DNA from: Deltaproteobacteria bacterium
Lineage (GTDB): Bacteria > UBA10199 > SPLOWO2-01-44-7
Reading direction: 5' to 3'
NCBI GenBank assembly: GCA_016203765.1
Contig: JACQMB010000145.1
Location: 72,964 to 136,963, forward strand
Length of the DNA stretch: 64,000 nt
Shown here: one piece after another, positions 1 through 64,000 of the stretch
Numbering within the stretch: the first letter of the stretch is position 1
Layout: every line of letters starts with the position of its first letter
Notes under the pieces: generated by a model
Told to the model about the DNA's origin: nothing
Database searches by the model: none
Seen by the model: only the letters and a program-made list of their open reading frames with translations
Position numbers and translations under genes: made by a program

Positions 1-2
1 TC

Positions 3-344
3 CTTGCCGAGGCCCTGCGGGCCGGGGAGGAAGTGGCAGATCCAAGATGGCGGCGGTATCTGCTGGGGCCGCGCTTTATGGATTTCAGTCTCAGTCCCTC
101 GTTGCAGAGAAAATTCAAGGGGTTTGAAATGGTCGACGCCAAGGGGAGGCGGATCTTGGACCATCGCTCCATGTGGGTTGCTTTCATGAAGCTGGCCGGC
201 ATCTGGGAAGAATTCAAGAAAAGGGGGGATGTGGACCCGAAACTCATTCAATACTTTGAATCGGACTGTGCAAACGAGATTCGGTTTTTTGAGGCGGCGA
301 TTCGCGCCGCCAGGGATTATTTTCCGACCTTGGAACCACGTTGA
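3..344 (+). CDS. Hypothetical protein, C-terminal part of a gene starting upstream of the window
   Basis: Open frame from the window edge to the stop at 344. No recognisable motif. Confidence 0.3.
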   Translation, partial: LAEALRAGEEVADPRWRRYLLGPRFMDFSLSPSLQRKFKGFEMVDAKGRRILDHRSMWVAFMKLAGIWEEFKKRGDVDPKLIQYFESDCANEIRFFEAAIRAARDYFPTLEPR

Positions 345-359
345 AATTTAAAGTTGTTG

Positions 360-375
360 TTTTTTTTTTTTTTTT
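360..375. repeat. Homopolymeric poly-T tract (16 T) between two genes, just upstream of the 390 start
   Basis: Read directly: gttgttg followed by 16 T then gataaaATG. Confidence 0.9.
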
Positions 376-389
376 GATAAAATGCGGCT

Positions 390-2444
390 ATGCCTCGGAA
401 ACGGCTTTTCGCTGTTTTTATCCTTCTTCCCCTCGTTTTCGCCGCCGGCTCCGCCCTCGGTTTGGGTGACAGGGGCCAACCCGCGCCGAAAAAGCCTGAT
501 AAAAGGGTGATCCAGCGGATCGATGAGAAACCCCGGGAGAAGGGCTTTTTTGAAAAATTCACCATCCGGCTGAAGGCCCTGGTTTTCACGGTCCGGCGTT
601 GCGGGAACGATCGTGTAGAGGAGGGGGAGGAGTGCGATGACGGCAACCGGCTCAACGGCGACGGATGCACCTGCTCTTGCAAATGGGAGCCGGTTCCTCG
701 TGATCACTGCGGAAACAACGTTTGTGAGACAGGGGAAGCCAACGTCCGTGTCAACGGAGAGGTTCCCCTGGAAGGATGGCCGACCATTTGTTCTGGAGAT
801 TGCACCGGTTCCGTAAAGGCCGAATCTCCTCCTCATGTTTATAATGTTGTCTGCGGGAATTGTTTAATCGACGGGACGGGGGAAGAATGCGACGACGGCA
901 ATACCGTCTCCGGTGACGGCTGTAATTCCATCTGCCGCAGGGAGCCGGTTTGCGGGAACGGAGTCGTGGACGAGGAACTGGACGAGGTCTGCGACGACGG
1001 CAACACCAACGACCTGGACGGATGCCGCAACGACTGCCAGGCCTCCCGGTGCGGTGACGGGTTGGTAACCGTTTGGGAATCGTGTGATGACGGCAATCTT
1101 GCCAACGGCGACGGTTGCAACGCCCTCTGCCTCAACGAACCGGACGGGCCGCCTGATATTCCCGAATGCCCCACGGATCTTCCCTTTGTGGATGAGGAAG
1201 ATTGCGAGTGTGATGAAGATACGCCTCCCGCCTCCTGCAACCACAACGGCATCGTGGAGACCGGAGAAGAATGTGACGACGGCAACGACGACGACTCGGA
1301 TGGCTGCTCCTCGGATTGCCGGGAAGCCTGCCGCCTGATCGCCTGCGGGTGCGAGACGCGGTTTTGGACGCGAGAATTCGAGACGGAGCGCGCCGAACCA
1401 TATGGATTAGTAAAAACAGATGATTGGGGGAGTACCTATGCCTTTACTGGCGGGAAGATTTTAAAGCTTGACGCTTGCGGTTTTCGGCGTTGGGAGCGAG
1501 ACAATGCGGCTACACAGTCATTTGTTGGCGAAACAGGGGTCGTTGACTCCAGCGGTTACAGTTATGTTGCTTTCCAGTTCTCGTCGTCACCGGGCGGAGT
1601 TCAGGACAGTTTTCGCGTCAAGAAAATCTCGCCGTGTGGAACGTTTTTGTGGGATCGGCTCCAAACAGGAATTACACCCGGCTATCGCATAGGCGTTGTA
1701 GGCGATCTCCGCCTGGATGAGGCAGGAAACCTTTTTGCACTTTTTATCGAAGAAACAGGTGAATTGGATTTTAAATGGCGGATTCATAAATATTCGGCGG
1801 CCACGGGAAGCCCCGCCGGCCCGCCTTGGCCCTTGGAACTTCCTGATGAAACTGGAAGTTATCTTATGGACGTTGGGCCGGATGGCAACCTTGCCTTGGT
1901 TTTTCGAGATGATGCGGATGCCACCCTTACGATCAGGAAGATTTCTCCGATGGGCGCGGCGATTGCCGGCTTTGGCACATCCTTGGGTGAAACTTCTTTC
2001 TCACTTCCGGCCGGAGGCGAACTGCGTCAGCTAAAAACAGATGCCGCCGGGAATATTTATCTCTTTGCATACTGGGTTATTGGCCGGGTGGCGGCCATCA
2101 AAAAATTTAACCCCTTCGGTATCCCCCTTGCCGAGATTCCAATTGGGGAATATAATATGGATGAAAGGTATGCCATCGACCGAGACGGGTTTATCTATTC
2201 CGCTGAACACATCTTAAATCCTTTGGGAGACGGAGTGGATCTGCAGGCCGTGGTTTCCAAGTGGACCCCTGCGGGTGAGCTGGTCTGGACCAACTCCGAT
2301 CGATTTTCATCTTCTATTCGGACGACGAGTAGAGGTATTGGTGTTGGTCCGGATGGCTCTATTCATATGGGTGCATACGATTACGGGTCAGGAGGAAGAT
2401 CCTTCATCCGCAAACTGACTCCCGACGGGGTCACCGGGCCCTAA
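390..2444 (+). CDS. Secreted cysteine-rich repeat protein (Myxococcus-type CDDGN..DGC repeats) with a C-terminal beta-propeller-like region
   Basis: N-terminal signal peptide MPRKRLFAVFILLPLVFAAGSALG. Six or more repeats of the form C..DDGN...GDGC..C (for example ECDDGNRLNGDGCTCSC, VCDDGNTNDLDGCRNDCQ). The C-terminal 350 aa has a repetitive beta-strand pattern (SGYSYVAF, DEAGNLFALF, GPDGNLALVF, DAAGNIYLFAY). Confidence 0.7.
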   Translation: MPRKRLFAVFILLPLVFAAGSALGLGDRGQPAPKKPDKRVIQRIDEKPREKGFFEKFTIRLKALVFTVRRCGNDRVEEGEECDDGNRLNGDGCTCSCKWEPVPRDHCGNNVCETGEANVRVNGEVPLEGWPTICSGDCTGSVKAESPPHVYNVVCGNCLIDGTGEECDDGNTVSGDGCNSICRREPVCGNGVVDEELDEVCDDGNTNDLDGCRNDCQASRCGDGLVTVWESCDDGNLANGDGCNALCLNEPDGPPDIPECPTDLPFVDEEDCECDEDTPPASCNHNGIVETGEECDDGNDDDSDGCSSDCREACRLIACGCETRFWTREFETERAEPYGLVKTDDWGSTYAFTGGKILKLDACGFRRWERDNAATQSFVGETGVVDSSGYSYVAFQFSSSPGGVQDSFRVKKISPCGTFLWDRLQTGITPGYRIGVVGDLRLDEAGNLFALFIEETGELDFKWRIHKYSAATGSPAGPPWPLELPDETGSYLMDVGPDGNLALVFRDDADATLTIRKISPMGAAIAGFGTSLGETSFSLPAGGELRQLKTDAAGNIYLFAYWVIGRVAAIKKFNPFGIPLAEIPIGEYNMDERYAIDRDGFIYSAEHILNPLGDGVDLQAVVSKWTPAGELVWTNSDRFSSSIRTTSRGIGVGPDGSIHMGAYDYGSGGRSFIRKLTPDGVTGP
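2403..2444. repeat. Direct repeat copy A (42 nt) covering the last 13 codons plus stop of the 390..2444 gene
   Basis: ttcatccgcaaactgacTcccgacggggtcaccgggccctaa recurs at 3732..3773 with one mismatch. Confidence 0.85.
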
Positions 2445-2530
2445 ACTTCCAAAAGTGTAATTTTTCATTGGGGATCGAGGGATTCAAAAAATAATTGACT
2501 TTTCTGTAGTTCTTATACAGAATAGTCAAT

Positions 2531-3724
2531 ATGGAGATAAAGCGGAGTGTTTTTAATAAGTTATACAATGACCTTTCCGTACGTCAGATAACAATCCTTG
2601 TCGGCCCGAGGCAAGTCGGTAAAACTTTTTTACTAAGGGAATTGGATCGACGATTTCAAAAAAAAGGGTTGAAGACCGCCTTTTTTGATTTGGAACAGCC
2701 CTCCGATTTGGCCCGTTTTAACGAGCCGGACGCACAAATTATTGAGTGGTTGAGCAAGGCAGGCGATGTCATTTTTATCGATGAATTTCATTATTTGAAA
2801 AACGCGTCAAAGATTTTCAAAGCCTTGTATGACCGGGAGGCAAGGGTTAAGATTTATGCTTCGGGCTCCTCAGCGCTGGAGATTCACACCCACCTCAAGG
2901 AATCCTTGGCAGGCAGAAAATTTGTCTACCACATTTTTCCCTGCAGTCTTGAAGAGATGGAACAGGCCGTGCCGAAGGAGACTTTTTGTTATTATTGCAT
3001 ATACGGCGGCATGCCGGGGACCATTCATTTTTCTTCGGAAGAGATGAAAAAACAGCTTTTAGCCGATATTTTGCAATCGTATCTCCTAAAAGATATCAAG
3101 GCGTTGATCCGGGAGGAAAATTTACGCGCCTTTAATCATCTTCTCTACCTATTGGCCCAATTTCAGGGAAATATTGTCTCCGTGGAAAGTCTTGGTAAAG
3201 AAGTGGGGCTTACGGCCCATACGATCAGTTCTTATTTGGATATTATGGGGCAGACCTATGTCAATTTTCCGATCTATAGTTACAGCCGCAATTATGGAAA
3301 TGAGTTGAAAAAATCAAAAAAATATTACCTCTTTGACATTGGAATTAGAAATACCCTATTGAAAAATTTTGCTCCCCTTGAAGAGCGGGAGGATGCGGGG
3401 CCGATTGTGGAATCCTATGTTTTTAGTCAATTGCAAAGGCAGTTATCTCCCGAAACAGAGATACGATTTTGGCGTTTGAAGGGAGGAGAGGAAGTCGATT
3501 TTGTTTGGATAAAAAACAGGCAAGCCTATCCCATCGAGGTAAAACTGAAATGGAAAGGAGGCGAAATTCCAAGCGGATTGAAATCTTATTTGCGCAGATA
3601 TCCCAAGACAAAGAAGGCGTTTGTCGTAAGCGGGCAGAGCGGGGAGCAAATCACTTTTGAGGCGATACCGGTTCAGTTTAAAAGTTTTCAGGAGGCGGGC
3701 TCCATTCCGAAAGAAATAGGCTGA
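2531..3724 (+). CDS. AAA+ ATPase of the DUF4143 family
   Basis: Walker A LVGPRQVGKTFLL. Walker B-like VIFIDEFHYL. The overall layout matches AAA14 plus DUF4143 proteins. The gene is flanked by the 42-nt direct repeat. Confidence 0.75.
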   Translation: MEIKRSVFNKLYNDLSVRQITILVGPRQVGKTFLLRELDRRFQKKGLKTAFFDLEQPSDLARFNEPDAQIIEWLSKAGDVIFIDEFHYLKNASKIFKALYDREARVKIYASGSSALEIHTHLKESLAGRKFVYHIFPCSLEEMEQAVPKETFCYYCIYGGMPGTIHFSSEEMKKQLLADILQSYLLKDIKALIREENLRAFNHLLYLLAQFQGNIVSVESLGKEVGLTAHTISSYLDIMGQTYVNFPIYSYSRNYGNELKKSKKYYLFDIGIRNTLLKNFAPLEEREDAGPIVESYVFSQLQRQLSPETEIRFWRLKGGEEVDFVWIKNRQAYPIEVKLKWKGGEIPSGLKSYLRRYPKTKKAFVVSGQSGEQITFEAIPVQFKSFQEAGSIPKEIG

Positions 3725-3731
3725 AGGAATT

Positions 3732-3773
3732 TTCATCCGCAAACTGACCCCCGACGGGGTCACCGGGCCCTAA
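3732..3773. repeat. Direct repeat copy B (42 nt, duplicated 3' end of the 390..2444 gene)
   Basis: ttcatccgcaaactgacCcccgacggggtcaccgggccctaa. It retains the reading frame ...FIRKLTPDGVTGP stop. Confidence 0.85.
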
Positions 3774-3781
3774 GCTTAAAA

Positions 3782-4483
3782 CTAAACAATCTTCCTGACC
3801 AGCTGAAAGGCCTCCACTTTGGGAAGGCCCACCGCCATGCCGCGAAACTGGCTTAAGGTTTCCAAACCGGTGTCGGAACGGGGGAAGGGGAACCGTTTGT
3901 TTTCGCCCTTGTAGTGATGCCAGGCGTTCAATTTTTTTTCCCAGGTGTCCGAGATATCGACAAAGGTATTCGGCTGAAAAGTCGATTGAAAGCCCCAATG
4001 ACTGCTACAGACGATTTCAAACGTGTAGATTTCTTTGGGATTGTATTTTCCCGTCGCGCGGCAGGCGGTCTCCACCGCCTTATAGGTAATGCCGTGATCC
4101 ACATTCACGTCGCAGAGGTGATGGGTGAAAAGGATCGTGGGACGAAGGCGCTCGATGTGGCTTTCGATCTCCTTGACGAGGGTAATCAACGGGATCGTGT
4201 CGAATTGACACGCCTTCCGCTCGAAATTGAAAGTGATGTCCGACACCCCCAGATAATTAAGCGCCATTTTGGCCCCCTCAATCCGCGTGGCGCTTTGCTT
4301 GCGAAACTCCTCGGAATCGTATTCGCCGAAGGGAAAGCGGGCCGAAATTCCCTCGCCCAAAAAACAAACGGCGACTTTTGCCCCCCGGTCTATCGCCTTG
4401 GCCATCGTTCCGCCGCAACCCAGGACTTCATCGTCGGGATGGGCGGCAACGACCAAAAGACGGGCCTCTCGATCGAACTGCAT
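3782..4483 (-). CDS. PIG-L / LmbE family N-acetylglucosaminyl deacetylase
   Basis: AAHPDDEVLGCGGT motif near the N-terminus and a HxxH-containing core. Size is 233 aa. Confidence 0.8.
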   Translation of the reverse strand: MQFDREARLLVVAAHPDDEVLGCGGTMAKAIDRGAKVAVCFLGEGISARFPFGEYDSEEFRKQSATRIEGAKMALNYLGVSDITFNFERKACQFDTIPLITLVKEIESHIERLRPTILFTHHLCDVNVDHGITYKAVETACRATGKYNPKEIYTFEIVCSSHWGFQSTFQPNTFVDISDTWEKKLNAWHHYKGENKRFPFPRSDTGLETLSQFRGMAVGLPKVEAFQLVRKIV

Positions 4484-4580
4484 CGGCCCTGTCTAATCAC
4501 TTTTGGGGGGGTTGTCAATCGCCGATACGTTGACTTGCGGCGAGGATTGAGTATATAAAACCGTTCTTCTAGGGGTTTTC

Positions 4581-5225
4581 ATGGCAACCGAAAATGTCAT
4601 TTGGGTGACGTGGGACAGACCTTCCGTCCTGCTCAGGATCAAGCGTCTTTTCGATTTTCTTTTTGCCCTTGTTTTATTGATGCTCCTGTTCCCCTTGCTG
4701 ATGGTGCTCGGCCTCTTCGTCAAACTCACCTCTCGCGGCCCCGTTTTTTATTGTGATGAGCGGGTCGGCCAGAACGGGCGCCTGTTCAGGATGTATAAAT
4801 TTAGAACCATGTACCGGGACGCGGACCGGATCAAACATCAGTTGCTGGACCAAAATGAGATGTCCGGCCCGGTTTTTAAGATGCGGAGGGATCCGCGGGT
4901 GACCCCGCTCGGTTTTTTTCTGCGAAAGCACAGTCTGGATGAGCTTCCCCAGCTTTGGAATATTCTCAGGGGGGATATGAGCATGGTGGGCCCAAGGCCG
5001 CCGCTTCCCAAAGAGGTGGAGCAATATGAGCCGTGGCACCGGCAACGCCTGTTGGTCAAACCGGGGGCCACCTGCCTCTGGCAAATTCTGGGAAGAAACG
5101 ACATCGCGGAATTCGATGAGTGGGTTCGCCTCGATTTGCACTATATTCAAAACTGGTCTCTCCGGCTTGATTTCAAAATTGTCTGTCGGACCGTCTGGGC
5201 CGTGATCCGGGGGACCGGCTGTTGA
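4581..5225 (+). CDS. Polyprenyl-phosphate sugar-1-phosphate transferase (bacterial sugar transferase, small PglC/WbaP C-terminal type)
   Basis: Single N-terminal TM segment, then [20 protein letters not shown] and [22 protein letters not shown], the hallmark of the Bac_transf family. Confidence 0.85.
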
Positions 5226-6142
5226 ACATGGAAAACCGGCTCTGTCTGATTATCCCCACCAAGGATCATCCCGAAATTTTGGGGCGCTTTTTGGAAAGTG
5301 TGCGGCGGCAAACGGTCAAGCCGGGGCTCTTGCTCCTGGTGGACGGGGGAGACCGGACGATCGAACATCTCCTGGGGCGTTTTCCCGACTTGAGTTTTCA
5401 ATACCTCCGCGTCTACCCGCCGGGCCTGTGCAAACAGCGTAACGCGGGGATCCGGGCGGTGCCGCCCGAATACAACCTGGTCGGATTTTTTGACGACGAC
5501 TATGTCTTGTTTGATGACGCGATCGAAAAAATGATGGGCTTTTGGAGCCGTCAGAACGGCAGGGTCGGGGGGGCCTCTTTCAATACCATGGATTCCGGCT
5601 GTATGCCGCACGACCGCCGGCTTTTTTTGCGCCGCCTCTTCGGCTTAAGCCGCGGGCGGGGAGGGGACATTTTGCCCTCCGGGATCGGGACGGCCCAATA
5701 CCCTTGTGAAAAAACCTATCGCTCCCAATGGTTGAGCGGCGGTTCCACCGTTTGGCGCAGGCCGGTGCTGGCAAAATTTTCTTTTGATGAATGGTTTGCC
5801 AAACACGGCGTGTTGGATGATCTGGATTTTTGCTGGCGGGCCAACAAGGAATACGAACTCTATGTGGTGGCTCAGGCCAGGGTCTTTCACCGCCAGCTTT
5901 CCAAAAGGGAGTTTGCCGCCGGCAAAATCACCGTCGTCAATAATTTTTATTTTGTCTCCAAACATCCGGGTTTTTCCAAACCCAAGTTGATTTGGGCCTA
6001 CCTGGGCAAAATTTTGTTTCAACTTTTTTCTTTTTTGAAAACGGGAAGGACGGATCCTCTCAAGAGGGCGGCGGGCTATCTGGCCGGATTCCGCTGCGGG
6101 ATGGGGCGAAAGATCGCCAAATTCGATCAGCATGTCAGTTAA
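5222..6142 (+). CDS. Glycosyltransferase family 2
   Basis: CLIIPTKDHPEIL...VDGG and a FFDDDY (DxD) motif. Start overlaps the upstream stop. Confidence 0.6.
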   Translation: MNMENRLCLIIPTKDHPEILGRFLESVRRQTVKPGLLLLVDGGDRTIEHLLGRFPDLSFQYLRVYPPGLCKQRNAGIRAVPPEYNLVGFFDDDYVLFDDAIEKMMGFWSRQNGRVGGASFNTMDSGCMPHDRRLFLRRLFGLSRGRGGDILPSGIGTAQYPCEKTYRSQWLSGGSTVWRRPVLAKFSFDEWFAKHGVLDDLDFCWRANKEYELYVVAQARVFHRQLSKREFAAGKITVVNNFYFVSKHPGFSKPKLIWAYLGKILFQLFSFLKTGRTDPLKRAAGYLAGFRCGMGRKIAKFDQHVS

Positions 6143-7013
6143 ATCGATTCAATCTTTTTGGGGGACGGAGGCGTGCGGGTCCCATTTTGTCGCGGCCCGG
6201 CCCGGCACCAGGGAGTTTTACGGGCAATACCGCGCCTTTCGCTATCGGACCGAGTGGCATATTCCGGAATGGGTTCCCTTCGCGGAGGCGAAGGGAAAAA
6301 AAGTGCTGGAGATCGGCTGCGGCAACGGGGCCGACGGGGTTTTGTTCGCCCGGGCGGGGGCGGAATACACGGGGGTCGATTTGACGGGGACGGCGGTCGA
6401 GGCGATCCGGAAACATTTTGAGGTTGAGGGTCTTCCCGGAACGTTTCAAATTGACAACGCCGAGGCCCTCTCTTTTCCCGACGCCTCTTTTGACTGGGTC
6501 TATTCCTACGGGGTTTTGCACCACACGGACCGTCCGGAAAAAGCCTTTGCGGAAGTTTTTCGGGTGCTGAAACCGGGCGGCCGCGCCTATCTGATGCTCT
6601 ATCATAAAAACAGTTTTAATTATTATGTCCGGATCATGGGATATATGCGCCTCCGTCTGTTATTAAAAATTTTGAAAGGGCAAAACGGCGGGGTCGCGCC
6701 GGAAAATGTTCGCGGCAACCAAGGCAAGGCGGTCTGGGACATTCACCGTCAAAATTTTTTGAAAGAGGGATGGCGTTATTTAAAGGCCGAAAACTTTGTT
6801 CACCACGCCACCGACGGCCCCGATTGTCCCACGGCCTTCGTATTCACCAAGGCTCAGGCCAAAAAATTTTTTTCCCCTTTTCAATCCGTTCAATGCCGTG
6901 TTTATCATTTTCCGATCCGAAAATACCCGGCGGGCCGTTGGGTGCCGAGGCCGGTGGAGGCTTTTTTGGCCAGGCATCTGGGATGGTATCTTTGTCTAAC
7001 CCTTGAAAAATGA
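6132..7013 (+). CDS. Class I SAM-dependent methyltransferase
   Basis: Motif I VLEIGCGNGADG and post-I VLKPGGRAYL. Confidence 0.75.
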   Translation: MSVKSIQSFWGTEACGSHFVAARPGTREFYGQYRAFRYRTEWHIPEWVPFAEAKGKKVLEIGCGNGADGVLFARAGAEYTGVDLTGTAVEAIRKHFEVEGLPGTFQIDNAEALSFPDASFDWVYSYGVLHHTDRPEKAFAEVFRVLKPGGRAYLMLYHKNSFNYYVRIMGYMRLRLLLKILKGQNGGVAPENVRGNQGKAVWDIHRQNFLKEGWRYLKAENFVHHATDGPDCPTAFVFTKAQAKKFFSPFQSVQCRVYHFPIRKYPAGRWVPRPVEAFLARHLGWYLCLTLEK

Positions 7014-9016
7014 ATCCCGTCGACGCCTTTCCCGAATATTTGACCCGTCAGAGTTTGTGGCTGTTTGCTCTTCATTTTACCTTCGTCGCGCTGGTTTTTT
7101 CCGGTCAGTATTTTTTGTGCCTGCGGATCCAAGAAAGAAAAAAAATATTCGGATGCGTTCTCGTTGAATCTTTTTTCTTTATCCCCTTTTTTCTCTCTCC
7201 CCTGAGTTGTTTGTTCGCCTGGCTTGAGTGGGGCAATGCCTTTTACGGCGTCGTCCAGGCCCTCTTCGTTCTCTTAGGCCTCGCCGGTCTTTACCGCGCC
7301 CGCCGCCGATGGAACCCGCGGGGGTTGAAGGCCGTCGGGCTGACCGAATGGATTCTCTACGGGCTCATTTTCACGGTCGGCGTTTTTGGCTGGCTGGTTC
7401 CCATCCCGGACAACTGGAACGGCCACGGCCACGTCCTTTGGAATGTCTTGACCCGGATGCTCCACACGGGAGGCTACGATTTTTTGCCGCGCTCGGCCCT
7501 TTCCGCCGATGATATCATCCAGCTCTTCTTCCCGCCCCATTTCACCTTTTTTTTAAGATGGTATTGCTTGAATCATCCCCTGTTTTTTTACCGGTCGGCC
7601 TTTTTGGTTACCATGATCGTGGGATGCCTGCTGGTTCGAGTCGCGGTCAACATCTGTAAAATTTTCAACCTCCCCAAGGAGGCCGGTCTGCTGGGGCTGT
7701 TGGCCGTCTTCGGAACCTATTTTAACGCCATGATTCTTTATGAAGTTCAGTATGATCTCCTCTCCCTCCTGATGCTCCTGTATGCGATTTATCTTTTCGG
7801 CAAAATGGCGGCGGCAAGGGAAGCGGTTTGGAGCAATTTCGCGGTCTTGCTGGTTTTTGCGTTTTTAATCCGGGCCCAAATTTTCGTCATTCTCTTGGCC
7901 GCGGCCTGCCTGTTTTTTTTGGTCTATTGCCGGCGCCTGAAAGGTTTAGGGAGGGTCCGCCCCGTTTTCTTGTCGCTGGCGTTTTTGCCCCTATTGCTTT
8001 GGCTGGGGATCGCTTGGGTCCGATACGATCACCCCCTGTGGCCCCTGTCACGCGGGGTTGTGGAGAGGATCTATCAGAAGATTGGCCCCGGATATCCGCG
8101 AAAGCTGATGATCGCACCGGAAGAAATTCCCGTCGTTGCCCAGGCCCAGGGAGAAAAAGACCGCTATGGGGCAAGGACCGGATATTTCATGAATTTATTG
8201 CAACCCATCCGGCCTTTTATTGAAAAAGTGATTCCCGGAATTCTATTTTTCATCCGTGCCGGGCCTCTGGCCTTGTCGCTGGCGTGCCTATTTTTTATTT
8301 TGTTGTTCCTGCGGAAGATCAAGCGGCCCGAAAACGCGTTTCTGGTCGTCGAGGGCCTTTTGATTTTGGGATGGCTGGTGGAGTACGTCGTTTTGTATTG
8401 GGGGCACAATAAGTTTCCCCAATATCTCGCCGCCATGACTTTTTTGCCGGCCGGCCTGATGTTGTTTCGCCTTCAGCAGAAGTTTTTCAGGGCCCTTCCC
8501 GTTCTGCTGGCCGGTCTTTTTTTGTTTGAGTTTAACGTCTTTTTGTTTGGCCACGGCAACATCGGCTTTACCCTGGAACCGGCCCGGATTCTTCTTGGGC
8601 GGAGGACCTTTATTGAAAAATTGGCCTACAAAAGCAACCGGGGCGTGGAAGAGACCGAAACAATGGCGATGGAATTGGATCGCGCCTATCGGTCGGGAAG
8701 AAAGATCCTGCATATGGATGTGGAGCCGGGCGGCCTGCTCCCCTCGTTGATGGGAAAGGAATTTTTCTGGGAGATGCTCTATTTTAATCCGATCGATTAT
8801 CCCCTGCGGGATTTGCTGACGGCAAAAAACAAGGGAGACTTTGCCGAGGCGTTACGGAAAAGAAATATCGGATTTATTTTTTTCCCCCAAAGAAGCCGGG
8901 AGATGCTCGACCGGCACCCCTTGTTTCAAGCCCTGGCAAAAATTAAACGGGATTCCCGGCACCTTTTGATCGTGCCGGTGGAGGAAGTTCTGGCGGTTAT
9001 CCGATTTTCCGGATGA
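7010..9016 (+). CDS. Polytopic integral membrane protein, possibly a GT-C-like glycosyltransferase or polymerase
   Basis: At least 12 hydrophobic segments followed by a ~150 aa soluble C-terminal domain. Located in the glycan locus. No diagnostic motif recognised. Confidence 0.45.
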   Translation: MNPVDAFPEYLTRQSLWLFALHFTFVALVFSGQYFLCLRIQERKKIFGCVLVESFFFIPFFLSPLSCLFAWLEWGNAFYGVVQALFVLLGLAGLYRARRRWNPRGLKAVGLTEWILYGLIFTVGVFGWLVPIPDNWNGHGHVLWNVLTRMLHTGGYDFLPRSALSADDIIQLFFPPHFTFFLRWYCLNHPLFFYRSAFLVTMIVGCLLVRVAVNICKIFNLPKEAGLLGLLAVFGTYFNAMILYEVQYDLLSLLMLLYAIYLFGKMAAAREAVWSNFAVLLVFAFLIRAQIFVILLAAACLFFLVYCRRLKGLGRVRPVFLSLAFLPLLLWLGIAWVRYDHPLWPLSRGVVERIYQKIGPGYPRKLMIAPEEIPVVAQAQGEKDRYGARTGYFMNLLQPIRPFIEKVIPGILFFIRAGPLALSLACLFFILLFLRKIKRPENAFLVVEGLLILGWLVEYVVLYWGHNKFPQYLAAMTFLPAGLMLFRLQQKFFRALPVLLAGLFLFEFNVFLFGHGNIGFTLEPARILLGRRTFIEKLAYKSNRGVEETETMAMELDRAYRSGRKILHMDVEPGGLLPSLMGKEFFWEMLYFNPIDYPLRDLLTAKNKGDFAEALRKRNIGFIFFPQRSREMLDRHPLFQALAKIKRDSRHLLIVPVEEVLAVIRFSG

Positions 9017-9951
9017 TGAAACAAAAAGCCATTCTATTGACGGTCTCCGTGCTTGTTTGCCTTTTCGTGGGGGAGGTCTTCTGCCGGATAATGATCGGCC
9101 GGCGGCTTATTCCCCATCAGGAGGAAAACGGGCTCTATTACTTTAAGCCCGGTCAACGGGGATGGTATCTGCTCGGATTCCCCCCGGCGAAAATCAATAA
9201 TCTCGGCGCCCGCGGCGAAAATGTCGATGTCCCAGCCGCCGCCCGGAGAAAAAAATTTTTGTTTTTCGGGGATTCCTTCACCTTCGGCTGGATGGTGGCC
9301 GATGATGAGACGATCCCGCATATTTTCATGAAAGAGATGGGGCTGACGCCGGAGGAGGTTCTCAATTTCGGCAATGGGGGGTTCGGCATCGATCATATGA
9401 AGGCCCTCTACCTTAGGCAACGGGAGCTGTGGAACCGGCGGGATACGATCATTGCCATCCTCATCGCGCAGGATTTGAACCGGCCCATGAGGCCCCCGAC
9501 TCCCAGCCGGCTGAAAGAAGCCTTTTGGCGGGTTAGAAGTAAATCCTCTTTTATATCATGGGGTTACGTTGTTTCGCGGAATGCGTGGCTTCGGTGGAGA
9601 CCGTCGCCGGCCGATGAGCCTTCTTCTCCTCCACCCCCTCCCTTGACATCGGCTCTTCTGGAGAGGCAACTTCTGCCTTTTGCCCGTTTGGTTGGGGGCA
9701 GCGGCCAGGAACTTATTTTTATTTTTTATGAGTTTAAAAAATCGGCCTATTCGGATAGGGGTGGGGCGTTCTGCGCGAAATACGGCCTGGTCTGTATGAC
9801 CGACGTTTGGCGTCACACGGACAAGGTTCGAAAAGAGGGAAACGGGCTTTATGCCTGGGATGAAGCCCATCCCTCCGCTGTTTTAAACCAGGAGGTGGGC
9901 AAGGCGATCGCCCGGTTCATCGATGAAAACAGTCATTCTATGCGGCGGTGA
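9013..9951 (+). CDS. SGNH/GDSL-like hydrolase (possible glycan acyl-esterase or transferase)
   Basis: N-terminal TM or signal segment, then FLFFGDSFTFGW (GDS block I) and a C-terminal WDEAHPS (DxxH-like). Confidence 0.55.
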   Translation: MMKQKAILLTVSVLVCLFVGEVFCRIMIGRRLIPHQEENGLYYFKPGQRGWYLLGFPPAKINNLGARGENVDVPAAARRKKFLFFGDSFTFGWMVADDETIPHIFMKEMGLTPEEVLNFGNGGFGIDHMKALYLRQRELWNRRDTIIAILIAQDLNRPMRPPTPSRLKEAFWRVRSKSSFISWGYVVSRNAWLRWRPSPADEPSSPPPPPLTSALLERQLLPFARLVGGSGQELIFIFYEFKKSAYSDRGGAFCAKYGLVCMTDVWRHTDKVRKEGNGLYAWDEAHPSAVLNQEVGKAIARFIDENSHSMRR

Positions 9952-10627
9952 GGGGACGCGGCTCAATGAGCTGACGGAGAGCATCCCCAAGCCCTTGGTG
10001 GAAATAGGGGGGAAACCGATCTTGTGGCATGTCATGAAGATCTACGCCCGCCACGGCTTTAACCGGTTTGTCTTGTGCCTGGGGTATAAGGGGAATTTGA
10101 TCGAGGACTATTTCGGCAAAAACCGGGAGCCCGGATGGGAAATCGTTTTCGCGGATACCGGCCTAAAAACCAATACCGGCGGGCGAATCAAAAAAATCGA
10201 AAAGCATATCGATGACGACTTGTTTTTCGCCACCTACGGGGACGGCCTGGCCGATATTGATTTAAAAAAACTTCTCGATTACCACAAACAAAAAGGGATG
10301 ACCACCACCGTCACTTGCGTCAATCCCGTTTCTCAATTTGGCGTCATCGATACGGATGAAAATGATTTGATCGTCCGGTTCAGGGAAAAACCGAGGGTCC
10401 ATCAATGGATCAATGGCGGTTTTTTTGTTTTCAACAAGGCGATTTTTAACGTCTTAACGGAGGAGGATGTTTTGGAGAGAAGGCCGTTTGAGCTTTTGGC
10501 GGAGAAGAAAGAAATTGCCGCGTACAAATTCAAGGGTTTTTGGGACTGCATGGACACTTTCAAAGATATGCAGTTATTGAATAATTTGTGGAATGAGAAC
10601 AAGGCCCCCTGGAAGGTTTGGTCATGA
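9923..10627 (+). CDS. rfbF: Glucose-1-phosphate cytidylyltransferase
   Basis: MKTVILCGGEGTRL...PKPLVEIGGKPILWHVMKIY. Closely matches the RfbF/DdhA N-terminus and length (234 aa). Confidence 0.85.
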   Translation: MKTVILCGGEGTRLNELTESIPKPLVEIGGKPILWHVMKIYARHGFNRFVLCLGYKGNLIEDYFGKNREPGWEIVFADTGLKTNTGGRIKKIEKHIDDDLFFATYGDGLADIDLKKLLDYHKQKGMTTTVTCVNPVSQFGVIDTDENDLIVRFREKPRVHQWINGGFFVFNKAIFNVLTEEDVLERRPFELLAEKKEIAAYKFKGFWDCMDTFKDMQLLNNLWNENKAPWKVWS

Positions 10628-11685
10628 CGCGTTTTTGGGAAAAGAAAAGGGTTTTGATAACCGGTCACACGGGCTTTAAAGGTTCTTGGCTCTCCATCCG
10701 ACTGCGGGAGGAGGGGGCCGATCTTTTGGGAGTCGGCCTGAAATCAAGGCATGCATTGGATAATTTTTCCGTCTCCGGTCTGGAATCAAAGGTCACAACC
10801 GCCTATCAGGACATCAGGGATTTTGAAGGGCTCAGTCGTATTTTCCGGGACTTCAAGCCTGAAATCGTCTTTCACCTCGCCGCGCAGTCTTTGGTGGCGA
10901 CAAGCTATGACCGGCCCAAGGAGACTTTTGAAACCAACACCATGGGGACTCTGCATGTTCTGGAGGCGATCCGCCGGTGTCCCGCCGTGAAAAGCGCGGT
11001 GCTGATTACCAGTGATAAATGCTATCAAAACGTTGAGCGGGTTTTGGGTTACCGGGAAGAGGATCGGCTGGGCGGCGACGACCCCTACAGCGCCAGCAAG
11101 GCCGCGGCGGAACTGGTCATCCAAAGCTACCGGCAATGTTATTTCAACGACGGCCGGCCCCTGATCGCCTCCTGCCGGGCCGGCAATGTGGTCGGGGGAG
11201 GGGACTGGTCCGAACATCGCATCGTCCCCGATTGTTTTCGCTCTCTCTTTGCCGGAAATCCGGTTGTGATTCGCAATCCCAAGGCCACCCGGCCCTGGCA
11301 GTTTGTTTTGGAGCCGTTGCGCGGTTACATGATGCTGGCGGAGAAATTGTTTGATGGGCAAAGGAAATTTTCCGCCGCTTGGAACTTCGGCCCTTCCCTG
11401 GAAAAAGCGTACACCGTTCAGGAAGTGACCGATGCCATCCTCAAAGATTGGGGCGGGGGAAAAGTCATGATCGAGCCGAATCCGTTGTTTCACGAATCGA
11501 ATCTGCTCCAGCTGGATTGCGCGAAGGCCGGCAGGGAACTGGGATGGAAACCCCGGCTGACCTTTGAGGAATCAATCCGTTGGACCACGCAATGGTACAA
11601 GGCGCTCCGCGCCGACCCCAAAAAAGAGATGTATGATTTTTGCGTGCGGCAGATCCGGGACTACCGGGGGACCGAAACAGAATGA
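10618..11685 (+). CDS. rfbG: CDP-glucose 4,6-dehydratase
   Basis: WEKKRVLITGHTGFKGSWLS Rossmann motif, the YSASKAAAE catalytic YxxxK, and length 355 aa. Confidence 0.85.
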   Translation: MVMTRFWEKKRVLITGHTGFKGSWLSIRLREEGADLLGVGLKSRHALDNFSVSGLESKVTTAYQDIRDFEGLSRIFRDFKPEIVFHLAAQSLVATSYDRPKETFETNTMGTLHVLEAIRRCPAVKSAVLITSDKCYQNVERVLGYREEDRLGGDDPYSASKAAAELVIQSYRQCYFNDGRPLIASCRAGNVVGGGDWSEHRIVPDCFRSLFAGNPVVIRNPKATRPWQFVLEPLRGYMMLAEKLFDGQRKFSAAWNFGPSLEKAYTVQEVTDAILKDWGGGKVMIEPNPLFHESNLLQLDCAKAGRELGWKPRLTFEESIRWTTQWYKALRADPKKEMYDFCVRQIRDYRGTETE

Positions 11686-12923
11686 AAGCGGTGCATTGCA
11701 GAATCTGCCTGGCAACGGGGCTGACGCCGGTTCTGGATTACGGCCGCGTCGCCCTTTCGGACAGTTTTTTGGCCGGGCGGGAAGAGGCCCGAAAGGAGAA
11801 AAAATTTCCCTTAAAATTGTGCATTTGCCCCCACTGCCGGCATTTGCAAATTGATGAGATCGTCGATCCCCGTCTGCTGTTCGCGCACTATCCCTGGGAA
11901 ACGGGCATTTCCAAGTCGGTCCTTTGTTTCGCGCAAGAGTTATATCAAACGGCGATCCGTTTTTATCGCCTCCTCCCCGCGGAACAGGCGCCGAAGGTTT
12001 TGGAGATCGCCAGCAATGACGGGTCTGTTTTGTCCGTGTTTCAAAAGAACGGCTGTGAAGTATTGGGGATAGATCCGGCGGAAAATATCGTTCAAATTGC
12101 CAACGGGCGGGGAATACGCTCGCTCCCCGAGTTTTTTGATTTGAATTGCGCGAAGGCCGTCGTGTCGGAATACGGGCAATGGGACATCGGTTTGGCCCGC
12201 AATGTCCTGGCCCATGTCAAGGATTTGCATGGGCTCGCGGAAGGGATCAGAACAATTCTTAACCGGGAAGGTTTTGTCATTATTGAAGTGCCCCATCTCA
12301 AGACCATGTTCCGGGAGCTTCAGTATGATCAGGTCTTTCATGAGCATTTAGGCTACCATTCGTTGGACAGCGTCCAAAAACTTTTTTTTGGCCACGGGAT
12401 GGAGATTTTTGACGTGGAGGAGGTATGGATCCACGGCGGTTCCATTCGGGTGTTTTTGCAGCATGAGGGAGGTCCAAGACCGGTCGGCGAAAACGTGCGA
12501 AGGGTTTTGGAGGAAGAAAAAAAACTTGGGCTTTATCGGGAGGAGGCCTGGGGCCGGTTTGCCCGGCGGGCCGCGGCCCACCGGGACGCCTTGCGGGGGG
12601 AGCTGAAAAAATTAAAGGGAGACCAGCGCAAGATAGCCGTCTATGGGGCCTCCGGAAAGGGGCAGTCTCTTCTCCAGTTTTGCGGGTTGGATGGGCGCCT
12701 GATCGATTATGTGGTTGATAAGAGCGCGATGAAACAAAACAAATGGACCCCCGGCACCCATCTCCCTATTTTCTCCCCCGCCCGTCTCTATGAAGAGAGG
12801 CCGGATGTCGTTTTGTTGTGCGCCTGGAATTTCGCCAAGGAAATCGTCGAACAGGAAAAAAGGTTTGTGGAAGAGGGGGGACGGTTTCTTCACCCCTTCC
12901 CCATGCCCCATTACTTGCCATGA
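11682..12923 (+). CDS. SAM-dependent NDP-hexose C-methyltransferase (TylCIII-like family, Zn-ribbon N-terminus)
   Basis: N-terminal CRIC...CPHC zinc-binding pattern, methyltransferase motif VLEIASNDGS, and a C-terminal C-methyltransferase-type domain. ATG overlaps the rfbG stop (ATGA). Confidence 0.65.
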   Translation: MKAVHCRICLATGLTPVLDYGRVALSDSFLAGREEARKEKKFPLKLCICPHCRHLQIDEIVDPRLLFAHYPWETGISKSVLCFAQELYQTAIRFYRLLPAEQAPKVLEIASNDGSVLSVFQKNGCEVLGIDPAENIVQIANGRGIRSLPEFFDLNCAKAVVSEYGQWDIGLARNVLAHVKDLHGLAEGIRTILNREGFVIIEVPHLKTMFRELQYDQVFHEHLGYHSLDSVQKLFFGHGMEIFDVEEVWIHGGSIRVFLQHEGGPRPVGENVRRVLEEEKKLGLYREEAWGRFARRAAAHRDALRGELKKLKGDQRKIAVYGASGKGQSLLQFCGLDGRLIDYVVDKSAMKQNKWTPGTHLPIFSPARLYEERPDVVLLCAWNFAKEIVEQEKRFVEEGGRFLHPFPMPHYLP

Positions 12924-13576
12924 AAATGAAAACGGTCGTCTGTCTGCCTACTTATAACGAGGAAGAAAGCCTGCAGGAGATGATCGATCAAATCCGGGGA
13001 CTGGGGTTCGACCTGTTTGTCGTGGATGCCGGTTCCGGAGATCAAACCGTTGCCATTGCCCAACAAAACAGGGTCCCTGTTTATCAGCGGGACGGGAAGG
13101 GAAAGGGATGGGGGGTCCGCAAGGCGATCGCGGTGGCCAAACAACAGGGTTTCGACAATCTGGTCCTGATTGATTGCGACTGCACCTATCCGCCGCAATC
13201 GATTCCGGACTTGTTGACGCATCTTCCGGCCTATGACATGGCGGTAGGCCAAAGAAGGATAACCGATATTCCCAAAAGGAATCGTCTCCCCAACAAGTTT
13301 TTTACCGCCTTCGTGAATTTGCTGTTCGGCTCCCGTTTGCGCGACGTCAATTCGGGAATGAGGGTTTTTAAAGTGGAAGGAATGCCGCCGTTGGACGCCG
13401 AAGAATTTGAAGTGGAAGCGCAGATGACGATTCGGGCCTTGAAAAAAAAGTTGAAGATCAAGGAGGTCCCCATTGAGTACCGCGTTCGCAAAGGAGAGAC
13501 CAAGGTCAGGGTCCGGGACGGGTTCGTTATCTTGTGGGGGATTCTCAAGGAAAAATTCGGGGGATGCGACGGGTGA
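12920..13576 (+). CDS. Glycosyltransferase family 2, polyprenyl-phosphate sugar synthase-like (DPM1/GtrB-like)
   Basis: MKTVVCLPTYNEEESL, DAGSGDQT and a DCD motif. Size is 218 aa. Confidence 0.75.
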   Translation: MKMKTVVCLPTYNEEESLQEMIDQIRGLGFDLFVVDAGSGDQTVAIAQQNRVPVYQRDGKGKGWGVRKAIAVAKQQGFDNLVLIDCDCTYPPQSIPDLLTHLPAYDMAVGQRRITDIPKRNRLPNKFFTAFVNLLFGSRLRDVNSGMRVFKVEGMPPLDAEEFEVEAQMTIRALKKKLKIKEVPIEYRVRKGETKVRVRDGFVILWGILKEKFGGCDG

Positions 13577-13700
13577 TGCTGTCGGCGTGTTACATCCTGG
13601 GCGTGGGGGGGATTTTTTTGCTGGCCCATGCCCTTTGCGCCCGGCGGTTCGACATCGGAAAACTTTTCACCGTTTCGATGGCCTGGACCCTGGGGGCGGG

Positions 13701-13804
13701 TCAGATTTCCTTGGCGAGCTCGCCGATATCGGCCGCCTCCACCCGACTGAGAATTTCCCGAATGGTCTTTTGTTCGTTATAAACGGGGATCACCACGGAA
13801 AGCT

Positions 13805-13808
<4 letters not shown>
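13701..13808 (-). pseudogene. Remnant of a GT2 glycosyltransferase N-terminus (35 codons then stop)
   Basis: [35 protein letters not shown] followed by a stop. Its ATG overlaps the UXS stop (ATGA). Confidence 0.35.
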
Positions 13809-14729
<921 letters not shown>

Positions 14730-14755
<26 letters not shown>

Positions 14756-16046
14756 AGCTCGCGTAAAAAAACCCGGATGCTTTTAATTTTTGCGGGTTGT
14801 AGAGATTCCGTCCGTCAAAAATCACCGGCCGGCGCATCCGCCGCTTCATTTTTTCGAAATCCGGGCTTCGAAACTCATTCCATTCCGTGCAGATCACCAG
14901 GGCATCGGCCTCCTCCAGGCAGGCGTAGTTGTTGGAGACCCATTCGACCTTTTTTCCGATGGGCGTCTCCCGCGCTTTGGGACCGGCCACCGGATCAAAG
15001 GCGCGGATCATGGCCCCCCCCTCGCTCAATTTTTCCATCAAATAGAGGGCCGGGGCCTCGCGAACGTCATCGGTCTCCGGTTTGAAGCTGATTCCCCAAA
15101 AGGCGATCCTTTTGCCCCGCAAGTTTTTTGATGAGCCGAAATGGCCGATGATTTTTTCAAAAAAGATTTTCCTCTGCTTTTTGTTGACGGTATCAACGGC
15201 TTGAAGCAGGGAAAGCGGATAGTCTTTGTCCGCCCCCAGCTGCAAGAGGGCGGCCACGTCCTTGGGGAGGCACGATCCCCCGTACCCCAGCCCCGGAAAC
15301 AAAAAATGGGGGCCGACGCGATGATCCCATCCGAGGGCCTCGCGGACCTTGTCGATGTCCGCCCCCGCGCGTTCGCACAAATTGGCCATTTCATTCATGA
15401 AGGAAATGCGGCAGGCCAGCATGGCGTTGGCGACGTATTTGGTCAGTTCCGCCGAAGGGATGTCCATCACCAAAAAACGCTCCCGTTTGCGCATGAAAGG
15501 GGCGTAGAGCTCCCGAAGGACCTCGGCGTCTTCCGGCCGTTCCACTCCCACCACGATCCGATCGGGGTGGCTGAAATCCTGAACCGACGTTCCTTCTTTC
15601 AAAAATTCCGGGTTGGAGGCGACGGGCACTTCCCATTTTTTTTTAAGCCGTTCTTTTATTTTTAAAGTGGTTCCGACCGGCACCGTGCTTTTGGTGACAA
15701 CGAGGGTGGAAGGTTCCAATGCCGCGCTCAAGGCCTCCGCGGCGGCAAAGACATTGGTTAAATCGGTTGTGCCGTCATGGTTGGACGGCGTGTCGACGGT
15801 GAGAAAACAGATGTCCGCTTTCTCCATGGCCGGCGCGAGGGCGGTTGTAAAAAAAAGACGTTCCTCCGTGATCCCGCGTTTGACCAATGAATCCAGCCCC
15901 GGCTCATAAATGGGGATAATCCCATCCGACAGCTTCCTTATCTTTTCCTCGTTTTTATCCGAACACCAGACTTCGTTGCCGGCATCCGCCAAACAAGCGC
16001 CGGTCACCAAGCCGACATATCCCGTTCCGATAATCGAGATTTTCAT
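14730..16046 (-). CDS. ugd: UDP-glucose 6-dehydrogenase
   Basis: [20 protein letters not shown] and the catalytic GGSCLPKD motif. The ORF-track start at 16289 is read-through. The true ATG at 16044..16046 overlaps the MIPS stop. Confidence 0.85.
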
Positions 16047-17359
16047 TCGTAATATTCGGTTCCCAAATGCGTGATCGGCTCCTCGCCCATCATATGCCGG
16101 AGCGTGTTTTTGAGCTTCATCTGCTGGATGAAAAGATTGTGCTCGGGGTAGAGCCCCTCCGCCACCATGGGGGATTTGTAATAAAAAGAGAGCCACTCCT
16201 GAACCCCTTTCATGCCGGCGCGCTTGGCCAAATCCATCAACAAGACCAAATCCAAAACAATGGGGGCGGCCAAAATAGAATCGCGGCATAAAAAATTGAT
16301 TTTGAGTTGCATGGGATAACCCAGCCAGCCGAAGAGATCGATATTATCCCAACTCTCCTTGTTGTCGCCGCGGGGGGGATAGTAGTTGATCCGCACCTTG
16401 TGGTAGAGATTGCCGTAGAGTTCCGGTTGAAGTTCCGGCTGTAAAATCGTGTCCAAAACGGAGAGCTTGCTCTCTTCTTTCGTCTTGAAATTTTCCGGAT
16501 CGTCCAGGACTTCGCCGTCGCGATTCCCCAAAATATTGGATGAAAACCAGCCGTTGATCCCCAGCAGACGGGCCCTTAGGCCGGGGGCGATAATTGTTTT
16601 CATCAATGTTTGGCCGGTCTTAAAATCTTTGCCGGAGATCGGCGCGGCCGTTTCGATGGCCAGCGTTTGCAAGGCCGGTGTGTCGACCGTCAAATTGGGG
16701 GCGCCGTTGGCAAAAGGTATCCCCAGCTTCAAGGCCGCGTAGGCATAAATCATGCTGGGGGCGATATTCGGGTCGTTTTCTTTCAGCCCCTTTTCGAAAC
16801 TTTCCAGGGAGGCGTGGACGGCGGCCGGCTGGCGATAAGCCTCCGTGGAGGCGCACCAGATCATGTTCAACCGGTCGCATTTTTTTTCGTCTTTGAATCG
16901 AAGGATATCTTCGGTCAGTTGCTGGGCCAGATCCCATTTGGTTTTGGCCTGTTTGGCGTGCGTTCCATCCAGCCGGCGCACGTAATTTTTGTCGAAGACC
17001 GCCTTCCAGGGGCGCAAGACTTGCAGATCCTCTTTCAAATCCTCGATCTGGTTTTTTTCCAAAACGCCGGCATTAACCGCCGAGGTGTAGGCGTCATCGG
17101 CAAAAATATCCCACGCCCCAAAAACCAAATCCTCCATGTTCGCCAAGGGGACAAAGTCTTTGACCAGGGGGCTCTTATGCTCGGTTCGTTTGCCCAGCCG
17201 GATGGTCCCCATCTGGGTCAAGGAACCAAAAGGCCGGGCCAGGCCCCTCAGGCTTGCCAAAACACCGGCCACAAAGGTGGTGGAGACCGCCCCGAGGCCT
17301 ACTATCATAACCCCCAGTTTTCCTTGAGGTTTTTGGATTTTTGTTCGGATCTCAGTCAT
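16043..17359 (-). CDS. ino1: myo-Inositol-1-phosphate synthase
   Basis: Hallmark MIPS blocks GLGAVSTTFVAG, NGAPNLT, SKLSVLD and NYYPPRGDN. Confidence 0.85.
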   Translation of the reverse strand: MTEIRTKIQKPQGKLGVMIVGLGAVSTTFVAGVLASLRGLARPFGSLTQMGTIRLGKRTEHKSPLVKDFVPLANMEDLVFGAWDIFADDAYTSAVNAGVLEKNQIEDLKEDLQVLRPWKAVFDKNYVRRLDGTHAKQAKTKWDLAQQLTEDILRFKDEKKCDRLNMIWCASTEAYRQPAAVHASLESFEKGLKENDPNIAPSMIYAYAALKLGIPFANGAPNLTVDTPALQTLAIETAAPISGKDFKTGQTLMKTIIAPGLRARLLGINGWFSSNILGNRDGEVLDDPENFKTKEESKLSVLDTILQPELQPELYGNLYHKVRINYYPPRGDNKESWDNIDLFGWLGYPMQLKINFLCRDSILAAPIVLDLVLLMDLAKRAGMKGVQEWLSFYYKSPMVAEGLYPEHNLFIQQMKLKNTLRHMMGEEPITHLGTEYYE

Positions 17360-17672
17360 GGTTTGACGTTCCTTAGCATATTGGTGTATTTTGGCCACAA
17401 AATAATTTTTCGTTTTTCGCGTTTTTTTAAGCAACTTTTTTGGGGCTCCGCCGATAAGGTAAGTGAGATGATCAAGTGGTTCCAAAATTGGGTGAAGGGG
17501 AAAGCGGCCGGGGAGTCGACCCTTTTCGATGTGGCCCACGAGGTTTTGAGGCCCTCCTTTTTCAACCGCGAACTGAAAAAACAAAAGGTCAAAACGCAGA
17601 TCAAAAAGTTTTCCTCTTTTCCCATTATGGACGACGCCTCTTTTGAAATGGTCGAAGAAATCACCGAAACCG

Positions 17673-18422
17673 TCACCGAGGCCTGCGAGGCCGACCCGAA
17701 AGTGAACCGTCTTTTTGAAGATTCCTGATTGCCTGTTCAGCCTTTTCCAAGTCCTCCGGCGTGTCAATCTCCAGCCAGCGAATCCCTGAAGTGTCGGCGA
17801 TCGTGATCGGTTCGCCCCGGGCGGCCAGGTCCCCCAAAATCATCTCCACGGAGGCCTTGGGACCAAGTTTAGCCAACGCCGTTTCCCGTGCCGAAAGATA
17901 AGTGGAGAGTTTGGAGGCAGGGCAATAAGTCATTCCAATATAACCCCCATCATAATCTTTTAATGTTTTGTGAATGGCTTGAATTGTCCCCTGCCGACCC
18001 CTTTTGATTTTCATGTCATCGGCAACCAGGGGGCGATCAAAGTCACAGGCGGCCGTGATCCCTTTGCTTTGTTTTAGCAACACGTCGAGAAGGTGCTTGG
18101 GATAGATATGATCTGCATTGCATAATAAAAAATCATCATCCAAAATGGAGAGGGTGCATTGCATGCCTAAGAGACTCCCTTTATCAAAATGGGGTGTTTG
18201 AAAAATGCGAACGGAAGGGTAGTGTTTTTTCAGAAAATCAATGCAAAGGGGGGCTTGATAGCCAACGACCACCCCGATTTCAGCAATACGGCTGTTTTGA
18301 AGAAATTCCAAGGTATAGCTGATTAACGCTCGTCCGGCAACGTTCACTAAAACCTTCGGTTGGTTCTGGGTTAGGTGATTCAAACGATCACCCTGGCCGC
18401 CTGCTAAAATGAGTGCCTTCAT
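17673..18422 (-). CDS. Sugar/alcohol-phosphate nucleotidyltransferase, candidate CTP:inositol-1-phosphate cytidylyltransferase
   Basis: MKALILAGGQGDRL...PKVLV NTP-transferase signature. Size is 249 aa. It lies between MIPS and the CDP-alcohol phosphatidyltransferase. Confidence 0.6.
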   Translation of the reverse strand: MKALILAGGQGDRLNHLTQNQPKVLVNVAGRALISYTLEFLQNSRIAEIGVVVGYQAPLCIDFLKKHYPSVRIFQTPHFDKGSLLGMQCTLSILDDDFLLCNADHIYPKHLLDVLLKQSKGITAACDFDRPLVADDMKIKRGRQGTIQAIHKTLKDYDGGYIGMTYCPASKLSTYLSARETALAKLGPKASVEMILGDLAARGEPITIADTSGIRWLEIDTPEDLEKAEQAIRNLQKDGSLSGRPRRPR

Positions 18423-18440
18423 AATAGAAAATCCTCGCTG

Positions 18441-19151
18441 TTAGAATATTACTTTCAATTCGACAAGAGTGGAAATAACCATCGCCTTGGGGAAATGGTT
18501 TTGAAAATCTTTGGCCGAAAACAACCCCACTTTGCCGATAAAATCGATCCCGTTTTCTTCGGCGCGCTCCCCGTCCTTGAGGGAATCGCCGATAAAGACC
18601 GTCTCCTCGCGGCGGACTCCCCACCGGTTTAAAACATAAAGGAAATGATCCGCCCCCTTGGCGAAATTTTTCCGCCACCCCAGGGCCAGGTCGCAGGGGA
18701 TTTCCAGTTGATGCGCCAGTTTTTCCACCAGGTCGGCGGCGCTGTTGGACGAGATCGCCACCGCGTATTTTTTTTCTTTCAGATATTGCAGGGTCGGTTT
18801 GCAGTCGTCAAAAGGGATCTGCTCAAAATAGTTTTTCCTCTTTTTGGCTTCAAAATCGGCATTGGCCCGGGCGTTTTTCGTTTTTTCTTTGGGAAAAAGA
18901 ACGGCCATCTGGTCGCAAAAGGCCAGCCCCGAAGTTTGAACGTAGAGCCGGCGCCCCTCCGCGGGGGGCAGGTCGTAATGCTCCGCCATCACGCCGGCCG
19001 CCAGGTCGGCCAGCCAATTCATCGAATCGACGAGGGTTCCGTCGAAGTCGAAGCAGAGAATTTTTTTAGAGGACCAGGGACCATGGACCAGGGACCAAGG
19101 ACCCTCATTTTGGTTTATGGCCTGATTCTTTGTTTCCATTTTAACCATAGT
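18441..19151 (-). CDS. HAD-superfamily phosphatase
   Basis: Motif I ILCFDFDGTLVDS and a C-terminal GDSLKD (motif IV). The 357-aa ORF-track frame is read-through. Start chosen at MVKMETK. Confidence 0.6.
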   Translation of the reverse strand, partial: TMVKMETKNQAINQNEGPWSLVHGPWSSKKILCFDFDGTLVDSMNWLADLAAGVMAEHYDLPPAEGRRLYVQTSGLAFCDQMAVLFPKEKTKNARANADFEAKKRKNYFEQIPFDDCKPTLQYLKEKKYAVAISSNSAADLVEKLAHQLEIPCDLALGWRKNFAKGADHFLYVLNRWGVRREETVFIGDSLKDGERAEENGIDFIGKVGLFSAKDFQNHFPKAMVISTLVELKVIF

Positions 19152-19807
19152 AATATCCCATTGGACAGCCAGATGCCGACGGCGGCGATGTAAAGCCAGG
19201 CGGGCAAAATGCCGACCAGGGCAAAGAGAAAAAACATCAGTGAAAAAACGTCTTTCCGCATGAAGACGCGCCCGTAGCGGATGAAGGTCATCAAAAAAGA
19301 ACCGCTCTGGATCGGCAGTTTGGAGAGATATTCCTTGTCGAAAGTCACCAGGCTGGCTGATTTTGTGTTTCGCTTTAAAAAAAGAATAATTTGGAAAAAT
19401 AAAACGGCCAGGCCGGAAACGAGCAAGAGGGCCAAACCCCAGCCAAAGTTTGCCGCCAGCAGACCGGCAAAAAAACTGATCAACGCCCCGTTGTCGCTGA
19501 TGGAGTCGAGCCATTCACCCAACTTGGAGGTCATCCCGCGCAGTTTGGCCACCTCGCCGTCACAGCCATCAAAGATGGAAGCCATTTGAAAAAGAAAACC
19601 GCCCAAAAGGTAAAAAGGGTAGGTTCCTTGAGCCGTGAAAAAACCGGTGCTCCAGCCGAGGGTAATGTTGAAGGCGGAGATCCAATTGGGATGCACCCCC
19701 CATTTGGCCAACTGCCAGCTGATCGGCAGGGAAATGCGTTTGTTTAGGTGTCTCGCCACCGGTCCCGGTGTGGCCAGGCGGATGGCTTCCAGGCGTTTTT
19801 TGTCCAT
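19115..19807 (-). CDS. CDP-alcohol phosphatidyltransferase family protein, candidate DIPP synthase-like
   Basis: Signature DGCDGEVAKLRGMTSKLGEWLDSISDNG, matching D-G-x2-A-R-x8-G-x3-D-x3-D. Multiple TM segments. Confidence 0.8.
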   Translation of the reverse strand: MDKKRLEAIRLATPGPVARHLNKRISLPISWQLAKWGVHPNWISAFNITLGWSTGFFTAQGTYPFYLLGGFLFQMASIFDGCDGEVAKLRGMTSKLGEWLDSISDNGALISFFAGLLAANFGWGLALLLVSGLAVLFFQIILFLKRNTKSASLVTFDKEYLSKLPIQSGSFLMTFIRYGRVFMRKDVFSLMFFLFALVGILPAWLYIAAVGIWLSNGILLWLKWKQRIRP

Positions 19808-19886
19808 CCATCTCGAATATAGGCATCCGTGTCAGGACGCAACTATTTTTTGCAATGGGCGAAAATCTTTGGTAGGGAAGGGAAAA

Positions 19887-21350
19887 ATGGTCCAGAATCT
19901 ATTTTCCATCGGTATATTGGGGGGGCAGGCGGCGGCTGGTGTTGCGGGTGCGGCGGGTGCCGCGGAGGTCATCGATGCCGCGGCCCTGGACGTGACCGTT
20001 TTGACGGCGGCGGAGGCCGATGCCTTTGTGATGGGAAACAGCCCTTTCGTTCGGCTCGCCGGTTTGGTGAGGGGCGGGGCGGCTGTCTCTCCCCACGCTG
20101 GCTATCTGGCCATCTATCTGAGGGCGCCACAGCCTATCAAAGGTCAAATTTTGCGTGGGGAGGAAAAGGCGGTCTTGCTGAAAAAGGGAGAAATGGATCG
20201 TCATTTATCAAGACTCGGCCTTTGCGCCAGAGATTTGGCCCGGGTTTTTTCTTTTTCCGAGGCGGCTGTTTCCACGTGGCGTACCGGGCAGATTTCGTTG
20301 CCGGCCGGCGTCCTGCGTCTTATCAAAGAAGCGGAAAACAAAACAGAGGCTCTGGAAAACCTGAAGACATTTGTTGCCGGGGCAATGCGGGACTATGTGG
20401 AACGAACCCCCTATTGGGAACAGGTCTTTACCCTTCACCGGATTTTGGCTGAGAAAAAATTGTCTTTAATCTCTTTATTTGGAAGAAGTATCAGTAGGTG
20501 TAGTAGAAAATTAAGAGGTCAAAGAGACATTCAAGCCGTCATCGATATTGTCAAGCGGGATATTTCGCCGGTCGAAATGAAACGAAAAATCCTGGAGGCT
20601 TTAGGGATTAGACATTATAATAGAAGAGTCCATTTTTACCGGGAGGAGAGGGCCAATCGCGCGTTGAGGATGGCCCCGGCTAAATTCCAAACAACGCGGC
20701 GCGCCTTGGCCGGTTGGCTGGGGATCAGCCAAAATAGGTATGATACGCTTGCCATGGGCGAGAATCCCGTCTCCCCCAAACGCGCCGAACAAATTCGGAC
20801 CCTGGAGGAGTCGGCGACTTTAGTCGAATTAAGGGGACGGCTCGCCCTCCTTCCCCCCGTGCGGCCGCCGGCCTCCAATGGGGAGAGACGGTTGGGACCC
20901 GCCGAGGCGGAAGGAGAGCTTAAAACCTGCATGGCCCGCTATCGTCCCCTGGTCTTCCACATGGCCGGAAAAGGCCTGCGACGGTTCGGACTCAATTCAA
21001 GGGAAAACGTCGAGGAGACAGTCCAAGATGTTTTTATCGCTCTTCATACGACGTTGCGGAGGAGAGGAGCGAAGATTGAAATAACGAAGGGGTGGTTTTA
21101 CCGCGTCGTTCGCAACAAGGTCTTCGACAAGCTCATGGCGGTTCGGGGCATCAATAAGGATGATATTAATTTCTATTTTCGGATGCGGCGGTTCGCTTTG
21201 ATAACGGTGGAGGCCCTGATGGCCCGGGATCCGATGCTGACTCTTGAAGATGCCGAAGCCAACCTCCGGCGCTACCGGGCGATTCAGCTGCGGATGCACG
21301 GGGATGTTCCCATCGAGGATCTCCCCGAGGGCCTGCGGCGTAAAATTTAG
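19887..21350 (+). CDS. Putative transcriptional regulator (HTH domain plus sigma-70 region-2-like segment)
   Basis: HTH-like LSRLGLCARDLARVFSFSEAAVSTWRTGQ. A later block VQDVFIALHTTLRRRGAKIEITKGWFYRVVRNKVFD resembles ECF sigma region 2. The ORF-track N-terminus overlaps the opposite-strand gene, so the start was moved to MVQNLF. Confidence 0.4.
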   Translation: MVQNLFSIGILGGQAAAGVAGAAGAAEVIDAAALDVTVLTAAEADAFVMGNSPFVRLAGLVRGGAAVSPHAGYLAIYLRAPQPIKGQILRGEEKAVLLKKGEMDRHLSRLGLCARDLARVFSFSEAAVSTWRTGQISLPAGVLRLIKEAENKTEALENLKTFVAGAMRDYVERTPYWEQVFTLHRILAEKKLSLISLFGRSISRCSRKLRGQRDIQAVIDIVKRDISPVEMKRKILEALGIRHYNRRVHFYREERANRALRMAPAKFQTTRRALAGWLGISQNRYDTLAMGENPVSPKRAEQIRTLEESATLVELRGRLALLPPVRPPASNGERRLGPAEAEGELKTCMARYRPLVFHMAGKGLRRFGLNSRENVEETVQDVFIALHTTLRRRGAKIEITKGWFYRVVRNKVFDKLMAVRGINKDDINFYFRMRRFALITVEALMARDPMLTLEDAEANLRRYRAIQLRMHGDVPIEDLPEGLRRKI

Positions 21351-21406
21351 TTTTTCCAACCTGCGGTTGACTCTTAAAATCGCTCCGTGATAGGCTCCCG
21401 CCGGCT

Positions 21407-22381
21407 ATGCCCACAAACGGTTCCAACGGTCACCGCCCCTCTCCCCCCCGCTGGCGCGGGTTTGTCTATTATCTGCGCTGTAAGCTCCAGCACCGGCCCT
21501 ATCTGGTCAACGTCGAGTTTACCAAGCTGTGCAACGCCAAGTGTTTTTTCTGTCACTGCTGGCAGTTGGAATCGCCCGATGAATTGCAGGACTACGGGCC
21601 GGTGATTCAACGCTTTCGGCCCGTCCTCTGTTCCGTCTCCGGGGGCGAGCCGATGTTGCGCAAAAACTATCCCGACCTGTTGAAAAAAATGCGCCCCTGG
21701 TGTCATTACATGATGATTATCACGAACGGGGCGTTATTGAACGAAGACTCGGCCGAAAAACTGCGTTGGGCCGGCGTCGATCAGATCACCATCTCGCTCG
21801 ATTATTTGAGCAAAAAACACGACGAGGTTCGAAAAATCGACGGACTCTTTGAGCATATTTCAACCGTCGCGCCAAAACTCCGCTCCCAAGGCTACAAAAT
21901 TTGTTTCAACTCGATCATCATGGAATCGAACCTCGACGAGATTTTGCCTCTGGCCCGCAAGGCCCTGGGGTGGGACTGTTTTATTTCGTTCAGCTCCTTT
22001 TGCACGCTGAAGGCCAACGAGGAGAGCGAGTGGGTGCGTGAGGAACGGATGAAACAGTTGGCTGAAATCGTGGGCGAGTTAAAAGAAATGAAACGGGAAT
22101 ACCGCCACATCAAAAATTCGAACTATTATCTGGACCATATCGTTCCTTATTTCAAAGAGGGGGGGGTGGCCGACTGCAAGGCGGGACACAATTTCATCCA
22201 AATCACGCCGGACGGCTACGTCCAGCGCTGTTCCGAAATGCCCCGGATGGCCCACTACACAAAATACTGGCCGACCCAGGTCGGCGAAACCTTGTGCACC
22301 AAATGCTGGTACGGTTGCCGCGGCGAGACCGAATCAAACCTGATCGCCCCGGGCCGCCTTAAAGACCTCCTTCGAGCCTAA
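21407..22381 (+). CDS. Radical SAM enzyme with a Cys-rich C-terminal (SPASM/twitch-like) extension
   Basis: CNAKCFFC matches CxxxCxxC. The C-terminal cysteines are CKAGHN...CSEM...CTKCWYGC. Confidence 0.7.
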   Translation: MPTNGSNGHRPSPPRWRGFVYYLRCKLQHRPYLVNVEFTKLCNAKCFFCHCWQLESPDELQDYGPVIQRFRPVLCSVSGGEPMLRKNYPDLLKKMRPWCHYMMIITNGALLNEDSAEKLRWAGVDQITISLDYLSKKHDEVRKIDGLFEHISTVAPKLRSQGYKICFNSIIMESNLDEILPLARKALGWDCFISFSSFCTLKANEESEWVREERMKQLAEIVGELKEMKREYRHIKNSNYYLDHIVPYFKEGGVADCKAGHNFIQITPDGYVQRCSEMPRMAHYTKYWPTQVGETLCTKCWYGCRGETESNLIAPGRLKDLLRA

Positions 22382-22411
22382 TGTAGTTTGGGAACATCGA
22401 ACCCGCCACGT

Positions 22412-22432
22412 CGAAATAAGTATCGTGTCCCC
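22412..22432. repeat. REP-like half element (cgaaataagtatcgtgtcccc)
   Basis: Matches one arm of the hairpins at 32437, 33995 and 63373. Confidence 0.6.
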
Positions 22433-22442
22433 AAAAGATGCA

Positions 22443-23330
22443 TCATTTTCTAGCGGTTGTGCGGCGGAGATTTTCCAGGTGTTTGGTGAGCATCTTGGCC
22501 CTGTTGTTGTTGGAGGGATGGGAGGAGTAAATACTCGATTGAAAATTGATCACGCTTTTGATCCCTTTGTTCCCCGATTTTTTGGCCGCCCTGTCCCATA
22601 CTTGAATTGCCTTTTCCGGATTGTAGCCGGCTCCCATCATTGTAATCATCCCCTCCAAATCGGCGGCGGCCTCATTTTTTCTGGAGTAGGCGGGAAGATA
22701 AATCCCCGTGCTCGCATCAAAGACTGAATCAAAAATTTTGCCGACGTCAGTACCGATCGCTCCGGTCGCCACCGAACCGATGGCCCCAATCATGCGAAGG
22801 GTCTGTCTTTTTTTGTAGCCTTTATATCCGTGTCGCAGGGTCGCATGGGCAATTTCATGGCCCATCACCGCCGCGATTTCGTCGTTGCTCTTTGCGTCAA
22901 CCAACCCGTAATGGGGATCGAACAGCCCCTTGAAAAACATAATCCCGCCGCCGGGATAGCAAACGGCATTGACGACTGACGTATCGATATAATGCACTTC
23001 ATAAGGGATGTCGGGGATGAGAGATTTTTTCTTGAGCCGGTTCATAATCGTTATGAGGCGGCCAACCATCTGAGGGTCATTATCCACTTTGATCCCTTTT
23101 TGTTTCATGATGTCGATTTGGTTGTGGTAAATCTGTCTCCCCGTTTGCAAATCCCACTGAATCCCATCTTTGTTGGTTGTTGACCGGACGGTTTCGCTCT
23201 CTCCCTTGTTGGGTTGTTTGGCGATCGAATCCGATGGGGCAAAACTCAATGCCAATGGAATGAGCAAAAATGCTAACCCCAAGAGTTTGAGTGCCAGCCT
23301 TTTATGCTTTTTGGTAGTTGGTTTTGACAT
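22443..23330 (-). CDS. M48-family zinc metallopeptidase, secreted or lipoprotein
   Basis: HEIAHATLRH matches HExxH. Signal peptide MSKPTTKKHKRLALKLLGLAFLLIPLAL. AAGGAGG RBS 6 nt upstream of the ATG at 23330. Confidence 0.8.
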   Translation of the reverse strand: MSKPTTKKHKRLALKLLGLAFLLIPLALSFAPSDSIAKQPNKGESETVRSTTNKDGIQWDLQTGRQIYHNQIDIMKQKGIKVDNDPQMVGRLITIMNRLKKKSLIPDIPYEVHYIDTSVVNAVCYPGGGIMFFKGLFDPHYGLVDAKSNDEIAAVMGHEIAHATLRHGYKGYKKRQTLRMIGAIGSVATGAIGTDVGKIFDSVFDASTGIYLPAYSRKNEAAADLEGMITMMGAGYNPEKAIQVWDRAAKKSGNKGIKSVINFQSSIYSSHPSNNNRAKMLTKHLENLRRTTARK

Positions 23331-23340
23331 GACTTCCTCC

Positions 23341-23372
23341 TTAAACGGGTTTTTTACTATGAAACACCGGTT
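23341..23372 (-). promoter_or_regulatory. Conserved ~32-nt motif TTAAACGGGYTTTTTACTATGAMAYCCCGGTT upstream of the M48 peptidase gene
   Basis: A near-identical copy sits at 31530..31561 upstream of the alpha-2-macroglobulin gene. Confidence 0.4.
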
Positions 23373-23387
23373 TGTCAATCATTGTAG

Positions 23388-25711
23388 TTATTCCGCCGCT
23401 TCTACCTCGATTTTTGCCGCATCGGAGCGTCCGTGATCGTCGACGGCGCGCAGGATGAAATTGCCGGGGTGCATTTTCCAATAGAAGGGCTCCTGACCGG
23501 GTGAGGTTCCCAAATATCCTTCATTGATAAACCAATGAATTCCCCTGACATCCGCGTCGGCAACCGCCATCAAGGAAAGGGTGGTTTCTTTTTTGGAATC
23601 GAGCCGGAGTTGATAGACAAGGTTTTTCTTTGGTGAGGTGATTTTAGGCGGGAGTCCCCGGTCCGTTTGGACGTTCAGCGGGCAAACTTTTTGGTAGGGA
23701 GGGGGGATGCGCCTCGGGATGCCTGCGACTTGAAAGATCTTCAGCAGATCGGAGGGCCAGAATTCGTAGACTTCTTTTTGGGTCGCGGTAGTTGCTTGGC
23801 AGGCCCGCAGTCCCGTATCGGCATCGATTAGAATTTCCCGGTGAATCTCACAAACTTGAATGGGGGATTTGCCTGGAATGAAAAATGTGGGGAGGGTATG
23901 CGGACAAAAAGGGCCGGGAATCTGGCCCGAAACCGAACAGACATCGACTTTTTTAATATCGAGCCTGTCGGAAATGAAGGGCTCCGTTAATTTTTTTTCT
24001 TCTCCCTTGATCGCATCAATGATTTGAAACATCAGCGGTGCCGCCGCTTCTCTTCCGAGGAAAGCGGGATTGCTCTTGCCGTCAAAATTTCCCACCCAAA
24101 CCCCCAGGACATAGGGTCCGAAAATTCCAATCGACCAGGCATCCCGGAAGGCGTAAGAAGTGCCCGTCTTCCAGGCGACCGGTAGCGGATTGTTGGTCCA
24201 TTCGGGGCGAAAACCCTCCCCCGGCCTCGGATTTTTTTTGAGCATATCCAGGATAAGGAAGCCCGCCTCCCGACTGAGAAAACGACCCGTCGTTTTTCCC
24301 TCTTCTTCTTCTAATTTTCGCAAAGGCTGAAGATTCCCCTGATTGGGAAGCATGGCATAAAGCCCGACCAGCTCCTCCATAGTAACTTCAACGCCGCCTA
24401 GGACCAGGGCCAATCCGTAGAAATCCTCTTCGCGAAGCCCGGATATTCCGGTTTTCTTCAAAAAGTCATAAAGACCTGGTTGTGCGAGTTGATTGGCGAC
24501 ATAAATGGCCGGAAGATTGCGGCTGTTGATGAGGGCCTCCGTCGCCTTTACCGGCCCGGTAAATTTGCCGTCGAAATTTTCGGGACTGTAGTCGCCGAAA
24601 TGAATTGGGGAATCCTTCAACATCGTCATCGGATGGATCACCCCCTGATCGATCCCCAGTGCGTAAATAAAGGGTTTTAGAGCTGATCCAGGGGAGCGCT
24701 TGGCCTGTGTTCCGTTCACCTGTCCTTCTATAGCATCGTTGAAAAAATCGGCGGAACCGAGCATCGCCTTGACCGACATATCCCGGTGGTCAACCAAAAG
24801 GGAGGCGGCATTTTGAATGCCGAACGGTTTTTTCTTTTTGATATAGCGGACCGCCTGTCTCTCCAAAATTTTTTGCAATTTTAGGTCGAGTGTCGTAGTC
24901 AAAGTTCCTTCGTCAGGAAATTCCTTTAAGACGGCATCGACAAAGTGGGGGGCATGAAAGGGGAGGTTTTTTCTTTGCGAGATGGCAAAGGGAAGATCCA
25001 ATTGAGATTTTTTCCCGGCATCATCGGGATATTTTTGAATCCATTGGGCAAAAAGTTCGTTGCGCGCCTCCAAAAGCCTGTTGTTTTTGTCCACCTGGTT
25101 TCCCTTTGGAGACCTTCGCAGGGGGCTTTGCGGGATGACGGCCAGGGTCAAGGCCTCCGGCAAGGTCAGTTGATCCACGTTTTTATGAAAATAGATGAGA
25201 CTTGCCGCTTTCGCTCCTTCAATATTGCCCCCATAGGAAACCAGACTGAAATAGGCGGCTAGAATCTCTTCTTTGGAATAGTGTCGTTCCAATTGAATCG
25301 ACCTTAGAATCTGTTTAAGTTTCCCAAAAATAGTGTGAGTGGGGATATCAAAACGAAGCCTGGCCACCTGCATGGTAATGGTGGAGGCGCGCCGGTGCGC
25401 CGGCTCCGGGCGAGATACGTTTGCCATGCGGCACGGAACAGAGAAAACGGATTGAATCCCGGATGCCCGTAAAAATAGCGGTCCTCTTTTAGTAGGGTGG
25501 CCTCTTTCAAATAAGGAGAGATTTCGTTGAGAGAGGTTTGAAGACGAAATTTGTCATCCGTGGAGAGGGTCAGTCTTAATAATCGGTGATTTTGGTCGTA
25601 GATTGCTTTTGAAAAAGAGTAGGGTTTCAAAAGGTCGGGTCTGGGAACAGCAAAGAGAGCGGCGCCTCCAAGAGCAGCCAATAAAAGCAAGACAAAAAAT
25701 CTTTGTTTCAT
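23388..25711 (-). pseudogene. pbpC: Penicillin-binding protein 1C (transglycosylase-transpeptidase) disrupted by a +1 frameshift
   Basis: N-terminal piece 25304..25711 has a signal peptide and the GT51 motif KEDRYFYGHPGFNP...RAAWQTY. The rest (23388..25427) continues in another frame with ASTITMQVARL, SxxK (SPGSALKPF) and a PbpC C-terminal domain. Removing one base in the GGCGCGCC run near 25388..25395 restores ...RRTGASTITMQ. Confidence 0.7.
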
Positions 25712-28700
25712 TCTCTTTCGGTAACTACCATTTGACCGCCAAGTGTTCTCGCTTTGACACTGCGGTTATACATCGCCTCGCCGAAAGTGGGGGGCACTTG
25801 ATAGGTGCCTGCGTTGGTGGCGCGGACTCGGTAGACATATTCCTGGGTGGAACTGCCCACAAAACCGTAGAGAATCACTCGGTCTCCCCGGATCTCGACA
25901 TGTTCGGGGATCCAGCCGGTCTCCGAGTTGCGCGAGGCCTCGATGTCGACTTCAAAACCTCCCGGGAGCAAATCGACGATGGCGATATTCTGGCAACCGC
26001 TTTCTTGGATAGAGCGGAATTTAAGATGAACATCGACGTTGGCTCCGACTTCTGTCTTGTCGATTTCACTCCCCTCTTCATTGCGGTACTCCCGGTAGAC
26101 CTCTAGTTTGTCCTTGATCTGATTTTCAGGCAGGTTTCGGTCAAAACCGGCCTCGGTCATCTGGTAGAAAATGGATTGTTCAGCCTTTCCCTCAAAACGA
26201 ATTTTTTCAGCCTGCTCGGAAAAGGAAGCGGCGGGAAATGTTCCTTCCGGAAGCAAAAGGAGCTTGGATTGGCCGCCGGGCAGAATTTCGCTAACGGAGA
26301 CCTTGGCCAATTCGGCCTCCGGGACGGCATCCATATAGGCATCCAGCGCCATAATCGTGTAAGCGGAAGTGATCGTATTATAATGACCCTCCATAAGGGG
26401 TTGCAGTATTTGCATGATTTGGCCGCCGGTAAATCTTTTTAAATTTTCCGGAAAATGGCGGGCCACAATATAAAGATATTGGCTGTTATGATCGAAAGGC
26501 TCGCAGGAAGCGTGATGATCGGTTGTGCTGACGGCAGTGGCGGAAACTTTTGCGATGATGTCTTGAGCCTGGCTCTCTTTTTGCAAGAGTTGATAAGTCG
26601 CCGCGACGTAGAGACCGCTCAAATCTTTTTTCCAGGTTTTTGGATATTCCTTTTCCAGGGATTCGATTAAAACCGTTAACTCGTTTGTGGTGACAATCCC
26701 GTTACGGGTTAAGATATAAATGGCGTAGGCTTGATTTCTGGCTTTTGCAAGGGATGCCGGCACTTGATTCGACAGGTTTTTAAGAAACCCCAATCCTTTT
26801 TCCAGCAAACGGATCGGAACGGGGTAGCCCGATTCCTTGGCCTCGGTCAAAAAGTGGAGAGCATAGACACTTTGGAAATTGTCGACATGGGAATTGGCCG
26901 CCCAAAAGCCGAAGGCCCCCTCTTCATTTTGTCTTGCCTGCAAGATACGGATCGTCCGCCCCAAATTTGCTTCCGCCTTTTCGGGTTCAAAGCCGAAGTC
27001 GGGGCGATTGCGAAGCAACAGGGCCGGAACGGCTTGACTGACTATTTGCTCAGTACAACCGTAGGGAAATTCCTTTAGAAAATGGATCAATCCGTGCGCC
27101 AAACCTAAGGGGACCATTGAGGCGGATGCTTCCAGCTTTCGATGATGGGGATACATTTCTCGGGTGACGGGGACATCTTTTGTCCCTTTTTTAACAAATC
27201 CGGATGTCAGCGTTGTCACATAAGGCGTGGCCGGTCGGACGCTCAGATCGATTGTATATTGACTTTTTTTATTATCCAGCAACGCGGAGAAGGTAAAGCG
27301 GCCAGAGCCCAAAATGTCATTGGCCTTCACCTTAAAACGGGCTGTTTTCTCTTTCCCCTCCGGCACGTTGATTTTTTTGTTTGCCTCCTCCAAAATTTGG
27401 ACATGCTCGGAGGTTGCAAGGGCTAAGGTCACTAGGGCCGCCTCTCCTGAATTTTTAACATTATTCGTTACGGCAACACTGACCTCGAACGTATCACCAG
27501 GGGCCACGAAGGTCGGAACATTGGGGCTCATAATAAGATCGCCCCGGATAAAAGATTTTTTCTCGTCGACACCGATAGTCGAGGGGGAGACTGCAACGGC
27601 CATTACACGGAGGGTGCCGTTGAAGTGATCGGGAATATGGTAAACCAATTCCCTTTCTTTGCTGTCGAGATCAATAATCCCAGACCAAAAGATCGCCGGT
27701 TTCAATTTTTTTCTTTTAAAGGGATTCAGGTTAGCGCCCAAAGCCTCCGCTTCTCCGCCACCGGCTGCCGACAAGAATTGTTCCGAAACAAACTCCGGCA
27801 GGATAAGATCCAAAATCTGCGCGGTTGTCATCTCCAAGGCCCGCTTGCGAAAAAAGTGGTCGAGCGGCTTGGGGGTTTGATACTTGGCCACCTGCAATAT
27901 CCCTTCATCAACGGCAAAAATAATCGCCTTGGCGGGATGGGCCCCTTTATATTTAATGGGGAAGGGTTCTCCCGGCTTGGCCGTGTCGGGTGCGCTGATC
28001 TGAATCGGATGGATTCTCCTTGCCCGGCTGACCGTAAAAGGAGCCACCCCATAGCTCAAGGGACTCATGTAGATCTCTTTGGAATCGAGCGAGCGGACGA
28101 AGCTGACATTAATATAGGCATTTCCTTCCAGGTCGTTCGGCACGCGGATCGTTTGAACGGAGCCGGTGGTTTTGGTTTGAAACCATTTGAAGGCAAAAAC
28201 ACGGTCCCGCTCAATCGTTAGGAGTCCGCTGCCGGTATAGGGGGCCTTGATACTGACTTCTATCTCTTCTGCCGGATTAAAGTCGGTCTTGTTGAGTTTG
28301 ATGGTCAGTTCGGCATGTTTTTCCAGACTGCGGCCCAGATCAGCCTCGCCCACCACGCTAAACTCGATCCGGTTGAGTTCGGTATCGTTTTCATCACGAA
28401 CAATCAAGGCAAAATCGCCGGCATCTTTTGTGGGGAGTTCGTAGAGAAGACCATCCGCGGGAATGGCAAGCGGTTTTTTGGCTCGCCTCGTTTCTTTTCT
28501 GACCGATTCGTATTTGTAAACGCCGCTTTCCTGTTTGGTTAAGACCGAAACGTATTGAAGCTCCACGAAATCAAAAGTGAGTCCGGAGCTTGCGATTTTC
28601 GACAAGGCAGGATCGACGGCAACGAGATGCACGCTTCTTTCGCTCTCTTTGCGGATATAACGAAGATCCCCGTCCGGCTTGAAGCCGACCAGGAATTCCA

Positions 28701-31452
28701 GCGGGGAGACCAGAGTAGAGCTTTGAGAAACGACCGATCTGCCGCCGGCGGCTTCATAGCCTTCGGCGGTAAAGGTGAGATGATAGGCTGCCTTGCCAAA
28801 ACGTTTCAAATCGAGATCAAATTCACACTCTCCCTCTTCATTGGTCGTTTGATCTTTAAGGCGCTCGCTGATCTTGTTTTCTTCTTTAAAGGGATCGGTA
28901 AAAATATAATCGCGGTATTCTTGAAACTCAAAGGCCATTTGGGGCCGAAGCAAGATGTATCCGGCAACGCGCCGGTTGGCCGCGGGTGTGCCGAAGAGAT
29001 TTTTTAGTGTGACCCGGCCTTTCAAATTTTCGGGCAAAACCCAGCCTTTCTCTCTTTCTAAAGAAAGGGCGGAGGTGATTTTCATTCGGTCCGGAAGAAA
29101 TTCTTCCACTCTGACGGACGTTTCTCCAAGCCAGCTGCGCTTATCGTCGTCTTTGACCACATAGGCATCGACCCGGTAAATACCCGTGGGGGAGGTCTCC
29201 TCGGTTTGATAGGCAATCTCTTCAAAGGCCTGGCCTGATAGGAAAATCTTTTCCCTTTGTACCTCCAGACCCCGGGCGTCGCTGACGACGATTTCCAATG
29301 GAATATCGGCAAGCTTTTTGCTCCAGTCGGAGGTTTTGACGATGATGCCGATATGAAAAGTTTCACCCGGCCGGTAGATGCCCCGGTCCGAAAAAAGAAA
29401 GGCATCAAGGCGTTCTTTCCCGTAGGATGAGGTGCCGATGCCGCCAATATCGAAGCGGGAGAAGTTCAAGTCCCGGTCGCGCCGGTCGTAGGTTAAAAAG
29501 GAAAGGTCCTTTCCCTTGCGGACGACATAAACCGTCGGCTCTTTGTCACGCTTGAAATCCTTGAGCGAGGGAATGAGGGCGTGTCCTTGATCGTCCGTCT
29601 TTTTGGTTGCAATCGGCAGGCCGTTTTTGCCGAGGACTTCGACGGTTGCTCCCGTGACCGGGCGCCCCTGATCGATGGATTGAACAAAAACATCGTGGGT
29701 GCCGTGAGGGGAATCCTTGACCAGAAGACCGAGGTCGGTCACCAGGATAAAACGGTGGTCTTGGGAACCGATGAATTTCTTTTCTTCGGGGCGGTAACCG
29801 GAAACGGTAACGAAAAAGAGGCCGTGGTCAGAGGCGCCTTTGAGATAATCGGTGAAATCAAAGGCGCTGTATTGGGGTTTTTTCGACGCGGAGTCGGCCA
29901 GTTCGCGTATTTCGGTATAGCGCTCCGTAATATTGTCGCGGTCGAATTTGTAATAGTGAAAGTCGGGGTGATCAAAATTCCCGGCGGTTTGACTTACCAG
30001 ATGATTGACCTGATTTGGCAAGACCCTGCCGATTTCGAAATGGAGAGCGGGCACGCCGCGGGAGACGACCGTGATCGTCCTCTTGCCGGCCAGACTCAAC
30101 ACCGCCCCCTCATGCAGGATTTTGGCCTCCTTGGGAAGCGGCGGAACTTTCAAAATTTTGTCATGTTCCTTGGCCAGGATGTAGCCGCCATGGGATGAAA
30201 TACCCTTTTTAAGTTTGAGATAAAGATAACGGTCTTCTTCGGCCTCAAATTTAAAACTGTGAAGAGTGGAATATTCTTTGTCGGTGGGGATTGCCTCCAG
30301 TTTTAAAGGTGCGGCCGCATCCAAAACTTCGGGGCCTACTTCCGATGGGCTTTGCCAGCGATAATTTTTCTCAACCTCTCCTCCTTCCAGCAGGGGAGGA
30401 CGATCCAAGGGCAAAAGATAGGCTTCCAAATTTTTTTGAAAATCCTGAGACAAAACCCCGTCCGTCATCTCAAAAACCAAAACCTGTTCAGCCTCCAACA
30501 GTTTGTTGTAGGCGTGGGTCAGCGAGGCCTTCTCAAGCCTAAAAAAATTGTAAACACCTGGAATTCCCACTTGGAAAGCAATTTCTTCTTTTGTTGGCGG
30601 GCCGCCTTTGGCTGAGCGAATCCCTTTTTGAACAGTCACGATCATCTCTGCATCTTGCAACGGGATTGTGACGGTATTGGTATGAATGTAAGCCTCGCTT
30701 TTGAATTCATTGTAGGTGACGCGATAACCGAAATCCTTTTTCTTCTTCTCCTCTTTCATTTGAACCTGGATACGTTTCTCCAGACTGGCCGGATCGACCG
30801 GATGGCTAAAGCGGAGGGTTGCGAGGATCTTTTTGTTTTTGGGATCTCTCGGGTCTTGATAAAATTCCTTCTTGGCGAGTTCGGTCTGAAATGAAGCCGA
30901 TTGGAAGCGGTGCTCATATTTTTTAAGAAGGATGTGTTCGGGAAAAAGGGTTTTCGCGAAGGCGACATCAAATTCCTGGCCCACCGGCCAATCTTCTTTG
31001 GGAGTAAAAACGAGTTGCCGGTCGGATTCCCATTTCCAGGTCCCTTCTAATCCCGGTGAGAGTTGAATGCCTTGTGATATCTCTTGTCCGACCTGTTTTA
31101 GTTGGGCCACCGAGTTGTTAAAAATAATCCTGGCCGGATAGGGCTTGGCATCTTTTTCCATCGGCGTTGCGGAAGGGTTGTTTACATAAAAGGTGTATCG
31201 GACCGGCTTGGGAAGGATTTTATACCAAATAATCCCCCCGCTACCGCAGGCAATCAGCAACACCGAGAGCATGTGAAATGTCCAAAACCTGCGCGGGTGA
31301 TGGTGTTTTAGGGAGGTATAACGTGCAACCATCCGGGAACAGGGTTGCTTGATGCCGGTTTTAATGGAGACGAGCCATTTTGGAGGCATCCAGGAAACCT
31401 CACCAAAGACGGCCTTGAAAATTTTGAGGCCCTGTTTTTGATCAGATGCCAT
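25708..31452 (-). CDS. Bacterial alpha-2-macroglobulin family lipoprotein (YfhM/ECAM-like) with a thioester
   Basis: 1914 aa. Lipobox LLIACGSG. Thioester motif GCTEQ in FPYGCTEQIV. Stop overlaps the pbpC start, the classic A2M-PbpC pairing. Confidence 0.85.
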   Translation of the reverse strand: MASDQKQGLKIFKAVFGEVSWMPPKWLVSIKTGIKQPCSRMVARYTSLKHHHPRRFWTFHMLSVLLIACGSGGIIWYKILPKPVRYTFYVNNPSATPMEKDAKPYPARIIFNNSVAQLKQVGQEISQGIQLSPGLEGTWKWESDRQLVFTPKEDWPVGQEFDVAFAKTLFPEHILLKKYEHRFQSASFQTELAKKEFYQDPRDPKNKKILATLRFSHPVDPASLEKRIQVQMKEEKKKKDFGYRVTYNEFKSEAYIHTNTVTIPLQDAEMIVTVQKGIRSAKGGPPTKEEIAFQVGIPGVYNFFRLEKASLTHAYNKLLEAEQVLVFEMTDGVLSQDFQKNLEAYLLPLDRPPLLEGGEVEKNYRWQSPSEVGPEVLDAAAPLKLEAIPTDKEYSTLHSFKFEAEEDRYLYLKLKKGISSHGGYILAKEHDKILKVPPLPKEAKILHEGAVLSLAGKRTITVVSRGVPALHFEIGRVLPNQVNHLVSQTAGNFDHPDFHYYKFDRDNITERYTEIRELADSASKKPQYSAFDFTDYLKGASDHGLFFVTVSGYRPEEKKFIGSQDHRFILVTDLGLLVKDSPHGTHDVFVQSIDQGRPVTGATVEVLGKNGLPIATKKTDDQGHALIPSLKDFKRDKEPTVYVVRKGKDLSFLTYDRRDRDLNFSRFDIGGIGTSSYGKERLDAFLFSDRGIYRPGETFHIGIIVKTSDWSKKLADIPLEIVVSDARGLEVQREKIFLSGQAFEEIAYQTEETSPTGIYRVDAYVVKDDDKRSWLGETSVRVEEFLPDRMKITSALSLEREKGWVLPENLKGRVTLKNLFGTPAANRRVAGYILLRPQMAFEFQEYRDYIFTDPFKEENKISERLKDQTTNEEGECEFDLDLKRFGKAAYHLTFTAEGYEAAGGRSVVSQSSTLVSPLEFLVGFKPDGDLRYIRKESERSVHLVAVDPALSKIASSGLTFDFVELQYVSVLTKQESGVYKYESVRKETRRAKKPLAIPADGLLYELPTKDAGDFALIVRDENDTELNRIEFSVVGEADLGRSLEKHAELTIKLNKTDFNPAEEIEVSIKAPYTGSGLLTIERDRVFAFKWFQTKTTGSVQTIRVPNDLEGNAYINVSFVRSLDSKEIYMSPLSYGVAPFTVSRARRIHPIQISAPDTAKPGEPFPIKYKGAHPAKAIIFAVDEGILQVAKYQTPKPLDHFFRKRALEMTTAQILDLILPEFVSEQFLSAAGGGEAEALGANLNPFKRKKLKPAIFWSGIIDLDSKERELVYHIPDHFNGTLRVMAVAVSPSTIGVDEKKSFIRGDLIMSPNVPTFVAPGDTFEVSVAVTNNVKNSGEAALVTLALATSEHVQILEEANKKINVPEGKEKTARFKVKANDILGSGRFTFSALLDNKKSQYTIDLSVRPATPYVTTLTSGFVKKGTKDVPVTREMYPHHRKLEASASMVPLGLAHGLIHFLKEFPYGCTEQIVSQAVPALLLRNRPDFGFEPEKAEANLGRTIRILQARQNEEGAFGFWAANSHVDNFQSVYALHFLTEAKESGYPVPIRLLEKGLGFLKNLSNQVPASLAKARNQAYAIYILTRNGIVTTNELTVLIESLEKEYPKTWKKDLSGLYVAATYQLLQKESQAQDIIAKVSATAVSTTDHHASCEPFDHNSQYLYIVARHFPENLKRFTGGQIMQILQPLMEGHYNTITSAYTIMALDAYMDAVPEAELAKVSVSEILPGGQSKLLLLPEGTFPAASFSEQAEKIRFEGKAEQSIFYQMTEAGFDRNLPENQIKDKLEVYREYRNEEGSEIDKTEVGANVDVHLKFRSIQESGCQNIAIVDLLPGGFEVDIEASRNSETGWIPEHVEIRGDRVILYGFVGSSTQEYVYRVRATNAGTYQVPPTFGEAMYNRSVKARTLGGQMVVTERE

Positions 31453-31529
31453 AAGAAACAGAAGTGCGGTTTGGCCCTCTTTTTATGCAATAAAATTCCC
31501 CTTGGCAACCAGAGAATTTGGATTGTAAC

Positions 31530-31561
31530 TTAAACGGGCTTTTTACTATGACATCCCGGTT
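31530..31561 (-). promoter_or_regulatory. Second copy of the conserved motif, upstream of the alpha-2-macroglobulin gene
   Basis: ttaaacgggctttttactatgacatcccggtt, compared with 23341..23372. Confidence 0.4.
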
Positions 31562-31657
31562 GCTATGTTTGAGTAACCGCGGATTTTAGAAAGACAATGT
31601 CTTCGTCGTGTCGTTCGACTTTGTCAGCGACACCATTCAATTTTTGTTTGATTTCCT

Positions 31658-32383
31658 TTACGTCGGTTTCAATGATCTCAACTGACCTTCCCCCGATTTA
31701 TACTTAATGATACACGCGAGGGTAGAGCCCTCCTTCACGAAGCTCTTCACATCGGCGAAAAAAATATCGGTGTCGTACTCGCAGGCGCGGGCCACGTGCG
31801 CGTAGTCCTGGCTAGCTACGAGCTTGCCTTCCTTCACTTCGAACTTGAGGTCGTTGTCGAGGAGTTGCTCATCGGTGTAGTAATCCTTGCATCCCTCCAT
31901 ATCAGGTGGAATATTGGCGAGCATCTTTTCCACAACCAAATGCTTGAAGACTTTCAGGTCACGAACCTGATCTTCAATGGCCACTTTTTCACCGCTGCGC
32001 AGGTCATAGAACGAAGTCCTAATGCCGGCATCCGGGTAAGGACCGCCACAATAGAAGTCGTAGCTACTAGTGATGGCCAGGGCTTCCTGATTGGCGAAGG
32101 TCACCTTGGGGGCGAGGTTCGATTCCATGTTCTTGCGTCGCTTGGGATCGGCGTCACAGATGTACCTCTTGGCTTCTTTCAACAGCGAGGTGTTCAGCTT
32201 ATTGCGAATCGCGCGGTTGGTGAGTTTGCGGGTGAGCTGTACGTACTGAATGCTAAATTTTCCGCGATTATCGTTTCCGCGAATCCGCTTGATTACGGTG
32301 AGTCCGGGTTGGATCTCTGCATGAGCCACGAGACCCGAGCCGAGAGCGCTAAGTGAGAGGGTGAGCAAAAAGACTTTCTTCAT
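31658..32383 (-). CDS. Secreted hypothetical protein
   Basis: Signal peptide MKKVFLLTLSLSALGSGLVAHA. No recognised domain. Confidence 0.45.
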   Translation of the reverse strand: MKKVFLLTLSLSALGSGLVAHAEIQPGLTVIKRIRGNDNRGKFSIQYVQLTRKLTNRAIRNKLNTSLLKEAKRYICDADPKRRKNMESNLAPKVTFANQEALAITSSYDFYCGGPYPDAGIRTSFYDLRSGEKVAIEDQVRDLKVFKHLVVEKMLANIPPDMEGCKDYYTDEQLLDNDLKFEVKEGKLVASQDYAHVARACEYDTDIFFADVKSFVKEGSTLACIIKYKSGEGQLRSLKPT

Positions 32384-32436
32384 AATTTCATCAATCGACT
32401 TGACCCCTTATACAAATTCGGGGGACAAAATTCGGA

Positions 32437-32484
32437 GGACACGATACTTAATTCCTCATAGGCCGAAATAAGTATCGTGTCCCC
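32437..32484. repeat. REP-like palindromic hairpin (GGACACGATACTT stem, ~21-nt loop)
   Basis: ggacacgatacttaattcctcataggccgaaataagtatcgtgtcccc. A perfect 13-bp inverted repeat. Confidence 0.8.
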
Positions 32485-32537
32485 TGATATCCACTATAGT
32501 TCGCCGCCTTGCATCCCCGCTTGCATTAAAGCACTTG

Positions 32538-33146
32538 CTACTTGCCGTTTTTTATTTTTTTGTCTCGTAAATATTTGTCAATGTTCGCAATAACTTTGTA
32601 TCCTCTGTCATAGTCGAAAATACAACTGTCCTTTTGTAAGCTGTTTCCTTTTTGGTCAATTAATTTATATTCTTTGCCAATTATCTTGAGGTCAGTGTCG
32701 TAGTACTCCGTTTTTGTCTCGTATGCAACATCGTCAGTGCAAATGCTGTTAAAAAAAATTGTCTGGCGTTCAAAAGCAAAAGTTTTTCCGTCTTTGTCAA
32801 AGTAATGAGAAAAGGTTATGTCCCAGTCCCCGCTTTCACTGTAAGGCATTTCTCTAGCAACAATAAGTTTTCCGTTGTTGCCTTTAAATAAGTTGTAAGT
32901 AGTTTCAATACTGTCTGGCCACTTTTCATTTTCTATTTGCACTAAATCATTCTTGTCAGCCAATTTTACAAAGACAATTATTTTATTTCTGTTGTTGTTG
33001 AAAAGGGTATCTACTTCTGCTTTCCGATGTTTAAGTTGCCCAATGTCTGTTTTGGAAATAAGTTGCAAAGTGTGCGTCTCAGAATTGCTAAAACTGCACA
33101 AAATCAACAGTCCGAAAAAAGTTGTCAGTATGTAAAAGTGTCTCAT
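32538..33146 (-). CDS. AT-rich small secreted hypothetical protein (possible orphan immunity or accessory gene)
   Basis: Signal peptide MRHFYILTTFFGLLILCSF. Markedly lower GC than the flanking DNA. Confidence 0.4.
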   Translation of the reverse strand: MRHFYILTTFFGLLILCSFSNSETHTLQLISKTDIGQLKHRKAEVDTLFNNNRNKIIVFVKLADKNDLVQIENEKWPDSIETTYNLFKGNNGKLIVAREMPYSESGDWDITFSHYFDKDGKTFAFERQTIFFNSICTDDVAYETKTEYYDTDLKIIGKEYKLIDQKGNSLQKDSCIFDYDRGYKVIANIDKYLRDKKIKNGK

Positions 33147-33206
33147 TTTAAAATGGCAAGTAACTGACCAGCCCCCGATATCGCGAAAGTGGCGATTCTC
33201 TTATAT

Positions 33207-33974
33207 TCAATCCGTCACCTGATAGATCAGAAGGACTATATTTTTCGGAAGAAACTCTTTTCTGAAATGGTCATAATAATGCTCACATATACCCCGCCAC
33301 CAAGGAGCATCGGCTCCCTCAGGTTGCAAAATCTTTTGATCGCTCAAGTATTTCTTAAATAAGGTTTGGAGTTTCTGAGGGGTATCCCATTGAGAGTTAT
33401 AGCTAGCTAAACTGATATGCCCACATGTGGAATAGTTTTCATCGACGAAAAGCGCAATAGCCGGTTTTTGGAGTAATGTCAGTTCTTTTTTATTCAAAAC
33501 AACTACGGGAGCAACGCCAATCACCTGACAACTGACAATATGGGCCTTTTTAACTGTGGCCAGATTTACTTTGATTCTTTCCGACTCTAATGTTGCAGTG
33601 AACGAAGTTCTTTTCTCAAGGAGATAATCGGCCCCATCACAGCAAATTTTATCCCGCTTTTCGGGAATGTAAGCAATAGAATAGATTTTCTGGAAAAGGG
33701 CCACTTCCTCGTCTGCGCCCTTTTTTATGAATCTCTTTAAAAAGGCCTCGTCGTTCAGAACAACTTTTTCAAAATTGTCACCTCTAACAACATACTGATT
33801 CCCTTTCTTAACGCAGCCACCATAACCACTGCTCTCTAAAAAGCCGGAAGTTGTTCTTCCATTCTTCATTTCCAAATCCGTTTTGATAATAAACGTTTCG
33901 GGAATATCCGCATAACACAAGGAAATCATGCCAAGCTGGGATAAAAACAATAAGAAAGCCAGTTTTTTCATCAT
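33207..33974 (-). CDS. AT-rich secreted hypothetical protein
   Basis: Signal peptide MMKKLAFLLFLSQLGMISLCYA. The ORF-track N-terminal extension runs through a REP hairpin, so the start was set at MMKK. Confidence 0.4.
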   Translation of the reverse strand: MMKKLAFLLFLSQLGMISLCYADIPETFIIKTDLEMKNGRTTSGFLESSGYGGCVKKGNQYVVRGDNFEKVVLNDEAFLKRFIKKGADEEVALFQKIYSIAYIPEKRDKICCDGADYLLEKRTSFTATLESERIKVNLATVKKAHIVSCQVIGVAPVVVLNKKELTLLQKPAIALFVDENYSTCGHISLASYNSQWDTPQKLQTLFKKYLSDQKILQPEGADAPWWRGICEHYYDHFRKEFLPKNIVLLIYQVTD

Positions 33975-33994
33975 TTGAAATCGGGGGCAATAGA

Positions 33995-34043
33995 GGGACA
34001 CGATACTTAATTCCTCATAGGCCGAAATAAATATCGTGTCCCC
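33995..34043. repeat. REP-like hairpin (same family, one mismatch)
   Basis: gggacacgatacttaattcctcataggccgaaataaatatcgtgtcccc. Confidence 0.8.
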
Positions 34044-34051
34044 TGATTTCG

Positions 34052-34097
34052 GGGGACACAATATCTATTTTTCGATGGAATTGTGTATTGTGTCCCC
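34052..34097. repeat. Variant REP-like hairpin (GGGGACACAATA stem)
   Basis: ggggacacaatatctatttttcgatggaattgtgtattgtgtcccc. 12-bp perfect inverted repeat. Confidence 0.75.
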
Positions 34098-34505
34098 GGA
34101 TTTCCTCTTTATACTGTTTTTATATTTTTTAATGGCTTGAGTAAAAGCATCGGATGAGAAGCCTGGATAATTTAACCTGTTATTTGGATGTGGGATGATT
34201 TCCCCAGGTGCCCACGGTCTAGCATCTAATAGCTGCGCAATATTTTTAATCGATAGGGAAACGTTTTTTCTGCTCTTCAATTTTTTTGTCAGTTCGAACC
34301 GCCCATCGATTCCCCTAATCCATCCACCTTTAACCAACCTGCATAGCCCGCTTTCGAATTCCTCCCGGGTGAAAATGGCATGATTAATGGCGTCCCCTGC
34401 GGCAATGATTTGCCAAAACTCAGCGGGCCCTTCCATGGCGGCAGTTCCAATGGCAACAAGTAGCCACGCATCAGACCATCGGTATCTGATTTGATCATTG
34501 TTCAT
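34065..34505 (-). CDS. Hypothetical protein, AT-rich (possible immunity or orphan module)
   Basis: 146-aa ORF in the AT-rich island downstream of RHS-1. Its 3' end overlaps the REP hairpin. Confidence 0.35.
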   Translation of the reverse strand: MNNDQIRYRWSDAWLLVAIGTAAMEGPAEFWQIIAAGDAINHAIFTREEFESGLCRLVKGGWIRGIDGRFELTKKLKSRKNVSLSIKNIAQLLDARPWAPGEIIPHPNNRLNYPGFSSDAFTQAIKKYKNSIKRKSGDTIHNSIEK

Positions 34506-34545
34506 AGTACCCGTAGTCGCTTATGACCATGTCATCAAAATTGGG

Positions 34546-34833
34546 TCAGAAGTCCAACTTGACCCCTTTTCTTTTTCTTATCTTAATTATTGGCAATCCC
34601 ATATAAGATTTGGGCAAAATGACTTTGCCTCCACCTTTTCTTAAGGTTACTACAACACTAGGAACTTCTCCGATTCCATATCTGTCAACAACAACATTAA
34701 CAACTTTTTTAAAACTAAATTCACTCAAAAAAGATTTTTGGATGTTCTTAAATAAAGCTTTATCTCCAAGAGAGTGACAAAGGTAATCAGTTTTTTCCTC
34801 ATCGCTCAGTTTTTTAAATTTCTCAAAGTTCAT
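34546..34833 (-). CDS. Putative immunity protein for the RHS-1 C-terminal toxin
   Basis: 95-aa ORF starting 1 nt after the RHS-1 stop. AT-rich like the toxin tip. Confidence 0.5.
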   Translation of the reverse strand: MNFEKFKKLSDEEKTDYLCHSLGDKALFKNIQKSFLSEFSFKKVVNVVVDRYGIGEVPSVVVTLRKGGGKVILPKSYMGLPIIKIRKRKGVKLDF

Positions 34834-34834
34834 T

Positions 34835-37800
34835 TCAATTAACTATAAAAATTTCATCAGTTTTAATTGGCCCCTCTACTTTAAACTGTGGAATTCCCTT
34901 TGGGCCCATATTTGTTTTGCCAGCAGGTTTTACCCGAACAGATGGTTTTACTTCAATCAATTCTCCCCCCTTTTCAAAGTATTTTCTAATTTTTGGATCC
35001 TTCTGAAGGTTCTTGTTATAAATTGTTTTAATAATATCATCAGGTTTGCTTAAATCAACCTTCCTAAGATCATCAAACTTTCCTACTGTCGGCCAATTCT
35101 TCTTAGGTAGTCCTCCTTCCTTTATTATTTTCTCATATGCACCTTTAGGAATAATTTTCCCATAGGCTTTGGTAACATCACTCCCCTTATCCACCGCTTT
35201 GATAAGTTTGGCGCCCTTGTTGACAAATTTCCCACCAGTGGCCACCCAGCCGGCGAAGGGGATGGCGGCGCCGGCGGAGAGGGCGGCATTTGTATAATCG
35301 CCCCTGGCAGTGTAAATGCCGGCATTAAGTAAATCCAGAGGCTCGCCAATGCCGGGGATGAGGCCACCCACATCAAGTACAAATTGGCCAACATCTAGAA
35401 GGGTCTCAACGAGTTCGTTTTTCTTCCCCTTCTCTGTTCCAAAGGAATCAATCCAATTCAACGGGTCGTTGGTAGCATACGCATACACATTGGGTCCATC
35501 GATCATGCCTAAGGGGTCCTTGGAGGTAAATTGGCCGAGGGTGGGGGAGTAGTAGCGGTTTTTGTAATAGTAGAGTCCTGTTTCAGCGTCGAAGTATTGG
35601 CCGGTGTAGGTGAGGGGGTTGGAGATGGGGGCGATGGGGGCCAGGTCGGAGGCCTTGGCGGCGGCGGTGCGGAGTTTTGGTTGCGGCTCCGGTCCCCGCG
35701 CGGTCAGCGCGCCGTATTCGCCATACTCGTAGCGCTGGGCCATCCGGCCGTGTTCATCGCTCAAGCCGGTGATGGAGCCGAGGCGGTCGCGGTGATAATA
35801 AAAAAGCCGCCCGCCCGACTTTAACGCCACCGGTTCATCGAGGGATTTGCCGTGGATGTAGACGTTGCCGAGCTGGCCGTTTTCGTATTCTTCGATGAGG
35901 TTCCAGTTGTCATAGACAAACTCGATGGAACGGATGTAGGGACCCGCGTCGGCGGCCTCATTCGAAACGGCTGTCTCGTTCGCTGCCACCGGCCCCATCC
36001 TTACGTTCTCAAAGAAGACCTGTTTTTTGACTCTCCGGTTGTGGGCGTCGTAGGTGTATTTGGCAACGAGCTTGCCGGTGGCCTTGTCCTTGACCTGGGT
36101 TAAGCGATTGAAGGGGTCATATTCGAAAAGGTATTGAGTGTTGAGGGAGGTAAGATTACCGCGTTCGTCGTAGGCTAGGGGATCGCCGTTGAAGGAGGCG
36201 TATTGAAACCCCGCGCCGGAGGCGATGTTTGTGACTTCTTCTTTCTTCTTGCCGTCTTTCTCAATAATGCTTCGCCACTGGCCCTCGGCGGCGTAGGTGT
36301 ATTCGCGTTTGGTTGCGGCCAGCGACCAGGCCTGATCCCATGAATTTTTGTTCCCTCTGGGACCTTCGGTCTTCCCTACTTTTTCCAGTTGATCCAAATT
36401 ATTGTAGCCAAAGACCTCCCAGGTCTTTTGTTTGACGTCTTCTTTTAAAATCACCCTCCCTTTGAGATCGTAGGCGTAGGCCAGTTTGGAGAGAATATTC
36501 TTTTCTTTTTGGTAGTTTTCCTCCACCAGTTGCATCAGCGAATCGTAATTCAAGTTTTTGGTAATGCCGTTGCCCAGTGTTTCTTTTTGGGTAAATCCCA
36601 ACAGGGCGTATTGATACTGGCTGACACTTTGGCCGTTCACCTGGATATTTTCCAGCCAGCCCGCGGGATCAAAACTCTGCGTTACTTCTTCGCCCGAAGG
36701 ATAGAAGAGGGCGGTCTTTTGGCCCCGAATGTCGAAACGTTTTTTTAAGGTGCGGCCGGCTAAAGTTTCTTGAACAAGATTGCCAAGATTGTCATAGCCA
36801 AATTGGGAGGTGATATCATCGGTGGGATCGGCGGGGTCGTTCAAATCAGTGCCGGCCGTCAGCCGGCCCAAGGGATCGTAGCCGTAAGTTTGCTTGTAGG
36901 CGCCGCTGGCCCTTTCAATCAAACGATTGAGGGCGTCATAGGTATAGTCATACTTCGTTTGGCCCGCGGTCAGCGAGGTAAGGTTGCCCGCCGCGTCGTA
37001 GGCGTATTCCCTGCGCACGCCGTCGGCTCCCACTTCGGTTTTTTTGCGCCCCTGGCTGTCATAAGTGTATTGGACTTTATTGCCCTGACCATCGAGGAAG
37101 GCCTCCAAGACTTCATTATTCCACAAAAGTTTTCGCTCCCTTGTCCCTTGCGCCTCTTTGAGCAAGCGTCCGATCCCGTCATAATAATAGAGCGTCTCCT
37201 GGTTTAAGGGATCGATCTCTTTAATGAGCTGGCCCAGGCTGTTATAGATTTTTTGGTAACTCGCCCCCTTGGCATCGGTTTGGGAGACAATCTGGCCCAG
37301 GGCGTCATATTGATAGCGCTCCGATAGGGAATGTAACCCCTTGGCGATCTTTCGCTCCGTGATCAGCCCTCTGGAATCGTAGCTTAATTGAATCGCGTTG
37401 CCCGAGGCGTCTTCAATGGCGGCGACTTCGCCGAAGGAATTATAGCCAAACTTTTGCGCCAGCCCCAGCGGGTCACGGATTTCCTTCAGCAGGGGACCCG
37501 CGTAGACAAATTCCTTTTTCACCCAATCTTGCGTCCCTTCCGCCGAGCCGACCAGCCTCTCTTCCTCGGAGACTTTGCGCCCCAGGGCGTCATAGGCAAA
37601 CCGGACTTCCTTTAAGATGGCGGCCTTGGCGTCTTTAAACTGATAACCGGCGATCTCCCCCAGCCCGGTGTAGTCAATCTCCAAATGACTGCCCAACGGA
37701 TCAATAAACTTGGCAACGCGCGAGAGCGAATCCCTTTGGTATTCCTTCCGGTTTCCCTTGGCATCGCTCTCGGCAATCAAAAAACCGTCCGCGTCGTATT

Positions 37801-40800
37801 CGAGCTTTCTCTGCGTCTCGCCTCCGGCCTTCTCCTCCGTCACCCGGTTGAAGGGGTCGTAGACGAATTCCCTCGCGGTCCCGTCGATCCCTTTAATCCG
37901 CGTCAGGTTTTCATTGAGATCGTAGGCGTATTCCTCCGCCACCCACTTCTCTCTGTTGACCTGGAGTTCCTTCTTAATGAGATTGTCTAAAACGTCGTAG
38001 TTGTAGCGCTCTCTTAATTGATAACCGAGGTCGGCCGCGTTTAAGGCCCCCGCCACGTCGCGAGTAACTTCCATCAAGTTATCATTGGCATCGTAGCGAT
38101 AATAGGTCTTGTTCTTTAACGCGTCCTCCTTTTGCGCCACCAGATTGTCGGCGCTGACCCAGTAGCGGGTCTGGTTCCCCATAGGGTCCGTCACCGCCTG
38201 AATGTTGCCCCGCAAATCGTAGGCCAAACGCAGGGCGCGGCTCGCCTCCCCGGCGGTCTCCGTCAGACTGACCAAATCGGCCCCCTGATAACCGTAGCGC
38301 CTTGCCTTTTGACCCTCGCTCTCCGCTATCAACTGGCCGTGTTCGTTATATTCAAACACCGTAACCAAATCCCCACGCCTGATCTCCTTGAGCAGGCCCG
38401 AAGGGGTGTAGGCGTATTCCTCGCGGCGCTTTTCGGCGCCCGAAATCATTTCCCGAAAGAGGGGCTTGTGCAATTCCTTGTCATAGCCATAACGCACCTG
38501 AATCGTTTTGCCGTCTTCCCCCTTGACCCGCTGTTCCACCAGGTCCCGCCCCTCATAGCTAAACAGCTCTTCCTTCCCGCTGGGATAAATATGTTTAGTA
38601 ACAAGCCCAACATTATTATATTCAAACTTTTCAGGCGAATTCTTCTCCGCCTGATGGCTCAAGCGCAAGCCTTGGGCGTTGTGCTCATAGGTATGTTGAA
38701 CCCCTTTTCTGTCCCAAACCGTCGTCCGGCTTAACGCCGTGTTGACCGTCGGCTTCGAAGCCTTCAACGCCTGGTACTCCACGCGCATCTGAAGGCTCTC
38801 TTTCCCGCCGAACAACTGCGCCGTGATCTTGTCCTTCTCCAATCCCTCGGCCCCGTAGACATTCTTTAAATAGACCTGGCCTTTAGGGTCCATGATCATG
38901 TTAAGATTGTGATTGAGCCTCGGCTCCAGCAGGCCGCCGCTATAGGCATAGCGGGTTGTTTTGCCTTGAGGAAATTCATCCGAAACCGGCGAGCGGACCG
39001 ACACAAGGTCTTTTTGAACGTCATGGGTATAAACCACTTCTCTTCCAAAAGAATCCGCCACCGAGGCCAGCAGACCCTCATCACTATAGCGGTACTCCAC
39101 CGCCCGCCCCAGCGTGTCCACCACGCGCACCAAAACAATCGCGCTCCCGCTCAGACCGTATTCAAATCGAAGCGCGTTTCCATGGGGGTCTTCAATCTTC
39201 GTCAGCCGCCCCTCGCTGTTGAAATAATGCCGACTCGCGTCGGCTTGTTTCAAAACATATCCCCCCTCCGTCTTGCCCAGCTCCGTGAAAAAACCGCGCG
39301 GCGAATTAAAACCCTGCCTCTTTTCGTTAAAACGATACCAGTAGCGCAAACCTTCCGCGCTCTGATGGACCACATCTTTGTTGGAAGGATTTAAGATCAG
39401 CTTCTCGTCGTAATTGTGCGTCCAGTTGTAGCCCAGCGGCCCCATCCGCTCCCATTGATTCCGGTAATAACGCTTCAACTCATAGTCGAGGCCCCGGCCT
39501 CTCAATTTTAAGTCGGCCGCCTCCAACGCGTACTCCCCGCTGTACAAAATAACAGGGTCCAAAGGCGAATCGCTGTCGGCTTGAGGTGATTCATCAGTGG
39601 CCCCGGTCTGATCCTCCTTCGAGGCTACTTTTACTTCTTCATACCCGCAGGCCTCTTCGTCCCCCTCCGCGCAGGCCTGGGATTTTTCCTCCCCTTCCTG
39701 CTCCGGCGTTTCGTAACCCTCCTCCGGAGCCTTCCCCAAGGCCACGATCTGCTCGTCCATTTGGACTTTGAAATCGCTCAAGCCGCCCATGATCTCATCC
39801 AATTTCTCCTTGGCCTTCGACGGGTCCATTTTTTCAGAGAGGCCTTCCGCCATTTTAGCCAGCTCTTCCAGCTTGGCCTTCTGTTCGGGGGTCAATCCCT
39901 TCGCCCCATGCCCCCCGAATATCCCGCGCCCAGCAAAATCCCCGCCGATCATCATAAACGACCGAGGCTTCTTTTCCAATTGCCAGATCAAATGCTTGAT
40001 TAAATTGATTCCCGACTTGACCTCTTCGATGTCGATCCAAATGCAACACTTCACAGACCTCCTAAAGTGCTCGTGCGCCGCTACCGCCCATATCCCCGCC
40101 ATCGCGGGAGAGGGTATCTCGATGTCCGGAATGCCTAGCGTCGGCACTCCCTTCAGCTTGTGAAACTGATGTCCCAGATAATCCCCCGCCGACAAATTAA
40201 AAGGATTGGGCAGCTTTGACCCCTCCAGCATATCCTTCAAATTCGCCTCAATCGCCGCCAAATCGATATTCTTAACCGAATCCATCTTGTCCTTGATCGA
40301 CTCCATCGTATCCGCCGCCCCTTGGGTCAGATCATTCAGCTTCTGTTCAAAATTCGCCCCCAGCATGTCAAACATCTCTTTATCAATAAAATCCTTCATC
40401 CCATCCTTCGTCGCCAGGCCCATTTTTTCGGATAACTGGTTTTGAAGCGGCCCCACAAAACCGGCCGGATCGTCCGTCATGTTTCCGCCAAAAGTCCCCC
40501 TCGTCCATTCATGAAACGTCTTGTCAACCATTTCCCCCAAGCCATTTGTTGCCTGGTCGGTCACCGAGCTGATCATCTGCTGAACCTTCGCCGCCCCGTC
40601 CCCGGCAATATCCGCCCCCTTTAACACGTTATTGCGCATGAACTGATCCACCATCCCGGGAAATTGGATCTGCATCTGATTCTTGAATTCCTGCTTTAAA
40701 AATTCCCGGTATTCGCCGCTCCCCTCCCAGGGTTGGGACACTCGCATCGGCATGTTAACATCTCCGGGAGTATGCTCGCCTAGCGGCTTGGTTGGAACGT

Positions 40801-41080
40801 AACGGTCCCCATATTTCGCCACCCACTTCTCCCTGGCCTGCACCGCCCAGGACCTCATCTGGTCCGTCACCGCCGGCTGACTTAAAAATTTGTTCGCCTC
40901 GCCGCGGGCATACTTTCTCAGTTTCCCCATATCCATTGCCGTCTGATAATTAAACGAACGCAGGGATTGAATGCTTTCATTGATATCCTGGCTTTGGATG
41001 GATGAGACGAACGGCGCGGAGAGAAAGATGACGGCGGTGAGAATGACAACCCTCAATGACATTGTTGCTTTATTCCACAT
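34835..41080 (-). CDS. RHS/YD-repeat polymorphic toxin 1 (signal peptide, N-terminal domain, YD-repeat shell, RHS core, variable C-terminal toxin)
   Basis: Many YD repeats (YDALGR, YDANDNL, YDPFNR and others). RHS core end motif PLTYTGQYFDAETGLYYYKNRYYSPTLGQFTSKDPLGMIDGPNVYAY. AT-rich ~210-aa C-terminal tip. Start set at MWNK with a GGAGG RBS. The ORF-track upstream 37 aa is read-through. Confidence 0.9.
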   Translation of the reverse strand: MWNKATMSLRVVILTAVIFLSAPFVSSIQSQDINESIQSLRSFNYQTAMDMGKLRKYARGEANKFLSQPAVTDQMRSWAVQAREKWVAKYGDRYVPTKPLGEHTPGDVNMPMRVSQPWEGSGEYREFLKQEFKNQMQIQFPGMVDQFMRNNVLKGADIAGDGAAKVQQMISSVTDQATNGLGEMVDKTFHEWTRGTFGGNMTDDPAGFVGPLQNQLSEKMGLATKDGMKDFIDKEMFDMLGANFEQKLNDLTQGAADTMESIKDKMDSVKNIDLAAIEANLKDMLEGSKLPNPFNLSAGDYLGHQFHKLKGVPTLGIPDIEIPSPAMAGIWAVAAHEHFRRSVKCCIWIDIEEVKSGINLIKHLIWQLEKKPRSFMMIGGDFAGRGIFGGHGAKGLTPEQKAKLEELAKMAEGLSEKMDPSKAKEKLDEIMGGLSDFKVQMDEQIVALGKAPEEGYETPEQEGEEKSQACAEGDEEACGYEEVKVASKEDQTGATDESPQADSDSPLDPVILYSGEYALEAADLKLRGRGLDYELKRYYRNQWERMGPLGYNWTHNYDEKLILNPSNKDVVHQSAEGLRYWYRFNEKRQGFNSPRGFFTELGKTEGGYVLKQADASRHYFNSEGRLTKIEDPHGNALRFEYGLSGSAIVLVRVVDTLGRAVEYRYSDEGLLASVADSFGREVVYTHDVQKDLVSVRSPVSDEFPQGKTTRYAYSGGLLEPRLNHNLNMIMDPKGQVYLKNVYGAEGLEKDKITAQLFGGKESLQMRVEYQALKASKPTVNTALSRTTVWDRKGVQHTYEHNAQGLRLSHQAEKNSPEKFEYNNVGLVTKHIYPSGKEELFSYEGRDLVEQRVKGEDGKTIQVRYGYDKELHKPLFREMISGAEKRREEYAYTPSGLLKEIRRGDLVTVFEYNEHGQLIAESEGQKARRYGYQGADLVSLTETAGEASRALRLAYDLRGNIQAVTDPMGNQTRYWVSADNLVAQKEDALKNKTYYRYDANDNLMEVTRDVAGALNAADLGYQLRERYNYDVLDNLIKKELQVNREKWVAEEYAYDLNENLTRIKGIDGTAREFVYDPFNRVTEEKAGGETQRKLEYDADGFLIAESDAKGNRKEYQRDSLSRVAKFIDPLGSHLEIDYTGLGEIAGYQFKDAKAAILKEVRFAYDALGRKVSEEERLVGSAEGTQDWVKKEFVYAGPLLKEIRDPLGLAQKFGYNSFGEVAAIEDASGNAIQLSYDSRGLITERKIAKGLHSLSERYQYDALGQIVSQTDAKGASYQKIYNSLGQLIKEIDPLNQETLYYYDGIGRLLKEAQGTRERKLLWNNEVLEAFLDGQGNKVQYTYDSQGRKKTEVGADGVRREYAYDAAGNLTSLTAGQTKYDYTYDALNRLIERASGAYKQTYGYDPLGRLTAGTDLNDPADPTDDITSQFGYDNLGNLVQETLAGRTLKKRFDIRGQKTALFYPSGEEVTQSFDPAGWLENIQVNGQSVSQYQYALLGFTQKETLGNGITKNLNYDSLMQLVEENYQKEKNILSKLAYAYDLKGRVILKEDVKQKTWEVFGYNNLDQLEKVGKTEGPRGNKNSWDQAWSLAATKREYTYAAEGQWRSIIEKDGKKKEEVTNIASGAGFQYASFNGDPLAYDERGNLTSLNTQYLFEYDPFNRLTQVKDKATGKLVAKYTYDAHNRRVKKQVFFENVRMGPVAANETAVSNEAADAGPYIRSIEFVYDNWNLIEEYENGQLGNVYIHGKSLDEPVALKSGGRLFYYHRDRLGSITGLSDEHGRMAQRYEYGEYGALTARGPEPQPKLRTAAAKASDLAPIAPISNPLTYTGQYFDAETGLYYYKNRYYSPTLGQFTSKDPLGMIDGPNVYAYATNDPLNWIDSFGTEKGKKNELVETLLDVGQFVLDVGGLIPGIGEPLDLLNAGIYTARGDYTNAALSAGAAIPFAGWVATGGKFVNKGAKLIKAVDKGSDVTKAYGKIIPKGAYEKIIKEGGLPKKNWPTVGKFDDLRKVDLSKPDDIIKTIYNKNLQKDPKIRKYFEKGGELIEVKPSVRVKPAGKTNMGPKGIPQFKVEGPIKTDEIFIVN

Positions 41081-41411
41081 ATTGACCTCCTGATCAAGTT
41101 CCAAGGCCGTTATTTTTATTCTTGGCGGAACTTGATGAAAAGTTGCTTTATTGCACGAAAGTAAAGCAAAATTCGTGCCAGAAAATAGCAATATATTTTT
41201 TATTATAAATCATATAGATAGAAAATGCGTTTGACGTTGAATCGTGGTAATGTGTCTTTGGTTGGGACACAGTGTGCTAAAAGTAGGACACTTTTTGCAT
41301 GAGGCGCCCTCTTGGGCAGGTTATTATAAGTAATTGACAGTTTTAGGCTTTTTTTAATAATCTGAGGCGCACGGCGGTTGGCATTTGGTTTGCAGTTGCA
41401 AGAGAAGGTAC

Positions 41412-42164
41412 ATGGGGACAAAGAAAAAAACAGTAATAGCCCTGACCGCCCTCCTTTTTTTGGCCCCCGCCTGGGCCGGCGAGAAAGAATCAAAAAAGAA
41501 AAGCGAAATTTGGCTTTCCAATCCCGACCAGTATGTCTTCGACAAAATCGAGTTTCAGGAATCTTTTTTCATGCCGAAGACCGACCTGGTCGCAGGGCCG
41601 CAGACGGTCTACGGCTGGTTTGACCGTCTCACGCACCATTTCAGCTATGAGCAGGGAAACAATGTCCTGCTCCATTTCGAAGGAAAACATTATTCCAAAA
41701 AGTCGGGGGGTGTTTTGCCCAATTACGCGGTCCAGCTGAACATAGAAATTCCCCGGGGCCGCTTTAAGTCATGGGAGCGGATTGAGGCAAAGGATTTGAA
41801 GGGCTATCTCTCCTGGATACACCCCGATTTTCCCAAGGGGGATCTTTACATTCCGATCGCGGGGGGGTACGTTCAAATTCAGAAGGTCAAGGAGGGAAAA
41901 CTTTACGGCCACCTGGATTTGAAATTCGGGCACGAAAAACTGAAAGAGCCGATTCACATTTATGGCGGGCGCATCCGGGCCGGACGGCTCACCCGCCAGC
42001 AATACGCCTCCCTGCAGGAGGGGATGACGGAATCTCTCTACAAGGAGGCGGAAGGACTGGAGGAGATGCCGGTGCCGAAAGATCTGTTGAAGCCGGCCCG
42101 GAAGCGTTCCCGGCGCGGAGGGCCCAAAAAAGAGGAAGAGGCCCGAGGCTCGACGGCTTGGTAA
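41412..42164 (+). CDS. Secreted hypothetical protein, first gene of the Tad-like operon
   Basis: Signal peptide MGTKKKTVIALTALLFLAPAWA. Divergent from RHS-1. Confidence 0.45.
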   Translation: MGTKKKTVIALTALLFLAPAWAGEKESKKKSEIWLSNPDQYVFDKIEFQESFFMPKTDLVAGPQTVYGWFDRLTHHFSYEQGNNVLLHFEGKHYSKKSGGVLPNYAVQLNIEIPRGRFKSWERIEAKDLKGYLSWIHPDFPKGDLYIPIAGGYVQIQKVKEGKLYGHLDLKFGHEKLKEPIHIYGGRIRAGRLTRQQYASLQEGMTESLYKEAEGLEEMPVPKDLLKPARKRSRRGGPKKEEEARGSTAW

Positions 42165-42202
42165 TAAAGTTTTTTAAAAAACAAAATAAAGGAGGTGTTA
42201 TT

Positions 42203-42406
42203 ATGAAGTTCAAAGGACTCAAAAGAGATCAGCGGGGTCAAACCGCCACCGAGTATATGCTGATTATCGCGGTGGTGGTGCTGGGAGCTGTCGCCGGAGC
42301 CTCGATATTAATTCCGGAGTTTCGGGATGGGGTGACGCAGCTCTCCGCAAAAATTAAGAATATTCTAACGAATACTTCTACCCCAACGGCTCCAATTAAT
42401 CCGTAA
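42203..42406 (+). CDS. flp: Flp-family type IVb pilin
   Basis: 67 aa. Flp motif RGQTATEYMLIIAVVVLGA. AAGGAGG RBS 9 nt upstream. Confidence 0.8.
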   Translation: MKFKGLKRDQRGQTATEYMLIIAVVVLGAVAGASILIPEFRDGVTQLSAKIKNILTNTSTPTAPINP

Positions 42407-42434
42407 GCCTAAGGCGAAAAGGAGTTTTTAATAA

Positions 42435-42893
42435 GTGAGGGACGAAACGGGTCAGACAGTTACGGAGTTCATGCTGGTCCTCCCTTTTTTTCTGATGGTG
42501 GTTTTTACCGTCATGCTGTTGGCCTTCGCGGTGATCAAGGCAGAAATGGTCACGTATGCCACATTTTGGGGGGCACGGGTGGCAGAGGTGGGAGGGGGCC
42601 GCGCGGCGGAGGTGGACGACGACTACCAACAGGCCGCCCAGGAGGTATTGCCCGGTATCGCGATGAGCAAACAAAAACTCTTTGGGGTGGTTTATCGCAT
42701 GAACGGCTCTTACCACTTCAACCCCATTTTGGGAAAGGCCGGCGGCGAAGACAGCCTCAATTCCCCGCTGGCCGACCTGAATAATTTGGAAACGTGGGTT
42801 CCGCTCCACCTTTTTCCGAAGTCCAGACCTTGCGTTATTTTGGGAAATGACAACCCGATCGGCCATGATCCCTGCTACCCAAAAGAATTTTAA
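42435..42893 (+). CDS. TadE-like pseudopilin
   Basis: N-terminus ETGQTVTEFMLVLPFFLMVVFTVMLLAF matches the TadE-like pattern. Confidence 0.6.
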   Translation: MRDETGQTVTEFMLVLPFFLMVVFTVMLLAFAVIKAEMVTYATFWGARVAEVGGGRAAEVDDDYQQAAQEVLPGIAMSKQKLFGVVYRMNGSYHFNPILGKAGGEDSLNSPLADLNNLETWVPLHLFPKSRPCVILGNDNPIGHDPCYPKEF

Positions 42894-43791
42894 CGAACGA
42901 GGCCAGTTGGCGGTGCTTCTGGCCATGATCTTCCCGATGCTGATCATGCTCTTGGCCTTTTTCGTGAATTTGAGCCTGTTGATTCACAAAAAGGTAAAAC
43001 TGCAGACCGCCGTCGATGTCGGGGTCTATTCCGGCGCGGCCTCCCTGGCCTACGACCTCAATCACATCGCCCAGCTCAACCGCGAAATCAATGAACTCTA
43101 TCAGGGTGATCCGTTCGCCAACAAGGAATGCAAGTGGAATTCCCTCTCCCTGAAAGAGTATCTCGAAAAAGACAGCCTCCACATGTACTATATCGAAAGA
43201 AAATACATGCAGTATCTCAACGAGTTTCAGTCTTGTCTCGACACGATCGACGACATCAACAAGGAAGCGGTGGACAAGGCCCTCGCCTTCGCGCAAGAGG
43301 CCGCGCGGTGGACCTACTACAACGGGAAACCGCCCGCCGAGGACCCGGCCCGCTTCGAATTTGACACCCTCTATAAAAAGAGCGGCGACCCCATGATGGA
43401 ATACCGGTTTTACGTCACCACCGAATCGGGAGAAAAAATCGTCTGTAAAAAGTACGACAAGGTCACCTGCTTCGATTTTTGGCACGATGAGGGAAAGGAG
43501 ACGTACACCAAAGACGTCAACCTTCCCATCGCCAAGACCAGCCCGGTTTTTTTCGTGGGGCAGGCCTCCGCCAATGTCGGTTTCGGCAATCTCTGGTCGG
43601 AGAATTTCCGGGTGGCCGGCCGGCATTATGACGAGACCGGGAGCGGCCAAATCCGCCTCAAGACCTACGCCGCCGGCCAGCCGTTCGGCGGCTCCGTGGC
43701 CGGTTTTGACGACAAATATCGGGCGACGCTGGTCCCGATCGAAAACACCAAAGTCAAGGTGGGGGATTATCCGAATGGTTTTTGGCACTGA
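42847..43791 (+). CDS. TadG-like Flp-pilus assembly protein
   Basis: N-terminus RGQLAVLLAMIFPMLIMLLAFFVNLSLL...AVDVGVYSGAASLA fits the TadG N-terminal domain. Confidence 0.55.
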   Translation: MTTRSAMIPATQKNFNERGQLAVLLAMIFPMLIMLLAFFVNLSLLIHKKVKLQTAVDVGVYSGAASLAYDLNHIAQLNREINELYQGDPFANKECKWNSLSLKEYLEKDSLHMYYIERKYMQYLNEFQSCLDTIDDINKEAVDKALAFAQEAARWTYYNGKPPAEDPARFEFDTLYKKSGDPMMEYRFYVTTESGEKIVCKKYDKVTCFDFWHDEGKETYTKDVNLPIAKTSPVFFVGQASANVGFGNLWSENFRVAGRHYDETGSGQIRLKTYAAGQPFGGSVAGFDDKYRATLVPIENTKVKVGDYPNGFWH

Positions 43792-44104
43792 CAAAAAAGA
43801 AAATCAAAAGGGATTTGCCTCCTTTGAGTTTGCCTGGGCGGCCTTTTTTCTGACCCTTTTGATCATTGTCTTTTTTCGGTTTTTCGATATGTTGAACAAA
43901 ACCACCCGCGCCCTGATTGTGGCGCGCCATCGGGCCTTTGAAACGGTGGGCCGGCCGGCGGGGGGCGCGGTCAGGCAGGGCGAGATACCGAGCAGTGTCC
44001 CGCTCGATTGTGAGGATGGCCGTTGCCGGTTCAGCGCGTCGCCGGTGAGCCCGTTTTTTCCGGAGGGCGGTGAGCAGAACGTTTTTTTGGTTTTAAATCC
44101 CTGA
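43775..44104 (+). CDS. Second TadE-like protein
   Basis: GFASFEFAWAAFFLTLLIIVFF N-terminal pattern. The ORF-track upstream extension overlaps tadG in another frame. Confidence 0.45.
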   Translation: MVFGTDKKENQKGFASFEFAWAAFFLTLLIIVFFRFFDMLNKTTRALIVARHRAFETVGRPAGGAVRQGEIPSSVPLDCEDGRCRFSASPVSPFFPEGGEQNVFLVLNP

Positions 44105-44114
44105 AAGGAAAACC

Positions 44115-44942
44115 ATGGACTTGAAAAAGAAATTGATCTTCTCCGGCGTGCTGGGAGTACTGGCCTTTATCGGCATTCTCTCCTACGTGCGCAACAAGGA
44201 GCAACATCTCCTCCAGCTTAGTGAAATGACCTATGTCCTGGCGGCCGCCAAGGATATTCTGGCCAACACCCAGATCGATGAGACGATGGTCGGCCGGATT
44301 CAGGTCCCCAGGAAATTTGTTCAACCGATGGCGTTAACCAGCCTGCGAGACGCGATCGGCCGGGTCGCCTTCGCCCCCATTCACGAAGGGGAGCAGATTT
44401 TGGGAACAAAACTGATCCAGCTGGGCTCGCAGACCGGCCTGGCCATGAAAATCCCGGTCGGGTTCCGGGCCGTCTCCATCGCGGTCAACGAGGTGACGGG
44501 GGTCGCCCACCTGATCCGCGCCGACGATTTTATCGATGTGTTGGGGAGTTTTGATTTCGGCGACCAGGCCCAGGCCAAAAAATATACCTACACCCTTTTT
44601 GAAAATATCCAGGTCCTGGCGGTGGAACAGAATATGGGCGAGGGTTTTACCACGGGCCTCCCCAAGGAGGAAAAGGGGGAGGGCGTGTTGAGCCGCCTGA
44701 TCGCCGAGCAGAAGGCGGGGGGGCAGGGGATGACGCTGACGCTGGCCATGTCCCCGGAGGATGCCCAGCGCCTCGTTCTGTCCCAGGAAACGGGATCGAT
44801 CTCCGTGGCCTTGCGCCCCCGCTTCGGTTCGGACAACATCTTGAAGCTGGAACCGGTCACGCCGTATGACCTGACCGGTTTGAAATCATTGATCCGGCAG
44901 TCCAAACAACCGACCTACATGGAATATAGAGGGGGGCGATAA
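44115..44942 (+). CDS. cpaB: Flp pilus assembly protein CpaB/RcpC
   Basis: N-terminal TM, a SAF-like segment, then a CpaB-type C-terminal region. Positioned before the secretin. Confidence 0.75.
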   Translation: MDLKKKLIFSGVLGVLAFIGILSYVRNKEQHLLQLSEMTYVLAAAKDILANTQIDETMVGRIQVPRKFVQPMALTSLRDAIGRVAFAPIHEGEQILGTKLIQLGSQTGLAMKIPVGFRAVSIAVNEVTGVAHLIRADDFIDVLGSFDFGDQAQAKKYTYTLFENIQVLAVEQNMGEGFTTGLPKEEKGEGVLSRLIAEQKAGGQGMTLTLAMSPEDAQRLVLSQETGSISVALRPRFGSDNILKLEPVTPYDLTGLKSLIRQSKQPTYMEYRGGR

Positions 44943-44944
44943 AC

Positions 44945-46357
44945 ATGAGCACAAGGAAAATCATCTGCACACCGCTGTTGATCCTGATGTTGTTGTTGCC
45001 GTGGAAGGGCCGGGGGCAGGTCGCCGACCAGCAGTTGGTGGTGGGCCGGGCCAAGACCCTGACCACCGCCTACGAAGTCGGCGACATCGCCATGAGCAAC
45101 GTGGAGATATGCTCTTTTGTGGTGAGGGAAAATCGGCGGGAGATTTATTTGAATCCGTTGACGGAGGGGAGTACCACCCTGACCATTTGGGACACGGAGG
45201 GTAAAAAAAGAGACAGCTCCCTGCTGACCGTGGTGGCCGTGGACGTCGATGCCGGCCTGAAAGCGGCCCAGGATTTCACCAGAAACATTCCGGGGGTGAG
45301 GGTCTATCTGGAGGGTTCGACGGTCGTCCTTGGCGGCGAGGTCCATACCCCGGCCCATCTCAAACAACTGGAGGGCTATGCCGAAACGCATCCCGAGGCC
45401 CGTTCGGAGGTGAAGCTCTCCAGCCAGGCCATGAACGTGATCGCCAAGCGGATCGAGGAGGCGATCAATACGCCGGGCATCCAGGTGCGGGCGGTGCGCG
45501 ACAAACTGATCATGGAGGGGTTGACCTACTCCGACGATATTTACAAAAAAATCGATACCATCGCCAAACTCTATGCCCCGGAAATCATCAACCTGGTGGA
45601 GGTCCGCGAGGCCAACCGCCGCCCCGGTTACGACAAAACCGTCCGCTTCGACATCTACTTTATGGAGGTCAAAAACTCGGCGCTCCGGGCGTTCGGAATC
45701 AACTGGGCCCCGGGGGCGGTCATCCAACAGCAGGCTGAAAAGGGTGGGGGGTCCGGCGGAGGCGGTTTCCTTGGGGGCGGGTTCAACGCCATGATCGGTT
45801 TTGTGATGAATCTGGTGCCGAAAATCCGGTGGATTCATCAGACCGGCCGCGGCAGGATTTTGGAAAAGCCCTCTTTTATCGTGAAGAGCGGCGAGCCGGT
45901 CAACTTCTTCAGCGGCACGCAGGTCCCCTATTACGGGGAACAGGGGGTTTCCTTCAAGGAGGTGGGGATTAAGGTGAATGCCGAGCCGATTGCCGCGGGC
46001 GACGAGATCGACTTGAAGGTCACGGTCGACGTCTCCACCCTCTCCTCGACGGTCGCCGAAGGGATCGACACCAACAACGTGACCACCTCGGTCTTCGTGA
46101 AGTCGGGCCAGGCGGTGGTGTTGGGGGGACTGGTCCGCAACGCCGATGTCAAGACCTATAACAAGGTCCCGAAGAATCTGGATACGACCTCGGCCATCTT
46201 CACCCTGTTTTTATCGAGGGATTTTCAGACCAATAAATCGCAGTTCTATGTCTTCCTCGTTCCCGAGGTGCTGGAACAGCCCCAGGCGGCCGAGATGAAG
46301 CTGAAACGCTGGCTTGAAATCAACAAGGAAATCGAGCTGTCGCGAAAATTTAAATGA
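44945..46357 (+). CDS. cpaC: Tad secretin CpaC/RcpA
   Basis: Signal peptide. C-terminal secretin blocks FFSGTQVPY, VFVKSGQAVVLGGLV and FVFLVPEVL. Confidence 0.8.
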   Translation: MSTRKIICTPLLILMLLLPWKGRGQVADQQLVVGRAKTLTTAYEVGDIAMSNVEICSFVVRENRREIYLNPLTEGSTTLTIWDTEGKKRDSSLLTVVAVDVDAGLKAAQDFTRNIPGVRVYLEGSTVVLGGEVHTPAHLKQLEGYAETHPEARSEVKLSSQAMNVIAKRIEEAINTPGIQVRAVRDKLIMEGLTYSDDIYKKIDTIAKLYAPEIINLVEVREANRRPGYDKTVRFDIYFMEVKNSALRAFGINWAPGAVIQQQAEKGGGSGGGGFLGGGFNAMIGFVMNLVPKIRWIHQTGRGRILEKPSFIVKSGEPVNFFSGTQVPYYGEQGVSFKEVGIKVNAEPIAAGDEIDLKVTVDVSTLSSTVAEGIDTNNVTTSVFVKSGQAVVLGGLVRNADVKTYNKVPKNLDTTSAIFTLFLSRDFQTNKSQFYVFLVPEVLEQPQAAEMKLKRWLEINKEIELSRKFK

Positions 46358-48498
46358 GTGCGGCGGTCATCAGCATTGTCGGCACCAAAGATGCGTGCGG
46401 GGCCTCGACCTTTGCCGCGAACCTGGGATTCCTCCTTCAAAAATTGTCCCACAAAAAAGTCCTCCTCTTTGATTACGATTTCAGCTATTGCGGCGACCTC
46501 CATCTTTCCCTCGACCAAAAGGAGTCCGCCTACGCCACCGATCTGATCGGCCTGGCCGGCAAGAAGGGGGCCCAAAAGATGCTGGAGGGTTTTATCCCCC
46601 GGCATCCGCGGGGCGTGCACCTCCTCCAGGCCTTCGATCCGCAGAAAAAGACGCACCGGTTTTCACCGGAGGATTTCGCCGGGGTCTTCTCCCTGCTGGC
46701 CGAGGCCTTCGATTATATTCTGGTGGATGGGGGGAGCAGTTGGACCCCCTATCATCTCCATCCCTTTTTGGGGTCCGGTCTTATCTTTTTGGTGGCCCAG
46801 CCGACGCGGGCTCTCCTCCGGGAGGCCTCGCATAAAACCGGCCGCCTCATGTCCGGTTTTATTCCGAAGAGCAAGCTGAACATCATTTTGAACAGGGTTG
46901 TGCAGACGGACGGGTTGAACACGCGGCAGATGGAGGAGCACTTTTCCGGATTAAACTGTTTTTATCTTCCGGACCGGCCCGGCAAAATGGAAGAGGCCTC
47001 CGGGGAACCGCTTTGCCTTCTGGACGTGCGCGACCCCTACACCCTGGGGATTGAGAAGATCGTCCGGGAGGCCCTCTTGAAGAAAAAACTGCCCTCCTTC
47101 CGTTTGGAGGAACATTCGGCGCCGGAATGGGGGGCCTTTGTCCCTTTCTGGGCGGCCTTCAACGGAGGGCCGACGGCCGCCGCGGCACCCGCGCGCGGCG
47201 CGGCTCAGGCCCCGCCGGTTGAAGAATGGGACCAATTGAAAGGCCAAATTTTAAAACAGTTGTTGAAGATGGTCGATTTTAAATCGATGGGGCTGGAACA
47301 GGCCAAGGATCAGAAAAACGAACAGGCCCTGCGGGAAAAAACCAGGGAGGCGATCCTGAAAATCCTCAACGCGATGGGGGAGGATGCCGTTGAACAAAGC
47401 AAAAAAAAACAACTGGTCGCGGAGGTTTTGGACGAGGCGCTCGGGCTGGGGCCGCTGGAGGTGCTCCTCGCCGATCCCAAACTCACCGAGATCATGATCA
47501 ACGGCAAGGACCATATCTACGTCGAAGAACGCGGAAAATTAAAGCGAACCCCGCTTCGTTTCAGTTCGGAGGATCAGCTCTCGGCGGTCATTGAAAGGAT
47601 CGTCGCCCCCATCGGCCGCCGGATCGATGAATCGACCCCCCTGGTCGACGCCCGGCTTCGGGACGGCTCCCGGGTGAATATCATCATTCCCCCCCTCTCT
47701 CTGGTCGGCCCGGTGGTGACCATCCGCCGTTTTTCCCAAACCCCGCTACAGGTGAGTGACCTGGTGGGCTTTGGCAGTCTCTCCGAGGGGATGGCCGAGT
47801 TTTTGCGCGCCGCCATTGAGGCGCGATTAAATATCGTGGTTTCCGGAGGAACCGGTTCGGGAAAAACAACCCTGCTCAACGTTTTGTCCTCTTTCATCGG
47901 GAACGATCAGCGGATTGTCACCATCGAGGACGCGGCCGAGTTGAGGCTCGGCCAGGAACACGTGATTTCTCTGGAATCGAGGCCCCCCAACATCGAGGGG
48001 AAGGGGGATATCCCGATCCGGACCCTGTTGAAGAACGCGCTCCGGATGCGGCCGGACCGGATCGTGATCGGGGAGTGCCGGGGAGGGGAGGCGCTGGATA
48101 TGCTCCAGGCGATGAACACCGGCCACGACGGCTCGCTCACCACCGTCCACGCCAACACGCCGCGCGATTGCGTCTCCCGTCTGGAAACCCTGGTGATGTA
48201 CGCGGGGGTGCAGCTCCCCTCCAAGGCCATCCGGGGCCAGATCGCCGCGGCCATCGACATGATTGTCCAGCTCAACCGGCTCTCCGACGGTAGCCGCAGG
48301 ATCACCAAGATCAGCGAGATCACCGGCATGGAGGGGGATGTGATCACCCTGCAGGATATCTTTGTCTTCAACCAGGAAAAAGTGGATGCCGACAAAAAGG
48401 TGATCGGCAAACACGCCCCGACCGGGGTGGTCCCCCGTTTTGTGGAAACGCTCCGCCAGCGGGGGATTGAGCTTTCCAGAAAGTATTTTCAGATATGA
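46354..48498 (+). CDS. Fused CpaE/TadZ-like (ParA/MinD-fold) plus CpaF/TadA secretion ATPase
   Basis: Residues 1-300 have the deviant ParA-like pattern GTKDACGAST...ILVDGG. Residues 330-714 carry the VirB11/TadA N-domain and Walker A VVSGGTGSGKTTLLN, plus Walker B and His box. Confidence 0.8.
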   Translation: MSAAVISIVGTKDACGASTFAANLGFLLQKLSHKKVLLFDYDFSYCGDLHLSLDQKESAYATDLIGLAGKKGAQKMLEGFIPRHPRGVHLLQAFDPQKKTHRFSPEDFAGVFSLLAEAFDYILVDGGSSWTPYHLHPFLGSGLIFLVAQPTRALLREASHKTGRLMSGFIPKSKLNIILNRVVQTDGLNTRQMEEHFSGLNCFYLPDRPGKMEEASGEPLCLLDVRDPYTLGIEKIVREALLKKKLPSFRLEEHSAPEWGAFVPFWAAFNGGPTAAAAPARGAAQAPPVEEWDQLKGQILKQLLKMVDFKSMGLEQAKDQKNEQALREKTREAILKILNAMGEDAVEQSKKKQLVAEVLDEALGLGPLEVLLADPKLTEIMINGKDHIYVEERGKLKRTPLRFSSEDQLSAVIERIVAPIGRRIDESTPLVDARLRDGSRVNIIIPPLSLVGPVVTIRRFSQTPLQVSDLVGFGSLSEGMAEFLRAAIEARLNIVVSGGTGSGKTTLLNVLSSFIGNDQRIVTIEDAAELRLGQEHVISLESRPPNIEGKGDIPIRTLLKNALRMRPDRIVIGECRGGEALDMLQAMNTGHDGSLTTVHANTPRDCVSRLETLVMYAGVQLPSKAIRGQIAAAIDMIVQLNRLSDGSRRITKISEITGMEGDVITLQDIFVFNQEKVDADKKVIGKHAPTGVVPRFVETLRQRGIELSRKYFQI

Positions 48499-49361
48499 GC
48501 ATCGGCGCGGTTTTGGTCAGTCTGTTTTCCGCGGGGTCGGTCGGCCTCCTCTTTTCTTTATGGCTCCAGGAGCTGGCCAAATTTTTGCGCCGGCAGATCG
48601 AGGCCGAAGAGGCCGCCTGCGAGGTTTGGCTCGCCAAATCGCTCATTGAATTGAAGGGGGCGGAAAAAAAGCTGTTTTGCCTTTGCGGGCCTCTGTTGGG
48701 CATTATCCTTTCCTTTTTGCTCCTCCCCGGCGTTTTTTGGAAGATCGCCGGGGCCTTGCTCTCCGCCCTCATCCTCAAGCGGCTGGGAAGGAGACTGGCC
48801 CGCCGTCTTTACCGGCGGCGGATCAAGGAGATTCAAAACGTTTTTGTCGACACCCTCGGGCTGGTGGGGAATGCCCTCCGCTCGGGACTCTCCCTTTATC
48901 AGGGTTTTGAGATGGCGGTCGAACAGATGCCCGGCCCGATCGCGCAGGAATTAAACCAGGTCCTGTCGGAGAACCGCCTCGGCCAGACCCTGGAGGCGGC
49001 CCTCGTCAACATGAAAAACCGGGTTCCCCTCAAAGAGGTGGCCAGCATGGTCGACTCGGTCTTGATCTTGAGGGAGACCGGAGGCAACCTGGTGGAGACC
49101 TTCGAGACGCTGATCAATACCCTGCGGGAAGAACAAAGGGTGCAGGACAAAATCAAAACATTGACCACCCAGGGCCTGGCCCAAGCGGTGGTGATTGTCC
49201 TCCTCCCGTTTGGTCTGGGAGGGGCCCTCTACTGGGTCTCCCCCGATTATATGTCGCCCTTGTGGAGCCACTGGCTGGGCTGGATCTGCATTTTGCTTAT
49301 CCTGTTTCTGCAGGGGCTGGGGGCTTTTTTGATGAAAAAAATTATTTCGATCAGGATTTAA
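48495..49361 (+). CDS. tadB: TadB-like inner-membrane platform protein (T2SS-F domain)
   Basis: Three TM segments with a T2SSF-like central domain, immediately after the ATPase. Confidence 0.7.
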   Translation: MSIGAVLVSLFSAGSVGLLFSLWLQELAKFLRRQIEAEEAACEVWLAKSLIELKGAEKKLFCLCGPLLGIILSFLLLPGVFWKIAGALLSALILKRLGRRLARRLYRRRIKEIQNVFVDTLGLVGNALRSGLSLYQGFEMAVEQMPGPIAQELNQVLSENRLGQTLEAALVNMKNRVPLKEVASMVDSVLILRETGGNLVETFETLINTLREEQRVQDKIKTLTTQGLAQAVVIVLLPFGLGGALYWVSPDYMSPLWSHWLGWICILLILFLQGLGAFLMKKIISIRI

Positions 49362-49363
49362 CG

Positions 49364-50218
49364 ATGCGAAAATTTTTAACCGTCCTTTTGATGTTAATCT
49401 CTTTTTCCCTCTTCGGCGGCGATGCGGAGGAGGTCCTGCTCCAGTTTCGTCCGACGCCGCGCCCCCTCAGTTATCTGGCCGCCTTTCATCTTCAGGAAAC
49501 CGACCTCATGAATATCGCCATGGAAACGGGGGAAAGCAAAATCCTGCAACGGGAGAAGAAACACTACATGGAAATTCGCAAGGATCTGACCCGCCGGGGC
49601 AGTCAGACCGATATCCCCTTTACGGAGACGGCGGTCCAGGCCTCCCTTTTGGACAACACCGCGAAGATTCATATCCTCAAGAACGAGTCGGGAGAGGGGC
49701 GGACCGCCAAGCCAAGGACGATGGTCACCAGCCAGTTTATCAACGGCCGGCTGGTCCAGCCCTTCGACCTCGCCGATTTGAGCGCGGCCGGTCTGCCGCT
49801 TTTGTTTTCCGATCAAAAGGTGAAACAGGGGAGCCTATGGGAACGCCCGATCGATTTCAAAAGGGAAAACCTCCCCCCGCTGGCCTTCAACACGAAATAC
49901 GAGGTCGTCGCGTTTCAACACCTGGCCGGGCACCCCGTGGCGGTAGTAACCTACACGTTCAAGGCCGCTTTGCAATCCACCCTGATCAGCCAGGATCCCC
50001 TCATCCAGCAAAAGGTGGCCGAATTAAAAAGGGAGAACGTGGAGAGCGTAGCGTATAAGGGAGAGGGAAGGTTCACGTTTGACTACCGCGAGGGTTTGTT
50101 GCTGACCCACAGCCTGACGATGAGCGAGAAAATCAGCAAATCCTATATCGAGGGGCGGCAAAGAAAATTGCAGGATATCGTTCGCATTTATGAATATTCG
50201 GAGGCGTTGATTCCGTAA
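49364..50218 (+). CDS. Secreted hypothetical protein
   Basis: Signal peptide MRKFLTVLLMLISFSLFGG. The ORF-track upstream part is read-through. Confidence 0.45.
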   Translation: MRKFLTVLLMLISFSLFGGDAEEVLLQFRPTPRPLSYLAAFHLQETDLMNIAMETGESKILQREKKHYMEIRKDLTRRGSQTDIPFTETAVQASLLDNTAKIHILKNESGEGRTAKPRTMVTSQFINGRLVQPFDLADLSAAGLPLLFSDQKVKQGSLWERPIDFKRENLPPLAFNTKYEVVAFQHLAGHPVAVVTYTFKAALQSTLISQDPLIQQKVAELKRENVESVAYKGEGRFTFDYREGLLLTHSLTMSEKISKSYIEGRQRKLQDIVRIYEYSEALIP

Positions 50219-50223
50219 CACCG

Positions 50224-51141
50224 ATGGCGCTGATTTTTTACAACCTGATCTTCTCGGCGGCGGCCGGCTTCTGGGGGCTGACCCTTTATGAAATGTCGCA
50301 ACAACGCCGCGCCCAGCGGCGGCTGACCCAGCGGGAGGAGGCGGTCGACAAAAAAAGCCTGGTCGACTACACGTTTCGCCCCATTTTTACTTCCTACAGC
50401 CATCTCTTCAAAAAAATCCACCTGGAATACTACCGCCGCTTCTTGAGGCGAAAATTCGTGCAGGGGGCGGTCGCGCGCAAATACAATGAGGAAATCTTCT
50501 GGGCCTTTCAAATTTTCATGGGGTTTTTGTTCGTCGCCCTCTACTACGGGCTGGCGGCCTATTGCCGTTTTCTTGGGTTGGCAATCCCCACCCCGTTCTG
50601 GCTGATGGTCATGGTTTTTGCCGCGGGGCTCGGTTATCCTCTCCTCTGGCTCCATTCCCTGACCAAAAAGAGGCTGGGGGAGATCGTGCGTCTTTTTCCG
50701 GAATTTGTCACCAACCTGGCCCTCGCGGTGGAGGCGGGAATGGATTTTTTCAGCGCCATGGGCCGTTACGCGAAAAATTTCGAACAGAATCCGCTGGGCC
50801 GCGAGCTCCAAACCGTCATCACCGAGGTGCAGTTGGGGGCCTCGCGCGAGGAGGCGCTCCGGCACCTGGCCGGGCGGCTTCAAATCAGGCCGGTCAGCGC
50901 CTTTGTCTCGGTGATGGTGCAGACGACCCGGCTGGGGACCTCCGTTGGCCAGGTCCTGCGGGTTCAGGCCGAACAACTGAGGCGGGAACGCTTCGAGGCG
51001 GCCGAACGGGCCGGGGTGAAGGCCTCGCAAAAGATTTTGTTTCCCCTGGTTTTTTTCATCATGCCCGCCGTCTTTTTGCTGATCTTCGGGCCCCTGATCG
51101 TCAAATTATTGACCGGCGGGATTGAAGCGTTGTTCCTGTAG
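50224..51141 (+). CDS. tadC: TadC-like inner-membrane platform protein (T2SS-F domain)
   Basis: TM topology and the T2SSF block LALAVEAGMDFFSAM...LRVQAEQL. Confidence 0.7.
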   Translation: MALIFYNLIFSAAAGFWGLTLYEMSQQRRAQRRLTQREEAVDKKSLVDYTFRPIFTSYSHLFKKIHLEYYRRFLRRKFVQGAVARKYNEEIFWAFQIFMGFLFVALYYGLAAYCRFLGLAIPTPFWLMVMVFAAGLGYPLLWLHSLTKKRLGEIVRLFPEFVTNLALAVEAGMDFFSAMGRYAKNFEQNPLGRELQTVITEVQLGASREEALRHLAGRLQIRPVSAFVSVMVQTTRLGTSVGQVLRVQAEQLRRERFEAAERAGVKASQKILFPLVFFIMPAVFLLIFGPLIVKLLTGGIEALFL

Positions 51142-51148
51142 GAGGAAA

Positions 51149-52306
51149 ATGGAAAAAGATTACGCGATGCTGTTGAGAGACAGAACGGAGGGCCTGATCA
51201 AAAAGGTCAGGGAGATGTCCTGGGTGCAGAAGGCCGTCCGGTATTTCCTGACCCTCGAGTGGTCGGAAAAGATTCTGTTCCTTTTCGGCGTGACGTTTTT
51301 TCTGCTGATGATGACTGGCCCCTACGCACTGCTCTACCGGCAGACGGGGGCGCTCCTTTCGGAGGCCCAACTGCGGGGATTGACCCTGGCCCGCTATTTG
51401 GCCGCCGGCAACCAGGCCGCCTTTACCCGGAAACAGGAGGTCCTCTATTCGGTGGAGGGGGTGATCCATGAACGGGGCGTGGAGGATGCCATGATCACCG
51501 ATCTGGAAGGGACCATCCTTTCCCCCGTGGAACGTTTTGGCCAAACTCTGCCTTTGACCCGGAAGGTTGAAAACCCCAACCAGTGCCAGCGTTTTAAAAA
51601 GGGTTTCGATCTTGAGTTTGTCTGCCCCCTGTTCCGGTGGCTTGAATCCTCGGACGGTTTTTCGAGGCAAACCATCGGCCTGGCCTATCTGAAATACAAT
51701 GCCCGGGAAAGCCTTGACCTTTTGGGTTCGCAAACTTTTCAGATGATCAAATACATATTTTTGTTCGCCTTTTTGATCGGGCTGACCGCCTACGCCTTTT
51801 TGGCTTTGACCCAAAAATCGCTCCTCGATTTTAAATTCGCCGTCCGGACGGCCGCGCGAAGCGGGAATCCGCTCGACATCCCCAGGCATTTTAAGGCCCT
51901 GCGCGAGATCGCCCTGGAAATCCAGGAACTCCAACAGCAAAAGGCCGCGGTGGGGCGCGCCGACTCCCCCGCCCCCGCCGACGCCTCCTCGCTCGCGGGA
52001 GAGATGATGGCATGGCTGGGGCCTCTTCTGAAAGAGCCGGTCCTGCTTTTGGACGAACGACAGCAGATTGTCCATTGCTCCAAGCCGCTCCGGGAAAAGT
52101 GGAAGGCCGCCCCGGAGGGCCACATCCTTCGCGCCCTAAAGGACTCCCCCTTCATGGAGCCCCTCATCGATTTTGTTGGGGCGTTGGGCGAAAATCCGGA
52201 GGAACCCCACACGCAAACCATCAAGGGCCTGGGATCCCTGCGGGGGGAATCCCTCAACCTCCAGGGAAAAAAATATTTTCTTATTCGAAAGGGGGGAACG
52301 GAATAA
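51149..52306 (+). CDS. Bitopic membrane protein with a periplasmic domain between two TM segments
   Basis: TM1 ILFLFGVTFFLLMMTGPYALLY and TM2 IFLFAFLIGLTAYAFLAL. No catalytic motif. Confidence 0.4.
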   Translation: MEKDYAMLLRDRTEGLIKKVREMSWVQKAVRYFLTLEWSEKILFLFGVTFFLLMMTGPYALLYRQTGALLSEAQLRGLTLARYLAAGNQAAFTRKQEVLYSVEGVIHERGVEDAMITDLEGTILSPVERFGQTLPLTRKVENPNQCQRFKKGFDLEFVCPLFRWLESSDGFSRQTIGLAYLKYNARESLDLLGSQTFQMIKYIFLFAFLIGLTAYAFLALTQKSLLDFKFAVRTAARSGNPLDIPRHFKALREIALEIQELQQQKAAVGRADSPAPADASSLAGEMMAWLGPLLKEPVLLLDERQQIVHCSKPLREKWKAAPEGHILRALKDSPFMEPLIDFVGALGENPEEPHTQTIKGLGSLRGESLNLQGKKYFLIRKGGTE

Positions 52307-52852
52307 ATGCTCAGCACGGAGGGTAAAAAATTATTTAAAAAGGCCCTGATCGGGATGGGCGGCTTTTTTTGCGTTCTCCTGATCCTGCGCCTTTTTATCT
52401 CCCCTAAAAAACCGTCGCCGGCCGCGGAGACTGGACGGGACGAGAGTTTTTTTCAGCTCTCTGAAATGGAAATCGAAAAACTGCCGGACACAAAGGAAGA
52501 TGCGGCAACCTACAGCGCGAATCAGAGACTGGTCCATCTCCTCCACTCCTATGCCTTCAACTATTTTCAATCCAAACGCCTGAAAAACGCGATCTCCCTT
52601 TGGGAAACCGCCGGCTACCTGGAGCCGGGCAACGCGGTGATCGGGCTTCGGCTGGAGCAGGCCCGGGAGGCCCTCAACTACCTGGTGCAGGAGAATATCG
52701 CCTTGGGGATGCGCGATTTTAAGTATCTCCGCTATGCCGAGGCGATCGAGCATTGGCGCCGGGCTTCCAATCTGGTCGCCGGCATCGATCCCGCGGCCCA
52801 TGAAAAAATCAAGCGGTGGATCACCAAGGCCGAAAGGAAACTGAGACAATGA
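52307..52852 (+). CDS. Small membrane-anchored TPR-like protein (TadD-like candidate)
   Basis: N-terminal TM followed by TPR-like helices. Confidence 0.35.
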   Translation: MLSTEGKKLFKKALIGMGGFFCVLLILRLFISPKKPSPAAETGRDESFFQLSEMEIEKLPDTKEDAATYSANQRLVHLLHSYAFNYFQSKRLKNAISLWETAGYLEPGNAVIGLRLEQAREALNYLVQENIALGMRDFKYLRYAEAIEHWRRASNLVAGIDPAAHEKIKRWITKAERKLRQ

Positions 52853-54210
52853 GTTTTACCTTTGATTATCAATTCCGGGGGAAAAGGGGGATTCTGGAGA
52901 TCGAAAAGGCCGGCGTTTTTTATTTGGACCTGTCGGAGGAGAGGCCGATCGCCTATTCCAACCCCGCCGCCGGCCCCCCTTTTCTGATTCTCTGCGGCCG
53001 GCAGGAGGTCTTTGCGGTATGGGAGGGGAAGGGACACCGCCTTGCCCCCGAACAACCCTTTTCAGCAGGGGGGCTGACCCTTTCCTGGCGGCCCGAGGAG
53101 ATTGCCTGGGGGAGGATACAACCCTATTTACAAACGGTCCTTCATTGGATACAGACCGAGAGAAAGAAGGCGCTGGGGTTGGGTTCGGCAGTACTCGTCC
53201 TGCTGGTGATCGGAGTGATTCTGGCGGGTTCCAAGGAGGGGAAATTGACGCAGGAAACCGTGGTCCAGGCCACCCAGGAGTTGAAAGGGAATGCCCTTTT
53301 TGCCGTGCGCCTTAAATTGTCTGAACAGGCTCTTGAAGAAAAAAATTATCCGTTGGCCGCGGAGTTGGCCGACAAGGTCCTCACAGCCTCGCCCGCGAAT
53401 CCCCAGGCCATGGCCCTGAAAGAAAAGGCGCTGGCCTCCTTGGAGGCCTCGCAGAAGGAATCCCAAATAGAGGTAAAAAAAGAAATCCGCTTTAAGGAAA
53501 TTTTAGACCAGGTTACCGCCCTGATGGCGGCCAAGGATTATCATGGCGCCCTCTTCCGGGTTCAGCAGGTCCTGGAGGCCGACCCGGGACATGCCGAGGC
53601 CTTCCGCATGCATGAGGCGATTCAAAAGGAACTGGCGAATCTGGAACAAAAAGAGATCCAAACCGTGGGCGCCGATGCCGAAAGTTTGGAACGAGCGGAG
53701 GAACTTTGGAAGAGCGGGAAGGGGGCCTTCGACGCCGAAAATTACGGGCGGGCCTGGCGGAATTTTATCGACGCCCTGGCTTTGCTTAAAGAAAGAAACC
53801 TGCATCCCCCGTTCCGCGTTGATCTCAATGAGCTTTTGACGCAAACCGAGGCCGCCCTGGCCGACCAGGCCCGGCCCATGGTGGATCAGGCCCGTGAATT
53901 AAGAAACCTGGGCCAGAACAGCCAGGGTCAAAAGAGGGCCGAATATTTTTCGGAGGCCCTGACCCGCTACTACGCGGCCGAAAAAATTTATCCCGAATTT
54001 GAAGGACTCCGCAATGAAATCGGAATGGTCATCGAACGCCTCAACAAGGCGGTGGAGCCCTTCTTTGTGGAGGCCCAGACCATGAAGGATCTGGAGGGGT
54101 GCTGTCCCTCCCATCCCCATTTCAAAAAGGTCATGGGTCTTGCCAAATACGAATCGGTTCCGTTATACAAACAAGCCAAGGAGATGCTGGAGATATGTCC
54201 GTGCCGGTAA
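52849..54210 (+). CDS. TPR-repeat protein with a central TM segment
   Basis: TM LGLGSAVLVLLVIGVILAGS followed by TPR-like repeats. Confidence 0.4.
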   Translation: MSFTFDYQFRGKRGILEIEKAGVFYLDLSEERPIAYSNPAAGPPFLILCGRQEVFAVWEGKGHRLAPEQPFSAGGLTLSWRPEEIAWGRIQPYLQTVLHWIQTERKKALGLGSAVLVLLVIGVILAGSKEGKLTQETVVQATQELKGNALFAVRLKLSEQALEEKNYPLAAELADKVLTASPANPQAMALKEKALASLEASQKESQIEVKKEIRFKEILDQVTALMAAKDYHGALFRVQQVLEADPGHAEAFRMHEAIQKELANLEQKEIQTVGADAESLERAEELWKSGKGAFDAENYGRAWRNFIDALALLKERNLHPPFRVDLNELLTQTEAALADQARPMVDQARELRNLGQNSQGQKRAEYFSEALTRYYAAEKIYPEFEGLRNEIGMVIERLNKAVEPFFVEAQTMKDLEGCCPSHPHFKKVMGLAKYESVPLYKQAKEMLEICPCR

Positions 54211-55757
54211 AAAAAATTTTGATTCTCCTCTGCGCGGGTCTTTTTCCCTGGAGCGGTCCCTGGGCCAAGCCGGCCGTCGAGCCGATCTATATCCCGCTCG
54301 ATCATGTCCGCGTCCCCCATCCGGGCGCCGGCTGGAATTACCGGGTCGGCTCCGACCAACTGCGCATCGAATTCAAGGAAGAGGCCTCCCTCCGCAACGG
54401 GGCCTACCCGAGCGTTGTCCTCCTCTCGCGCCGGATCGTGGATGCCTCCCCCTACGCCGCGGCCTGGCAGCGCGCGGAACTCAAGGGTCTCCCGAAACGC
54501 TACCAGGTTGAAGCCGGCGACGCGGCGGCGGCGGATGCCTTTCAGATCAACTATTCCTTCACCCAAAACCTGATGCGCGTGGAGGGGGCCCGGTTCTACA
54601 AGCCGCAGGGCCACTGGCTTTACCTGTGGGAGTGTCAGCGGGAACAGGGCGGGGGCGTTGATTTGAAAAAATGGTGCCGGGACCTGTTCGCGAACATCCA
54701 ATGGTCGGAGGATATCGCGATCGCGTCGCCCGAACAGGTGGACGATTTGGATGCACTGGTCGCGAAGATGTCCTTTGCCCCCCCTCAATTGCAAAAACAG
54801 GAAACGGATCTGATCGCGGGCCTGCAAAAAACCCCGCTGACCTTCAACGACCTGATGGCCTACGGGGCCTTTCTGATGGTCCGCTCGCTCCTCTATCCTC
54901 CCCCCGAAGGACAGCAGGGGGACCTGATCGAGAATTTCAAAAAGATGTCGCTGATTTTCAGAAAAGATCCGCGCTACCGGACGGTGAGCGAATGGTTTGC
55001 GGTGCACGCCGAGGTCCTGGGAGGCCTGTTTAATTTGAAAAAGGCCAAAGAGGTGGCGCAGTCGAACGAGCGGCCTCCCTTCTGGCTGTTGAGCTTGTGG
55101 GTGGAGCCCCTCTCCCCGGGGATCGCCGCGAGCATGATCGCCCGCGAGGATTTTGACAAGGGCCTGGAACACTACGTGCAGGGGACGCTCCTTCATAAGA
55201 CCGGTCATGGGGACGAGGCCCTCACTCCTTTGAACAAGTCGGCCGGCCAATTTGGGGCGCTGGCTTGGGAACAGATGGCGCGCATCCATCTTGAAAAACA
55301 AGACCGCGATAAGGCGAAAATTTACGTTGAAAAAATCCTGAAAAAAAGTCCGGACCATGTCGGCGCGAAACTCCTTCTGGCCCGCATTTTGGAGGCGACC
55401 GAGGAGCCCCCCCAACTGGAGGAGGCCCAGAAGATCTACGCTGACTTGACCGCAAAGAAAGACCTCTCCGGGGACGAAAAACTGAATATCTTTTTGCAAA
55501 AGGCCAAAAACAGCATCCATCCCGAAATCCAGACGGAGTATTATGAAAAGGTTTTGGAGATTGACCCGAATCATCTGGACGCCATCTACGCGCTGGGCCG
55601 CCTCTATCTTTTGGAATATAATGACAAAAAGAAGGGGGTCCAATATTTTGAAAAATTCATTGCGAAGGCCCCCAAGGAAGACGAACGCGTGCAGGAATTG
55701 ACCGCCATGGTGCGCGATCTCCGCCATGAGATCTATTCGAGTCAAATTCCGGAATAG
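54195..55757 (+). CDS. Secreted TPR-repeat protein
   Basis: Signal peptide MSVPVKKILILLCAGLFPWSGPWA and C-terminal TPR repeats. Confidence 0.45.
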   Translation: MSVPVKKILILLCAGLFPWSGPWAKPAVEPIYIPLDHVRVPHPGAGWNYRVGSDQLRIEFKEEASLRNGAYPSVVLLSRRIVDASPYAAAWQRAELKGLPKRYQVEAGDAAAADAFQINYSFTQNLMRVEGARFYKPQGHWLYLWECQREQGGGVDLKKWCRDLFANIQWSEDIAIASPEQVDDLDALVAKMSFAPPQLQKQETDLIAGLQKTPLTFNDLMAYGAFLMVRSLLYPPPEGQQGDLIENFKKMSLIFRKDPRYRTVSEWFAVHAEVLGGLFNLKKAKEVAQSNERPPFWLLSLWVEPLSPGIAASMIAREDFDKGLEHYVQGTLLHKTGHGDEALTPLNKSAGQFGALAWEQMARIHLEKQDRDKAKIYVEKILKKSPDHVGAKLLLARILEATEEPPQLEEAQKIYADLTAKKDLSGDEKLNIFLQKAKNSIHPEIQTEYYEKVLEIDPNHLDAIYALGRLYLLEYNDKKKGVQYFEKFIAKAPKEDERVQELTAMVRDLRHEIYSSQIPE

Positions 55758-55761
55758 GACG

Positions 55762-56109
55762 ATGGGGGTTGCCCTGGCCGAGGGGCGGCTGGCCAGGCTT
55801 TTGGGAATGAGTTTTCGCGGCGCGTGGAAGAAAGAAGGGATGCTGTTTGTTTTTAAAAAACAGGGCCGCTATCCTTTTTGGATGTGGGGGATGCGCCTGC
55901 CGATCGATCTGGTCTGGTTAAAGAAACGGACGGTGGTCGGTTTTGAGGAAAATCTCCAGCCCCCGGCCTCCCGTTGGCACCTGCTCTTTCCCTTTCTGCT
56001 GAGGCGCTACCGTCCGCCGGAGGCCGTGGACGGCGTGCTGGAAGTTCCGGCCGGGTTTTGCCGGCAGAACCGGCTGAAAAGGGGGGAGGTACTCGATGCG
56101 CAAAATTAA
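55762..56109 (+). CDS. DUF192 (COG1430) family protein
   Basis: GMLFVF...YPFWMWGMRLPIDLVWL matches the DUF192 core. Confidence 0.5.
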   Translation: MGVALAEGRLARLLGMSFRGAWKKEGMLFVFKKQGRYPFWMWGMRLPIDLVWLKKRTVVGFEENLQPPASRWHLLFPFLLRRYRPPEAVDGVLEVPAGFCRQNRLKRGEVLDAQN

Positions 56110-56662
56110 CAACAGACAAGGACAAGCCGCCGTGGGTTATGCCCTGGCCCTGGCCGTCGTGGCGGTCGGCATGGGTGTGGTTTTAAACAGCCCCGAGCTG
56201 AGGCAGGGGATTGCCGAATTTTACACCAACGCCGCCACCCGCGTTATTCATGGCGGAAAATTCGGCGAATCCGATTTGACCGCCGCCAAGGATGAAACAT
56301 GGGGATCAGCGCCTTCGGATGAAACGGCCGGAACGCCGACTGAAAGCGGAACTCCCTCCGGCGGGGACGGCACGGGTGCCGGAGATGGTTCCTCAGGCGG
56401 TTCTTCGGATTCCGGGCAGACCACCCAGACAGGGGGCGGCGGCTTGGGGACCGGGGGGGTGAATACCCCGGGAACGGTTCCGGGCGAGACGACTGCTTCC
56501 ACGGGTCCCTCGACGCAACCCACCGCGCCAACGGGCTCCGTCCCGCCGGAACCCGGCGCGCCGAAAGGTCCCTTTGCCGATCAAAATATGTCTTCCGCCC
56601 CGGTTGAAAATCCGCAGGAGCCGGCGCAATGCGAAGCGGCGGCGGATAGCGCCGGAATATGA
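56096..56662 (+). CDS. Pilin-like protein with a non-canonical Flp-type N-terminus and a Gly/Ser/Thr-rich tail
   Basis: NNRQGQAAVGYALALAVVAVG resembles the Flp G/xxxxEY motif with E replaced by G. The C-terminal ~120 aa is G/S/T/P-rich. Stop overlaps the RHS-2 start. Confidence 0.45.
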   Translation: MRKINNRQGQAAVGYALALAVVAVGMGVVLNSPELRQGIAEFYTNAATRVIHGGKFGESDLTAAKDETWGSAPSDETAGTPTESGTPSGGDGTGAGDGSSGGSSDSGQTTQTGGGGLGTGGVNTPGTVPGETTASTGPSTQPTAPTGSVPPEPGAPKGPFADQNMSSAPVENPQEPAQCEAAADSAGI

Positions 56663-59600
56663 TGAAAAAACAAGTGAGCGCAAAACTTGTTTCATCGGGG
56701 GCCGTGATTTTAGGCTTGGCATTTTTTGTTTTTGTTTCCGGTCCGTTCGTCTCATCCATCCAAAGCCAGGATATCGATCAAAGCATTCAATCCCTGCGGT
56801 CGTTTGACTACCAGAAGGCGACCGACCTGGGAAAACTGGAGGACTACGCCAAGAAAGAGGCGCGGAAGTTCATGGGCCAGGCGGAGGTCAAGGAGAAGAT
56901 GGAGAGTTGGGTGAATGAGGCCAAGGAGGCTTGGACGGACGCGCACGGCAAGATGTATCAATTGCCGGCTCGGGGGGCCTCTGTTCCCTGGGAGTCGAGG
57001 CCGGAATACCGCGACTATTTGAAAAAAGAATTGACCAACCAGATGCAGGTGAAATTTCCGGGCATGATGGATCAGTTCATGAAGAACAACGTCTTGCAAG
57101 GGGCGCAGGTCGCGGCGGAGGAGGCGGCGAAGGTGGAGAAGATGATCGGGGAGGTGACCGACCAGACCCTGAAGAACGTGGAGGGGATCGTGGGGGGAGC
57201 GATCGACCATTGGGGAGAGACCATACAAAGCGGCGGGGGGATGTTGACGGACAAGTTATTGGAGCCCGCCGCCTTTTTGGGCGAGATGCAGGAGAAGCTG
57301 GCCGGCAAGATGGGGGAGGCGACCAAGCTGGGGATGAAGGAATTTATCGACAAAGAGATGATCGGTCTGCTGGGGGAGAATTTTGAGCAGAAGCTGACCG
57401 ATCTGACCCAAGGGGCGGCGGAGACGTTGGAGGGGATCAAAGACAAGCTGGCGGACATCAAGCACATCGATTTAACCTCGATCGAGCAAAACCTGCAGGG
57501 GATATTGGACGCCTCCGGTCTTCCGAATCCTTTTAATTTATCGGCCGGCGATTATTTGGGACATCAGTTTCACAAGCTGAAGGGACTGCCCCCGGCGACC
57601 CTTCCGGACATCGAGATTCCCTCCCCGGCGATGGCGGGGATTTGGGCCTCTTCGGCGGCGAAGCATTTTGCCAAGGCCTTCGTGAAGTTTGATGAGCTCC
57701 GTGCCGGGATCAACCTGATCAAGCATTTGATTTGGCAGATGGAGAAGAAGCCTCGGTCGTTCATGATGTTTGGGGGTGATTTTGCGGGGCGCGGTATCTT
57801 TGGCGCGCACGGGGCGGCGGGGCTGACGCCGGAGCAGAAGGCCAAGCTGGAGGCGCTGATCGCGGAGGCGGAGGGCCTGCCGGAAGACATGGATCCGACG
57901 AAGATGAAGGAGAAGCTGGAGGGATTCAGGGATATTTTGGGCGAGTTCAAGGTGGAGATGGACAAGCAGATTTTGGCGATGGGGAAGCCCAACGAGGGTT
58001 ACGATCAACCCGATTTGGAGGGTGAGGAGAAGGAAAAAGATTGCGAGAAGGACCCGGAGCGGGAGGAGTGTCAATACGAGGAGGTAAAAGTAGCCAGCAA
58101 GGAGGATCAGACCGGGGCGACGGAGGAATCCCCTGAGGCCGACAGCGATTCGCCTTTGGACCCTGTTATTTTGTACAGCGGGGAGTACGCGTTAAAAGCG
58201 ACTGATTTGAAATTAAGGGGCCGGGGCCTCGATTTTGAACTGACCCGCCACTACCGCAACCAATGGGAGCGGATGGGGCCGCTGGGATACAACTGGACGC
58301 ACAACTACGATGAGAAACTGATTCTCGATTCCCAAAAGCGGGACATCGTGCATCAATCGCCGGAAGGCCAGCGTTATTGGTATCGCTGGGATGAGAAAAA
58401 ACAGCGCTTTGATTCTCCGCGCGGCTTTTTCACGAAGCTGACCCCAACCGAAGGGGGATTTGTTCTAAAGCAATCCGAAGGGCTTAACTATTATTTCAAC
58501 GGCGAAGGGCGGATGACCAGGATTGAAGACGCTCATCAGAACGCCCTGCGATTTGAATACGGCCTCGCGGGCGAGACAATGGTTTTGGTGCGCGTGATAG
58601 ACACGCTGGGGCGCGCGGTGGAGTACCGTTACAATGATGAGGGTTTGATTGCCTCGGTGGTGGATCCCTTTGGAAGGGAAGTGGTTTATACCCATGACGC
58701 TCAAAAAGACCTTGTGTCTGTCCGCTCGCCGGTGAGCGATCAATATCCGCAGGGGAAGACAACCCGCTACGCTTACAGCGGCGGGCTGTTGGAGCCGAGG
58801 CTCAATCACAATCTCAACATGATCATGGATCCGAAGGGGCAGATTTATTTAAAAAACGTCTACGGGGCCGAGGGATTGGAAAAGGACAAGATCACGGCGC
58901 AGTTGTTCGGGGGAAAAGAGAGCCTTCAGATGCGGGTGGAATACGAGGCGTTAAAGGCCAGCAAGCCGACGGTCAACACGGCGTTAAGCCGGACGACGGT
59001 CTGGGACCGCAAGGGGGTTCAACATAGCTATGAGCACAACGCCTGGGGCCTGCGTTTGAGTGAGCGGGCGGGAGAAAATCCGGCCGAGCAGTTTGAATAT
59101 AACCAGGACGGGCTTTTAACCAAACACGTTTATCCCGGCGGCAAGGAGGAGATTTTTACCTACGAAGGGAATCATCTCAAAGAATATCAACTGAAAGGCG
59201 AGGATGGAAAATCCCTGCTGGGCCGTTATGGCTATGACAAGCAATGGAATAAGGTTGCCTTTGAAGAAAGGATCTCCGGCACCGAGGTTCGCCGGAAAGA
59301 ATACGCGTACAATGACGCGGGGCTTTTGAGCGAGGCGCGTGAGGGGGGTGTCACCACCCGGTATGAGTACGATCCCTACGGCCGGATTGTTAAAAAGATC
59401 GAAGGGGAAAAGACGCGGACCTACGCCTATGACAAGGCCAACCCCATTGTTATTACGGACAGCACGGAGGGGGGAAGCCGCAGTATCACCATCGGTTACG
59501 ATCTTTACGGCAACATTCAGGCGGTGACCGATCCTGCGGGGAACCGGACCCGCTATTGGCTGAATGCCAACAACCTGGTGGTGCAGAAGGAAGATGCCTT

Positions 59601-62600
59601 GGGCCACAAGACCCATTACGCTTACGATGCCAATGACAATTTGGCCGAGGTGACCCGCGACGTGGCCGGAGCGCTGAACATCTCCGATCTCGGTTATCAA
59701 TTAAGAGAGCGCTACAACTACGATGTTTTGGATAACTTGGTCAAAAAAGAGTCGCAGGTCAACCGGGAGAAGTGGGTGGCGGAGGAGTATGCCTACGATC
59801 TCAATGAAAACCTGACGCGGATTAAGGGGATCGACGGGACCGCGAGGGAATTCGTCTACGACCCCTTCAACCGCGTGACGGAGGAGAAGGCCGGAGGCGA
59901 GACGCAGAGAAAGCTCGAATACGACGCGGACGGTTTTTTGATTGCCGAGAGCGACGCCAAGGGAAACCGGAAGGAATATCAAAGGGATTCGCTTTCACGG
60001 ATTGCCAAGTTTATCGATCCGTTGGGGAGTCAGCTGGCCCTGAATTACACCGGCCTGGGCGAGATTGCCGGGTATCAGTTTAAAGACGCCAAGGCCGCCA
60101 TTTTAAAGGAGGTCCGGTTTGCCTACGACGCCCTGGGGCGCAAAGTCTCCGAGGAAGAGAGGCTGGTCGGCTCGGCGGAAGGGACGCGGGATTGGGTGAA
60201 AAAGGAGTTTGTTTACGCGGGGCCCTTCTTAAAGGAAGTTAGAGATTCGCTGGGGCTGGTGCAGAAGTTTGGCTACAATTCCTTCGGCGAGGTCGCCGCC
60301 ATTGAAGATGCCTCCGGCAATGCCATTCAGCTTAGCTATGATTCGCGGGGTCTGATGACTCAAAGACAAATCACCAAAGCAACGCGTTCCTTAACCGAGC
60401 GCTATCAATACGATGCCTTGGGCCAGCTCATCAGCCAAACCGATGCCAAGGGGGCGAGTTTAAAAAGGGTTTATAACAGCTTGGGCCAGTTGATTAAAGA
60501 GATCGACCCTCTCAATCAGGAGACCCTCTATTATTATGACGGGATCGGAAGACTCCTAAAGGAAGTGCAGGGCGAAAGAGAGCGAAAACTTCTGTGGAAT
60601 GCCGACCAAATGCTGGAGGCTTTTATCGACGGCCAGGGCAATAAGGTCCAATACACTTACGACAACCAGGGGCGCAAAAAGGCCGAAGTGGGAACCGACG
60701 GCGTTCGGAGGGAATACGGCTACGACGCGGCGGGCAACCTGGCCTCTCTGACCGCCGGCGCCGCAAAGTATGACTACACCTATGACGCCCTCAATCGTTT
60801 GATCGCGAGGGCCAGCGGTGATTACAAACAAACTTACGGCTATGATCCGTTGGGGAGGCTGGTCGCCAGCACGGATCTCAATGACCCTGCCGATCCGGCA
60901 GACGACACCACCGCCCGGTTTGAATACGACCCTCTTGGCAATCTGGTCAAGGAAACTCAGGGTGAGCGGGTGTTAAGCAAGCATTTCAACATCCGGGGCC
61001 AAAAAACCGCCCTCTTCTACCCTTCGGGCGAAGAAGTAACGCAAAGTTTTGATCCCGCGGGCTGGCTGGAAAATATCCAGGTCAACGGCCAAACGATCAG
61101 CCAATATCAATACGCCCTGTTGGGTTTTACCCAAAAAGAAACCTTGGGCAACGGCATTACCAAAAACTTGAATTATGACAACTTAATGCGGCTGGTGGAG
61201 GAGAACTACCAAAAAGAAAAGAATATTCTCTCCAAACTGGCTTATGCCTACGATCTCAAAGGGAGAGTGATTTTAAAAGAGGATGTAAAGCAAAAGACCT
61301 GGGAAGTCTTTGGCTACAATAATTTGGATCAACTGGAAAAAGTAGGGAAGACCGAAGGTCCCAGAGGGAACAAAAATTCATGGGATCAGGCCTGGGCGCT
61401 GGCCGCAACCAAACGCGAATACACCTACGCCGCCGAGGGTCAGTGGCGAAGCATTATTGAGAAAGACGGAAAGAAGAAAGAAGAAGTCACAAACATCGCC
61501 TCCGGCGCGGGGTTTCAATACGCCTCCTTCAACGGCGAGTCCCTGGCCTATGATGAGCGCGGCAATCTCGCCTCCCTTAACAATAAACTTTCCTTTGAAT
61601 ACGATCCCTTCAACCGCTTAACCCAAGTCAAAGACAAGGCCACCAATAAGCTCGTCGCCAAATACACCTACGACGCCCACAATCGCAGAGTCAAAAAACA
61701 GATTTTCTTTGAAAACGTAAGGATGGGGCCGTTCGCGGCGAATGAGGCGGCGGTTTCGGATGAGGCCGCTGACGCGGGCCCCTACATCCGTTCCATCGAG
61801 TTCGTCTATGACAACTGGAACCTCATCGAAGAATACGAAAACGGCCAGCTCGGCAACGTCTACATCCACGGCAAATCGCTCGATGAACCCGTCGCGTTAA
61901 AGAGCAACGGCAAGATCTTCTATTACCACAGAGACCGCTTGGGATCGGTGACGGGCTTGAGCGATGAGCACGGCCGGATGGCCCAGCGCTATGAGTACAC
62001 AGAGTACGGCGCGCTGACCGCGCGGGGGCCCGAACCGCAACCAAAACTCCGCTACGCCGCCGCTAAGGCCTCCGATCTCGCCCCTATCGCCCCCATCGAC
62101 AACCCCCTCACCTACACCGGCCAATATTTCGACGCCGAAACAGGGCTCTACTATTATAAGAATCGCTACTACGCCCCCCAACTCGGCCAATTCACCTCGA
62201 AGGATCCTTTGGGCATGGTGGATGGGCCGAATGTGTATGCGTATGTAAATAGCGACCCGTTAAACTGGGTGGATCCGACGGGGACGTTTATTGGGTATCA
62301 TAGTAGTGGTGAAAAGGTAGGCACTCTAGCTAATGCTAGAGCAGAGATTGATCAGATTGTATGGGCATATGTTGAACAGCGTAGAATTGAAGAAAATAAA
62401 TGTCGAACGGGCGATTATAACGTAAAAGAAAATAAGAACATAAACTATAGTGAGTTGTTAGAAATTCTTACGACTCATTTTGATACAAGCAATAATCGCT
62501 TTTTTTACACATCAAAGGGTGGTTTTATGGATGTGAAGCATGTAGTTGCGGCAACTCAGAAAGCCTATGAATTGCCATGGTACATACCAGACTCTGCAGT

Positions 62601-63009
62601 ATTGGTTGGAGGTATGGAAGTTGAAAGAATTCAATCTAGAGCTGGTGATAAGAGTGCGTGGGGGGCTGAAGATTTAGTGTCAAATAAAGCAGGTGTGAGG
62701 TTTGAAAATAAATTGCCTGATAATTTGGCTGAGTTAGGAGCAACCTTTGAAAATTTTTTCGACAAAAAATATGGTGGACAGGGCGCAACCCCATCACAAT
62801 CTGATATAAGGAAAATGAATCAAGTCCTCAACTTTGGGTACAGACCATTATTATCTCCAGATGACAAAAGAATACTTACAACTGACGATGGAATAAAATA
62901 TCTATCTAGTGGGGACACATTGATTGATATAATCAATTTAAATGAATATAGGGAAGGTCAAAAAAACCCACAACCTATGCATCCTCCTTTTGAATCGTTT
63001 AATTTATAA
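56659..63009 (+). CDS. RHS/YD-repeat polymorphic toxin 2 (paralog of RHS-1 with a different C-terminal toxin domain)
   Basis: Same architecture as RHS-1, with a near-identical YD shell and core. After DPLGMVDGPNVYAYVNSDPLNWVD it diverges into an AT-rich ~240-aa tip. Confidence 0.9.
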   Translation: MMKKQVSAKLVSSGAVILGLAFFVFVSGPFVSSIQSQDIDQSIQSLRSFDYQKATDLGKLEDYAKKEARKFMGQAEVKEKMESWVNEAKEAWTDAHGKMYQLPARGASVPWESRPEYRDYLKKELTNQMQVKFPGMMDQFMKNNVLQGAQVAAEEAAKVEKMIGEVTDQTLKNVEGIVGGAIDHWGETIQSGGGMLTDKLLEPAAFLGEMQEKLAGKMGEATKLGMKEFIDKEMIGLLGENFEQKLTDLTQGAAETLEGIKDKLADIKHIDLTSIEQNLQGILDASGLPNPFNLSAGDYLGHQFHKLKGLPPATLPDIEIPSPAMAGIWASSAAKHFAKAFVKFDELRAGINLIKHLIWQMEKKPRSFMMFGGDFAGRGIFGAHGAAGLTPEQKAKLEALIAEAEGLPEDMDPTKMKEKLEGFRDILGEFKVEMDKQILAMGKPNEGYDQPDLEGEEKEKDCEKDPEREECQYEEVKVASKEDQTGATEESPEADSDSPLDPVILYSGEYALKATDLKLRGRGLDFELTRHYRNQWERMGPLGYNWTHNYDEKLILDSQKRDIVHQSPEGQRYWYRWDEKKQRFDSPRGFFTKLTPTEGGFVLKQSEGLNYYFNGEGRMTRIEDAHQNALRFEYGLAGETMVLVRVIDTLGRAVEYRYNDEGLIASVVDPFGREVVYTHDAQKDLVSVRSPVSDQYPQGKTTRYAYSGGLLEPRLNHNLNMIMDPKGQIYLKNVYGAEGLEKDKITAQLFGGKESLQMRVEYEALKASKPTVNTALSRTTVWDRKGVQHSYEHNAWGLRLSERAGENPAEQFEYNQDGLLTKHVYPGGKEEIFTYEGNHLKEYQLKGEDGKSLLGRYGYDKQWNKVAFEERISGTEVRRKEYAYNDAGLLSEAREGGVTTRYEYDPYGRIVKKIEGEKTRTYAYDKANPIVITDSTEGGSRSITIGYDLYGNIQAVTDPAGNRTRYWLNANNLVVQKEDALGHKTHYAYDANDNLAEVTRDVAGALNISDLGYQLRERYNYDVLDNLVKKESQVNREKWVAEEYAYDLNENLTRIKGIDGTAREFVYDPFNRVTEEKAGGETQRKLEYDADGFLIAESDAKGNRKEYQRDSLSRIAKFIDPLGSQLALNYTGLGEIAGYQFKDAKAAILKEVRFAYDALGRKVSEEERLVGSAEGTRDWVKKEFVYAGPFLKEVRDSLGLVQKFGYNSFGEVAAIEDASGNAIQLSYDSRGLMTQRQITKATRSLTERYQYDALGQLISQTDAKGASLKRVYNSLGQLIKEIDPLNQETLYYYDGIGRLLKEVQGERERKLLWNADQMLEAFIDGQGNKVQYTYDNQGRKKAEVGTDGVRREYGYDAAGNLASLTAGAAKYDYTYDALNRLIARASGDYKQTYGYDPLGRLVASTDLNDPADPADDTTARFEYDPLGNLVKETQGERVLSKHFNIRGQKTALFYPSGEEVTQSFDPAGWLENIQVNGQTISQYQYALLGFTQKETLGNGITKNLNYDNLMRLVEENYQKEKNILSKLAYAYDLKGRVILKEDVKQKTWEVFGYNNLDQLEKVGKTEGPRGNKNSWDQAWALAATKREYTYAAEGQWRSIIEKDGKKKEEVTNIASGAGFQYASFNGESLAYDERGNLASLNNKLSFEYDPFNRLTQVKDKATNKLVAKYTYDAHNRRVKKQIFFENVRMGPFAANEAAVSDEAADAGPYIRSIEFVYDNWNLIEEYENGQLGNVYIHGKSLDEPVALKSNGKIFYYHRDRLGSVTGLSDEHGRMAQRYEYTEYGALTARGPEPQPKLRYAAAKASDLAPIAPIDNPLTYTGQYFDAETGLYYYKNRYYAPQLGQFTSKDPLGMVDGPNVYAYVNSDPLNWVDPTGTFIGYHSSGEKVGTLANARAEIDQIVWAYVEQRRIEENKCRTGDYNVKENKNINYSELLEILTTHFDTSNNRFFYTSKGGFMDVKHVVAATQKAYELPWYIPDSAVLVGGMEVERIQSRAGDKSAWGAEDLVSNKAGVRFENKLPDNLAELGATFENFFDKKYGGQGATPSQSDIRKMNQVLNFGYRPLLSPDDKRILTTDDGIKYLSSGDTLIDIINLNEYREGQKNPQPMHPPFESFNL

Positions 63010-63014
63010 TTTGC

Positions 63015-63365
63015 ATGGCTAGATGGCTAAATTTTTACATCATTTTGGTTCTAATCTGTATTTCCACGTGCACTCAGAACAAGACTGATCATATTACCCA
63101 AAAAGATCCTTTTGAGATTTGGCGTTCAAAAAATTTAGGAGATCGGGGCAAAGTTGCTTATAAGGTGAGTCAGGAAATTTTAAAAAGAAAGCCGAGTAAA
63201 GATGAGATGCTTCAGTTATTAGGCGACCCCGACTTTAATGAGGGGGAATGTTTTTTGTATAAATATACGGCTTACTATAATTCTATGTATAATGACTGGC
63301 CCGAAACTCTAAGTGTTTGCTATAACCAGAATGGACAACTTCAAAAAGTTTTTCGAATGGATTAA
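63015..63365 (+). CDS. Putative immunity protein for the RHS-2 C-terminal toxin
   Basis: 116-aa AT-rich ORF 6 nt after the RHS-2 stop, with an N-terminal hydrophobic or lipobox-like segment. Confidence 0.5.
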   Translation: MARWLNFYIILVLICISTCTQNKTDHITQKDPFEIWRSKNLGDRGKVAYKVSQEILKRKPSKDEMLQLLGDPDFNEGECFLYKYTAYYNSMYNDWPETLSVCYNQNGQLQKVFRMD

Positions 63366-63372
63366 ATATTCT

Positions 63373-63386
63373 GGGGACACGATACT
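63373..63386. repeat. REP-like half element (ggggacacgatact)
   Basis: Same family as 32437, 33995 and 22412. Lies between the immunity gene and the transposase. Confidence 0.6.
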
Positions 63387-63480
63387 AGAGTGCAGTTTGA
63401 CCGCCCCTTTCCTTTTCGAAATCGGGCCCAGTAAAGGGGTCAAGTCTTGACATTTGCAAGGAGGGTGTTAGGAGGGGGAT

Positions 63481-64000
63481 ATGGCGAGGCCGTTACGGAT
63501 TCAATATAAGGGCGCTTGGTATCATGTGATGAACCGGGGAGGGGGTCGTCAGCGAATTTTTTGTGCGGGCAAGGATTATGAGATTTTCGTGAAACTTTTG
63601 GAGGAGTCGGTTGGACTTTGGGGCATTCGGATTCATGCCTTCAGTTTGTTGCCGAATCATTATCATTTATTGGTGGAGACCCCTCGGGGGAATTTATCGC
63701 GAGCCATGCGGCATATCGATGGAGTTTATACGCAACGGTTTAACAGGAATCACAAACGAGATGGGCATTTGTTTCGAGGGCGATATAGATCGATATTAGT
63801 GGAAGAGGAAGGCTATTTGGTGGAGTTGCTCCGCTACATTCATTTGAATCCGGTACGGGCGGGTTTAGTGAGGAAGCCGCAGGAGCATTGTTGGACGAGC
63901 CATCATGTTTACTTGGGAGGGGCCAAGGATCGCGGGTGGTTAACGACGGAGCGATTGCTTTGGTATTTTGCGAAGAGGTTATCGAAAGCCCGCAGGAAGT
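63481..64000 (+). mobile_element. REP-associated tyrosine transposase (RAYT, IS200/IS605 TnpA-like Y1 HUH), 3' end beyond the window
   Basis: WYHVMNRGGGRQRIF, HUH motif LPNHYHLL, and the catalytic-Tyr region RYIHLNPV. The frame is open to the window edge. Confidence 0.75.

What the first reader, a model, noticed from the sequence alone, without database searches (positions are those of the whole stretch)
41412..63009. Complete Tad/Flp-like secretion-pilus operon translationally coupled to an RHS polymorphic toxin
From 41412 to 63009 every gene is on the + strand. Nearly all junctions are overlapping or abutting stop/start pairs. The DUF192, pilin-like protein and RHS-2 genes overlap by ATGA or similar, so the 2116-aa RHS toxin is the terminal cistron of the Tad-like operon. 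Tad loci normally build adhesive Flp pili. The only reported lethal Tad-like machine is the Myxococcus Kil system, and that is not known to be wired to an RHS toxin. Physical and transcriptional fusion of a full Tad apparatus to a signal-peptide-bearing RHS toxin, its immunity gene and a second inverted RHS paralog suggests a dedicated contact-dependent toxin-delivery system of a type that, to my knowledge, has not been described.
Basis: partly seen in the sequence, partly recalled or inferred. Interest (0 to 1): 0.9.

Follow-up and report, generated by a model that had tools for sequence, protein, structure and literature searches.

The report
Tad-like pilus locus flanked by RHS toxins
An uncultivated deltaproteobacterium-like organism carries a Tad/Kil-type pilus gene cluster flanked by two large RHS toxin genes. 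The same pairing recurs in several distant relatives, which makes these toxins candidate cargo of a Tad-like killing machine whose effectors are still unknown.

Summary
Nineteen co-directional genes (41412-63365) have gaps of 38 nt or less. They form a Tad/Flp locus that ends in DUF192, a second Flp-like pilin and a 2116-aa RHS toxin joined by an ATGA overlap. No prepilin peptidase is present in the window.

- The same gene-by-gene Tad subtype occurs in seven other metagenomic lineages. Four of these carry an RHS gene directly at one end.
- The commoner arrangement is an RHS transcribed divergently from the first Tad gene, like RHS-1 here (34835-41080, minus strand). The translationally coupled downstream copy is not the common form.
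- These RHS proteins have a Sec signal and share a rare ~470-aa all-helical N-terminal domain: 17 cluster representatives among 1.84 billion proteins, no Pfam family and no fold match. The same domain is also fused to CHAP cell-wall hydrolases.
- This pattern fits a trafficking domain for a Tad-dependent effector family.

Against the interpretation:
- Two relatives have the same Tad operon with no RHS, and a third has none downstream.
- Some proteins carrying the domain lie elsewhere in their genomes.
- A YD-repeat protein next to tad genes is already known in Bdellovibrio (Bd0109).
- Nothing here shows secretion or killing.

Verdict: a strong comparative lead and a new variant of known kinds. 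Function remains unproven.

The parts
31658..34061 (-). Three ORFs of 241, 202 and ~255-284 aa with signal-peptide-like N-termini, in a low-GC stretch downstream of RHS-1. They may be accessory or orphan immunity-type genes. Whether they belong to the system is uncertain.
   Evidence: ORFs and translations. GC is 0.415-0.463 here against ~0.55 nearby. No Pfam family. A 55-nt palindromic repeat flanks them.
34065..34505 (-). 146-aa ORF downstream of RHS-1, function unknown.
   Evidence: No Pfam hit.
34546..34833 (-). 95-aa ORF that starts 1 nt after the RHS-1 stop. Candidate immunity protein of RHS-1.
   Evidence: Position. No Pfam hit. The immunity role is inferred from position only.
34835..41080 (-). 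RHS-1, 2081 aa. It has a Sec-type signal peptide, the ~470-aa helical N-terminal domain, DUF6531 and an RHS shell. Its variable C-terminal toxin is encoded at 34835-35446. It is transcribed divergently from the Tad operon.
   Evidence: Pfam RHS_repeat 234 bits and DUF6531. N-terminus read. 77% identical to RHS-2. Identity to RHS-2 by segment and toxin boundary. The end of the shell matches solved Rhs cores.
41081..41411 (.). AT-rich divergent intergenic region with a promoter-like site for the Tad operon at 41334-41361 (+).
   Evidence: Sequence. TTGACA-16-AATAAT, 11 of 12 matches.
41412..42164 (+). 250-aa secreted protein ('lipo'). It is the conserved first gene of this Tad subtype and the gene that RHS abuts in four lineages.
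   Evidence: No Pfam hit. Homologs at 28-37% identity lead the operon in L001, L002, L005, L006, L007 and L151.
42203..42406 (+). Flp-type major pilin, 67 aa, with processing motif RG/QTATEYMLI.
   Evidence: Sequence. Flp_Fap 21.6 bits, below the 32.2 cut-off. 45-70% identical in relatives.
42435..44104 (+). Three minor-pilin (pseudopilin) genes: TadE-like (42435-42893), TadG-like (42865-43791) and a 109-aa TadE/F-like protein (43775-44104).
Evidence: Pfam TadE 22.8 bits and Tad 29.4 bits.
44115..46357 (+). RcpC/CpaB (44115-44942) and the RcpA/CpaC-type secretin (44945-46357).
   Evidence: Pfam RcpC 85 bits, Secretin 77 bits, T2SS-T3SS_pil_N 38 bits.
46354..48498 (+). 714-aa fusion of a ParA/TadZ-like domain with the TadA/CpaF secretion ATPase.
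   Evidence: CbiA 27 bits plus T2SSE 211 bits. Full-length homologs at 49-60% identity. The same type of fusion is reported for Bdellovibrio (bioRxiv 10.64898/2026.07.08.737194).
48495..51141 (+). TadB (48495-49361), a subtype-specific 284-aa secreted protein (49364-50218) and TadC (50224-51141).
   Evidence: T2SSF 68.5 and 65.9 bits. Alignments A2 and A3.
51149..55757 (+). Four subtype-specific genes: a 385-aa membrane protein, a 181-aa TPR-like protein, a 453-aa TPR-like protein and a 520-aa TPR protein.
   Evidence: TPR_19 44 bits for the last; the others weak or none. All four are present in the same order in L001, L002, L005, L006 and L090.
55726..56109 (+). DUF192 protein, the conserved penultimate gene of the operon.
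   Evidence: DUF192 68.5 bits. Present at this position in L001, L002, L005, L006 and L090.
56096..56662 (+). Second Flp-like pilin ('pilin2'), motif RQG/QAAVGY. The ~55-aa conserved head (56096-56260) is followed by a ~133-aa Gly/Ser/Thr/Pro-rich tail that runs to the RHS-2 start.
   Evidence: Sequence. Relatives are 60-75 aa and mostly end near '...PGK'. The tail lacks the local GC3 bias and is stop-free by chance in about 3% of shuffles.
56659..63009 (+). RHS-2, 2116 aa. Signal peptide at 56659-56757, helical N-terminal domain at 56758-58170, DUF6531 and RHS shell at 58171-62274 (DPLGMVDG at aa 1849), and variable C-terminal toxin at 62275-63009.
   Evidence: Pfam. Boundaries and per-segment identity to RHS-1: N-terminal domain 62%, shell 72-92%, toxin 19%. 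GC3 of the toxin region is 0.31 against 0.68-0.76 for the shell. N-terminal domain model.
63015..63365 (+). 116-aa ORF 5 nt after RHS-2. Candidate immunity protein.
   Evidence: GC3 0.36. No Pfam family. The role is inferred from position.

Best explanation
The locus is a functional module. It pairs a Kil/Bdellovibrio-like Tad (type IVc pilus) machine with RHS polymorphic toxins that are its dedicated cargo or partners.

Proposed path:
1. Each RHS is exported to the periplasm by Sec. This is inferred from the signal peptides.
2. Its ~470-aa helical N-terminal domain is recognised by the Tad apparatus, that is by the minor-pilin tip, the second Flp-like 'adapter' pilin or the secretin. This is inferred.
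3. The ATPase-driven pilus presents or expels the RHS through the outer membrane, in the manner of a type II secretion system, onto a contacted cell. This is inferred.
4. The RHS shell releases its variable C-terminal toxin. The small downstream ORFs protect the producer. This is inferred from what is known of the RHS family.

Shown here:
- the gene content and tight operon structure
- the recurrence of RHS genes at the ends of this Tad subtype in divergent lineages
- the rare N-terminal domain shared by these RHS proteins and by CHAP hydrolases
- the modular C-terminal toxin replacement between the two paralogs
For: (1) The operon runs into RHS-2 without a break. Gaps are 38 nt or less, the last junction is an ATGA overlap, and there is no terminator-like site.

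(2) The same gene-by-gene Tad subtype carries an adjacent RHS in L005 (downstream, co-directional), L006 (upstream divergent and downstream convergent), L007 (upstream divergent) and L151 (upstream divergent, next to the 'lipo' homolog). These loci have 37-52% GC and ATPase identity of 49-60% to the window. Other flanking genes are not conserved between them. Lineages with an RHS (60% and 49% ATPase identity) bracket those without (56% and 54%).

(3) Control: 140 other TadC-containing loci, 1.75 Mb in total, contain no RHS.

(4) The N-terminal domain is rare, with 17 cluster representatives in 1.84 billion proteins. It has no Pfam family and no PDB fold match. Four of the five independent RHS members whose context could be read lie beside this Tad subtype.

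(5) The same domain heads CHAP peptidoglycan hydrolases P0128 and P0131. One targeting module joined to different cargos is how trafficking domains of polymorphic toxins behave. Cell-wall hydrolases are what the Kil authors expected as effectors (PMC8460266).

(6) The Kil literature states that the toxin is undiscovered and that a T2SS-like role is possible.

(7) Both loci with a co-directional downstream RHS share a pilin2 variant, G/QAAVGY with a C-terminal extension.
Against: - There are no expression, secretion or killing data.
- L001 and L002 have the full Tad operon with no RHS on either side, and L090 has none downstream.
- Some proteins with the domain lie away from any Tad genes: the RHS of L152 and the CHAP proteins of L008 and L009.
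- RHS-1 and the other upstream copies are divergently transcribed, so operon coupling is not the conserved feature.
- A folded RHS shell is large. Whether it can pass an RcpA-type secretin is doubtful; this rests on my own knowledge and was not tested.
- The N-terminal domain model has moderate confidence (pLDDT 73, pTM 0.43) and gives no mechanistic clue.
- The sample is small: eight lineages, all metagenomic.
- The pilin2 correlation rests on two loci.
Confidence: 0.45

Rival explanations
1. The link is functional but indirect. The RHS is not secreted by the Tad machine. One option is that the pilus only provides cell contact, while the RHS reaches the surface by another route, perhaps through its own amphipathic helical N-terminal domain. 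The other option is that the RHS acts as a periplasmic or surface YD-repeat partner that regulates or anchors the pilus, as proposed for Bdellovibrio Bd0109.
For: Bd0109 is a Sec-exported YD-repeat/RHS-family protein encoded beside the tad genes. It binds Bd0108, and mutations in the locus alter piliation (PMC3818213). Large signal-peptide Rhs proteins of Myxococcus act without T6SS and are thought to sit on the cell surface (PMC10433427). The N-terminal domain is predicted to consist of long helices, with only weak resemblance to apolipoprotein-like or pore-forming helical bundles. Divergent transcription of the conserved upstream copy fits co-regulation rather than co-assembly.
Against: These RHS proteins are full-size toxins. 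They have the autoproteolysis motif, a replaced low-GC C-terminal toxin and adjacent small ORFs. Bd0109 by contrast is a ~65-kDa repeat protein. The same N-terminal domain on CHAP hydrolases argues for an export or targeting role rather than a pilus-regulating one.
Confidence: 0.25
2. There is no functional link. RHS elements are mobile and recombinogenic, and they have accumulated or persisted next to this operon by chance, by a preference for AT-rich operon borders, or by hitch-hiking. RHS-2 is co-transcribed only because it inserted after the last Tad gene and fused with the open pilin2 tail.
For: L001 and L002, which are closer to the window by ATPase identity than L005 and L006, have no RHS on either side, and L090 has none downstream. 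The position and orientation of the RHS vary: upstream divergent, downstream co-directional, downstream convergent. The pilin2 tail is unique to this genome and lacks the local codon bias, as expected for sequence created by an insertion. Identity between the two paralogs rises toward the 3' end of the shell (72% to 92%), a sign of ongoing recombination. Some proteins with the domain lie elsewhere.
Against: Adjacency is seen in five of eight lineages, although the N-terminal domain has diverged to 27-38% identity and all other flanking synteny is lost. It is absent from 140 control TadC loci. Four times the RHS abuts the same first gene of the operon. The N-terminal domain is specific to this small family.
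Confidence: 0.2
3. Assembly artefact. A chimeric metagenomic contig joins an RHS region to an unrelated Tad locus.
For: The source is a metagenome-assembled genome. The two RHS copies are long inverted repeats (up to 1302 nt at 88% identity), which can mislead assemblers.
Against: A separately deposited assembly (GCA_016206415.1, locus L004) carries the same RHS-1/Tad junction at 99.94% identity over 15.4 kb. Independent contigs from other samples show the same kinds of junction. The RHS-2 junction is an in-frame ATGA overlap, not a break.
Confidence: 0.03

Closest known systems
Myxococcus xanthus Kil system (Tad-like apparatus for contact-dependent prey killing; PMC8460266, PMC12075869)
   Same: Tad-type secretin, ATPase, platform proteins, Flp pilin and minor pilins. 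Small ~60-aa Flp-like proteins resemble the KilK/KilO 'adapter' pilins. Accessory TPR proteins are present. The closest named homologs of the window's TadC and ATPase come from Bdellovibrionota and Myxococcota.
   Different: The Kil genes are split into clusters, work with a needleless T3SS, and have no identified toxin. No Rhs is mentioned in either paper. Here a single 15-kb operon is flanked by RHS toxins. No T3SS genes are in the window. Killing is untested.
Bdellovibrio bacteriovorus main tad cluster and hit locus (bd0108-bd0121; PMC3818213; bioRxiv 10.64898/2026.07.08.737194)
   Same: An atypical TadA-TadZ fusion ATPase. A Sec-exported YD-repeat/RHS-family protein (Bd0109) is encoded next to the tad genes. 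The authors noted that Bd0109 homologues are associated with Tad pili in other bacteria.
   Different: Bd0109 is about 65 kDa, apparently essential, has no described toxin or immunity pair, and is interpreted as a pilus regulator. The proteins here are ~2100-aa complete RHS toxins with replaceable C-termini. Homology of the N-terminal domains could not be tested.
Classical Tad/Flp pili (Aggregatibacter tad, Caulobacter cpa)
   Same: The core gene set and the Flp G/XXXXEY motif.
   Different: Those systems build adhesive pili with separate TadZ and TadA proteins and a locus-encoded prepilin peptidase. They are not linked to toxins. This rests on my own knowledge.
T6SS-delivered Rhs effectors and Tc-toxin TcB/TcC cocoons
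   Same: An RHS shell with a DPxG autoproteolysis motif that encapsulates a variable C-terminal toxin. The end of the shell aligns to solved structures 8qjc, 7q97 and 6h6e.
   Different: There is no PAAR, VgrG or TcA-binding region. Instead there is a Sec signal and a family-specific helical N-terminal domain.
Large signal-peptide Rhs proteins of Myxococcus (Rhs4/Rhs5, T6SS-independent kin discrimination; PMC10433427)
   Same: Large diderm Rhs proteins with signal peptides. How they cross the outer membrane is unknown.
   Different: Those genes lie on Mx-alpha prophages and are not reported beside Tad genes. Relatedness of the N-terminal regions was not tested.
Type II secretion systems
   Same: Mechanistic analogy. 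Substrates exported by Sec are pushed through a secretin by a short type IV-like filament. The Kil authors raise this analogy themselves.
   Different: Different component families. No T2SS substrate is known to be an RHS protein; this rests on my own knowledge.

Membership tests
Tad/Flp (type IVc) pilus machinery | Flp-type prepilin with a G/XXXXEY processing motif | tested here: met
   42203-42406 encodes MKFKGLKRDQRG/QTATEYMLI. Flp_Fap scores 21.6 bits, below the 32.2 cut-off.
Tad/Flp (type IVc) pilus machinery | TadA/CpaF ATPase plus two T2SSF platform proteins (TadB, TadC) | tested here: met
   T2SSE 211 bits; T2SSF 68.5 and 65.9 bits.
Tad/Flp (type IVc) pilus machinery | RcpA/CpaC secretin and RcpC/CpaB | tested here: met
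   Secretin 77.5 bits, T2SS-T3SS_pil_N 37.8 bits, RcpC 85.4 bits.
Tad/Flp (type IVc) pilus machinery | TadE/TadF/TadG minor pilins | tested here: met
   TadE 22.8 bits (cut-off 22.9) and Tad 29.4 bits (cut-off 22.3). The third, 109-aa protein has a pilin-like N-terminus by eye only.
Tad/Flp (type IVc) pilus machinery | TadZ/CpaE ParA-like localisation protein | tested here: met
   Present as the N-terminal domain of the 714-aa ATPase (CbiA 27 bits, cut-off 25.4). Fused homologs are common.
Tad/Flp (type IVc) pilus machinery | Dedicated prepilin peptidase (TadV/CpaA) in the locus | tested here: not met
   No peptidase A24 hit among the window ORFs scanned. One may be encoded elsewhere in the genome.
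Kil-like predatory Tad systems | Core components group phylogenetically with the Myxococcales/Bdellovibrionales/Bradymonadales Kil clade | tested here: inconclusive
   The closest named homologs are from Bdellovibrionota, Myxococcota and 'Deltaproteobacteria' MAGs. No tree with reference Kil proteins was built.
Kil-like predatory Tad systems | Required for contact-dependent killing or prey invasion | not testable with these tools
   The organism is uncultivated and known only from metagenomes.
RHS polymorphic toxins | YD/RHS repeat shell with an N-terminal plug region (DUF6531) | tested here: met
   RHS_repeat 252 and 234 bits; DUF6531 58 and 49 bits.
RHS polymorphic toxins | C-terminal DPxGL...DPxG autoproteolysis region closing the shell | tested here: met
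   DPLGMVDG at aa 1849 (RHS-2) and aa 1856 (RHS-1). This region aligns to the ends of solved Rhs and TccC cores, E = 3e-6. Cleavage itself was not tested.
RHS polymorphic toxins | Variable C-terminal toxin after the conserved motif | tested here: met
   Identity between the paralogs falls from 92% to 19% after DPLNWxD. GC3 falls from about 0.7 to 0.31. The toxin folds are unknown.
RHS polymorphic toxins | Cognate immunity gene immediately downstream | tested here: inconclusive
   Small ORFs lie 5 nt and 1 nt downstream (63015-63365 and 34546-34833). They match no family. Protection was not tested.
T6SS-dependent Rhs effectors | PAAR or VgrG-binding N-terminus and T6SS genes nearby | tested here: not met
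   No PAAR or other T6SS family in the RHS proteins or among the window ORFs scanned. A Sec-type signal peptide is present instead.
Bd0109-type YD-repeat protein of the Bdellovibrio hit locus | Sec-exported YD-repeat protein encoded next to tad genes | tested here: met
   Adjacency and signal peptides shown here. The features of Bd0109 are taken from PMC3818213.
Bd0109-type YD-repeat protein of the Bdellovibrio hit locus | Sequence homology outside the repeats, and a ~65-kDa size without a toxin module | not tested
Size and toxin module clearly differ: 2116 aa with a variable C-terminus.

The most novel reading that the evidence does not exclude
A previously unrecognised export route for polymorphic toxins. 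A Kil/Bdellovibrio-type Tad pilus machine takes up effectors delivered by Sec (RHS toxins and CHAP cell-wall hydrolases) through a dedicated ~470-aa helical N-terminal trafficking domain, and delivers them to contacted cells. If so, this domain would define the first effector family of Tad-like killing machines. It would also give an answer to how signal-peptide Rhs proteins leave diderm cells.
Probability: 0.35. Interest if true: 0.9.

Novelty: new variant of a known kind. Interest (0 to 1): 0.7.

Why it matters
Tad-like machines are required for contact-dependent killing by Myxococcus and for prey invasion by Bdellovibrio. The papers read here say that the toxin 'remains to be discovered' and that it is unclear whether the machine secretes anything. 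It is also unknown how large Rhs proteins with signal peptides cross the outer membrane without a T6SS.

This lineage offers a concrete candidate for both questions. A Tad subtype repeatedly keeps RHS toxins at its borders. Those toxins share a rare N-terminal module that is also attached to peptidoglycan hydrolases. That gives three testable handles: the domain, the adapter-like second pilin, and the conserved first gene.

If the link is real, Tad-dependent delivery joins the known trafficking modes of polymorphic toxins. If it is not, the locus is still a clear case of RHS elements nesting around a pilus operon.

Tried and rejected
- **Word-indexed protein search with the RHS N-terminal 504 aa:** nothing at E <= 1e-5.
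- **Pattern scans for that domain:** nothing in GTDB genomes or in JGI metagenomes, the latter with a two-paralog alignment. Only the exhaustive HMMER search found the family.
- **TadC-alignment scan of GTDB:** 80 loci at 37% identity or less, mostly lone TadC genes of Bdellovibrionota and Myxococcota. None was the syntenic subtype and none had an RHS. These were useful only as a background control.
- **The same scan of JGI metagenomes:** one informative locus, L090.
- **L004:** the same population as the window (99.94% identity), so it does not count as independent.
- **P0138, a weak N-terminal-domain hit (its cluster representative P0137 scored E = 7e-4):** an RHS not near Tad genes. Treated as outside the family.
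- **The 485-aa protein upstream of the L001 operon:** not a hidden member of the domain family (hhalign probability 0.1).
- **Pfam and PDB sequence searches:** no identity for either toxin domain, the candidate immunity proteins, the N-terminal domain, 'lipo' or the subtype-specific proteins.
- **Foldseek of the N-terminal domain model against the PDB:** no hit at E <= 0.001.
- **My first reading:** 'the Tad cluster occurs without RHS, so the finding is refuted.' I dropped this once further relatives showed RHS adjacency.
- **Tetranucleotide comparison:** suggests L009 (CHAP protein carrying the domain) and L006 (Tad + RHS) come from one genome (r = 0.74, same sample). It does not settle L003 against L152 (r = 0.21).

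Full report
**1. What is in the sequence**

From 41412 to 63365 there are 19 ORFs, all on the + strand. Junctions range from -32 to +38 nt and nine of them overlap. Pfam assigns the genes as follows.

| Coordinates | Assignment |
|---|---|
| 42203-42406 | Flp pilin, RG/QTATEY (weak Flp_Fap hit) |
| 42435-42893 | TadE-like minor pilin |
| 42865-43791 | TadG-like minor pilin |
| 44115-44942 | RcpC |
| 44945-46357 | Secretin |
| 46354-48498 | 714-aa protein joining a ParA/TadZ-like domain to the TadA/CpaF ATPase |
| 48495-49361, 50224-51141 | TadB and TadC |
| 52307-55757 | TPR proteins |
| 55726-56109 | DUF192 |
| 56659-63009 | 2116-aa protein with DUF6531 and RHS repeats |

Several genes have no family:
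- the first gene ('lipo', 41412-42164, a secreted 250-aa protein)
- the 284-aa and 385-aa proteins
- the 188-aa gene before RHS-2

DUF192 overlaps the 188-aa gene by 14 nt. That gene overlaps RHS-2 by ATGA. There is no + strand terminator-like hairpin between 55100 and 57700. A near-consensus promoter-like site lies at 41334-41361. No prepilin peptidase was found among the window ORFs scanned, so 'complete' overstates the case.

**2. The two RHS genes**

- RHS-1 (34835-41080, minus strand) and RHS-2 point outward from the two ends of the Tad operon.
- Each has a Sec-type signal peptide.
- Identity between them is 62% in the ~470-aa N-terminal domain. It rises from 72% to 92% along the shell and falls to 19% after DPLNWxD.
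- The end of the shell aligns with solved Rhs and TccC cores.
- GC3 drops from about 0.7 in the shell to 0.31 in the RHS-2 toxin and 0.36 in the next ORF. This is the usual signature of C-terminal toxin/immunity replacement.
- Neither toxin, nor any of the small downstream ORFs, matches a known family.
- There is no PAAR domain and there are no T6SS genes.

**3. The 188-aa 'pilin-like' gene**

In relatives this is a 60-75-aa second Flp-like pilin that closes the operon. In the window a ~133-aa Gly/Ser/Thr/Pro-rich tail follows the conserved head and runs to the RHS-2 start. The tail lacks the local GC3 bias. It is stop-free by chance in about 3% of shuffles. It is therefore probably translated, but it is peculiar to this genome. 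The small Flp-like protein resembles the KilK/KilO adapter pilins of Myxococcus (PMC12075869).

**4. Is the Tad-RHS pairing more than a local accident?**

The organism is a 'Deltaproteobacteria bacterium' MAG. A second assembly (L004) is 99.94% identical and shows the same RHS-1/Tad junction. The same gene-by-gene Tad subtype was recovered from seven other lineages.

| Locus | ATPase identity to window | RHS at the operon borders |
|---|---|---|
| L001 | 54% | none on either side |
| L002 | 56% | none on either side |
| L090 | partial locus | none downstream; a 735-aa FHA/HopA1-like protein instead |
| L003 | 60% | not informative (truncated at both ends) |
| L005 | 49% | co-directional RHS 31 nt after pilin2 |
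| L006 | 49% | divergent RHS upstream and convergent RHS downstream |
| L007 | 60% | divergent RHS upstream |
| L151 | fragment, no ATPase | RHS divergent from a 'lipo' homolog (E = 1e-16) |

- Counting the window, five of eight lineages have an RHS at an operon border. Four of these abut the same first gene.
- These loci span 37-61% GC and share no other flanking genes.
- Lineages with an RHS bracket those without one in ATPase identity. This suggests an old association with later losses.
- As background, 140 other TadC-containing loci (1.75 Mb), mostly from Bdellovibrionota and Myxococcota, hold no RHS at all.

**5. The N-terminal domain**

- An exhaustive HMMER search of 1.84 billion representatives found only 17 proteins at E <= 1e-3. 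All of those looked up are metagenomic singletons or near-singletons.
- Members include the RHS proteins of L006, L007 and L151.
- Members also include two proteins whose cargo is a CHAP peptidoglycan hydrolase, P0128 and P0131. Those two are not next to Tad genes.
- One of the CHAP loci (L009) comes from the same sample as L006 and has closely similar tetranucleotide composition (r = 0.74).
- The RHS of L152, which carries the domain, is also not Tad-adjacent.
- The domain has no Pfam family. Its AlphaFold model is all-helical (pLDDT 73, pTM 0.43) and has no significant PDB neighbour.
- One rare N-terminal module on different toxic cargos is how trafficking domains of polymorphic toxin systems behave.

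**6. Mechanism**

Best supported, at about 0.45: the Tad-like machine and the proteins carrying this domain form one system. Sec exports the proteins. The machine recognises the N-terminal domain. The pilus then presents or expels them in a T2SS-like way toward a contacted cell. The RHS shell releases its toxin there, and the small neighbouring ORFs give immunity.

Only the genomic facts are shown. Every mechanistic step is inferred.

Rivals:
- An indirect partnership or a Bd0109-like pilus-associated role (0.25).
- Non-functional nesting of recombinogenic RHS elements (0.2).
- Misassembly (0.03).

My main doubts are:
- the RHS-free relatives
- the members of the domain family that lie elsewhere in their genomes
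- the small sample
- the size of a folded RHS shell relative to a Tad secretin (my own knowledge, untested)

**7. Comparison with what is known**

- The machine is a Tad/Flp system by every tested criterion except a locus-encoded prepilin peptidase.
- Its fused TadZ-TadA and its closest named homologs point to the Bdellovibrio/Myxococcus 'Kil-like' group. I built no tree.
- The RHS proteins meet the structural criteria of RHS polymorphic toxins and fail those of T6SS-type Rhs.
[quoted passage not shown] It was interpreted as a pilus regulator, not a toxin.
- The Kil papers state that the toxin is unknown and that a T2SS-like role is possible.
- Myxococcus signal-peptide Rhs proteins act without T6SS, by an unknown route.
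- Searches of the held paper library found no report of a Tad-linked polymorphic toxin family.

**8. Verdict**

- The conserved feature is RHS adjacency together with a dedicated N-terminal domain. Translational coupling is not conserved.
- This is a new variant of known kinds: a Kil-like Tad machine combined with RHS polymorphic toxins.
- It is a good lead on an open question, but it rests on comparative genomics of uncultivated organisms only.
- Interest is 0.7.

Noticed in passing
window 23388-31452 (minus strand): A 1914-aa bacterial alpha-2-macroglobulin (MG2, bMG3/5/6/10, A2M domains) lies directly upstream of a PBP1C-type transglycosylase/transpeptidase (679 aa). This looks like the known A2M-PbpC periplasmic defence pair.
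   Followed up: no
window 32437-32491 and 33996-34050: Two copies (96% identical) of a 55-nt element with an internal palindrome (GGACACGATACTTA...TAAGTATCGTGTCC). They bracket ORFs in the low-GC stretch downstream of RHS-1 and may be a small mobile or REP-like element.
   Followed up: no
window 56096-56260; L005 16794-17021: The two loci with a co-directional downstream RHS share a pilin2 variant: Gly instead of an acidic or polar residue at mature position 5 (G/QAAVGY), plus a C-terminal extension of 133 aa and 17 aa respectively. The other four loci read have QTSTDY, QTTVEY, QASVSY or QASISY and no such extension. This rests on two loci only.
   Followed up: partly
L090 7967-10174: In this relative the slot after pilin2 holds a 735-aa protein with weak FHA-like (Yop-YscD_cpl, E = 5e-4) and HopA1-like (E = 0.02) matches instead of an RHS. 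It could be a different cargo or a regulator.
   Followed up: partly
L006 18842-19354: DUF192 and the pilin2 sequence lie in a single 170-aa reading frame. This is either a fusion or an unannotated internal start. A convergent RHS gene ends 4 nt further on.
   Followed up: no
window 46354-47277; L004 9089-10001: The NCBI annotation of the sibling assembly calls CpaF as only 409 aa and leaves the TadZ-like N-terminal ~300 codons unannotated. Full-length fused homologs at 49-60% identity support the 714-aa ORF.
   Followed up: partly
window ~45766 (secretin gene): The sibling assembly has 9 extra nt here, giving a secretin of 473 aa against 470 aa. The site falls in or near the Gly-rich stretch of the secretin (GGGSGGGGFLGGG). 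It is otherwise the only length difference in 15.4 kb.
   Followed up: no
window 390-2444 and 19635-21350: A 684-aa protein with DUF4215 repeats, and a 571-aa protein whose only hit is sigma-70 region 2 near its C-terminus. The second is an unusual architecture for a sigma factor.
   Followed up: no
L007 16510-17016: The ORF overlapping the stop of the L007 RHS is a 168-aa HEAT-repeat protein, a plausible immunity protein. This supports the toxin/immunity reading of the RHS genes in this family.
   Followed up: no

Follow-up and report, generated by a model that had tools for sequence, protein, structure and literature searches.

Canonical tad loci, such as those of Aggregatibacter, Caulobacter and many phyla, encode TadZ/CpaE and TadA/CpaF in two separate genes, with CpaE before CpaF, and CpaE/TadZ begins with an atypical receiver domain (ARD) of ~130–165 residues. 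A "TadZA fusion ATPase" has been described for tad locus 1 of Bdellovibrio bacteriovorus in a July 2026 preprint by Tesseur, Denise, Santin and Laloux (bioRxiv 10.64898/2026.07.08.737194), in which a ParA/MinD-like TadZ region without an ARD is followed by a flexible linker and TadA. According to the same preprint, predation by B. bacteriovorus needs the tadZA-tadB operon, and the polarity hub RomR binds the region comprising TadZ and the linker. The same fusion layout occurs in Peredibacter and other Bdellovibrionota (2026 paper, PMC13147790). CpaE, TadZ and the TadZA of B. bacteriovorus all localise the Tad machine, for example to a pole (bioRxiv 10.64898/2026.07.08.737194; PMC6668835). A different fusion, the KilF-type FHA-CpaF protein, belongs to the Kil (Tad-like) predation system of Myxococcus xanthus (PMC8460266).

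A tad operon with a single tadZA gene

The window, that is, the whole 64 kb stretch of DNA that was analysed, contains a complete 16-gene tad operon in the order flp-tadE-tadG-cpaB-cpaC-[fusion]-tadB-x-tadC-…-TPR. The fusion gene, tadZA, is adjoined by the tadB and tadC platform genes, the secretin gene and cpaB, which is the context of a TadA/CpaF gene. The genes are listed below together with their counterparts in two comparison loci, L082 and L083.

42203..42406, + strand: candidate Flp pilin, 67 aa (Pfam Flp_Fap, E 1e-4, under the gathering score; position matches L082)
42435..42893, + strand: TadE-like pseudopilin, 152 aa (Pfam TadE, 22.8 bits, at the cut-off)
42847..43791, + strand: TadG/TadE-like protein, about 308–314 aa (Pfam Tad PF13400, E 1e-6)
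44115..44942, + strand: CpaB/RcpC (Pfam RcpC; TIGR03177 at 134.5 bits, cut-off 71)
44945..46357, + strand: CpaC/RcpA secretin (Pfam Secretin and T2SS-T3SS_pil_N; its stop overlaps the tadZA start)
46354..48498, + strand: tadZA, TadZ/CpaE-like domain and TadA/CpaF in a single ORF of 714 aa, ATG start
48495..49361, + strand: TadB platform protein (Pfam T2SSF, E 7e-19)
49373..50218, + strand: conserved gene separating tadB from tadC, about 281 aa (L082 and L083 have it at this position too)
50224..51141, + strand: TadC platform protein, in cis (Pfam T2SSF, E 4e-18)
51149..52306, + strand: gene following tadC, 385 aa, hydrophobic segments predicted (conserved in both L082 and L083)
52307..55757, + strand: three TPR-type proteins of 181, 464 and 552 aa (Pfam TPR; conserved in L082 and L083)
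55726..56109, + strand: DUF192 protein, last conserved gene of the operon (Pfam DUF192, E 5e-19; conserved in L082 and L083)

The products of the two conserved genes on either side of tadC have no Pfam match, and the three TPR-type proteins are possibly TadD-like accessory factors. TadB is 36–43% identical to the product of the gene that follows tadZA in Bdellovibrionota loci. Two paralogous RHS toxins flank the tad operon in the window.

The translation of 46354..48498 runs through 714 codons without an internal stop, and GC content and GC skew are even on both sides of the domain junction. The ATG of tadZA shares an ATGA with the TGA stop of the secretin gene, an overlap that is the usual mark of translational coupling. 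A second, independent NCBI MAG contig (GCA_016206415.1, JACQRO010000201.1) covers window positions 41278–52639 without a mismatch and differs only by a single 9-nt indel, located within the secretin gene and outside the tadZA ORF; the ORF is identical there and its frame likewise open, including around residues 300–330, where the earlier note had advised looking for a stop or frameshift. That the single ORF could be an assembly or sequencing artefact, such as a missed stop or frameshift merging separate cpaE and cpaF genes, might be suspected from the annotation: the two public NCBI records of the source genome contain only the C-terminal 409 residues, called as CpaF from Met306, and leave the ~911 nt 5' of this call without a gene. 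However, CpaF homology starts ahead of Met306, at residue 295 (280 by profile), a start at Met306 would truncate a predicted helix at residues 289–306, and the locus lacks the space for a canonical cpaE with its ARD. Moreover, tadZA is called as a single product of 719 or 716 aa on the contigs of the two nearest relatives (JGI 3300013121 and Logan SRR33375181), and 80 full-length collinear homologues from independent samples (database proteins of 702–800 aa) can be aligned across 97% or more of the length at 42–61% identity. Together with the identical second assembly, these data effectively refute an artefact. The 714-residue gene claimed in the earlier note is thus confirmed as real, and the annotation can be corrected by restoring the missed TadZ-like half to a gene that is publicly recorded as a 409-residue CpaF. 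A product shorter than 714 aa is formally possible, because the NCBI annotators set the start at Met306.

Domain composition of the tadZA product

The domains and motifs of the protein are the following.

46354..47088, + strand: ParA/MinD-fold domain of CpaE/TadZ type, ARD-less, residues 1–245 (CpaE HMM, AF2 and family profile)
46387..46410, + strand: degenerate deviant Walker A KDACGAST, residues 12–19 (column counts over 81 fusions)
47089..47217, + strand: variable, partly disordered interdomain linker, residues 246–288 (AF2)
47143..47151, + strand: short PFW motif, residues 264–266 (conserved in the linkers of the five nearest relatives)
47218..48498, + strand: complete CpaF/TadA, comprising N-terminal helical bundle, N-terminal domain and RecA-like ATPase domain, residues 289–714 (PDB, Foldseek)
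47845..47871, + strand: intact secretion-ATPase Walker A GGTGSGKTT, residues 498–506 (invariant in 81 sequences)

In the N-terminal domain, the Pfam CbiA/ParA match (residues 6–93, 27.0 bits) barely exceeds the cut-off of 25.4, and NCBIfam yields only weak MinD and CpaE matches to residues 2–185, the MinD models scoring 27–28 bits against cut-offs above 200. Fifty stand-alone proteins of ~390–440 aa, whose genes immediately precede cpaF in other phyla, supplied the ParA domains for an HMM; it aligns to residues 4–238 with 102.6 bits (E 1e-33) and covers 235 of its 239 positions. Reciprocally, genes that immediately precede cpaF in many phyla have products of ~390–440 aa whose last ~240 residues score 110–195 bits with the N-domain profile of the fusion family, and an exhaustive search agrees with this match. 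The AF2 model (pLDDT 93) contains all secondary structure elements of the ParA fold. The best match by both profile and structure is PDB 3ea0, a 'ParA family ATPase' of 245 aa from Chlorobium tepidum (family profile 124.7 bits, residues 5–238 against 5–238; TM 0.83–0.86, rmsd 2.5 Å), which is likewise an ARD-less single-domain protein but stands alone, without a fused ATPase, and is only 21–22% identical. The same profile gives 74.5 bits to MinD and 40.6 bits to 3fkq, the TadZ of E. rectale; since this sole solved TadZ scores below MinD, the label 'TadZ-like' derives from the CpaE set defined by genomic context. On these profile and model comparisons, a ParA/MinD fold of specifically CpaE/TadZ-like type is supported for the N-domain.

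The ParA domain already begins at residue 4, with no ARD ahead of it. An ARD HMM derived from 50 CpaE N-termini found nothing among all ORFs of the window (best E 1.6), while it matched 74 ORFs in the comparison loci, and no other ParA-like ORF or receiver domain was found within the 64 kb. The earlier assignment of the N-terminal half as ParA/MinD-like and CpaE/TadZ-like is therefore retained, with the amendment that it had overlooked the missing receiver domain of canonical TadZ. Alignment to the CpaE and CpaF profiles, which the earlier note had proposed for defining the boundaries, places the two homologous regions at residues 4–238 and 295–706 (from 280 with a profile).

The linker contains two short, low-confidence, aromatic-rich helices (residues 256–269), followed by an Ala/Pro-rich disordered stretch with pLDDT below 50 (residues 271–287); across the family its length ranges from 31 to 66 residues (median 49). 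MinD/FlhG-type ATPases have an amphipathic membrane-targeting helix at the C-terminus and MinC/MinE or flagellar partners; in tadZA the two short helices are what follows the ParA domain, and no min or flagellar genes were found in the locus. In the five nearest relatives PFW occurs in the contexts FVPFW, LVPFW, LLPFW, LTPFW and FTPFW, and it is a candidate motif for docking a partner. The full-length AF2 model (pTM 0.58) does not predict the relative arrangement of the TadZ and TadA parts.

Sequence and fold comparisons identify residues 289–714 as a complete CpaF/TadA, in agreement with the earlier note: VVSGGTGSGKTT is found at residues 495–506, Pfam T2SSE covers residues 363–644 (E 2e-62), the NCBIfam TadA-type ATPase model residues 326–654, and the solved Caulobacter CpaF (PDB 9e24/8rkd) aligns to residues 295–706 with an E-value of about 1e-120, with Foldseek TM-scores of 0.81–0.85 to 8rjf/8rkd. 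The Walker A GxxGxGKT[TS], the catalytic boxes and the N-terminal helical and N-terminal domains of TadA/CpaF are all present, and GGTGSGKTT, EDAAEL, RMRPDRIVIGECRG and AMNTGHDGS are invariant in 81 of 81 sequences. The two halves are thus homologous to the C-terminal domain of CpaE (E 1e-33) and to CpaF (E 1e-120), in the order of the canonical genes but, unlike these, in one polypeptide, which imposes a 1:1 stoichiometry.

The nucleotide-binding loop of the TadZ half

The sequence GTKDACGAST, noted earlier in place of the P-loop, is present at residues 10–19. The signature lysine, Lys12, is retained, while Gly13 is changed to Asp, Gly14 to Ala and the P-loop Lys17 to Ala. The motif thereby departs from the atypical Walker A K/RGGxGx[ST], of which K, the second G and S are kept and the GG pair has become DA, as well as from the MinD/FlhG-type KGGxxGK[ST] with both lysines. 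Of the 81 fusions, 75 have G at position 14 and 63 have K at position 17; Asp occurs frequently at position 13 even in family members whose GK[ST] is intact. The degenerate type of motif is common to tadZA and its four nearest relatives. Besides the signature lysine, the domain keeps the switch aspartates D40 and D42, the Walker B aspartate D125 and all other family-invariant residues (G16, N23, G47, D48, G127 and N180). A passage in PMC6668835, citing Xu 2012, describes TadZ proteins with an atypical Walker A in general as keeping ATP binding with low ATPase activity. Because the P-loop has lost its lysine and two of its glycines, the N-domain of tadZA is most likely a non-hydrolysing module and, judging from the motif changes, possibly one without any nucleotide binding; it would serve as a scaffold or dimerisation module rather than as a cycling ParA ATPase.

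Two other views of this domain were considered. It could be a generic MinD/FlhG/ParA-type ATPase that was recruited independently and cycles to pattern membrane or DNA, rather than a TadZ/CpaE derivative, since both lysines of the canonical deviant Walker A, KGGVGK[ST], are present in 63 of 81 family members, MinD, FlhG and FleN are among its best structural matches, and the family profile ranks the solved TadZ below MinD. We consider this very unlikely: the proteins defined by their position directly upstream of cpaF match far better than MinD and show the same mixture of Walker A motifs with and without the lysine, the loss of that lysine in tadZA makes MinD-like cycling improbable, and no minC/minE or parB-like partner was found in the locus. 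It is also highly improbable that the domain is a functionless, decaying relic and the protein a CpaF with a long inert leader. The double degeneration of the Walker A, the marginal Pfam match and the fast evolution of the domain (40–44% identity to the nearest relatives, against 72–75% for the ATPase half) would fit such decay, yet stand-alone CpaE proteins evolve fast too and often lack the P-loop lysine. Furthermore, the confidently modelled fold is complete, the remaining invariant residues are all in place, the PFW of the linker is conserved, and the domain and its motif type are maintained in at least four diverged relatives within a conserved 16-gene operon.

Relation to known TadZA proteins and proposed role

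The window gene and Bdellovibrio TadZA have a like order of parts, an ARD-less ParA/MinD-like TadZ followed by a flexible linker and TadA, and the loci share the order rcpC/cpaB - rcpA/cpaC - tadZA - tadB; no prepilin peptidase gene was seen in the window locus or in that of B. bacteriovorus. Single ORFs of 716–740 aa from five Bdellovibrionota loci (L002–L006) align end to end with residues 1–714 at 40–44% identity. The N-domains, however, are only about 25–29% identical, the Walker A-like motif is KDACGAS as opposed to the published K/RGGXGXS/T and the KGGVGKS of most Bdellovibrionota copies, and tadC, which lies in cis in the window operon, is found at another site in B. bacteriovorus. With such low identities, overall and in the N-domain, specificity for RomR as partner cannot be transferred to tadZA; no RomR-like or receiver-domain gene was found within the window. 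The earlier note overstated the case in calling the architecture unusual, as it is published for Bdellovibrio, seen in Peredibacter and abundant in metagenomes. The TadZA architecture is already known, and the window gene is an ordinary further member whose nucleotide-binding loop has decayed to an unusual degree.

[quoted passage not shown] By analogy with the known proteins, the C-terminal part would form a hexamer beneath the TadB/TadC platform and spend ATP on the polymerisation of Flp pilin and, as in Caulobacter, its depolymerisation. The six tethered N-terminal domains would constitute a 1:1 adaptor that, with the linker, may dock the motor to a landmark or polarity protein, a role played by RomR in B. 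bacteriovorus, and this docking would set the site of Tad machine activity. A bolder reading for the lineage comprising tadZA, P0007, P0008, P0021 and P0023 combines a TadZ half that is a nucleotide-independent pseudo-ATPase, docking of PFW to a partner other than RomR, and a locus that marks a hitherto unrecognised apparatus for contact-dependent predation or killing in bacteria other than the cultured Bdellovibrionota; we regard it as unlikely, if still conceivable. The lineage is one of uncultured 'Deltaproteobacteria', and its 16-gene Tad operon is distinct, carrying tadC in cis together with several conserved but uncharacterised genes.

The current understanding of Tad systems is unchanged by these findings. 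They place the TadZA of Bdellovibrio in a large family rather than leaving it as an oddity of one species; the N-domain profile retrieves related sequence clusters by the thousand from public data, both fused and stand-alone. The natural series of Walker A motifs in this family, from the fully canonical KGGVGKS to the doubly degenerate KDACGAS, could serve to test how important nucleotide binding is once the positioning domain is covalently tethered to the motor. The KilF-type FHA-CpaF proteins resemble tadZA in that a regulatory or localisation module precedes CpaF within one polypeptide, although that module is an FHA domain instead of a ParA fold. In a crude distance-based NJ tree of the ATPase part, computed without support values, the TadZA clade has FHA-CpaF proteins as its closest neighbours of non-ParA type. 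Fusions of ParA and CpaF also occur in MAGs of Omnitrophota and WOR-3.

An intact fused reading frame and its public annotation

The gene under study lies within a complete tad operon that encodes, in order, a candidate Flp pilin, TadE-like and TadG-like proteins, an unassigned 109-aa protein, CpaB/RcpC, the CpaC/RcpA secretin, the TadZA fusion, TadB, an unassigned 281-aa protein, TadC, an unassigned 385-aa protein, three TPR proteins and a DUF192 protein. Two of these genes overlap and are considered here:

44945-46357: the CpaC/RcpA secretin gene
46354-48498, plus strand: tadZA, a single ATG-started ORF of 714 aa with no stop inside (ORF listing and translation)

The translation of tadZA holds GTKDACGAST at residues 10–19 and VVSGGTGSGKTT at residues 495–506, and base composition is even over the TadZ/TadA junction. 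The stop codon of the secretin gene (TGA) and the start codon of the fusion share bases in the sequence ATGA, an arrangement that suggests translational coupling of the two genes in the operon.

The earlier note had described a single polypeptide while allowing for a sequencing artefact, with a stop or frameshift to be sought near nt 47250–47350. None was found there, and the fused ORF stands. An artefact is extremely improbable, given that the 714-codon frame is also open in an independent NCBI MAG contig (L001, JACQRO010000201.1 of GCA_016206415.1), which matches window 41278–52639 with 0 mismatches and one 9-nt indel. Against it stand, further, 80 database proteins of 702–800 aa that align end to end at 42–61% identity, and the contigs of two of the nearest relatives (JGI 3300013121 and Logan SRR33375181), in which the fusion is called as one product of 719 or 716 aa. 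The indel, at window 45753, is in frame and lies in the secretin gene, where it alters the number of GGCGGAGGC repeats; one extra copy in a Gly-rich stretch gives a secretin of 473 aa rather than 470 aa, the sole difference between the assemblies over 11.4 kb.

In the two NCBI protein records for this genome (MBI4125677.1 and MBI4224185.1, "CpaF family protein") the product starts at Met306 and comprises just the last 409 residues, so that about 911 nt 5' of the called start are left unannotated and the TadZ-like half is missed (window 46354–47268, L001 5090–6000). An internal start at Met306 was considered and rejected: the residue lies within a conserved predicted helix (289–306), downstream of the onset of CpaF homology (residue 295, or 280 with the profile), and no convincing Shine-Dalgarno sequence was found upstream of it. 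On its position within the helix and past the onset of homology, we judge the annotated start to be probably mis-called.

Domain composition of the two halves

The C-terminal half has, by homology, the full make-up of a TadA/CpaF ATPase, in agreement with the earlier note. Pfam T2SSE matches residues 363–644 (E 2e-62), and phmmer against the PDB aligns residues 295–706 with Caulobacter CpaF (9e24, 8rkd, 8rjf; E ~1e-120). A full-length AF2 model built on an 81-sequence alignment (mean pLDDT 88.5) superimposes on CpaF with TM 0.81–0.85, and the Walker A motif GGTGSGKTT (498–506) and the remaining catalytic boxes are invariant among the 81 sequences of the family. In the search for homologous database proteins, Chloroflexota "CpaF" proteins of 1148–1188 aa (P0001–P0006) outscored every single-domain homologue, with 1035–1184 bits; their ATPase modules may be duplicated or arranged in tandem within one chain.

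The N-terminal half is harder to place from the window sequence by itself, whose matches to known families are weak (Pfam CbiA, 27.0 bits with the cut-off at 25.4; NCBIfam MinD, 27–28 bits). When the N-domain (271 aa) was used by itself as the query of a word-indexed homologue search, no match at E ≤ 0.001 was obtained, a result that reflects the sensitivity limit of that search, because local BLAST finds the relatives P0008 (E 1e-73) and P0007 (E 1e-71); homologues were therefore sought by profile searches. As the best 50 Foldseek matches of the full-length model were all of CpaF type, residues 1–250 were modelled separately (pLDDT 93.3, pTM 0.92). The best structural match of this model is 3ea0 (TM 0.83/0.86, rmsd 2.5 Å), a stand-alone "ParA family ATPase" of 245 aa from Chlorobium tepidum, followed by FlhG, MinD, FleN and Soj, and the family profile scores 3ea0 at 124.7 bits, MinD at 74.5, FlhG at 72.7 and Eubacterium rectale TadZ (3fkq) at 40.6.

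Against species-representative genomes the N-domain profile matches, at 110–195 bits, the C-terminal ~240 residues of proteins of ~390–440 aa whose genes immediately precede a separate cpaF in Acidobacteriota, Actinomycetota, Chloroflexota, Nitrospirales, Planctomycetota and others, each with an additional N-terminal region of ~130–165 residues. Such an extension before the ParA domain is the canonical layout of CpaE/TadZ. Conversely, an HMM of 50 stand-alone ParA domains matches window residues 4–238 over positions 3–237 of 239 (102.6 bits, E 1e-33), and an exhaustive search of 1.84 billion representatives yields, beneath fused proteins and fragments, matches of ~380–440 aa aligned at roughly residues 130–390. 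Taken together, these profile, HMM and exhaustive-search matches identify the N-domain, at the level of sequence, as the ATPase-fold domain of CpaE/TadZ without the atypical receiver domain (ARD). The fold begins at residue 4. An HMM of the ARD, made from the N-termini of the same 50 proteins, matched 74 ORFs in the comparison loci and none in the window, and no second ParA-like ORF occurs within the 64 kb. The earlier note's reading of TadZ/CpaE-type and CpaF/TadA halves is thus supported; the matches to the two families cover residues 4–238 and 295–706. That the N-domain is a generic MinD-like recruit is very unlikely in view of the CpaE-type HMM match.

The CpaE/TadZ-type domain of the window copy has a decayed P-loop, which reads K12-D-A-C-G-A-S-T19. 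The P-loop lysine at position 17, present in 63 of the 81 fusions, is missing, as is the glycine at position 14 (75/81), which is otherwise absent only from the four nearest relatives and one further sequence. Among stand-alone CpaE proteins, lysine occupies the P-loop position in only 19 of 49, and canonical TadZ, also lacking the second lysine, is reported to bind ATP with little hydrolysis (PMC6668835, citing Xu 2012). We infer that the window N-domain would undergo no ATPase cycle and that it may be unable to bind ATP. Compared with its nearest relatives the protein is 40–44% identical in the N-domain versus 72–75% in the motor, so the N-domain evolves much faster. These features could be read as those of an inert relic, a highly improbable reading; all other invariant or near-invariant family residues are kept (G16, N23, D40, D42, G47, D48, D125, G127, N180).

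The linker (residues 246–288; 31–66 residues across the family) is modelled as two short helices of low confidence and, after them, a disordered stretch rich in Ala and Pro (271–287, pLDDT <50). It contains a PFW motif at residues 264–266 (window 47143–47151), conserved in the five nearest relatives as FVPFW, LVPFW, LLPFW, LTPFW and FTPFW; more distant fusions have a related motif, xEKW or LPFT[FY].

Related fusions and a possible role

The earlier note had regarded the architecture as unusual, which did not hold: it is known and widespread, and the window copy is distinguished by its decayed P-loop and mis-annotated public record. The architecture has been published for tad locus 1 of Bdellovibrio bacteriovorus (Tesseur et al., bioRxiv 2026-07-08, 10.64898/2026.07.08.737194), in a study that credits an earlier reference with noting the fusion. 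There, TadZA lacks an ARD, carries a flexible linker and the Walker A-like motif K/RGGXGXS/T, and moves dynamically from pole to pole; binding to the polarity hub RomR requires TadZ plus linker, which also suffices for it, tadZA-tadB is required for predation, tadC lies at another site and the tad loci contain no TadV. Because the Bdellovibrio linker is needed for RomR binding, PFW is a candidate that could serve as a docking motif.

In a scan of species-representative genome contigs, many rows spanned query residues 5–714; in most of them tblastn had bridged a cpaE gene and a neighbouring, distinct cpaF gene, and rows checked by ORF left true single ORFs only in L002–L007, L009, L010 and L015. 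These come from Pseudobdellovibrionaceae, Oligoflexia, Bdellovibrionales, Bdellovibrio sp. HCB288 and a groundwater "Deltaproteobacteria" MAG, and, more distantly, from Omnitrophota and WOR-3 MAGs. ParA-CpaF single ORFs in Omnitrophota, WOR-3 and an unclassified MAG (L010:2368-4545, L015:8001-10160, L009:2038-4470, L007:4068-6176) have N-domains that score no better against the family profile than stand-alone CpaE, and they may be independent fusion events. In a crude neighbour-joining tree of the ATPase part, which has no support values and serves as a lead only, the main TadZA group forms one clade, next to which stand the remaining ParA-CpaF fusions and several of FHA-CpaF type. The nearest non-ParA neighbours, from Myxococcota and other MAGs, are FHA-CpaF proteins (L044:7641-9248, L081:7572-9272, L060:7317-9380, L019:7521-9239, L033:7554-9293), the architecture of KilF in the Myxococcus Kil system (PMC8460266). 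M. xanthus KilF was rejected as the closest system, being FHA-CpaF and not ParA-CpaF. This CpaF branch may have gained N-terminal regulatory modules repeatedly.

The domain composition and operon membership of the window gene are established, as is its homology to a functionally studied fusion. The CpaF part would form a hexamer beneath TadB/TadC that powers Flp pilus dynamics, and six tethered TadZ-like domains with their linkers would attach the motor to a landmark protein, setting the machine's site of action at a fixed 1:1 stoichiometry. The TadZ-like domain of the window lineage would then be a scaffold rather than an ATP switch.

Operon conservation and flanking genes

The same 16-gene order is found in the operons of the relatives L082 and L083, and the core cpaB-cpaC-tadZA-tadB is common to the window and the Bdellovibrionota loci L002–L006; these lack tadC after tadB, whereas the window operon has it in cis. 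The operon (window 41400–56100) yielded no match to a prepilin peptidase (TadV/CpaA), and likewise none is reported in the tad loci of Bdellovibrio, where Flp is processed by PilD. Four genes without a Pfam match keep their positions in all three subclade operons, and other genes in the window also merit mention:

41412-42164: gene without a Pfam match
43775-44104: gene without a Pfam match
49373-50218: gene without a Pfam match, ~281 aa, inserted between tadB and tadC
51149-52306: gene without a Pfam match, 385 aa with hydrophobic segments, directly after tadC
34835-41191, minus strand: RHS-repeat protein, 2118 aa
56659-63009, plus strand: RHS-repeat protein, 2116 aa
19635-21350, plus strand: 571-aa protein
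23388-31452, minus strand: bacterial alpha-2-macroglobulin and penicillin-binding protein

One RHS giant stands on each side of the tad operon, both of them oriented outward. Both carry DUF6531 and they are 77% identical over ~1880 residues, with the last ~200 residues divergent; divergent C-terminal ends are a feature of polymorphic toxins. Neither flank occurs beside the corresponding operon of L082 or of L083. The 571-aa protein has a C-terminal sigma-70 region 2 (residues 434–500) as its sole match, its long N-terminal part matching no family. In the minus-strand pair, the alpha-2-macroglobulin (1914 aa) adjoins a PBP1C-type penicillin-binding protein of 679 aa.

Follow-up and report, generated by a model that had tools for sequence, protein, structure and literature searches.

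A putative Flp-type prepilin paralogue without Glu5 closes a Tad-like operon next to an RHS gene

In the stretch of 64,000 nucleotides analysed here (hereafter, the window), a short gene lies between a DUF192 gene and the large RHS gene RHS-2, and its product joins a pilin-like N-terminus to a low-complexity tail. The locus raises the question of whether this product (the target) is a pilin, a carrier for RHS-2, or a protein unrelated to pili. A sequence-only reading had placed the ORF at 56096–56662, immediately upstream of RHS-2, and these coordinates were exact on the forward strand. The corresponding GenBank entries, MBI4125686.1 and MBI4224008.1, are labelled as hypothetical protein. The relatives of the locus are referred to as L001, L006, and L008–L018, and the window is the target's own locus. 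The features discussed below are listed in Table 1.

Table 1. Features of the window that bear on the target, with positions counted from the first base of the window; NTD, N-terminal domain.
Feature	Position	Strand	Basis or remarks
RHS-1, paralogue of RHS-2, divergent, upstream of the Tad operon	34835..41080	-	NTD 61% identity, different C-terminus
Secreted or lipoprotein-like 259-aa protein, upstream of Flp	41385..42164	+	Sequence; no Pfam family
Canonical Flp, candidate major pilin, G/QTATEY	42203..42406	+	Sequence, Pfam, homologues
Minor-pilin block (TadE-, TadG-, TadF-like)	42435..44104	+	Pfam, sequences
TadE-like	42435..42893	+	G/QTVTEF
TadG-like, no Glu5	42847..43791	+	G/QLAVLL
TadF-like	43775..44104	+	G/FASFEF
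Tad machinery and accessory genes	44115..55757	+	Pfam, gene order in relatives
RcpC/CpaB	44115 (start)	+	Pfam
Secretin	44945 (start)	+	Pfam
TadZ-TadA fusion	46354 (start)	+	Pfam
TadB	48495 (start)	+	
Secreted 284-aa protein	49364 (start)	+	
TadC	50224 (start)	+	
385-aa membrane protein	51149 (start)	+	
181-aa protein	52307 (start)	+	
453-aa protein	52849 (start)	+	
520-aa TPR protein	54195 (start)	+	
DUF192 gene, no signal peptide	55726..56109	+	Pfam PF02643, E 5.5e-19, 68.5 bits against a cut-off of 27
Target, Flp-like prepilin paralogue gene	56096..56662	+	188 aa, ATG start, GGAGG 6 nt upstream of ATG
Predicted class III (prepilin) leader M1-G9, basic, ending in invariant Gly-1	56096..56122	+	G9/Q10 invariance; cleavage predicted
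All-alpha pilin-like domain Q10-S71	56123..56308	+	AF2 helices, family alignment
Lineage-specific disordered acidic tail, aa 72-188, G/T/P/S/A-rich	56309..56659	+	Composition, AF2, lengths in relatives
C-terminal motif E-P-A-Q-C-E-A	56618..56638	+	Alignment A5 of complete long-tailed members
RHS-2, 2116 aa	56659..63009	+	Pfam; Sec-type signal peptide, DUF6531, RHS repeats, C-terminal toxin region
RHS-2 novel helical NTD, ~480 aa	56659..58098	+	Homologues in other loci

The target is a real gene under purifying selection. When it was compared with a 51%-identical homologue in L006, dN/dS was 0.20 in the N-terminal domain (dS 0.95) and 0.43 in the tail, and we regard the gene as real because of its ribosome-binding site and the dN/dS of 0.20. 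An antisense ORF (56244..56759) was also considered as a coding frame and was dismissed, since dN/dS favours the forward strand. The start of the target overlaps the end of the DUF192 gene by 14 nt, and its stop codon overlaps the start of RHS-2 by 4 nt (ATGA). No excess of promoter or terminator sites was found between the target and either DUF192 or RHS-2, and an internal separation of the three genes was rejected. When the target was scanned against Pfam and NCBIfam, nothing meaningful matched it.

We then considered what the N-terminus encodes. It reads MRKINNRQG followed by QAAVGY, positions +5 and +6 being Gly and Tyr, so that a leader of class III type ending in Gly is present with a hydrophobic helix directly after it (MRKINNRQG/QAAVGYALALAVVAVGMGVVL); the string quoted in the sequence-only reading, RQGQAAVGYALALAVVAVG, corresponds to residues 7–25. 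In the alignment of 11 family members (A7), G9 and Q10 are invariant, as are V13, Y15, L17, Y43, and R49, and the G/Q junction also occurs in 32 of 32 canonical Flp homologues, as well as in TadE and TadG at the target's locus. The domain that follows consists of a hydrophobic alpha1N, a second helix with the sequence FYTNAATRVI, and a third, short helix whose last residues are TWGS. AF2 placed the helices at residues 8–30 (block-mean pLDDT 83–89), 33–51, and 58–69, and the N-terminal ~70 aa of the 188-aa protein were predicted to be all-alpha, with no globular domain. There was no match to PF07811 or PF13400 in the target, and the AF2 model, helices followed by disorder, contained no beta-rich domain of the TadE/TadF type. 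The hydrophobic segment spans 20 residues and is followed by a largely conserved S/G-P (Ser-Pro in the target). A proline at +1 blocks signal peptidase I, and a Sec signal peptide was ruled out at this N-terminus because the 20-residue stretch runs into Ser-Pro.

Profile comparisons indicate that the target is homologous to the Flp pilins. BLASTP aligned it with the Flp of its own locus in the same register (35% over 40 aa). When the Flp-like family, from which every canonical Flp was left out, was compared with the 32-member Flp family by hhalign, the probability was 96.7% (E 4.5e-10), and the register of leader, Gly, Gln, +5, and Tyr was matched between the two. Reversed and column-shuffled controls reached at most 2.8%, so the match exceeds what hydrophobic composition would give. 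Profile searches over 3,853 local ORFs were reciprocal, with the canonical Flps as the next-best matches of the family profile (E 1e-8 to 4e-6), and the sole PDB profile match was the Caulobacter Tad pilin PilA (8u1k), in register, at E 1.4. The claim that the N-terminus copies the Flp processing motif with Glu replaced by Gly is thus borne out: Gly-1 and Tyr+6 are kept in register, and Gly stands at +5. Comparison with the Flp/Fap HMMs, which had been proposed alongside that claim, was negative; neither Flp_Fap nor Class_IIIsignal matched at E ≤ 10, whether with the full target or with its N-terminal 76 aa, and the pilin models of NCBIfam did not match the target either. The same Pfam test on the canonical Flp of the locus gave E 1e-4 for Flp_Fap and E 0.009 for Class_IIIsignal, each below the gathering cut-off.

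The family departs from the Flp motif G/XXXXEY at +5. Tyr+6 is invariant in its 11 aligned members, whereas +5 is never Glu (G in 8, D in 2, and A in 1); among the canonical Flps of the same Tad subtype, all 32 have Glu there. With the Flp/Fap pilins (PF04964; Caulobacter PilA 8u1k and Aggregatibacter Flp1), the target family shares a short basic leader ending in Gly, a hydrophobic alpha1N, Tyr+6, a place in a tad locus, and profile–profile homology; its N-terminal ~70 aa are also predicted to be all-alpha, as in Flp pilins. In contrast, the target has Gly (its relatives also Asp or Ala) for the invariant Glu5 and no Flp_Fap match, its family has a second-helix motif of its own (YTDAATRVI), it is 188 aa long with a 117-aa disordered tail rather than 50–80 aa, and its gene comes last in the operon, after DUF192, not first.

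The sequence-only reading had described the ~120 aa beyond the N-terminus as low-complexity; this applies to residues 72–188 (117 aa), but residues 26–71 belong to the conserved helical domain. The tail comprises 21% G, 15% T, 14% P, 12% S, and 11% A, with 13 D/E against 1 K/R. In the AF2 model, residues 70–188 had no secondary structure, and pLDDT was < 50 for residues 83–148. An origin by tandem repetition was rejected, as no tandem DNA repeat was found in the tail region. The only Cys of the target lies 10 residues before the C-terminus, within E-P-A-Q-C-E-A, and the pattern E-[PS]-x-x-C-[EQD] was found in all five complete long-tailed members (alignment A5), whose tails are 100–123 aa long. 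Of the 11 other family proteins, 5 have no tail and are Flp-sized (59–78 aa); therefore, the core function cannot depend on the tail.

An exhaustive profile search yielded a family of 12 proteins among 1.8 billion representatives, with the signature G/Q-x-x-V-[G/D/A]-Y…YTDAATRVI. A word-indexed homology search with the target returned only itself and one relative, and degenerate-pattern scans of GTDB genomes and JGI metagenomes, using the target or the alignment of the RHS NTD, found nothing. The target is a member of a conserved family and not a one-off oddity of a single genome. Judging by the profiles, its group is a very rare but conserved, previously unnamed branch of Flp-type pilins without Glu5.

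The target closes an operon that also contains TadE/G, RcpC, a secretin, TadA, TadB, and TadC, and this Tad locus lies upstream of it, at 42.2–55.8 kb. The operon runs in the order Flp, TadE/G/F, RcpC, secretin, TadZ-TadA, TadB, TadC, TPR proteins, DUF192, and Flp-like gene. The Tad gene order is common to the window and L001, L006, L009, and L012–L018, and the family gene closes the same operon of about 15 genes in the window, L009, and L012–14. In the 32 homologues of the canonical Flp, GQTATEYMLI is invariant. The minor-pilin block matched the Pfam families Tad (PF13400, E 1e-6, above the cut-off) and TadE (PF07811, E 1e-4, at the cut-off). By eye, the 259-aa protein upstream of Flp is similar to its positional counterparts in L015 and L016 (the likeness is unscored). 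As stated earlier from the sequence, there is no TadV-type prepilin peptidase in the window: the Pfam scan of its ORFs gave no Peptidase_A24 match, and no prepilin peptidase was found in any related locus examined.

Based on these results, we consider that the target is probably a divergent paralogue of Flp (type IVc, Tad), that is, a non-canonical minor Flp and a core, operon-terminal part of a distinctive Tad-like system, and we give this reading a probability of roughly 55%. Of the roles suggested earlier, that of a minor or tip pilin fared well, a minor pilin being the best-supported reading. Its processing, its entry into a filament, and any coupling to RHS are predicted from the sequence. 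In this mechanism, the target would be co-transcribed and translationally coupled with the cytoplasmic DUF192 protein, and its product would insert into the inner membrane N-in/C-out through the 20-residue hydrophobic helix. A prepilin peptidase encoded outside the window would cut the 9-residue basic leader after Gly9, at the same G/Q junction as in the Flp, TadE, and TadG of the locus, leaving a mature protein that starts with QAAVGY. This protein would retain Tyr6 and the hydrophobic Flp motif, which make filament contacts in the Caulobacter Tad pilus, without Glu5, and might enter the Tad filament at low copy as an initiating, capping, or adapter subunit and not as part of the shaft. In this lineage, the tail of ~117 residues may serve as a flexible external tether on the pilus, with a Cys motif able to form a disulfide with a partner.

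Several observations stand against a minor pilin. No Pfam or NCBIfam pilin model matches the target, the window and the related loci examined contain no prepilin peptidase, and the family is tiny (12 proteins). In addition, Glu5 is also missing from the TadG-like minor pilin encoded in this locus, the protein expected to be the cap, so that a second cap without Glu5 would be redundant unless it served alternative tips. Because +5 is G, D, or A and is not uniformly non-acidic, a cap defined by the absence of Glu5 cannot describe every member. The loss of Glu5 need not prevent incorporation, because the Glu5 of the Caulobacter Tad pilus points to the surface and forms no inter-subunit salt bridge, the contacts being made by Tyr6 and Thr2 (PMC10710030). 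T4 filaments are capped by a subunit without Glu5; they grow from tip to base, and the top subunit need not neutralise one above it (PMC10191384). The GspK/PulK and PilK/PilX-type caps resemble the target in having a pilin N-terminus without Glu5 (PMC10191384). However, GspK/PilK-type caps have large globular domains and belong to HIJK-type complexes, whereas the target has no globular domain and its locus no HIJK-type genes. The TadG-like protein fits the role of a Glu5-less cap better than the target does, and since the solved Tad pilus has no Glu5 salt bridge, the capping logic may not carry over from these systems.

The Kil Tad system of Myxococcus offers another comparison. The system has second, low-abundance Flp "adapter" pilins, KilK and KilO, which are proposed to couple the tip complex to the shaft and to prime polymerisation (PMC12075869). 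The likeness to the target lies in an accessory all-helical Flp-like gene besides the major pilin, with a leader and a cleavage motif, and it is a functional analogy only. Both systems are tied to bacterial antagonism. In the supplementary models cited, the first chain begins with Gln, and the motif G/XXXXE is described for the major pilin KilP (PMC12075869). For Kil, no DUF192 partner or long tail is mentioned in the passages of PMC12075869 and PMC8460266 that were covered, and the fusion partner of the ATPase is FHA in Kil (PMC8460266) and TadZ in the target's locus. The Kil papers do not settle whether killing machines of the Tad-like type secrete a toxin, or which toxin this would be.

We next consider the neighbouring genes, which bear on the alternatives. 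The constant partner of the family is DUF192, not RHS. Among the 8 distinct loci for which an upstream flank is present, 7 have a DUF192 gene directly before the Flp-like gene, usually overlapping it (the window, L006, L008, L009, L010, L011, and L012–14). In L006, both genes read through as a single in-frame ORF, and a fusion is possible there. The partner is a clear DUF192 member by profile (PF02643/COG1430; PDB 3pjy and 3m7a), but the members here have no signal peptide, carry the insert PPxxxWxLxFPFxLxRY, and are tied to the Flp-like gene; the residues invariant across the operon-linked members include one Asp and one Glu. The solved structures, 3pjy and 3m7a, are titled "hypothetical signal peptide protein" or "uncharacterized." To our knowledge, this widespread domain has no known function, even though its structures have been solved. 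A tblastn search of DUF192 against plasmids gave no match, and literature searches for DUF192 with pili or with the Flp-like gene found no relevant association. We know of no precedent in pilin biology for the pairing of DUF192 with a pilin, and the pairing could point to a role outside the filament.

Such a role would be that of an unprocessed bitopic inner-membrane protein, in which the pilin-derived segment serves as an anchor, placing the protein beside cytoplasmic DUF192 at the Tad machine's base, where it might regulate, scaffold, or gate assembly; in the long-tailed members, ~110 residues would form a periplasmic tether toward the secretin or the outer membrane. The pairing with a DUF192 protein without a signal peptide, often by overlap, agrees with this, as do the single ORF in L006, which puts DUF192 on the cytoplasmic side of the helix, the absence of Glu5, the absence of a prepilin peptidase from every locus examined, and a tail that is steady in length but divergent in sequence, as fits a spacer or ruler. 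However, the invariant Gly-1/Gln+1, also found in the bona fide pilins of the locus, would be unexplained if the leader stayed uncut, Tyr6 and the Flp motif are conserved, and about half of the family has no tail. We regard a membrane anchor as a tentative and unlikely alternative.

RHS proteins with an NTD of the RHS-2 type carry Sec-type signal peptides and are found beside this Tad subtype in five independent loci (the window, L011, L016, L017, and L018), the distribution of the NTD having been sampled only through the neighbours of Flp homologues. In L011, a short, tail-less family member is followed by a gene with the RHS-2 NTD (30% identity over 351 aa, E 8e-47). When the NTD was modelled with AF2 from a two-sequence alignment only, the model came out all-helical, although of poor quality (pLDDT 51.5). 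Neither the PT-TG toxin of L006 nor the 666-aa gene of L008 showed similarity to the NTD, and both were rejected as sharers of it. Two relatives carry peptidoglycan-targeting domains (YkuD and Tlde1).

These genes suggest a further alternative, in which the target would be an RHS-specific carrier or adaptor pilin at the tip, with its tail or Cys motif tethering the RHS-2 NTD while the pilus presents or delivers the toxin. The ATGA overlap implies co-expression with RHS-2, the arrangement in L011 is similar, NTD-type RHS proteins also border this Tad subtype in L016, L017, and L018, and their signal peptides would fit loading in the periplasm. However, of the 8 distinct loci whose downstream flank is visible, just 2 have an NTD gene after the Flp-like gene, and it is missing from this position in L006, L008, L009, L010, L012, and L013. 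The tail is also independent of RHS adjacency, L011 having the NTD gene and no tail, and L006 and L008 having tails and no NTD gene. Furthermore, no Cys is conserved across six aligned NTDs; therefore, a conserved disulfide partner in the NTD is unsupported. We consider a dedicated RHS carrier improbable, and the earlier suggestion that the protein could couple RHS-2 to the pilus is not supported at the level of the gene. The best explanation appears to be that RHS-2 is co-expressed with the target but is not its obligate partner. Finally, a generic Sec-secreted or cell-surface low-complexity protein, resembling Flp by chance, is already disfavoured and very improbable, because although no Pfam or NCBIfam pilin HMM recognises the target and about 60% of it is low-complexity, the profile–profile homology to Flp survives shuffled controls, the place inside the Tad operon is conserved, tail-less relatives of Flp size exist, and the 20-residue hydrophobic stretch with Ser-Pro is unfavourable for signal peptidase I.

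The pilus–RHS connection proposed in the sequence-only reading therefore survives in a different form: it is not supported for this gene, but it holds for the Tad-type system as a whole, with the RHS NTD in five loci. The repeated company of RHS toxins hints at a pilus-linked route of toxin delivery. Literature searches for Tad together with RHS found nothing relevant. It is conceivable, although we rate the chance as low, that the operon is an undescribed two-step machine for the export or contact delivery of RHS polymorphic toxins, which would be recognised through their Sec-exported NTD of ~480 aa, with the DUF192/Flp-like pair priming a filament, or forming its tip, so that the toxin is presented or is pushed through the secretin. 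The marks of such an operon are the TadZ-TadA fusion, the extra TPR and membrane proteins, and the terminal DUF192 and Glu5-less Flp.

The reading of the target as a minor Flp has consequences beyond this locus. A branch of Flp without Glu5 bears on the role of Glu5 in Tad pili, given that the Caulobacter Glu5 makes no classical salt bridge. For DUF192, the locus provides a first concrete context, as the translationally coupled partner, and perhaps the fusion partner, of a pilin-like protein that ends a Tad operon. A Tad-like system found repeatedly beside RHS toxins with a dedicated NTD is a candidate pilus–toxin pairing defined by sequence, and if the operon does deliver RHS toxins, it would represent a counterpart to the Kil system for RHS toxins, or a case in which a Tad pilus is used in the manner of a T2SS.

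The ORF in question, the final gene of the Tad (type IVc pilus) operon, was present as the sequence-only reading described it, with an ATG start and a product of 188 aa. A GGAGG motif lies 6 nt 5' of the ATG, the start overlaps the end of the upstream gene by 14 nt, and the stop overlaps the start codon of the co-oriented 2116-aa RHS gene (ATGA); promoter-like and terminator-like sites showed no excess around the gene. In GenBank, two MAGs named "Deltaproteobacteria bacterium" carry the product, annotated as hypothetical (MBI4125686.1 and MBI4224008.1), and its accession number is 15 away from that of the canonical Flp, the major-pilin candidate of the same operon, which agrees with the 15 genes counted from one to the other. 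Relative to its sole close homologue (51% identity), on contig L006, dN/dS was 0.20 for the N-terminal domain (dS 0.95) and 0.43 for the tail, and the gene is real. Because these values support this reading, a 171-aa antisense ORF at the same place was ruled out as a shadow.

The N-terminus (MRKINNRQG/QAAVGYALALAVVAVGMGVVL) consists of a basic leader ending in Gly, four residues, a Gly at +5 where Flp pilins have Glu (Glu5), a Tyr, and a hydrophobic stretch of 20 residues. In an AF2 model built with the 12-sequence family alignment, helices span residues 8–30 (block-mean pLDDT 83–89), 33–51, and 58–69, and residues 70–188 have no predicted secondary structure, with pLDDT < 50 over 83–148. The low complexity previously ascribed to the whole remainder holds for residues 72–188 (117 aa; G 21, T 15, P 14, S 12, and A 11%; D/E 13 vs. 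K/R 1), but not for residues 26–71, which form a conserved helical domain. No DNA tandem repeat was found beneath the tail.

Comparison with Flp/Fap HMMs, proposed in the sequence-only reading, gave no Flp_Fap match to the protein or its first 76 residues at E ≤ 10, and Class_IIIsignal, TadE, and all NCBIfam pilin models were equally without matches. When a profile of the first 76 residues of the window protein and of its L006 homologue was run exhaustively against 1.84 billion representative proteins, 12 matched at E < 1e-3, a tiny family known entirely from metagenomic contigs. Its signature is leader-G/Q-[TAS]-[AST]-V-[G/D/A]-Y-x-L…S-P-x-x-R-Q…L-Y-T-D-A-A-T-R-V-I, in which Gly-1, Gln+1, Val+4, Tyr+6, and Leu+8 are invariant and position +5 is Gly (n = 8), Asp (n = 2), or Ala (n = 1), and never Glu. 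In the 32 sequences of the canonical Flp family of this Tad subtype, GQTATEYMLI is invariant. When the two families were compared with hhalign, with no canonical Flp included in the new family, they aligned over 43 columns with 96.7% probability (E 4.5e-10), and the leader, Gly, Gln, +5, and Tyr were all in register. Controls in which the Flp alignment was reversed, or its columns shuffled 20 times, reached a probability of ≤ 2.8% and a score of ≤ 15.7, vs. 51.2 for the real alignment. Furthermore, when 3,853 six-frame ORFs were searched locally, the best extra-family matches of each profile came mostly from the other family. These results identify the protein as a divergent paralogue of the Flp pilins that curated HMMs miss. 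In the PDB, the sole match to the family profile was the Caulobacter Tad pilin PilA (8u1k), in register but not significant (E 1.4). The protein descends from, and probably works like, a Flp pilin while having neither the HMM match nor the Glu5 that define Flp/Fap, and is best classed as a DUF192-linked, Flp-like subfamily without Glu5.

Features of the Tad operon in the window, and RHS N-terminal domains (NTDs) beside related operons on numbered contigs
Feature	Locus	Coordinates	Strand	Remarks
RHS-1	window	34835..41080	-	divergent, opposite side of Tad operon
RHS-1 NTD	window	39581..41080	-	upstream; 61% identical to RHS-2 NTD
Canonical Flp	window	42203..42406		G/QTATEY; Flp_Fap E 1e-4
TadE-like	window	start 42435		G/QTVTEF
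TadG-like	window	start 42847		PF13400; G/QLAVLL
TadF-like	window	start 43775		G/FASFEF
RcpC/CpaB	window	start 44115
Secretin	window	start 44945
TadZ-TadA fusion	window	46354..48498		714 aa; Tad ATPase with N-terminal TadZ/ParA-like (CbiA) domain
TadB	window	start 48495
Secreted protein	window	start 49364		284 aa
TadC	window	start 50224
Three proteins	window	starts 51149, 52307, 52849		no Pfam families
TPR protein	window	start 54195		520 aa
DUF192 protein	window	55726..56109		E 5.5e-19
Flp-like protein	window	56096..56662	+
RHS-2	window	56659..63009		2116 aa
RHS-2 NTD	window	56659..58098		downstream
NTD gene	L011	1652..2719		right after tail-less family member; 30% over 351 aa, E 8e-47 to RHS-2 NTD
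RHS, 2170 aa	L016	2349..8861	-	divergent, upstream of Flp; 37% over 369 aa, E 2e-65 to RHS-2 NTD
RHS, 2080 aa, weak YkuD match	L017	1745..7987		directly upstream, same strand; 23% over 349 aa, E 5e-10 to RHS-2 NTD
RHS, 1974 aa, Tlde1 domain	L018	3073..8997		directly upstream, same strand; 22% over 359 aa, E 4e-10 to RHS-2 NTD

The TadZ-TadA fusion seems characteristic of this Tad subtype, because proteins of 584–732 aa at the same position in L012 and L015–L018 have T2SSE matches and, except in L016, CbiA/AAA_31 matches as well. Before Flp, the window (41385..42164), L015 (2197..2910), and L016 (8997..9962) encode a secreted or lipoprotein-like protein of 237–321 aa without a Pfam family; by eye, these share an unscored motif, …LLHFE…PNYA.QLN.EIP…GY.AW.HPDFP.GD…. 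In the compact operons of L017 (9831..9992) and L018 (9658..9897), a second small Flp-like ORF lies just 5' of Flp.

The genomic context was examined for eight family members. A DUF192 gene lies directly 5' in the window, L006, L008, L009, L010, L011, and L012-14, with the two genes overlapping by as much as 56 nt or separated by as much as 4 nt; the sole exception is L007, a contig of 942 nt. The window order (TadB, ~290 aa, TadC, ~390, ~180, and ~457 aa, a ~510-aa TPR protein, DUF192, Flp-like) is shared by the loci for which a longer stretch is visible (L006, L009, L012, and L013), with the secretin and TadZ-TadA fusion further 5' in L012. In L009, L010, and L012-14, the operon closes with the Flp-like gene, beyond which lie convergent unrelated genes. 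All the DUF192 proteins of these loci lack a signal peptide and are therefore predicted to be cytoplasmic; the solved structure 3pjy is, in contrast, labelled "hypothetical signal peptide protein." Across the operon-linked DUF192 proteins (window, L006, L008–L013, L017), Asp61 and Glu106 do not vary, and all except that of L017 share an insert, PPxxxWxLxFPFxLxRY. A HicA/HTH toxin-antitoxin pair (19237..19870) just precedes DUF192 in L017. In L006 (9782..10804; cf. window 55726..56662), DUF192 and the Flp-like protein are in frame in one ORF (…RLERGCHF-MFKIKHNKGQAAVGY…), reflecting either a natural fusion of DUF192 to the prepilin or a 1-nt error in the assembly of this single Logan contig. In such a frame, DUF192 would lie on the cytoplasmic face of the leader, a topology that agrees with an N-in prepilin. 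Within the L006 Tad operon, between the 181-aa and 455-aa genes, is a cassette (4572..7004) of a 542-aa PT-TG pre-toxin-domain protein, which showed no similarity to the RHS NTD, and two small ORFs that may encode immunity proteins (151 and 116 aa).

The tail is variable: five members are Flp-sized (59–78 aa) and tail-less, and six have low-complexity tails. In the five complete long-tailed members (156–192 aa), the tail is consistently acidic and 100–123 aa long, and near its C-terminus has the motif E-[PS]-x-x-C-[EQD], whose single Cys lies 4–10 residues from the end; the rest of the tail diverges in sequence.

An RHS gene immediately 3' is not constant across the family, but the NTD of RHS-2 (~480 aa; no Pfam family), predicted to be all-helical and Sec-exported, recurs beside the same Tad subtype. 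NTD proteins flank this operon in five independent loci (window, L011, L016, L017, and L018), and an NTD-type RHS lies upstream of Flp in four of the five loci where that region is visible, the exception being L015, in which only 3 kb of upstream sequence is visible. Their C-terminal toxin domains differ, and two are assigned by Pfam (YkuD, weakly, and Tlde1). Their N-termini resemble Sec-type signal peptides, in L018 clearly so only if the true start lies upstream of the called one. The compact L017 operon likewise ends in DUF192, where the locus is cut. From gene order, the Tad-RHS association looks like a conserved neighborhood; a search of the available literature on Tad systems and RHS toxins returned no paper linking the two or describing such a neighborhood. 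Downstream of RHS-1, a low-GC block (31600..34830; 41–46% vs. ~55% elsewhere) contains small ORFs without Pfam matches, several with signal peptides, which probably belong to the RHS-1 locus as immunity or orphan cassettes. Further along, a gene for a bacterial alpha-2-macroglobulin (1914 aa) is followed by one for a PBP1C-type penicillin-binding protein (679 aa; 23388..31452, minus strand), the classic A2M-PBP1C periplasmic defense pair. A large sugar/glycoconjugate cluster (3782..19514) encodes a PIG-L deacetylase, a sugar transferase, GT2s, methyltransferases, nucleotidyl transferases, a 4,6-dehydratase, UDP-glucose dehydrogenase, myo-inositol-1-phosphate synthase, a HAD phosphatase, and two large ORFs without a Pfam family (7010..9016 and 9013..9951).

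We infer that the protein would be inserted in the membrane N-in/C-out and, given the G/Q junction common to the Flp, TadE, and TadG of the locus, cleaved after Gly9. The prepilin peptidase would be encoded elsewhere; in line with the reported lack of a TadV-type enzyme in the window, Peptidase_A24 had no Pfam match among the ~45 window ORFs scanned. The protein may then enter the Tad filament at low copy as an initiator, cap, or adapter, with its tail displayed externally. The growth of T4 filaments proceeds from tip to base, and a subunit without Glu5 caps them (PMC10191384). The Kil Tad-like system has extra Flp "adapter" pilins, KilK and KilO, through which tips of the TadE/F/G type are coupled to the shaft (PMC12075869). 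Glu5 of the Caulobacter Tad pilus faces outward, with Tyr6 and Thr2 making the contacts (PMC10710030), so packing into a filament could still be possible for a Flp that has lost Glu5 but retains Tyr6; in our protein, Tyr6 is present and Gly replaces Glu5. However, the TadG-like protein of the locus is already a Glu5-less cap, and two family members have Asp at +5. The obligatory, predicted cytoplasmic DUF192 partner is without precedent and may point to action at the base of the Tad machine, as in the main alternative reading, in which the protein would be an anchor or regulator that stays unprocessed. A dedicated carrier coupling RHS-2 to the pilus, as suggested earlier, is unlikely, because the tail and RHS adjacency vary independently and no Cys is conserved across six aligned RHS NTDs.

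Finally, it is a tentative and rather doubtful proposal that the operon as a whole serves RHS toxins as a dedicated Tad-type route of export or delivery. The Kil papers leave open whether Tad-like killing machines secrete a toxin (PMC8460266), and an RHS-dedicated Tad export system, if true, would bear on that question.
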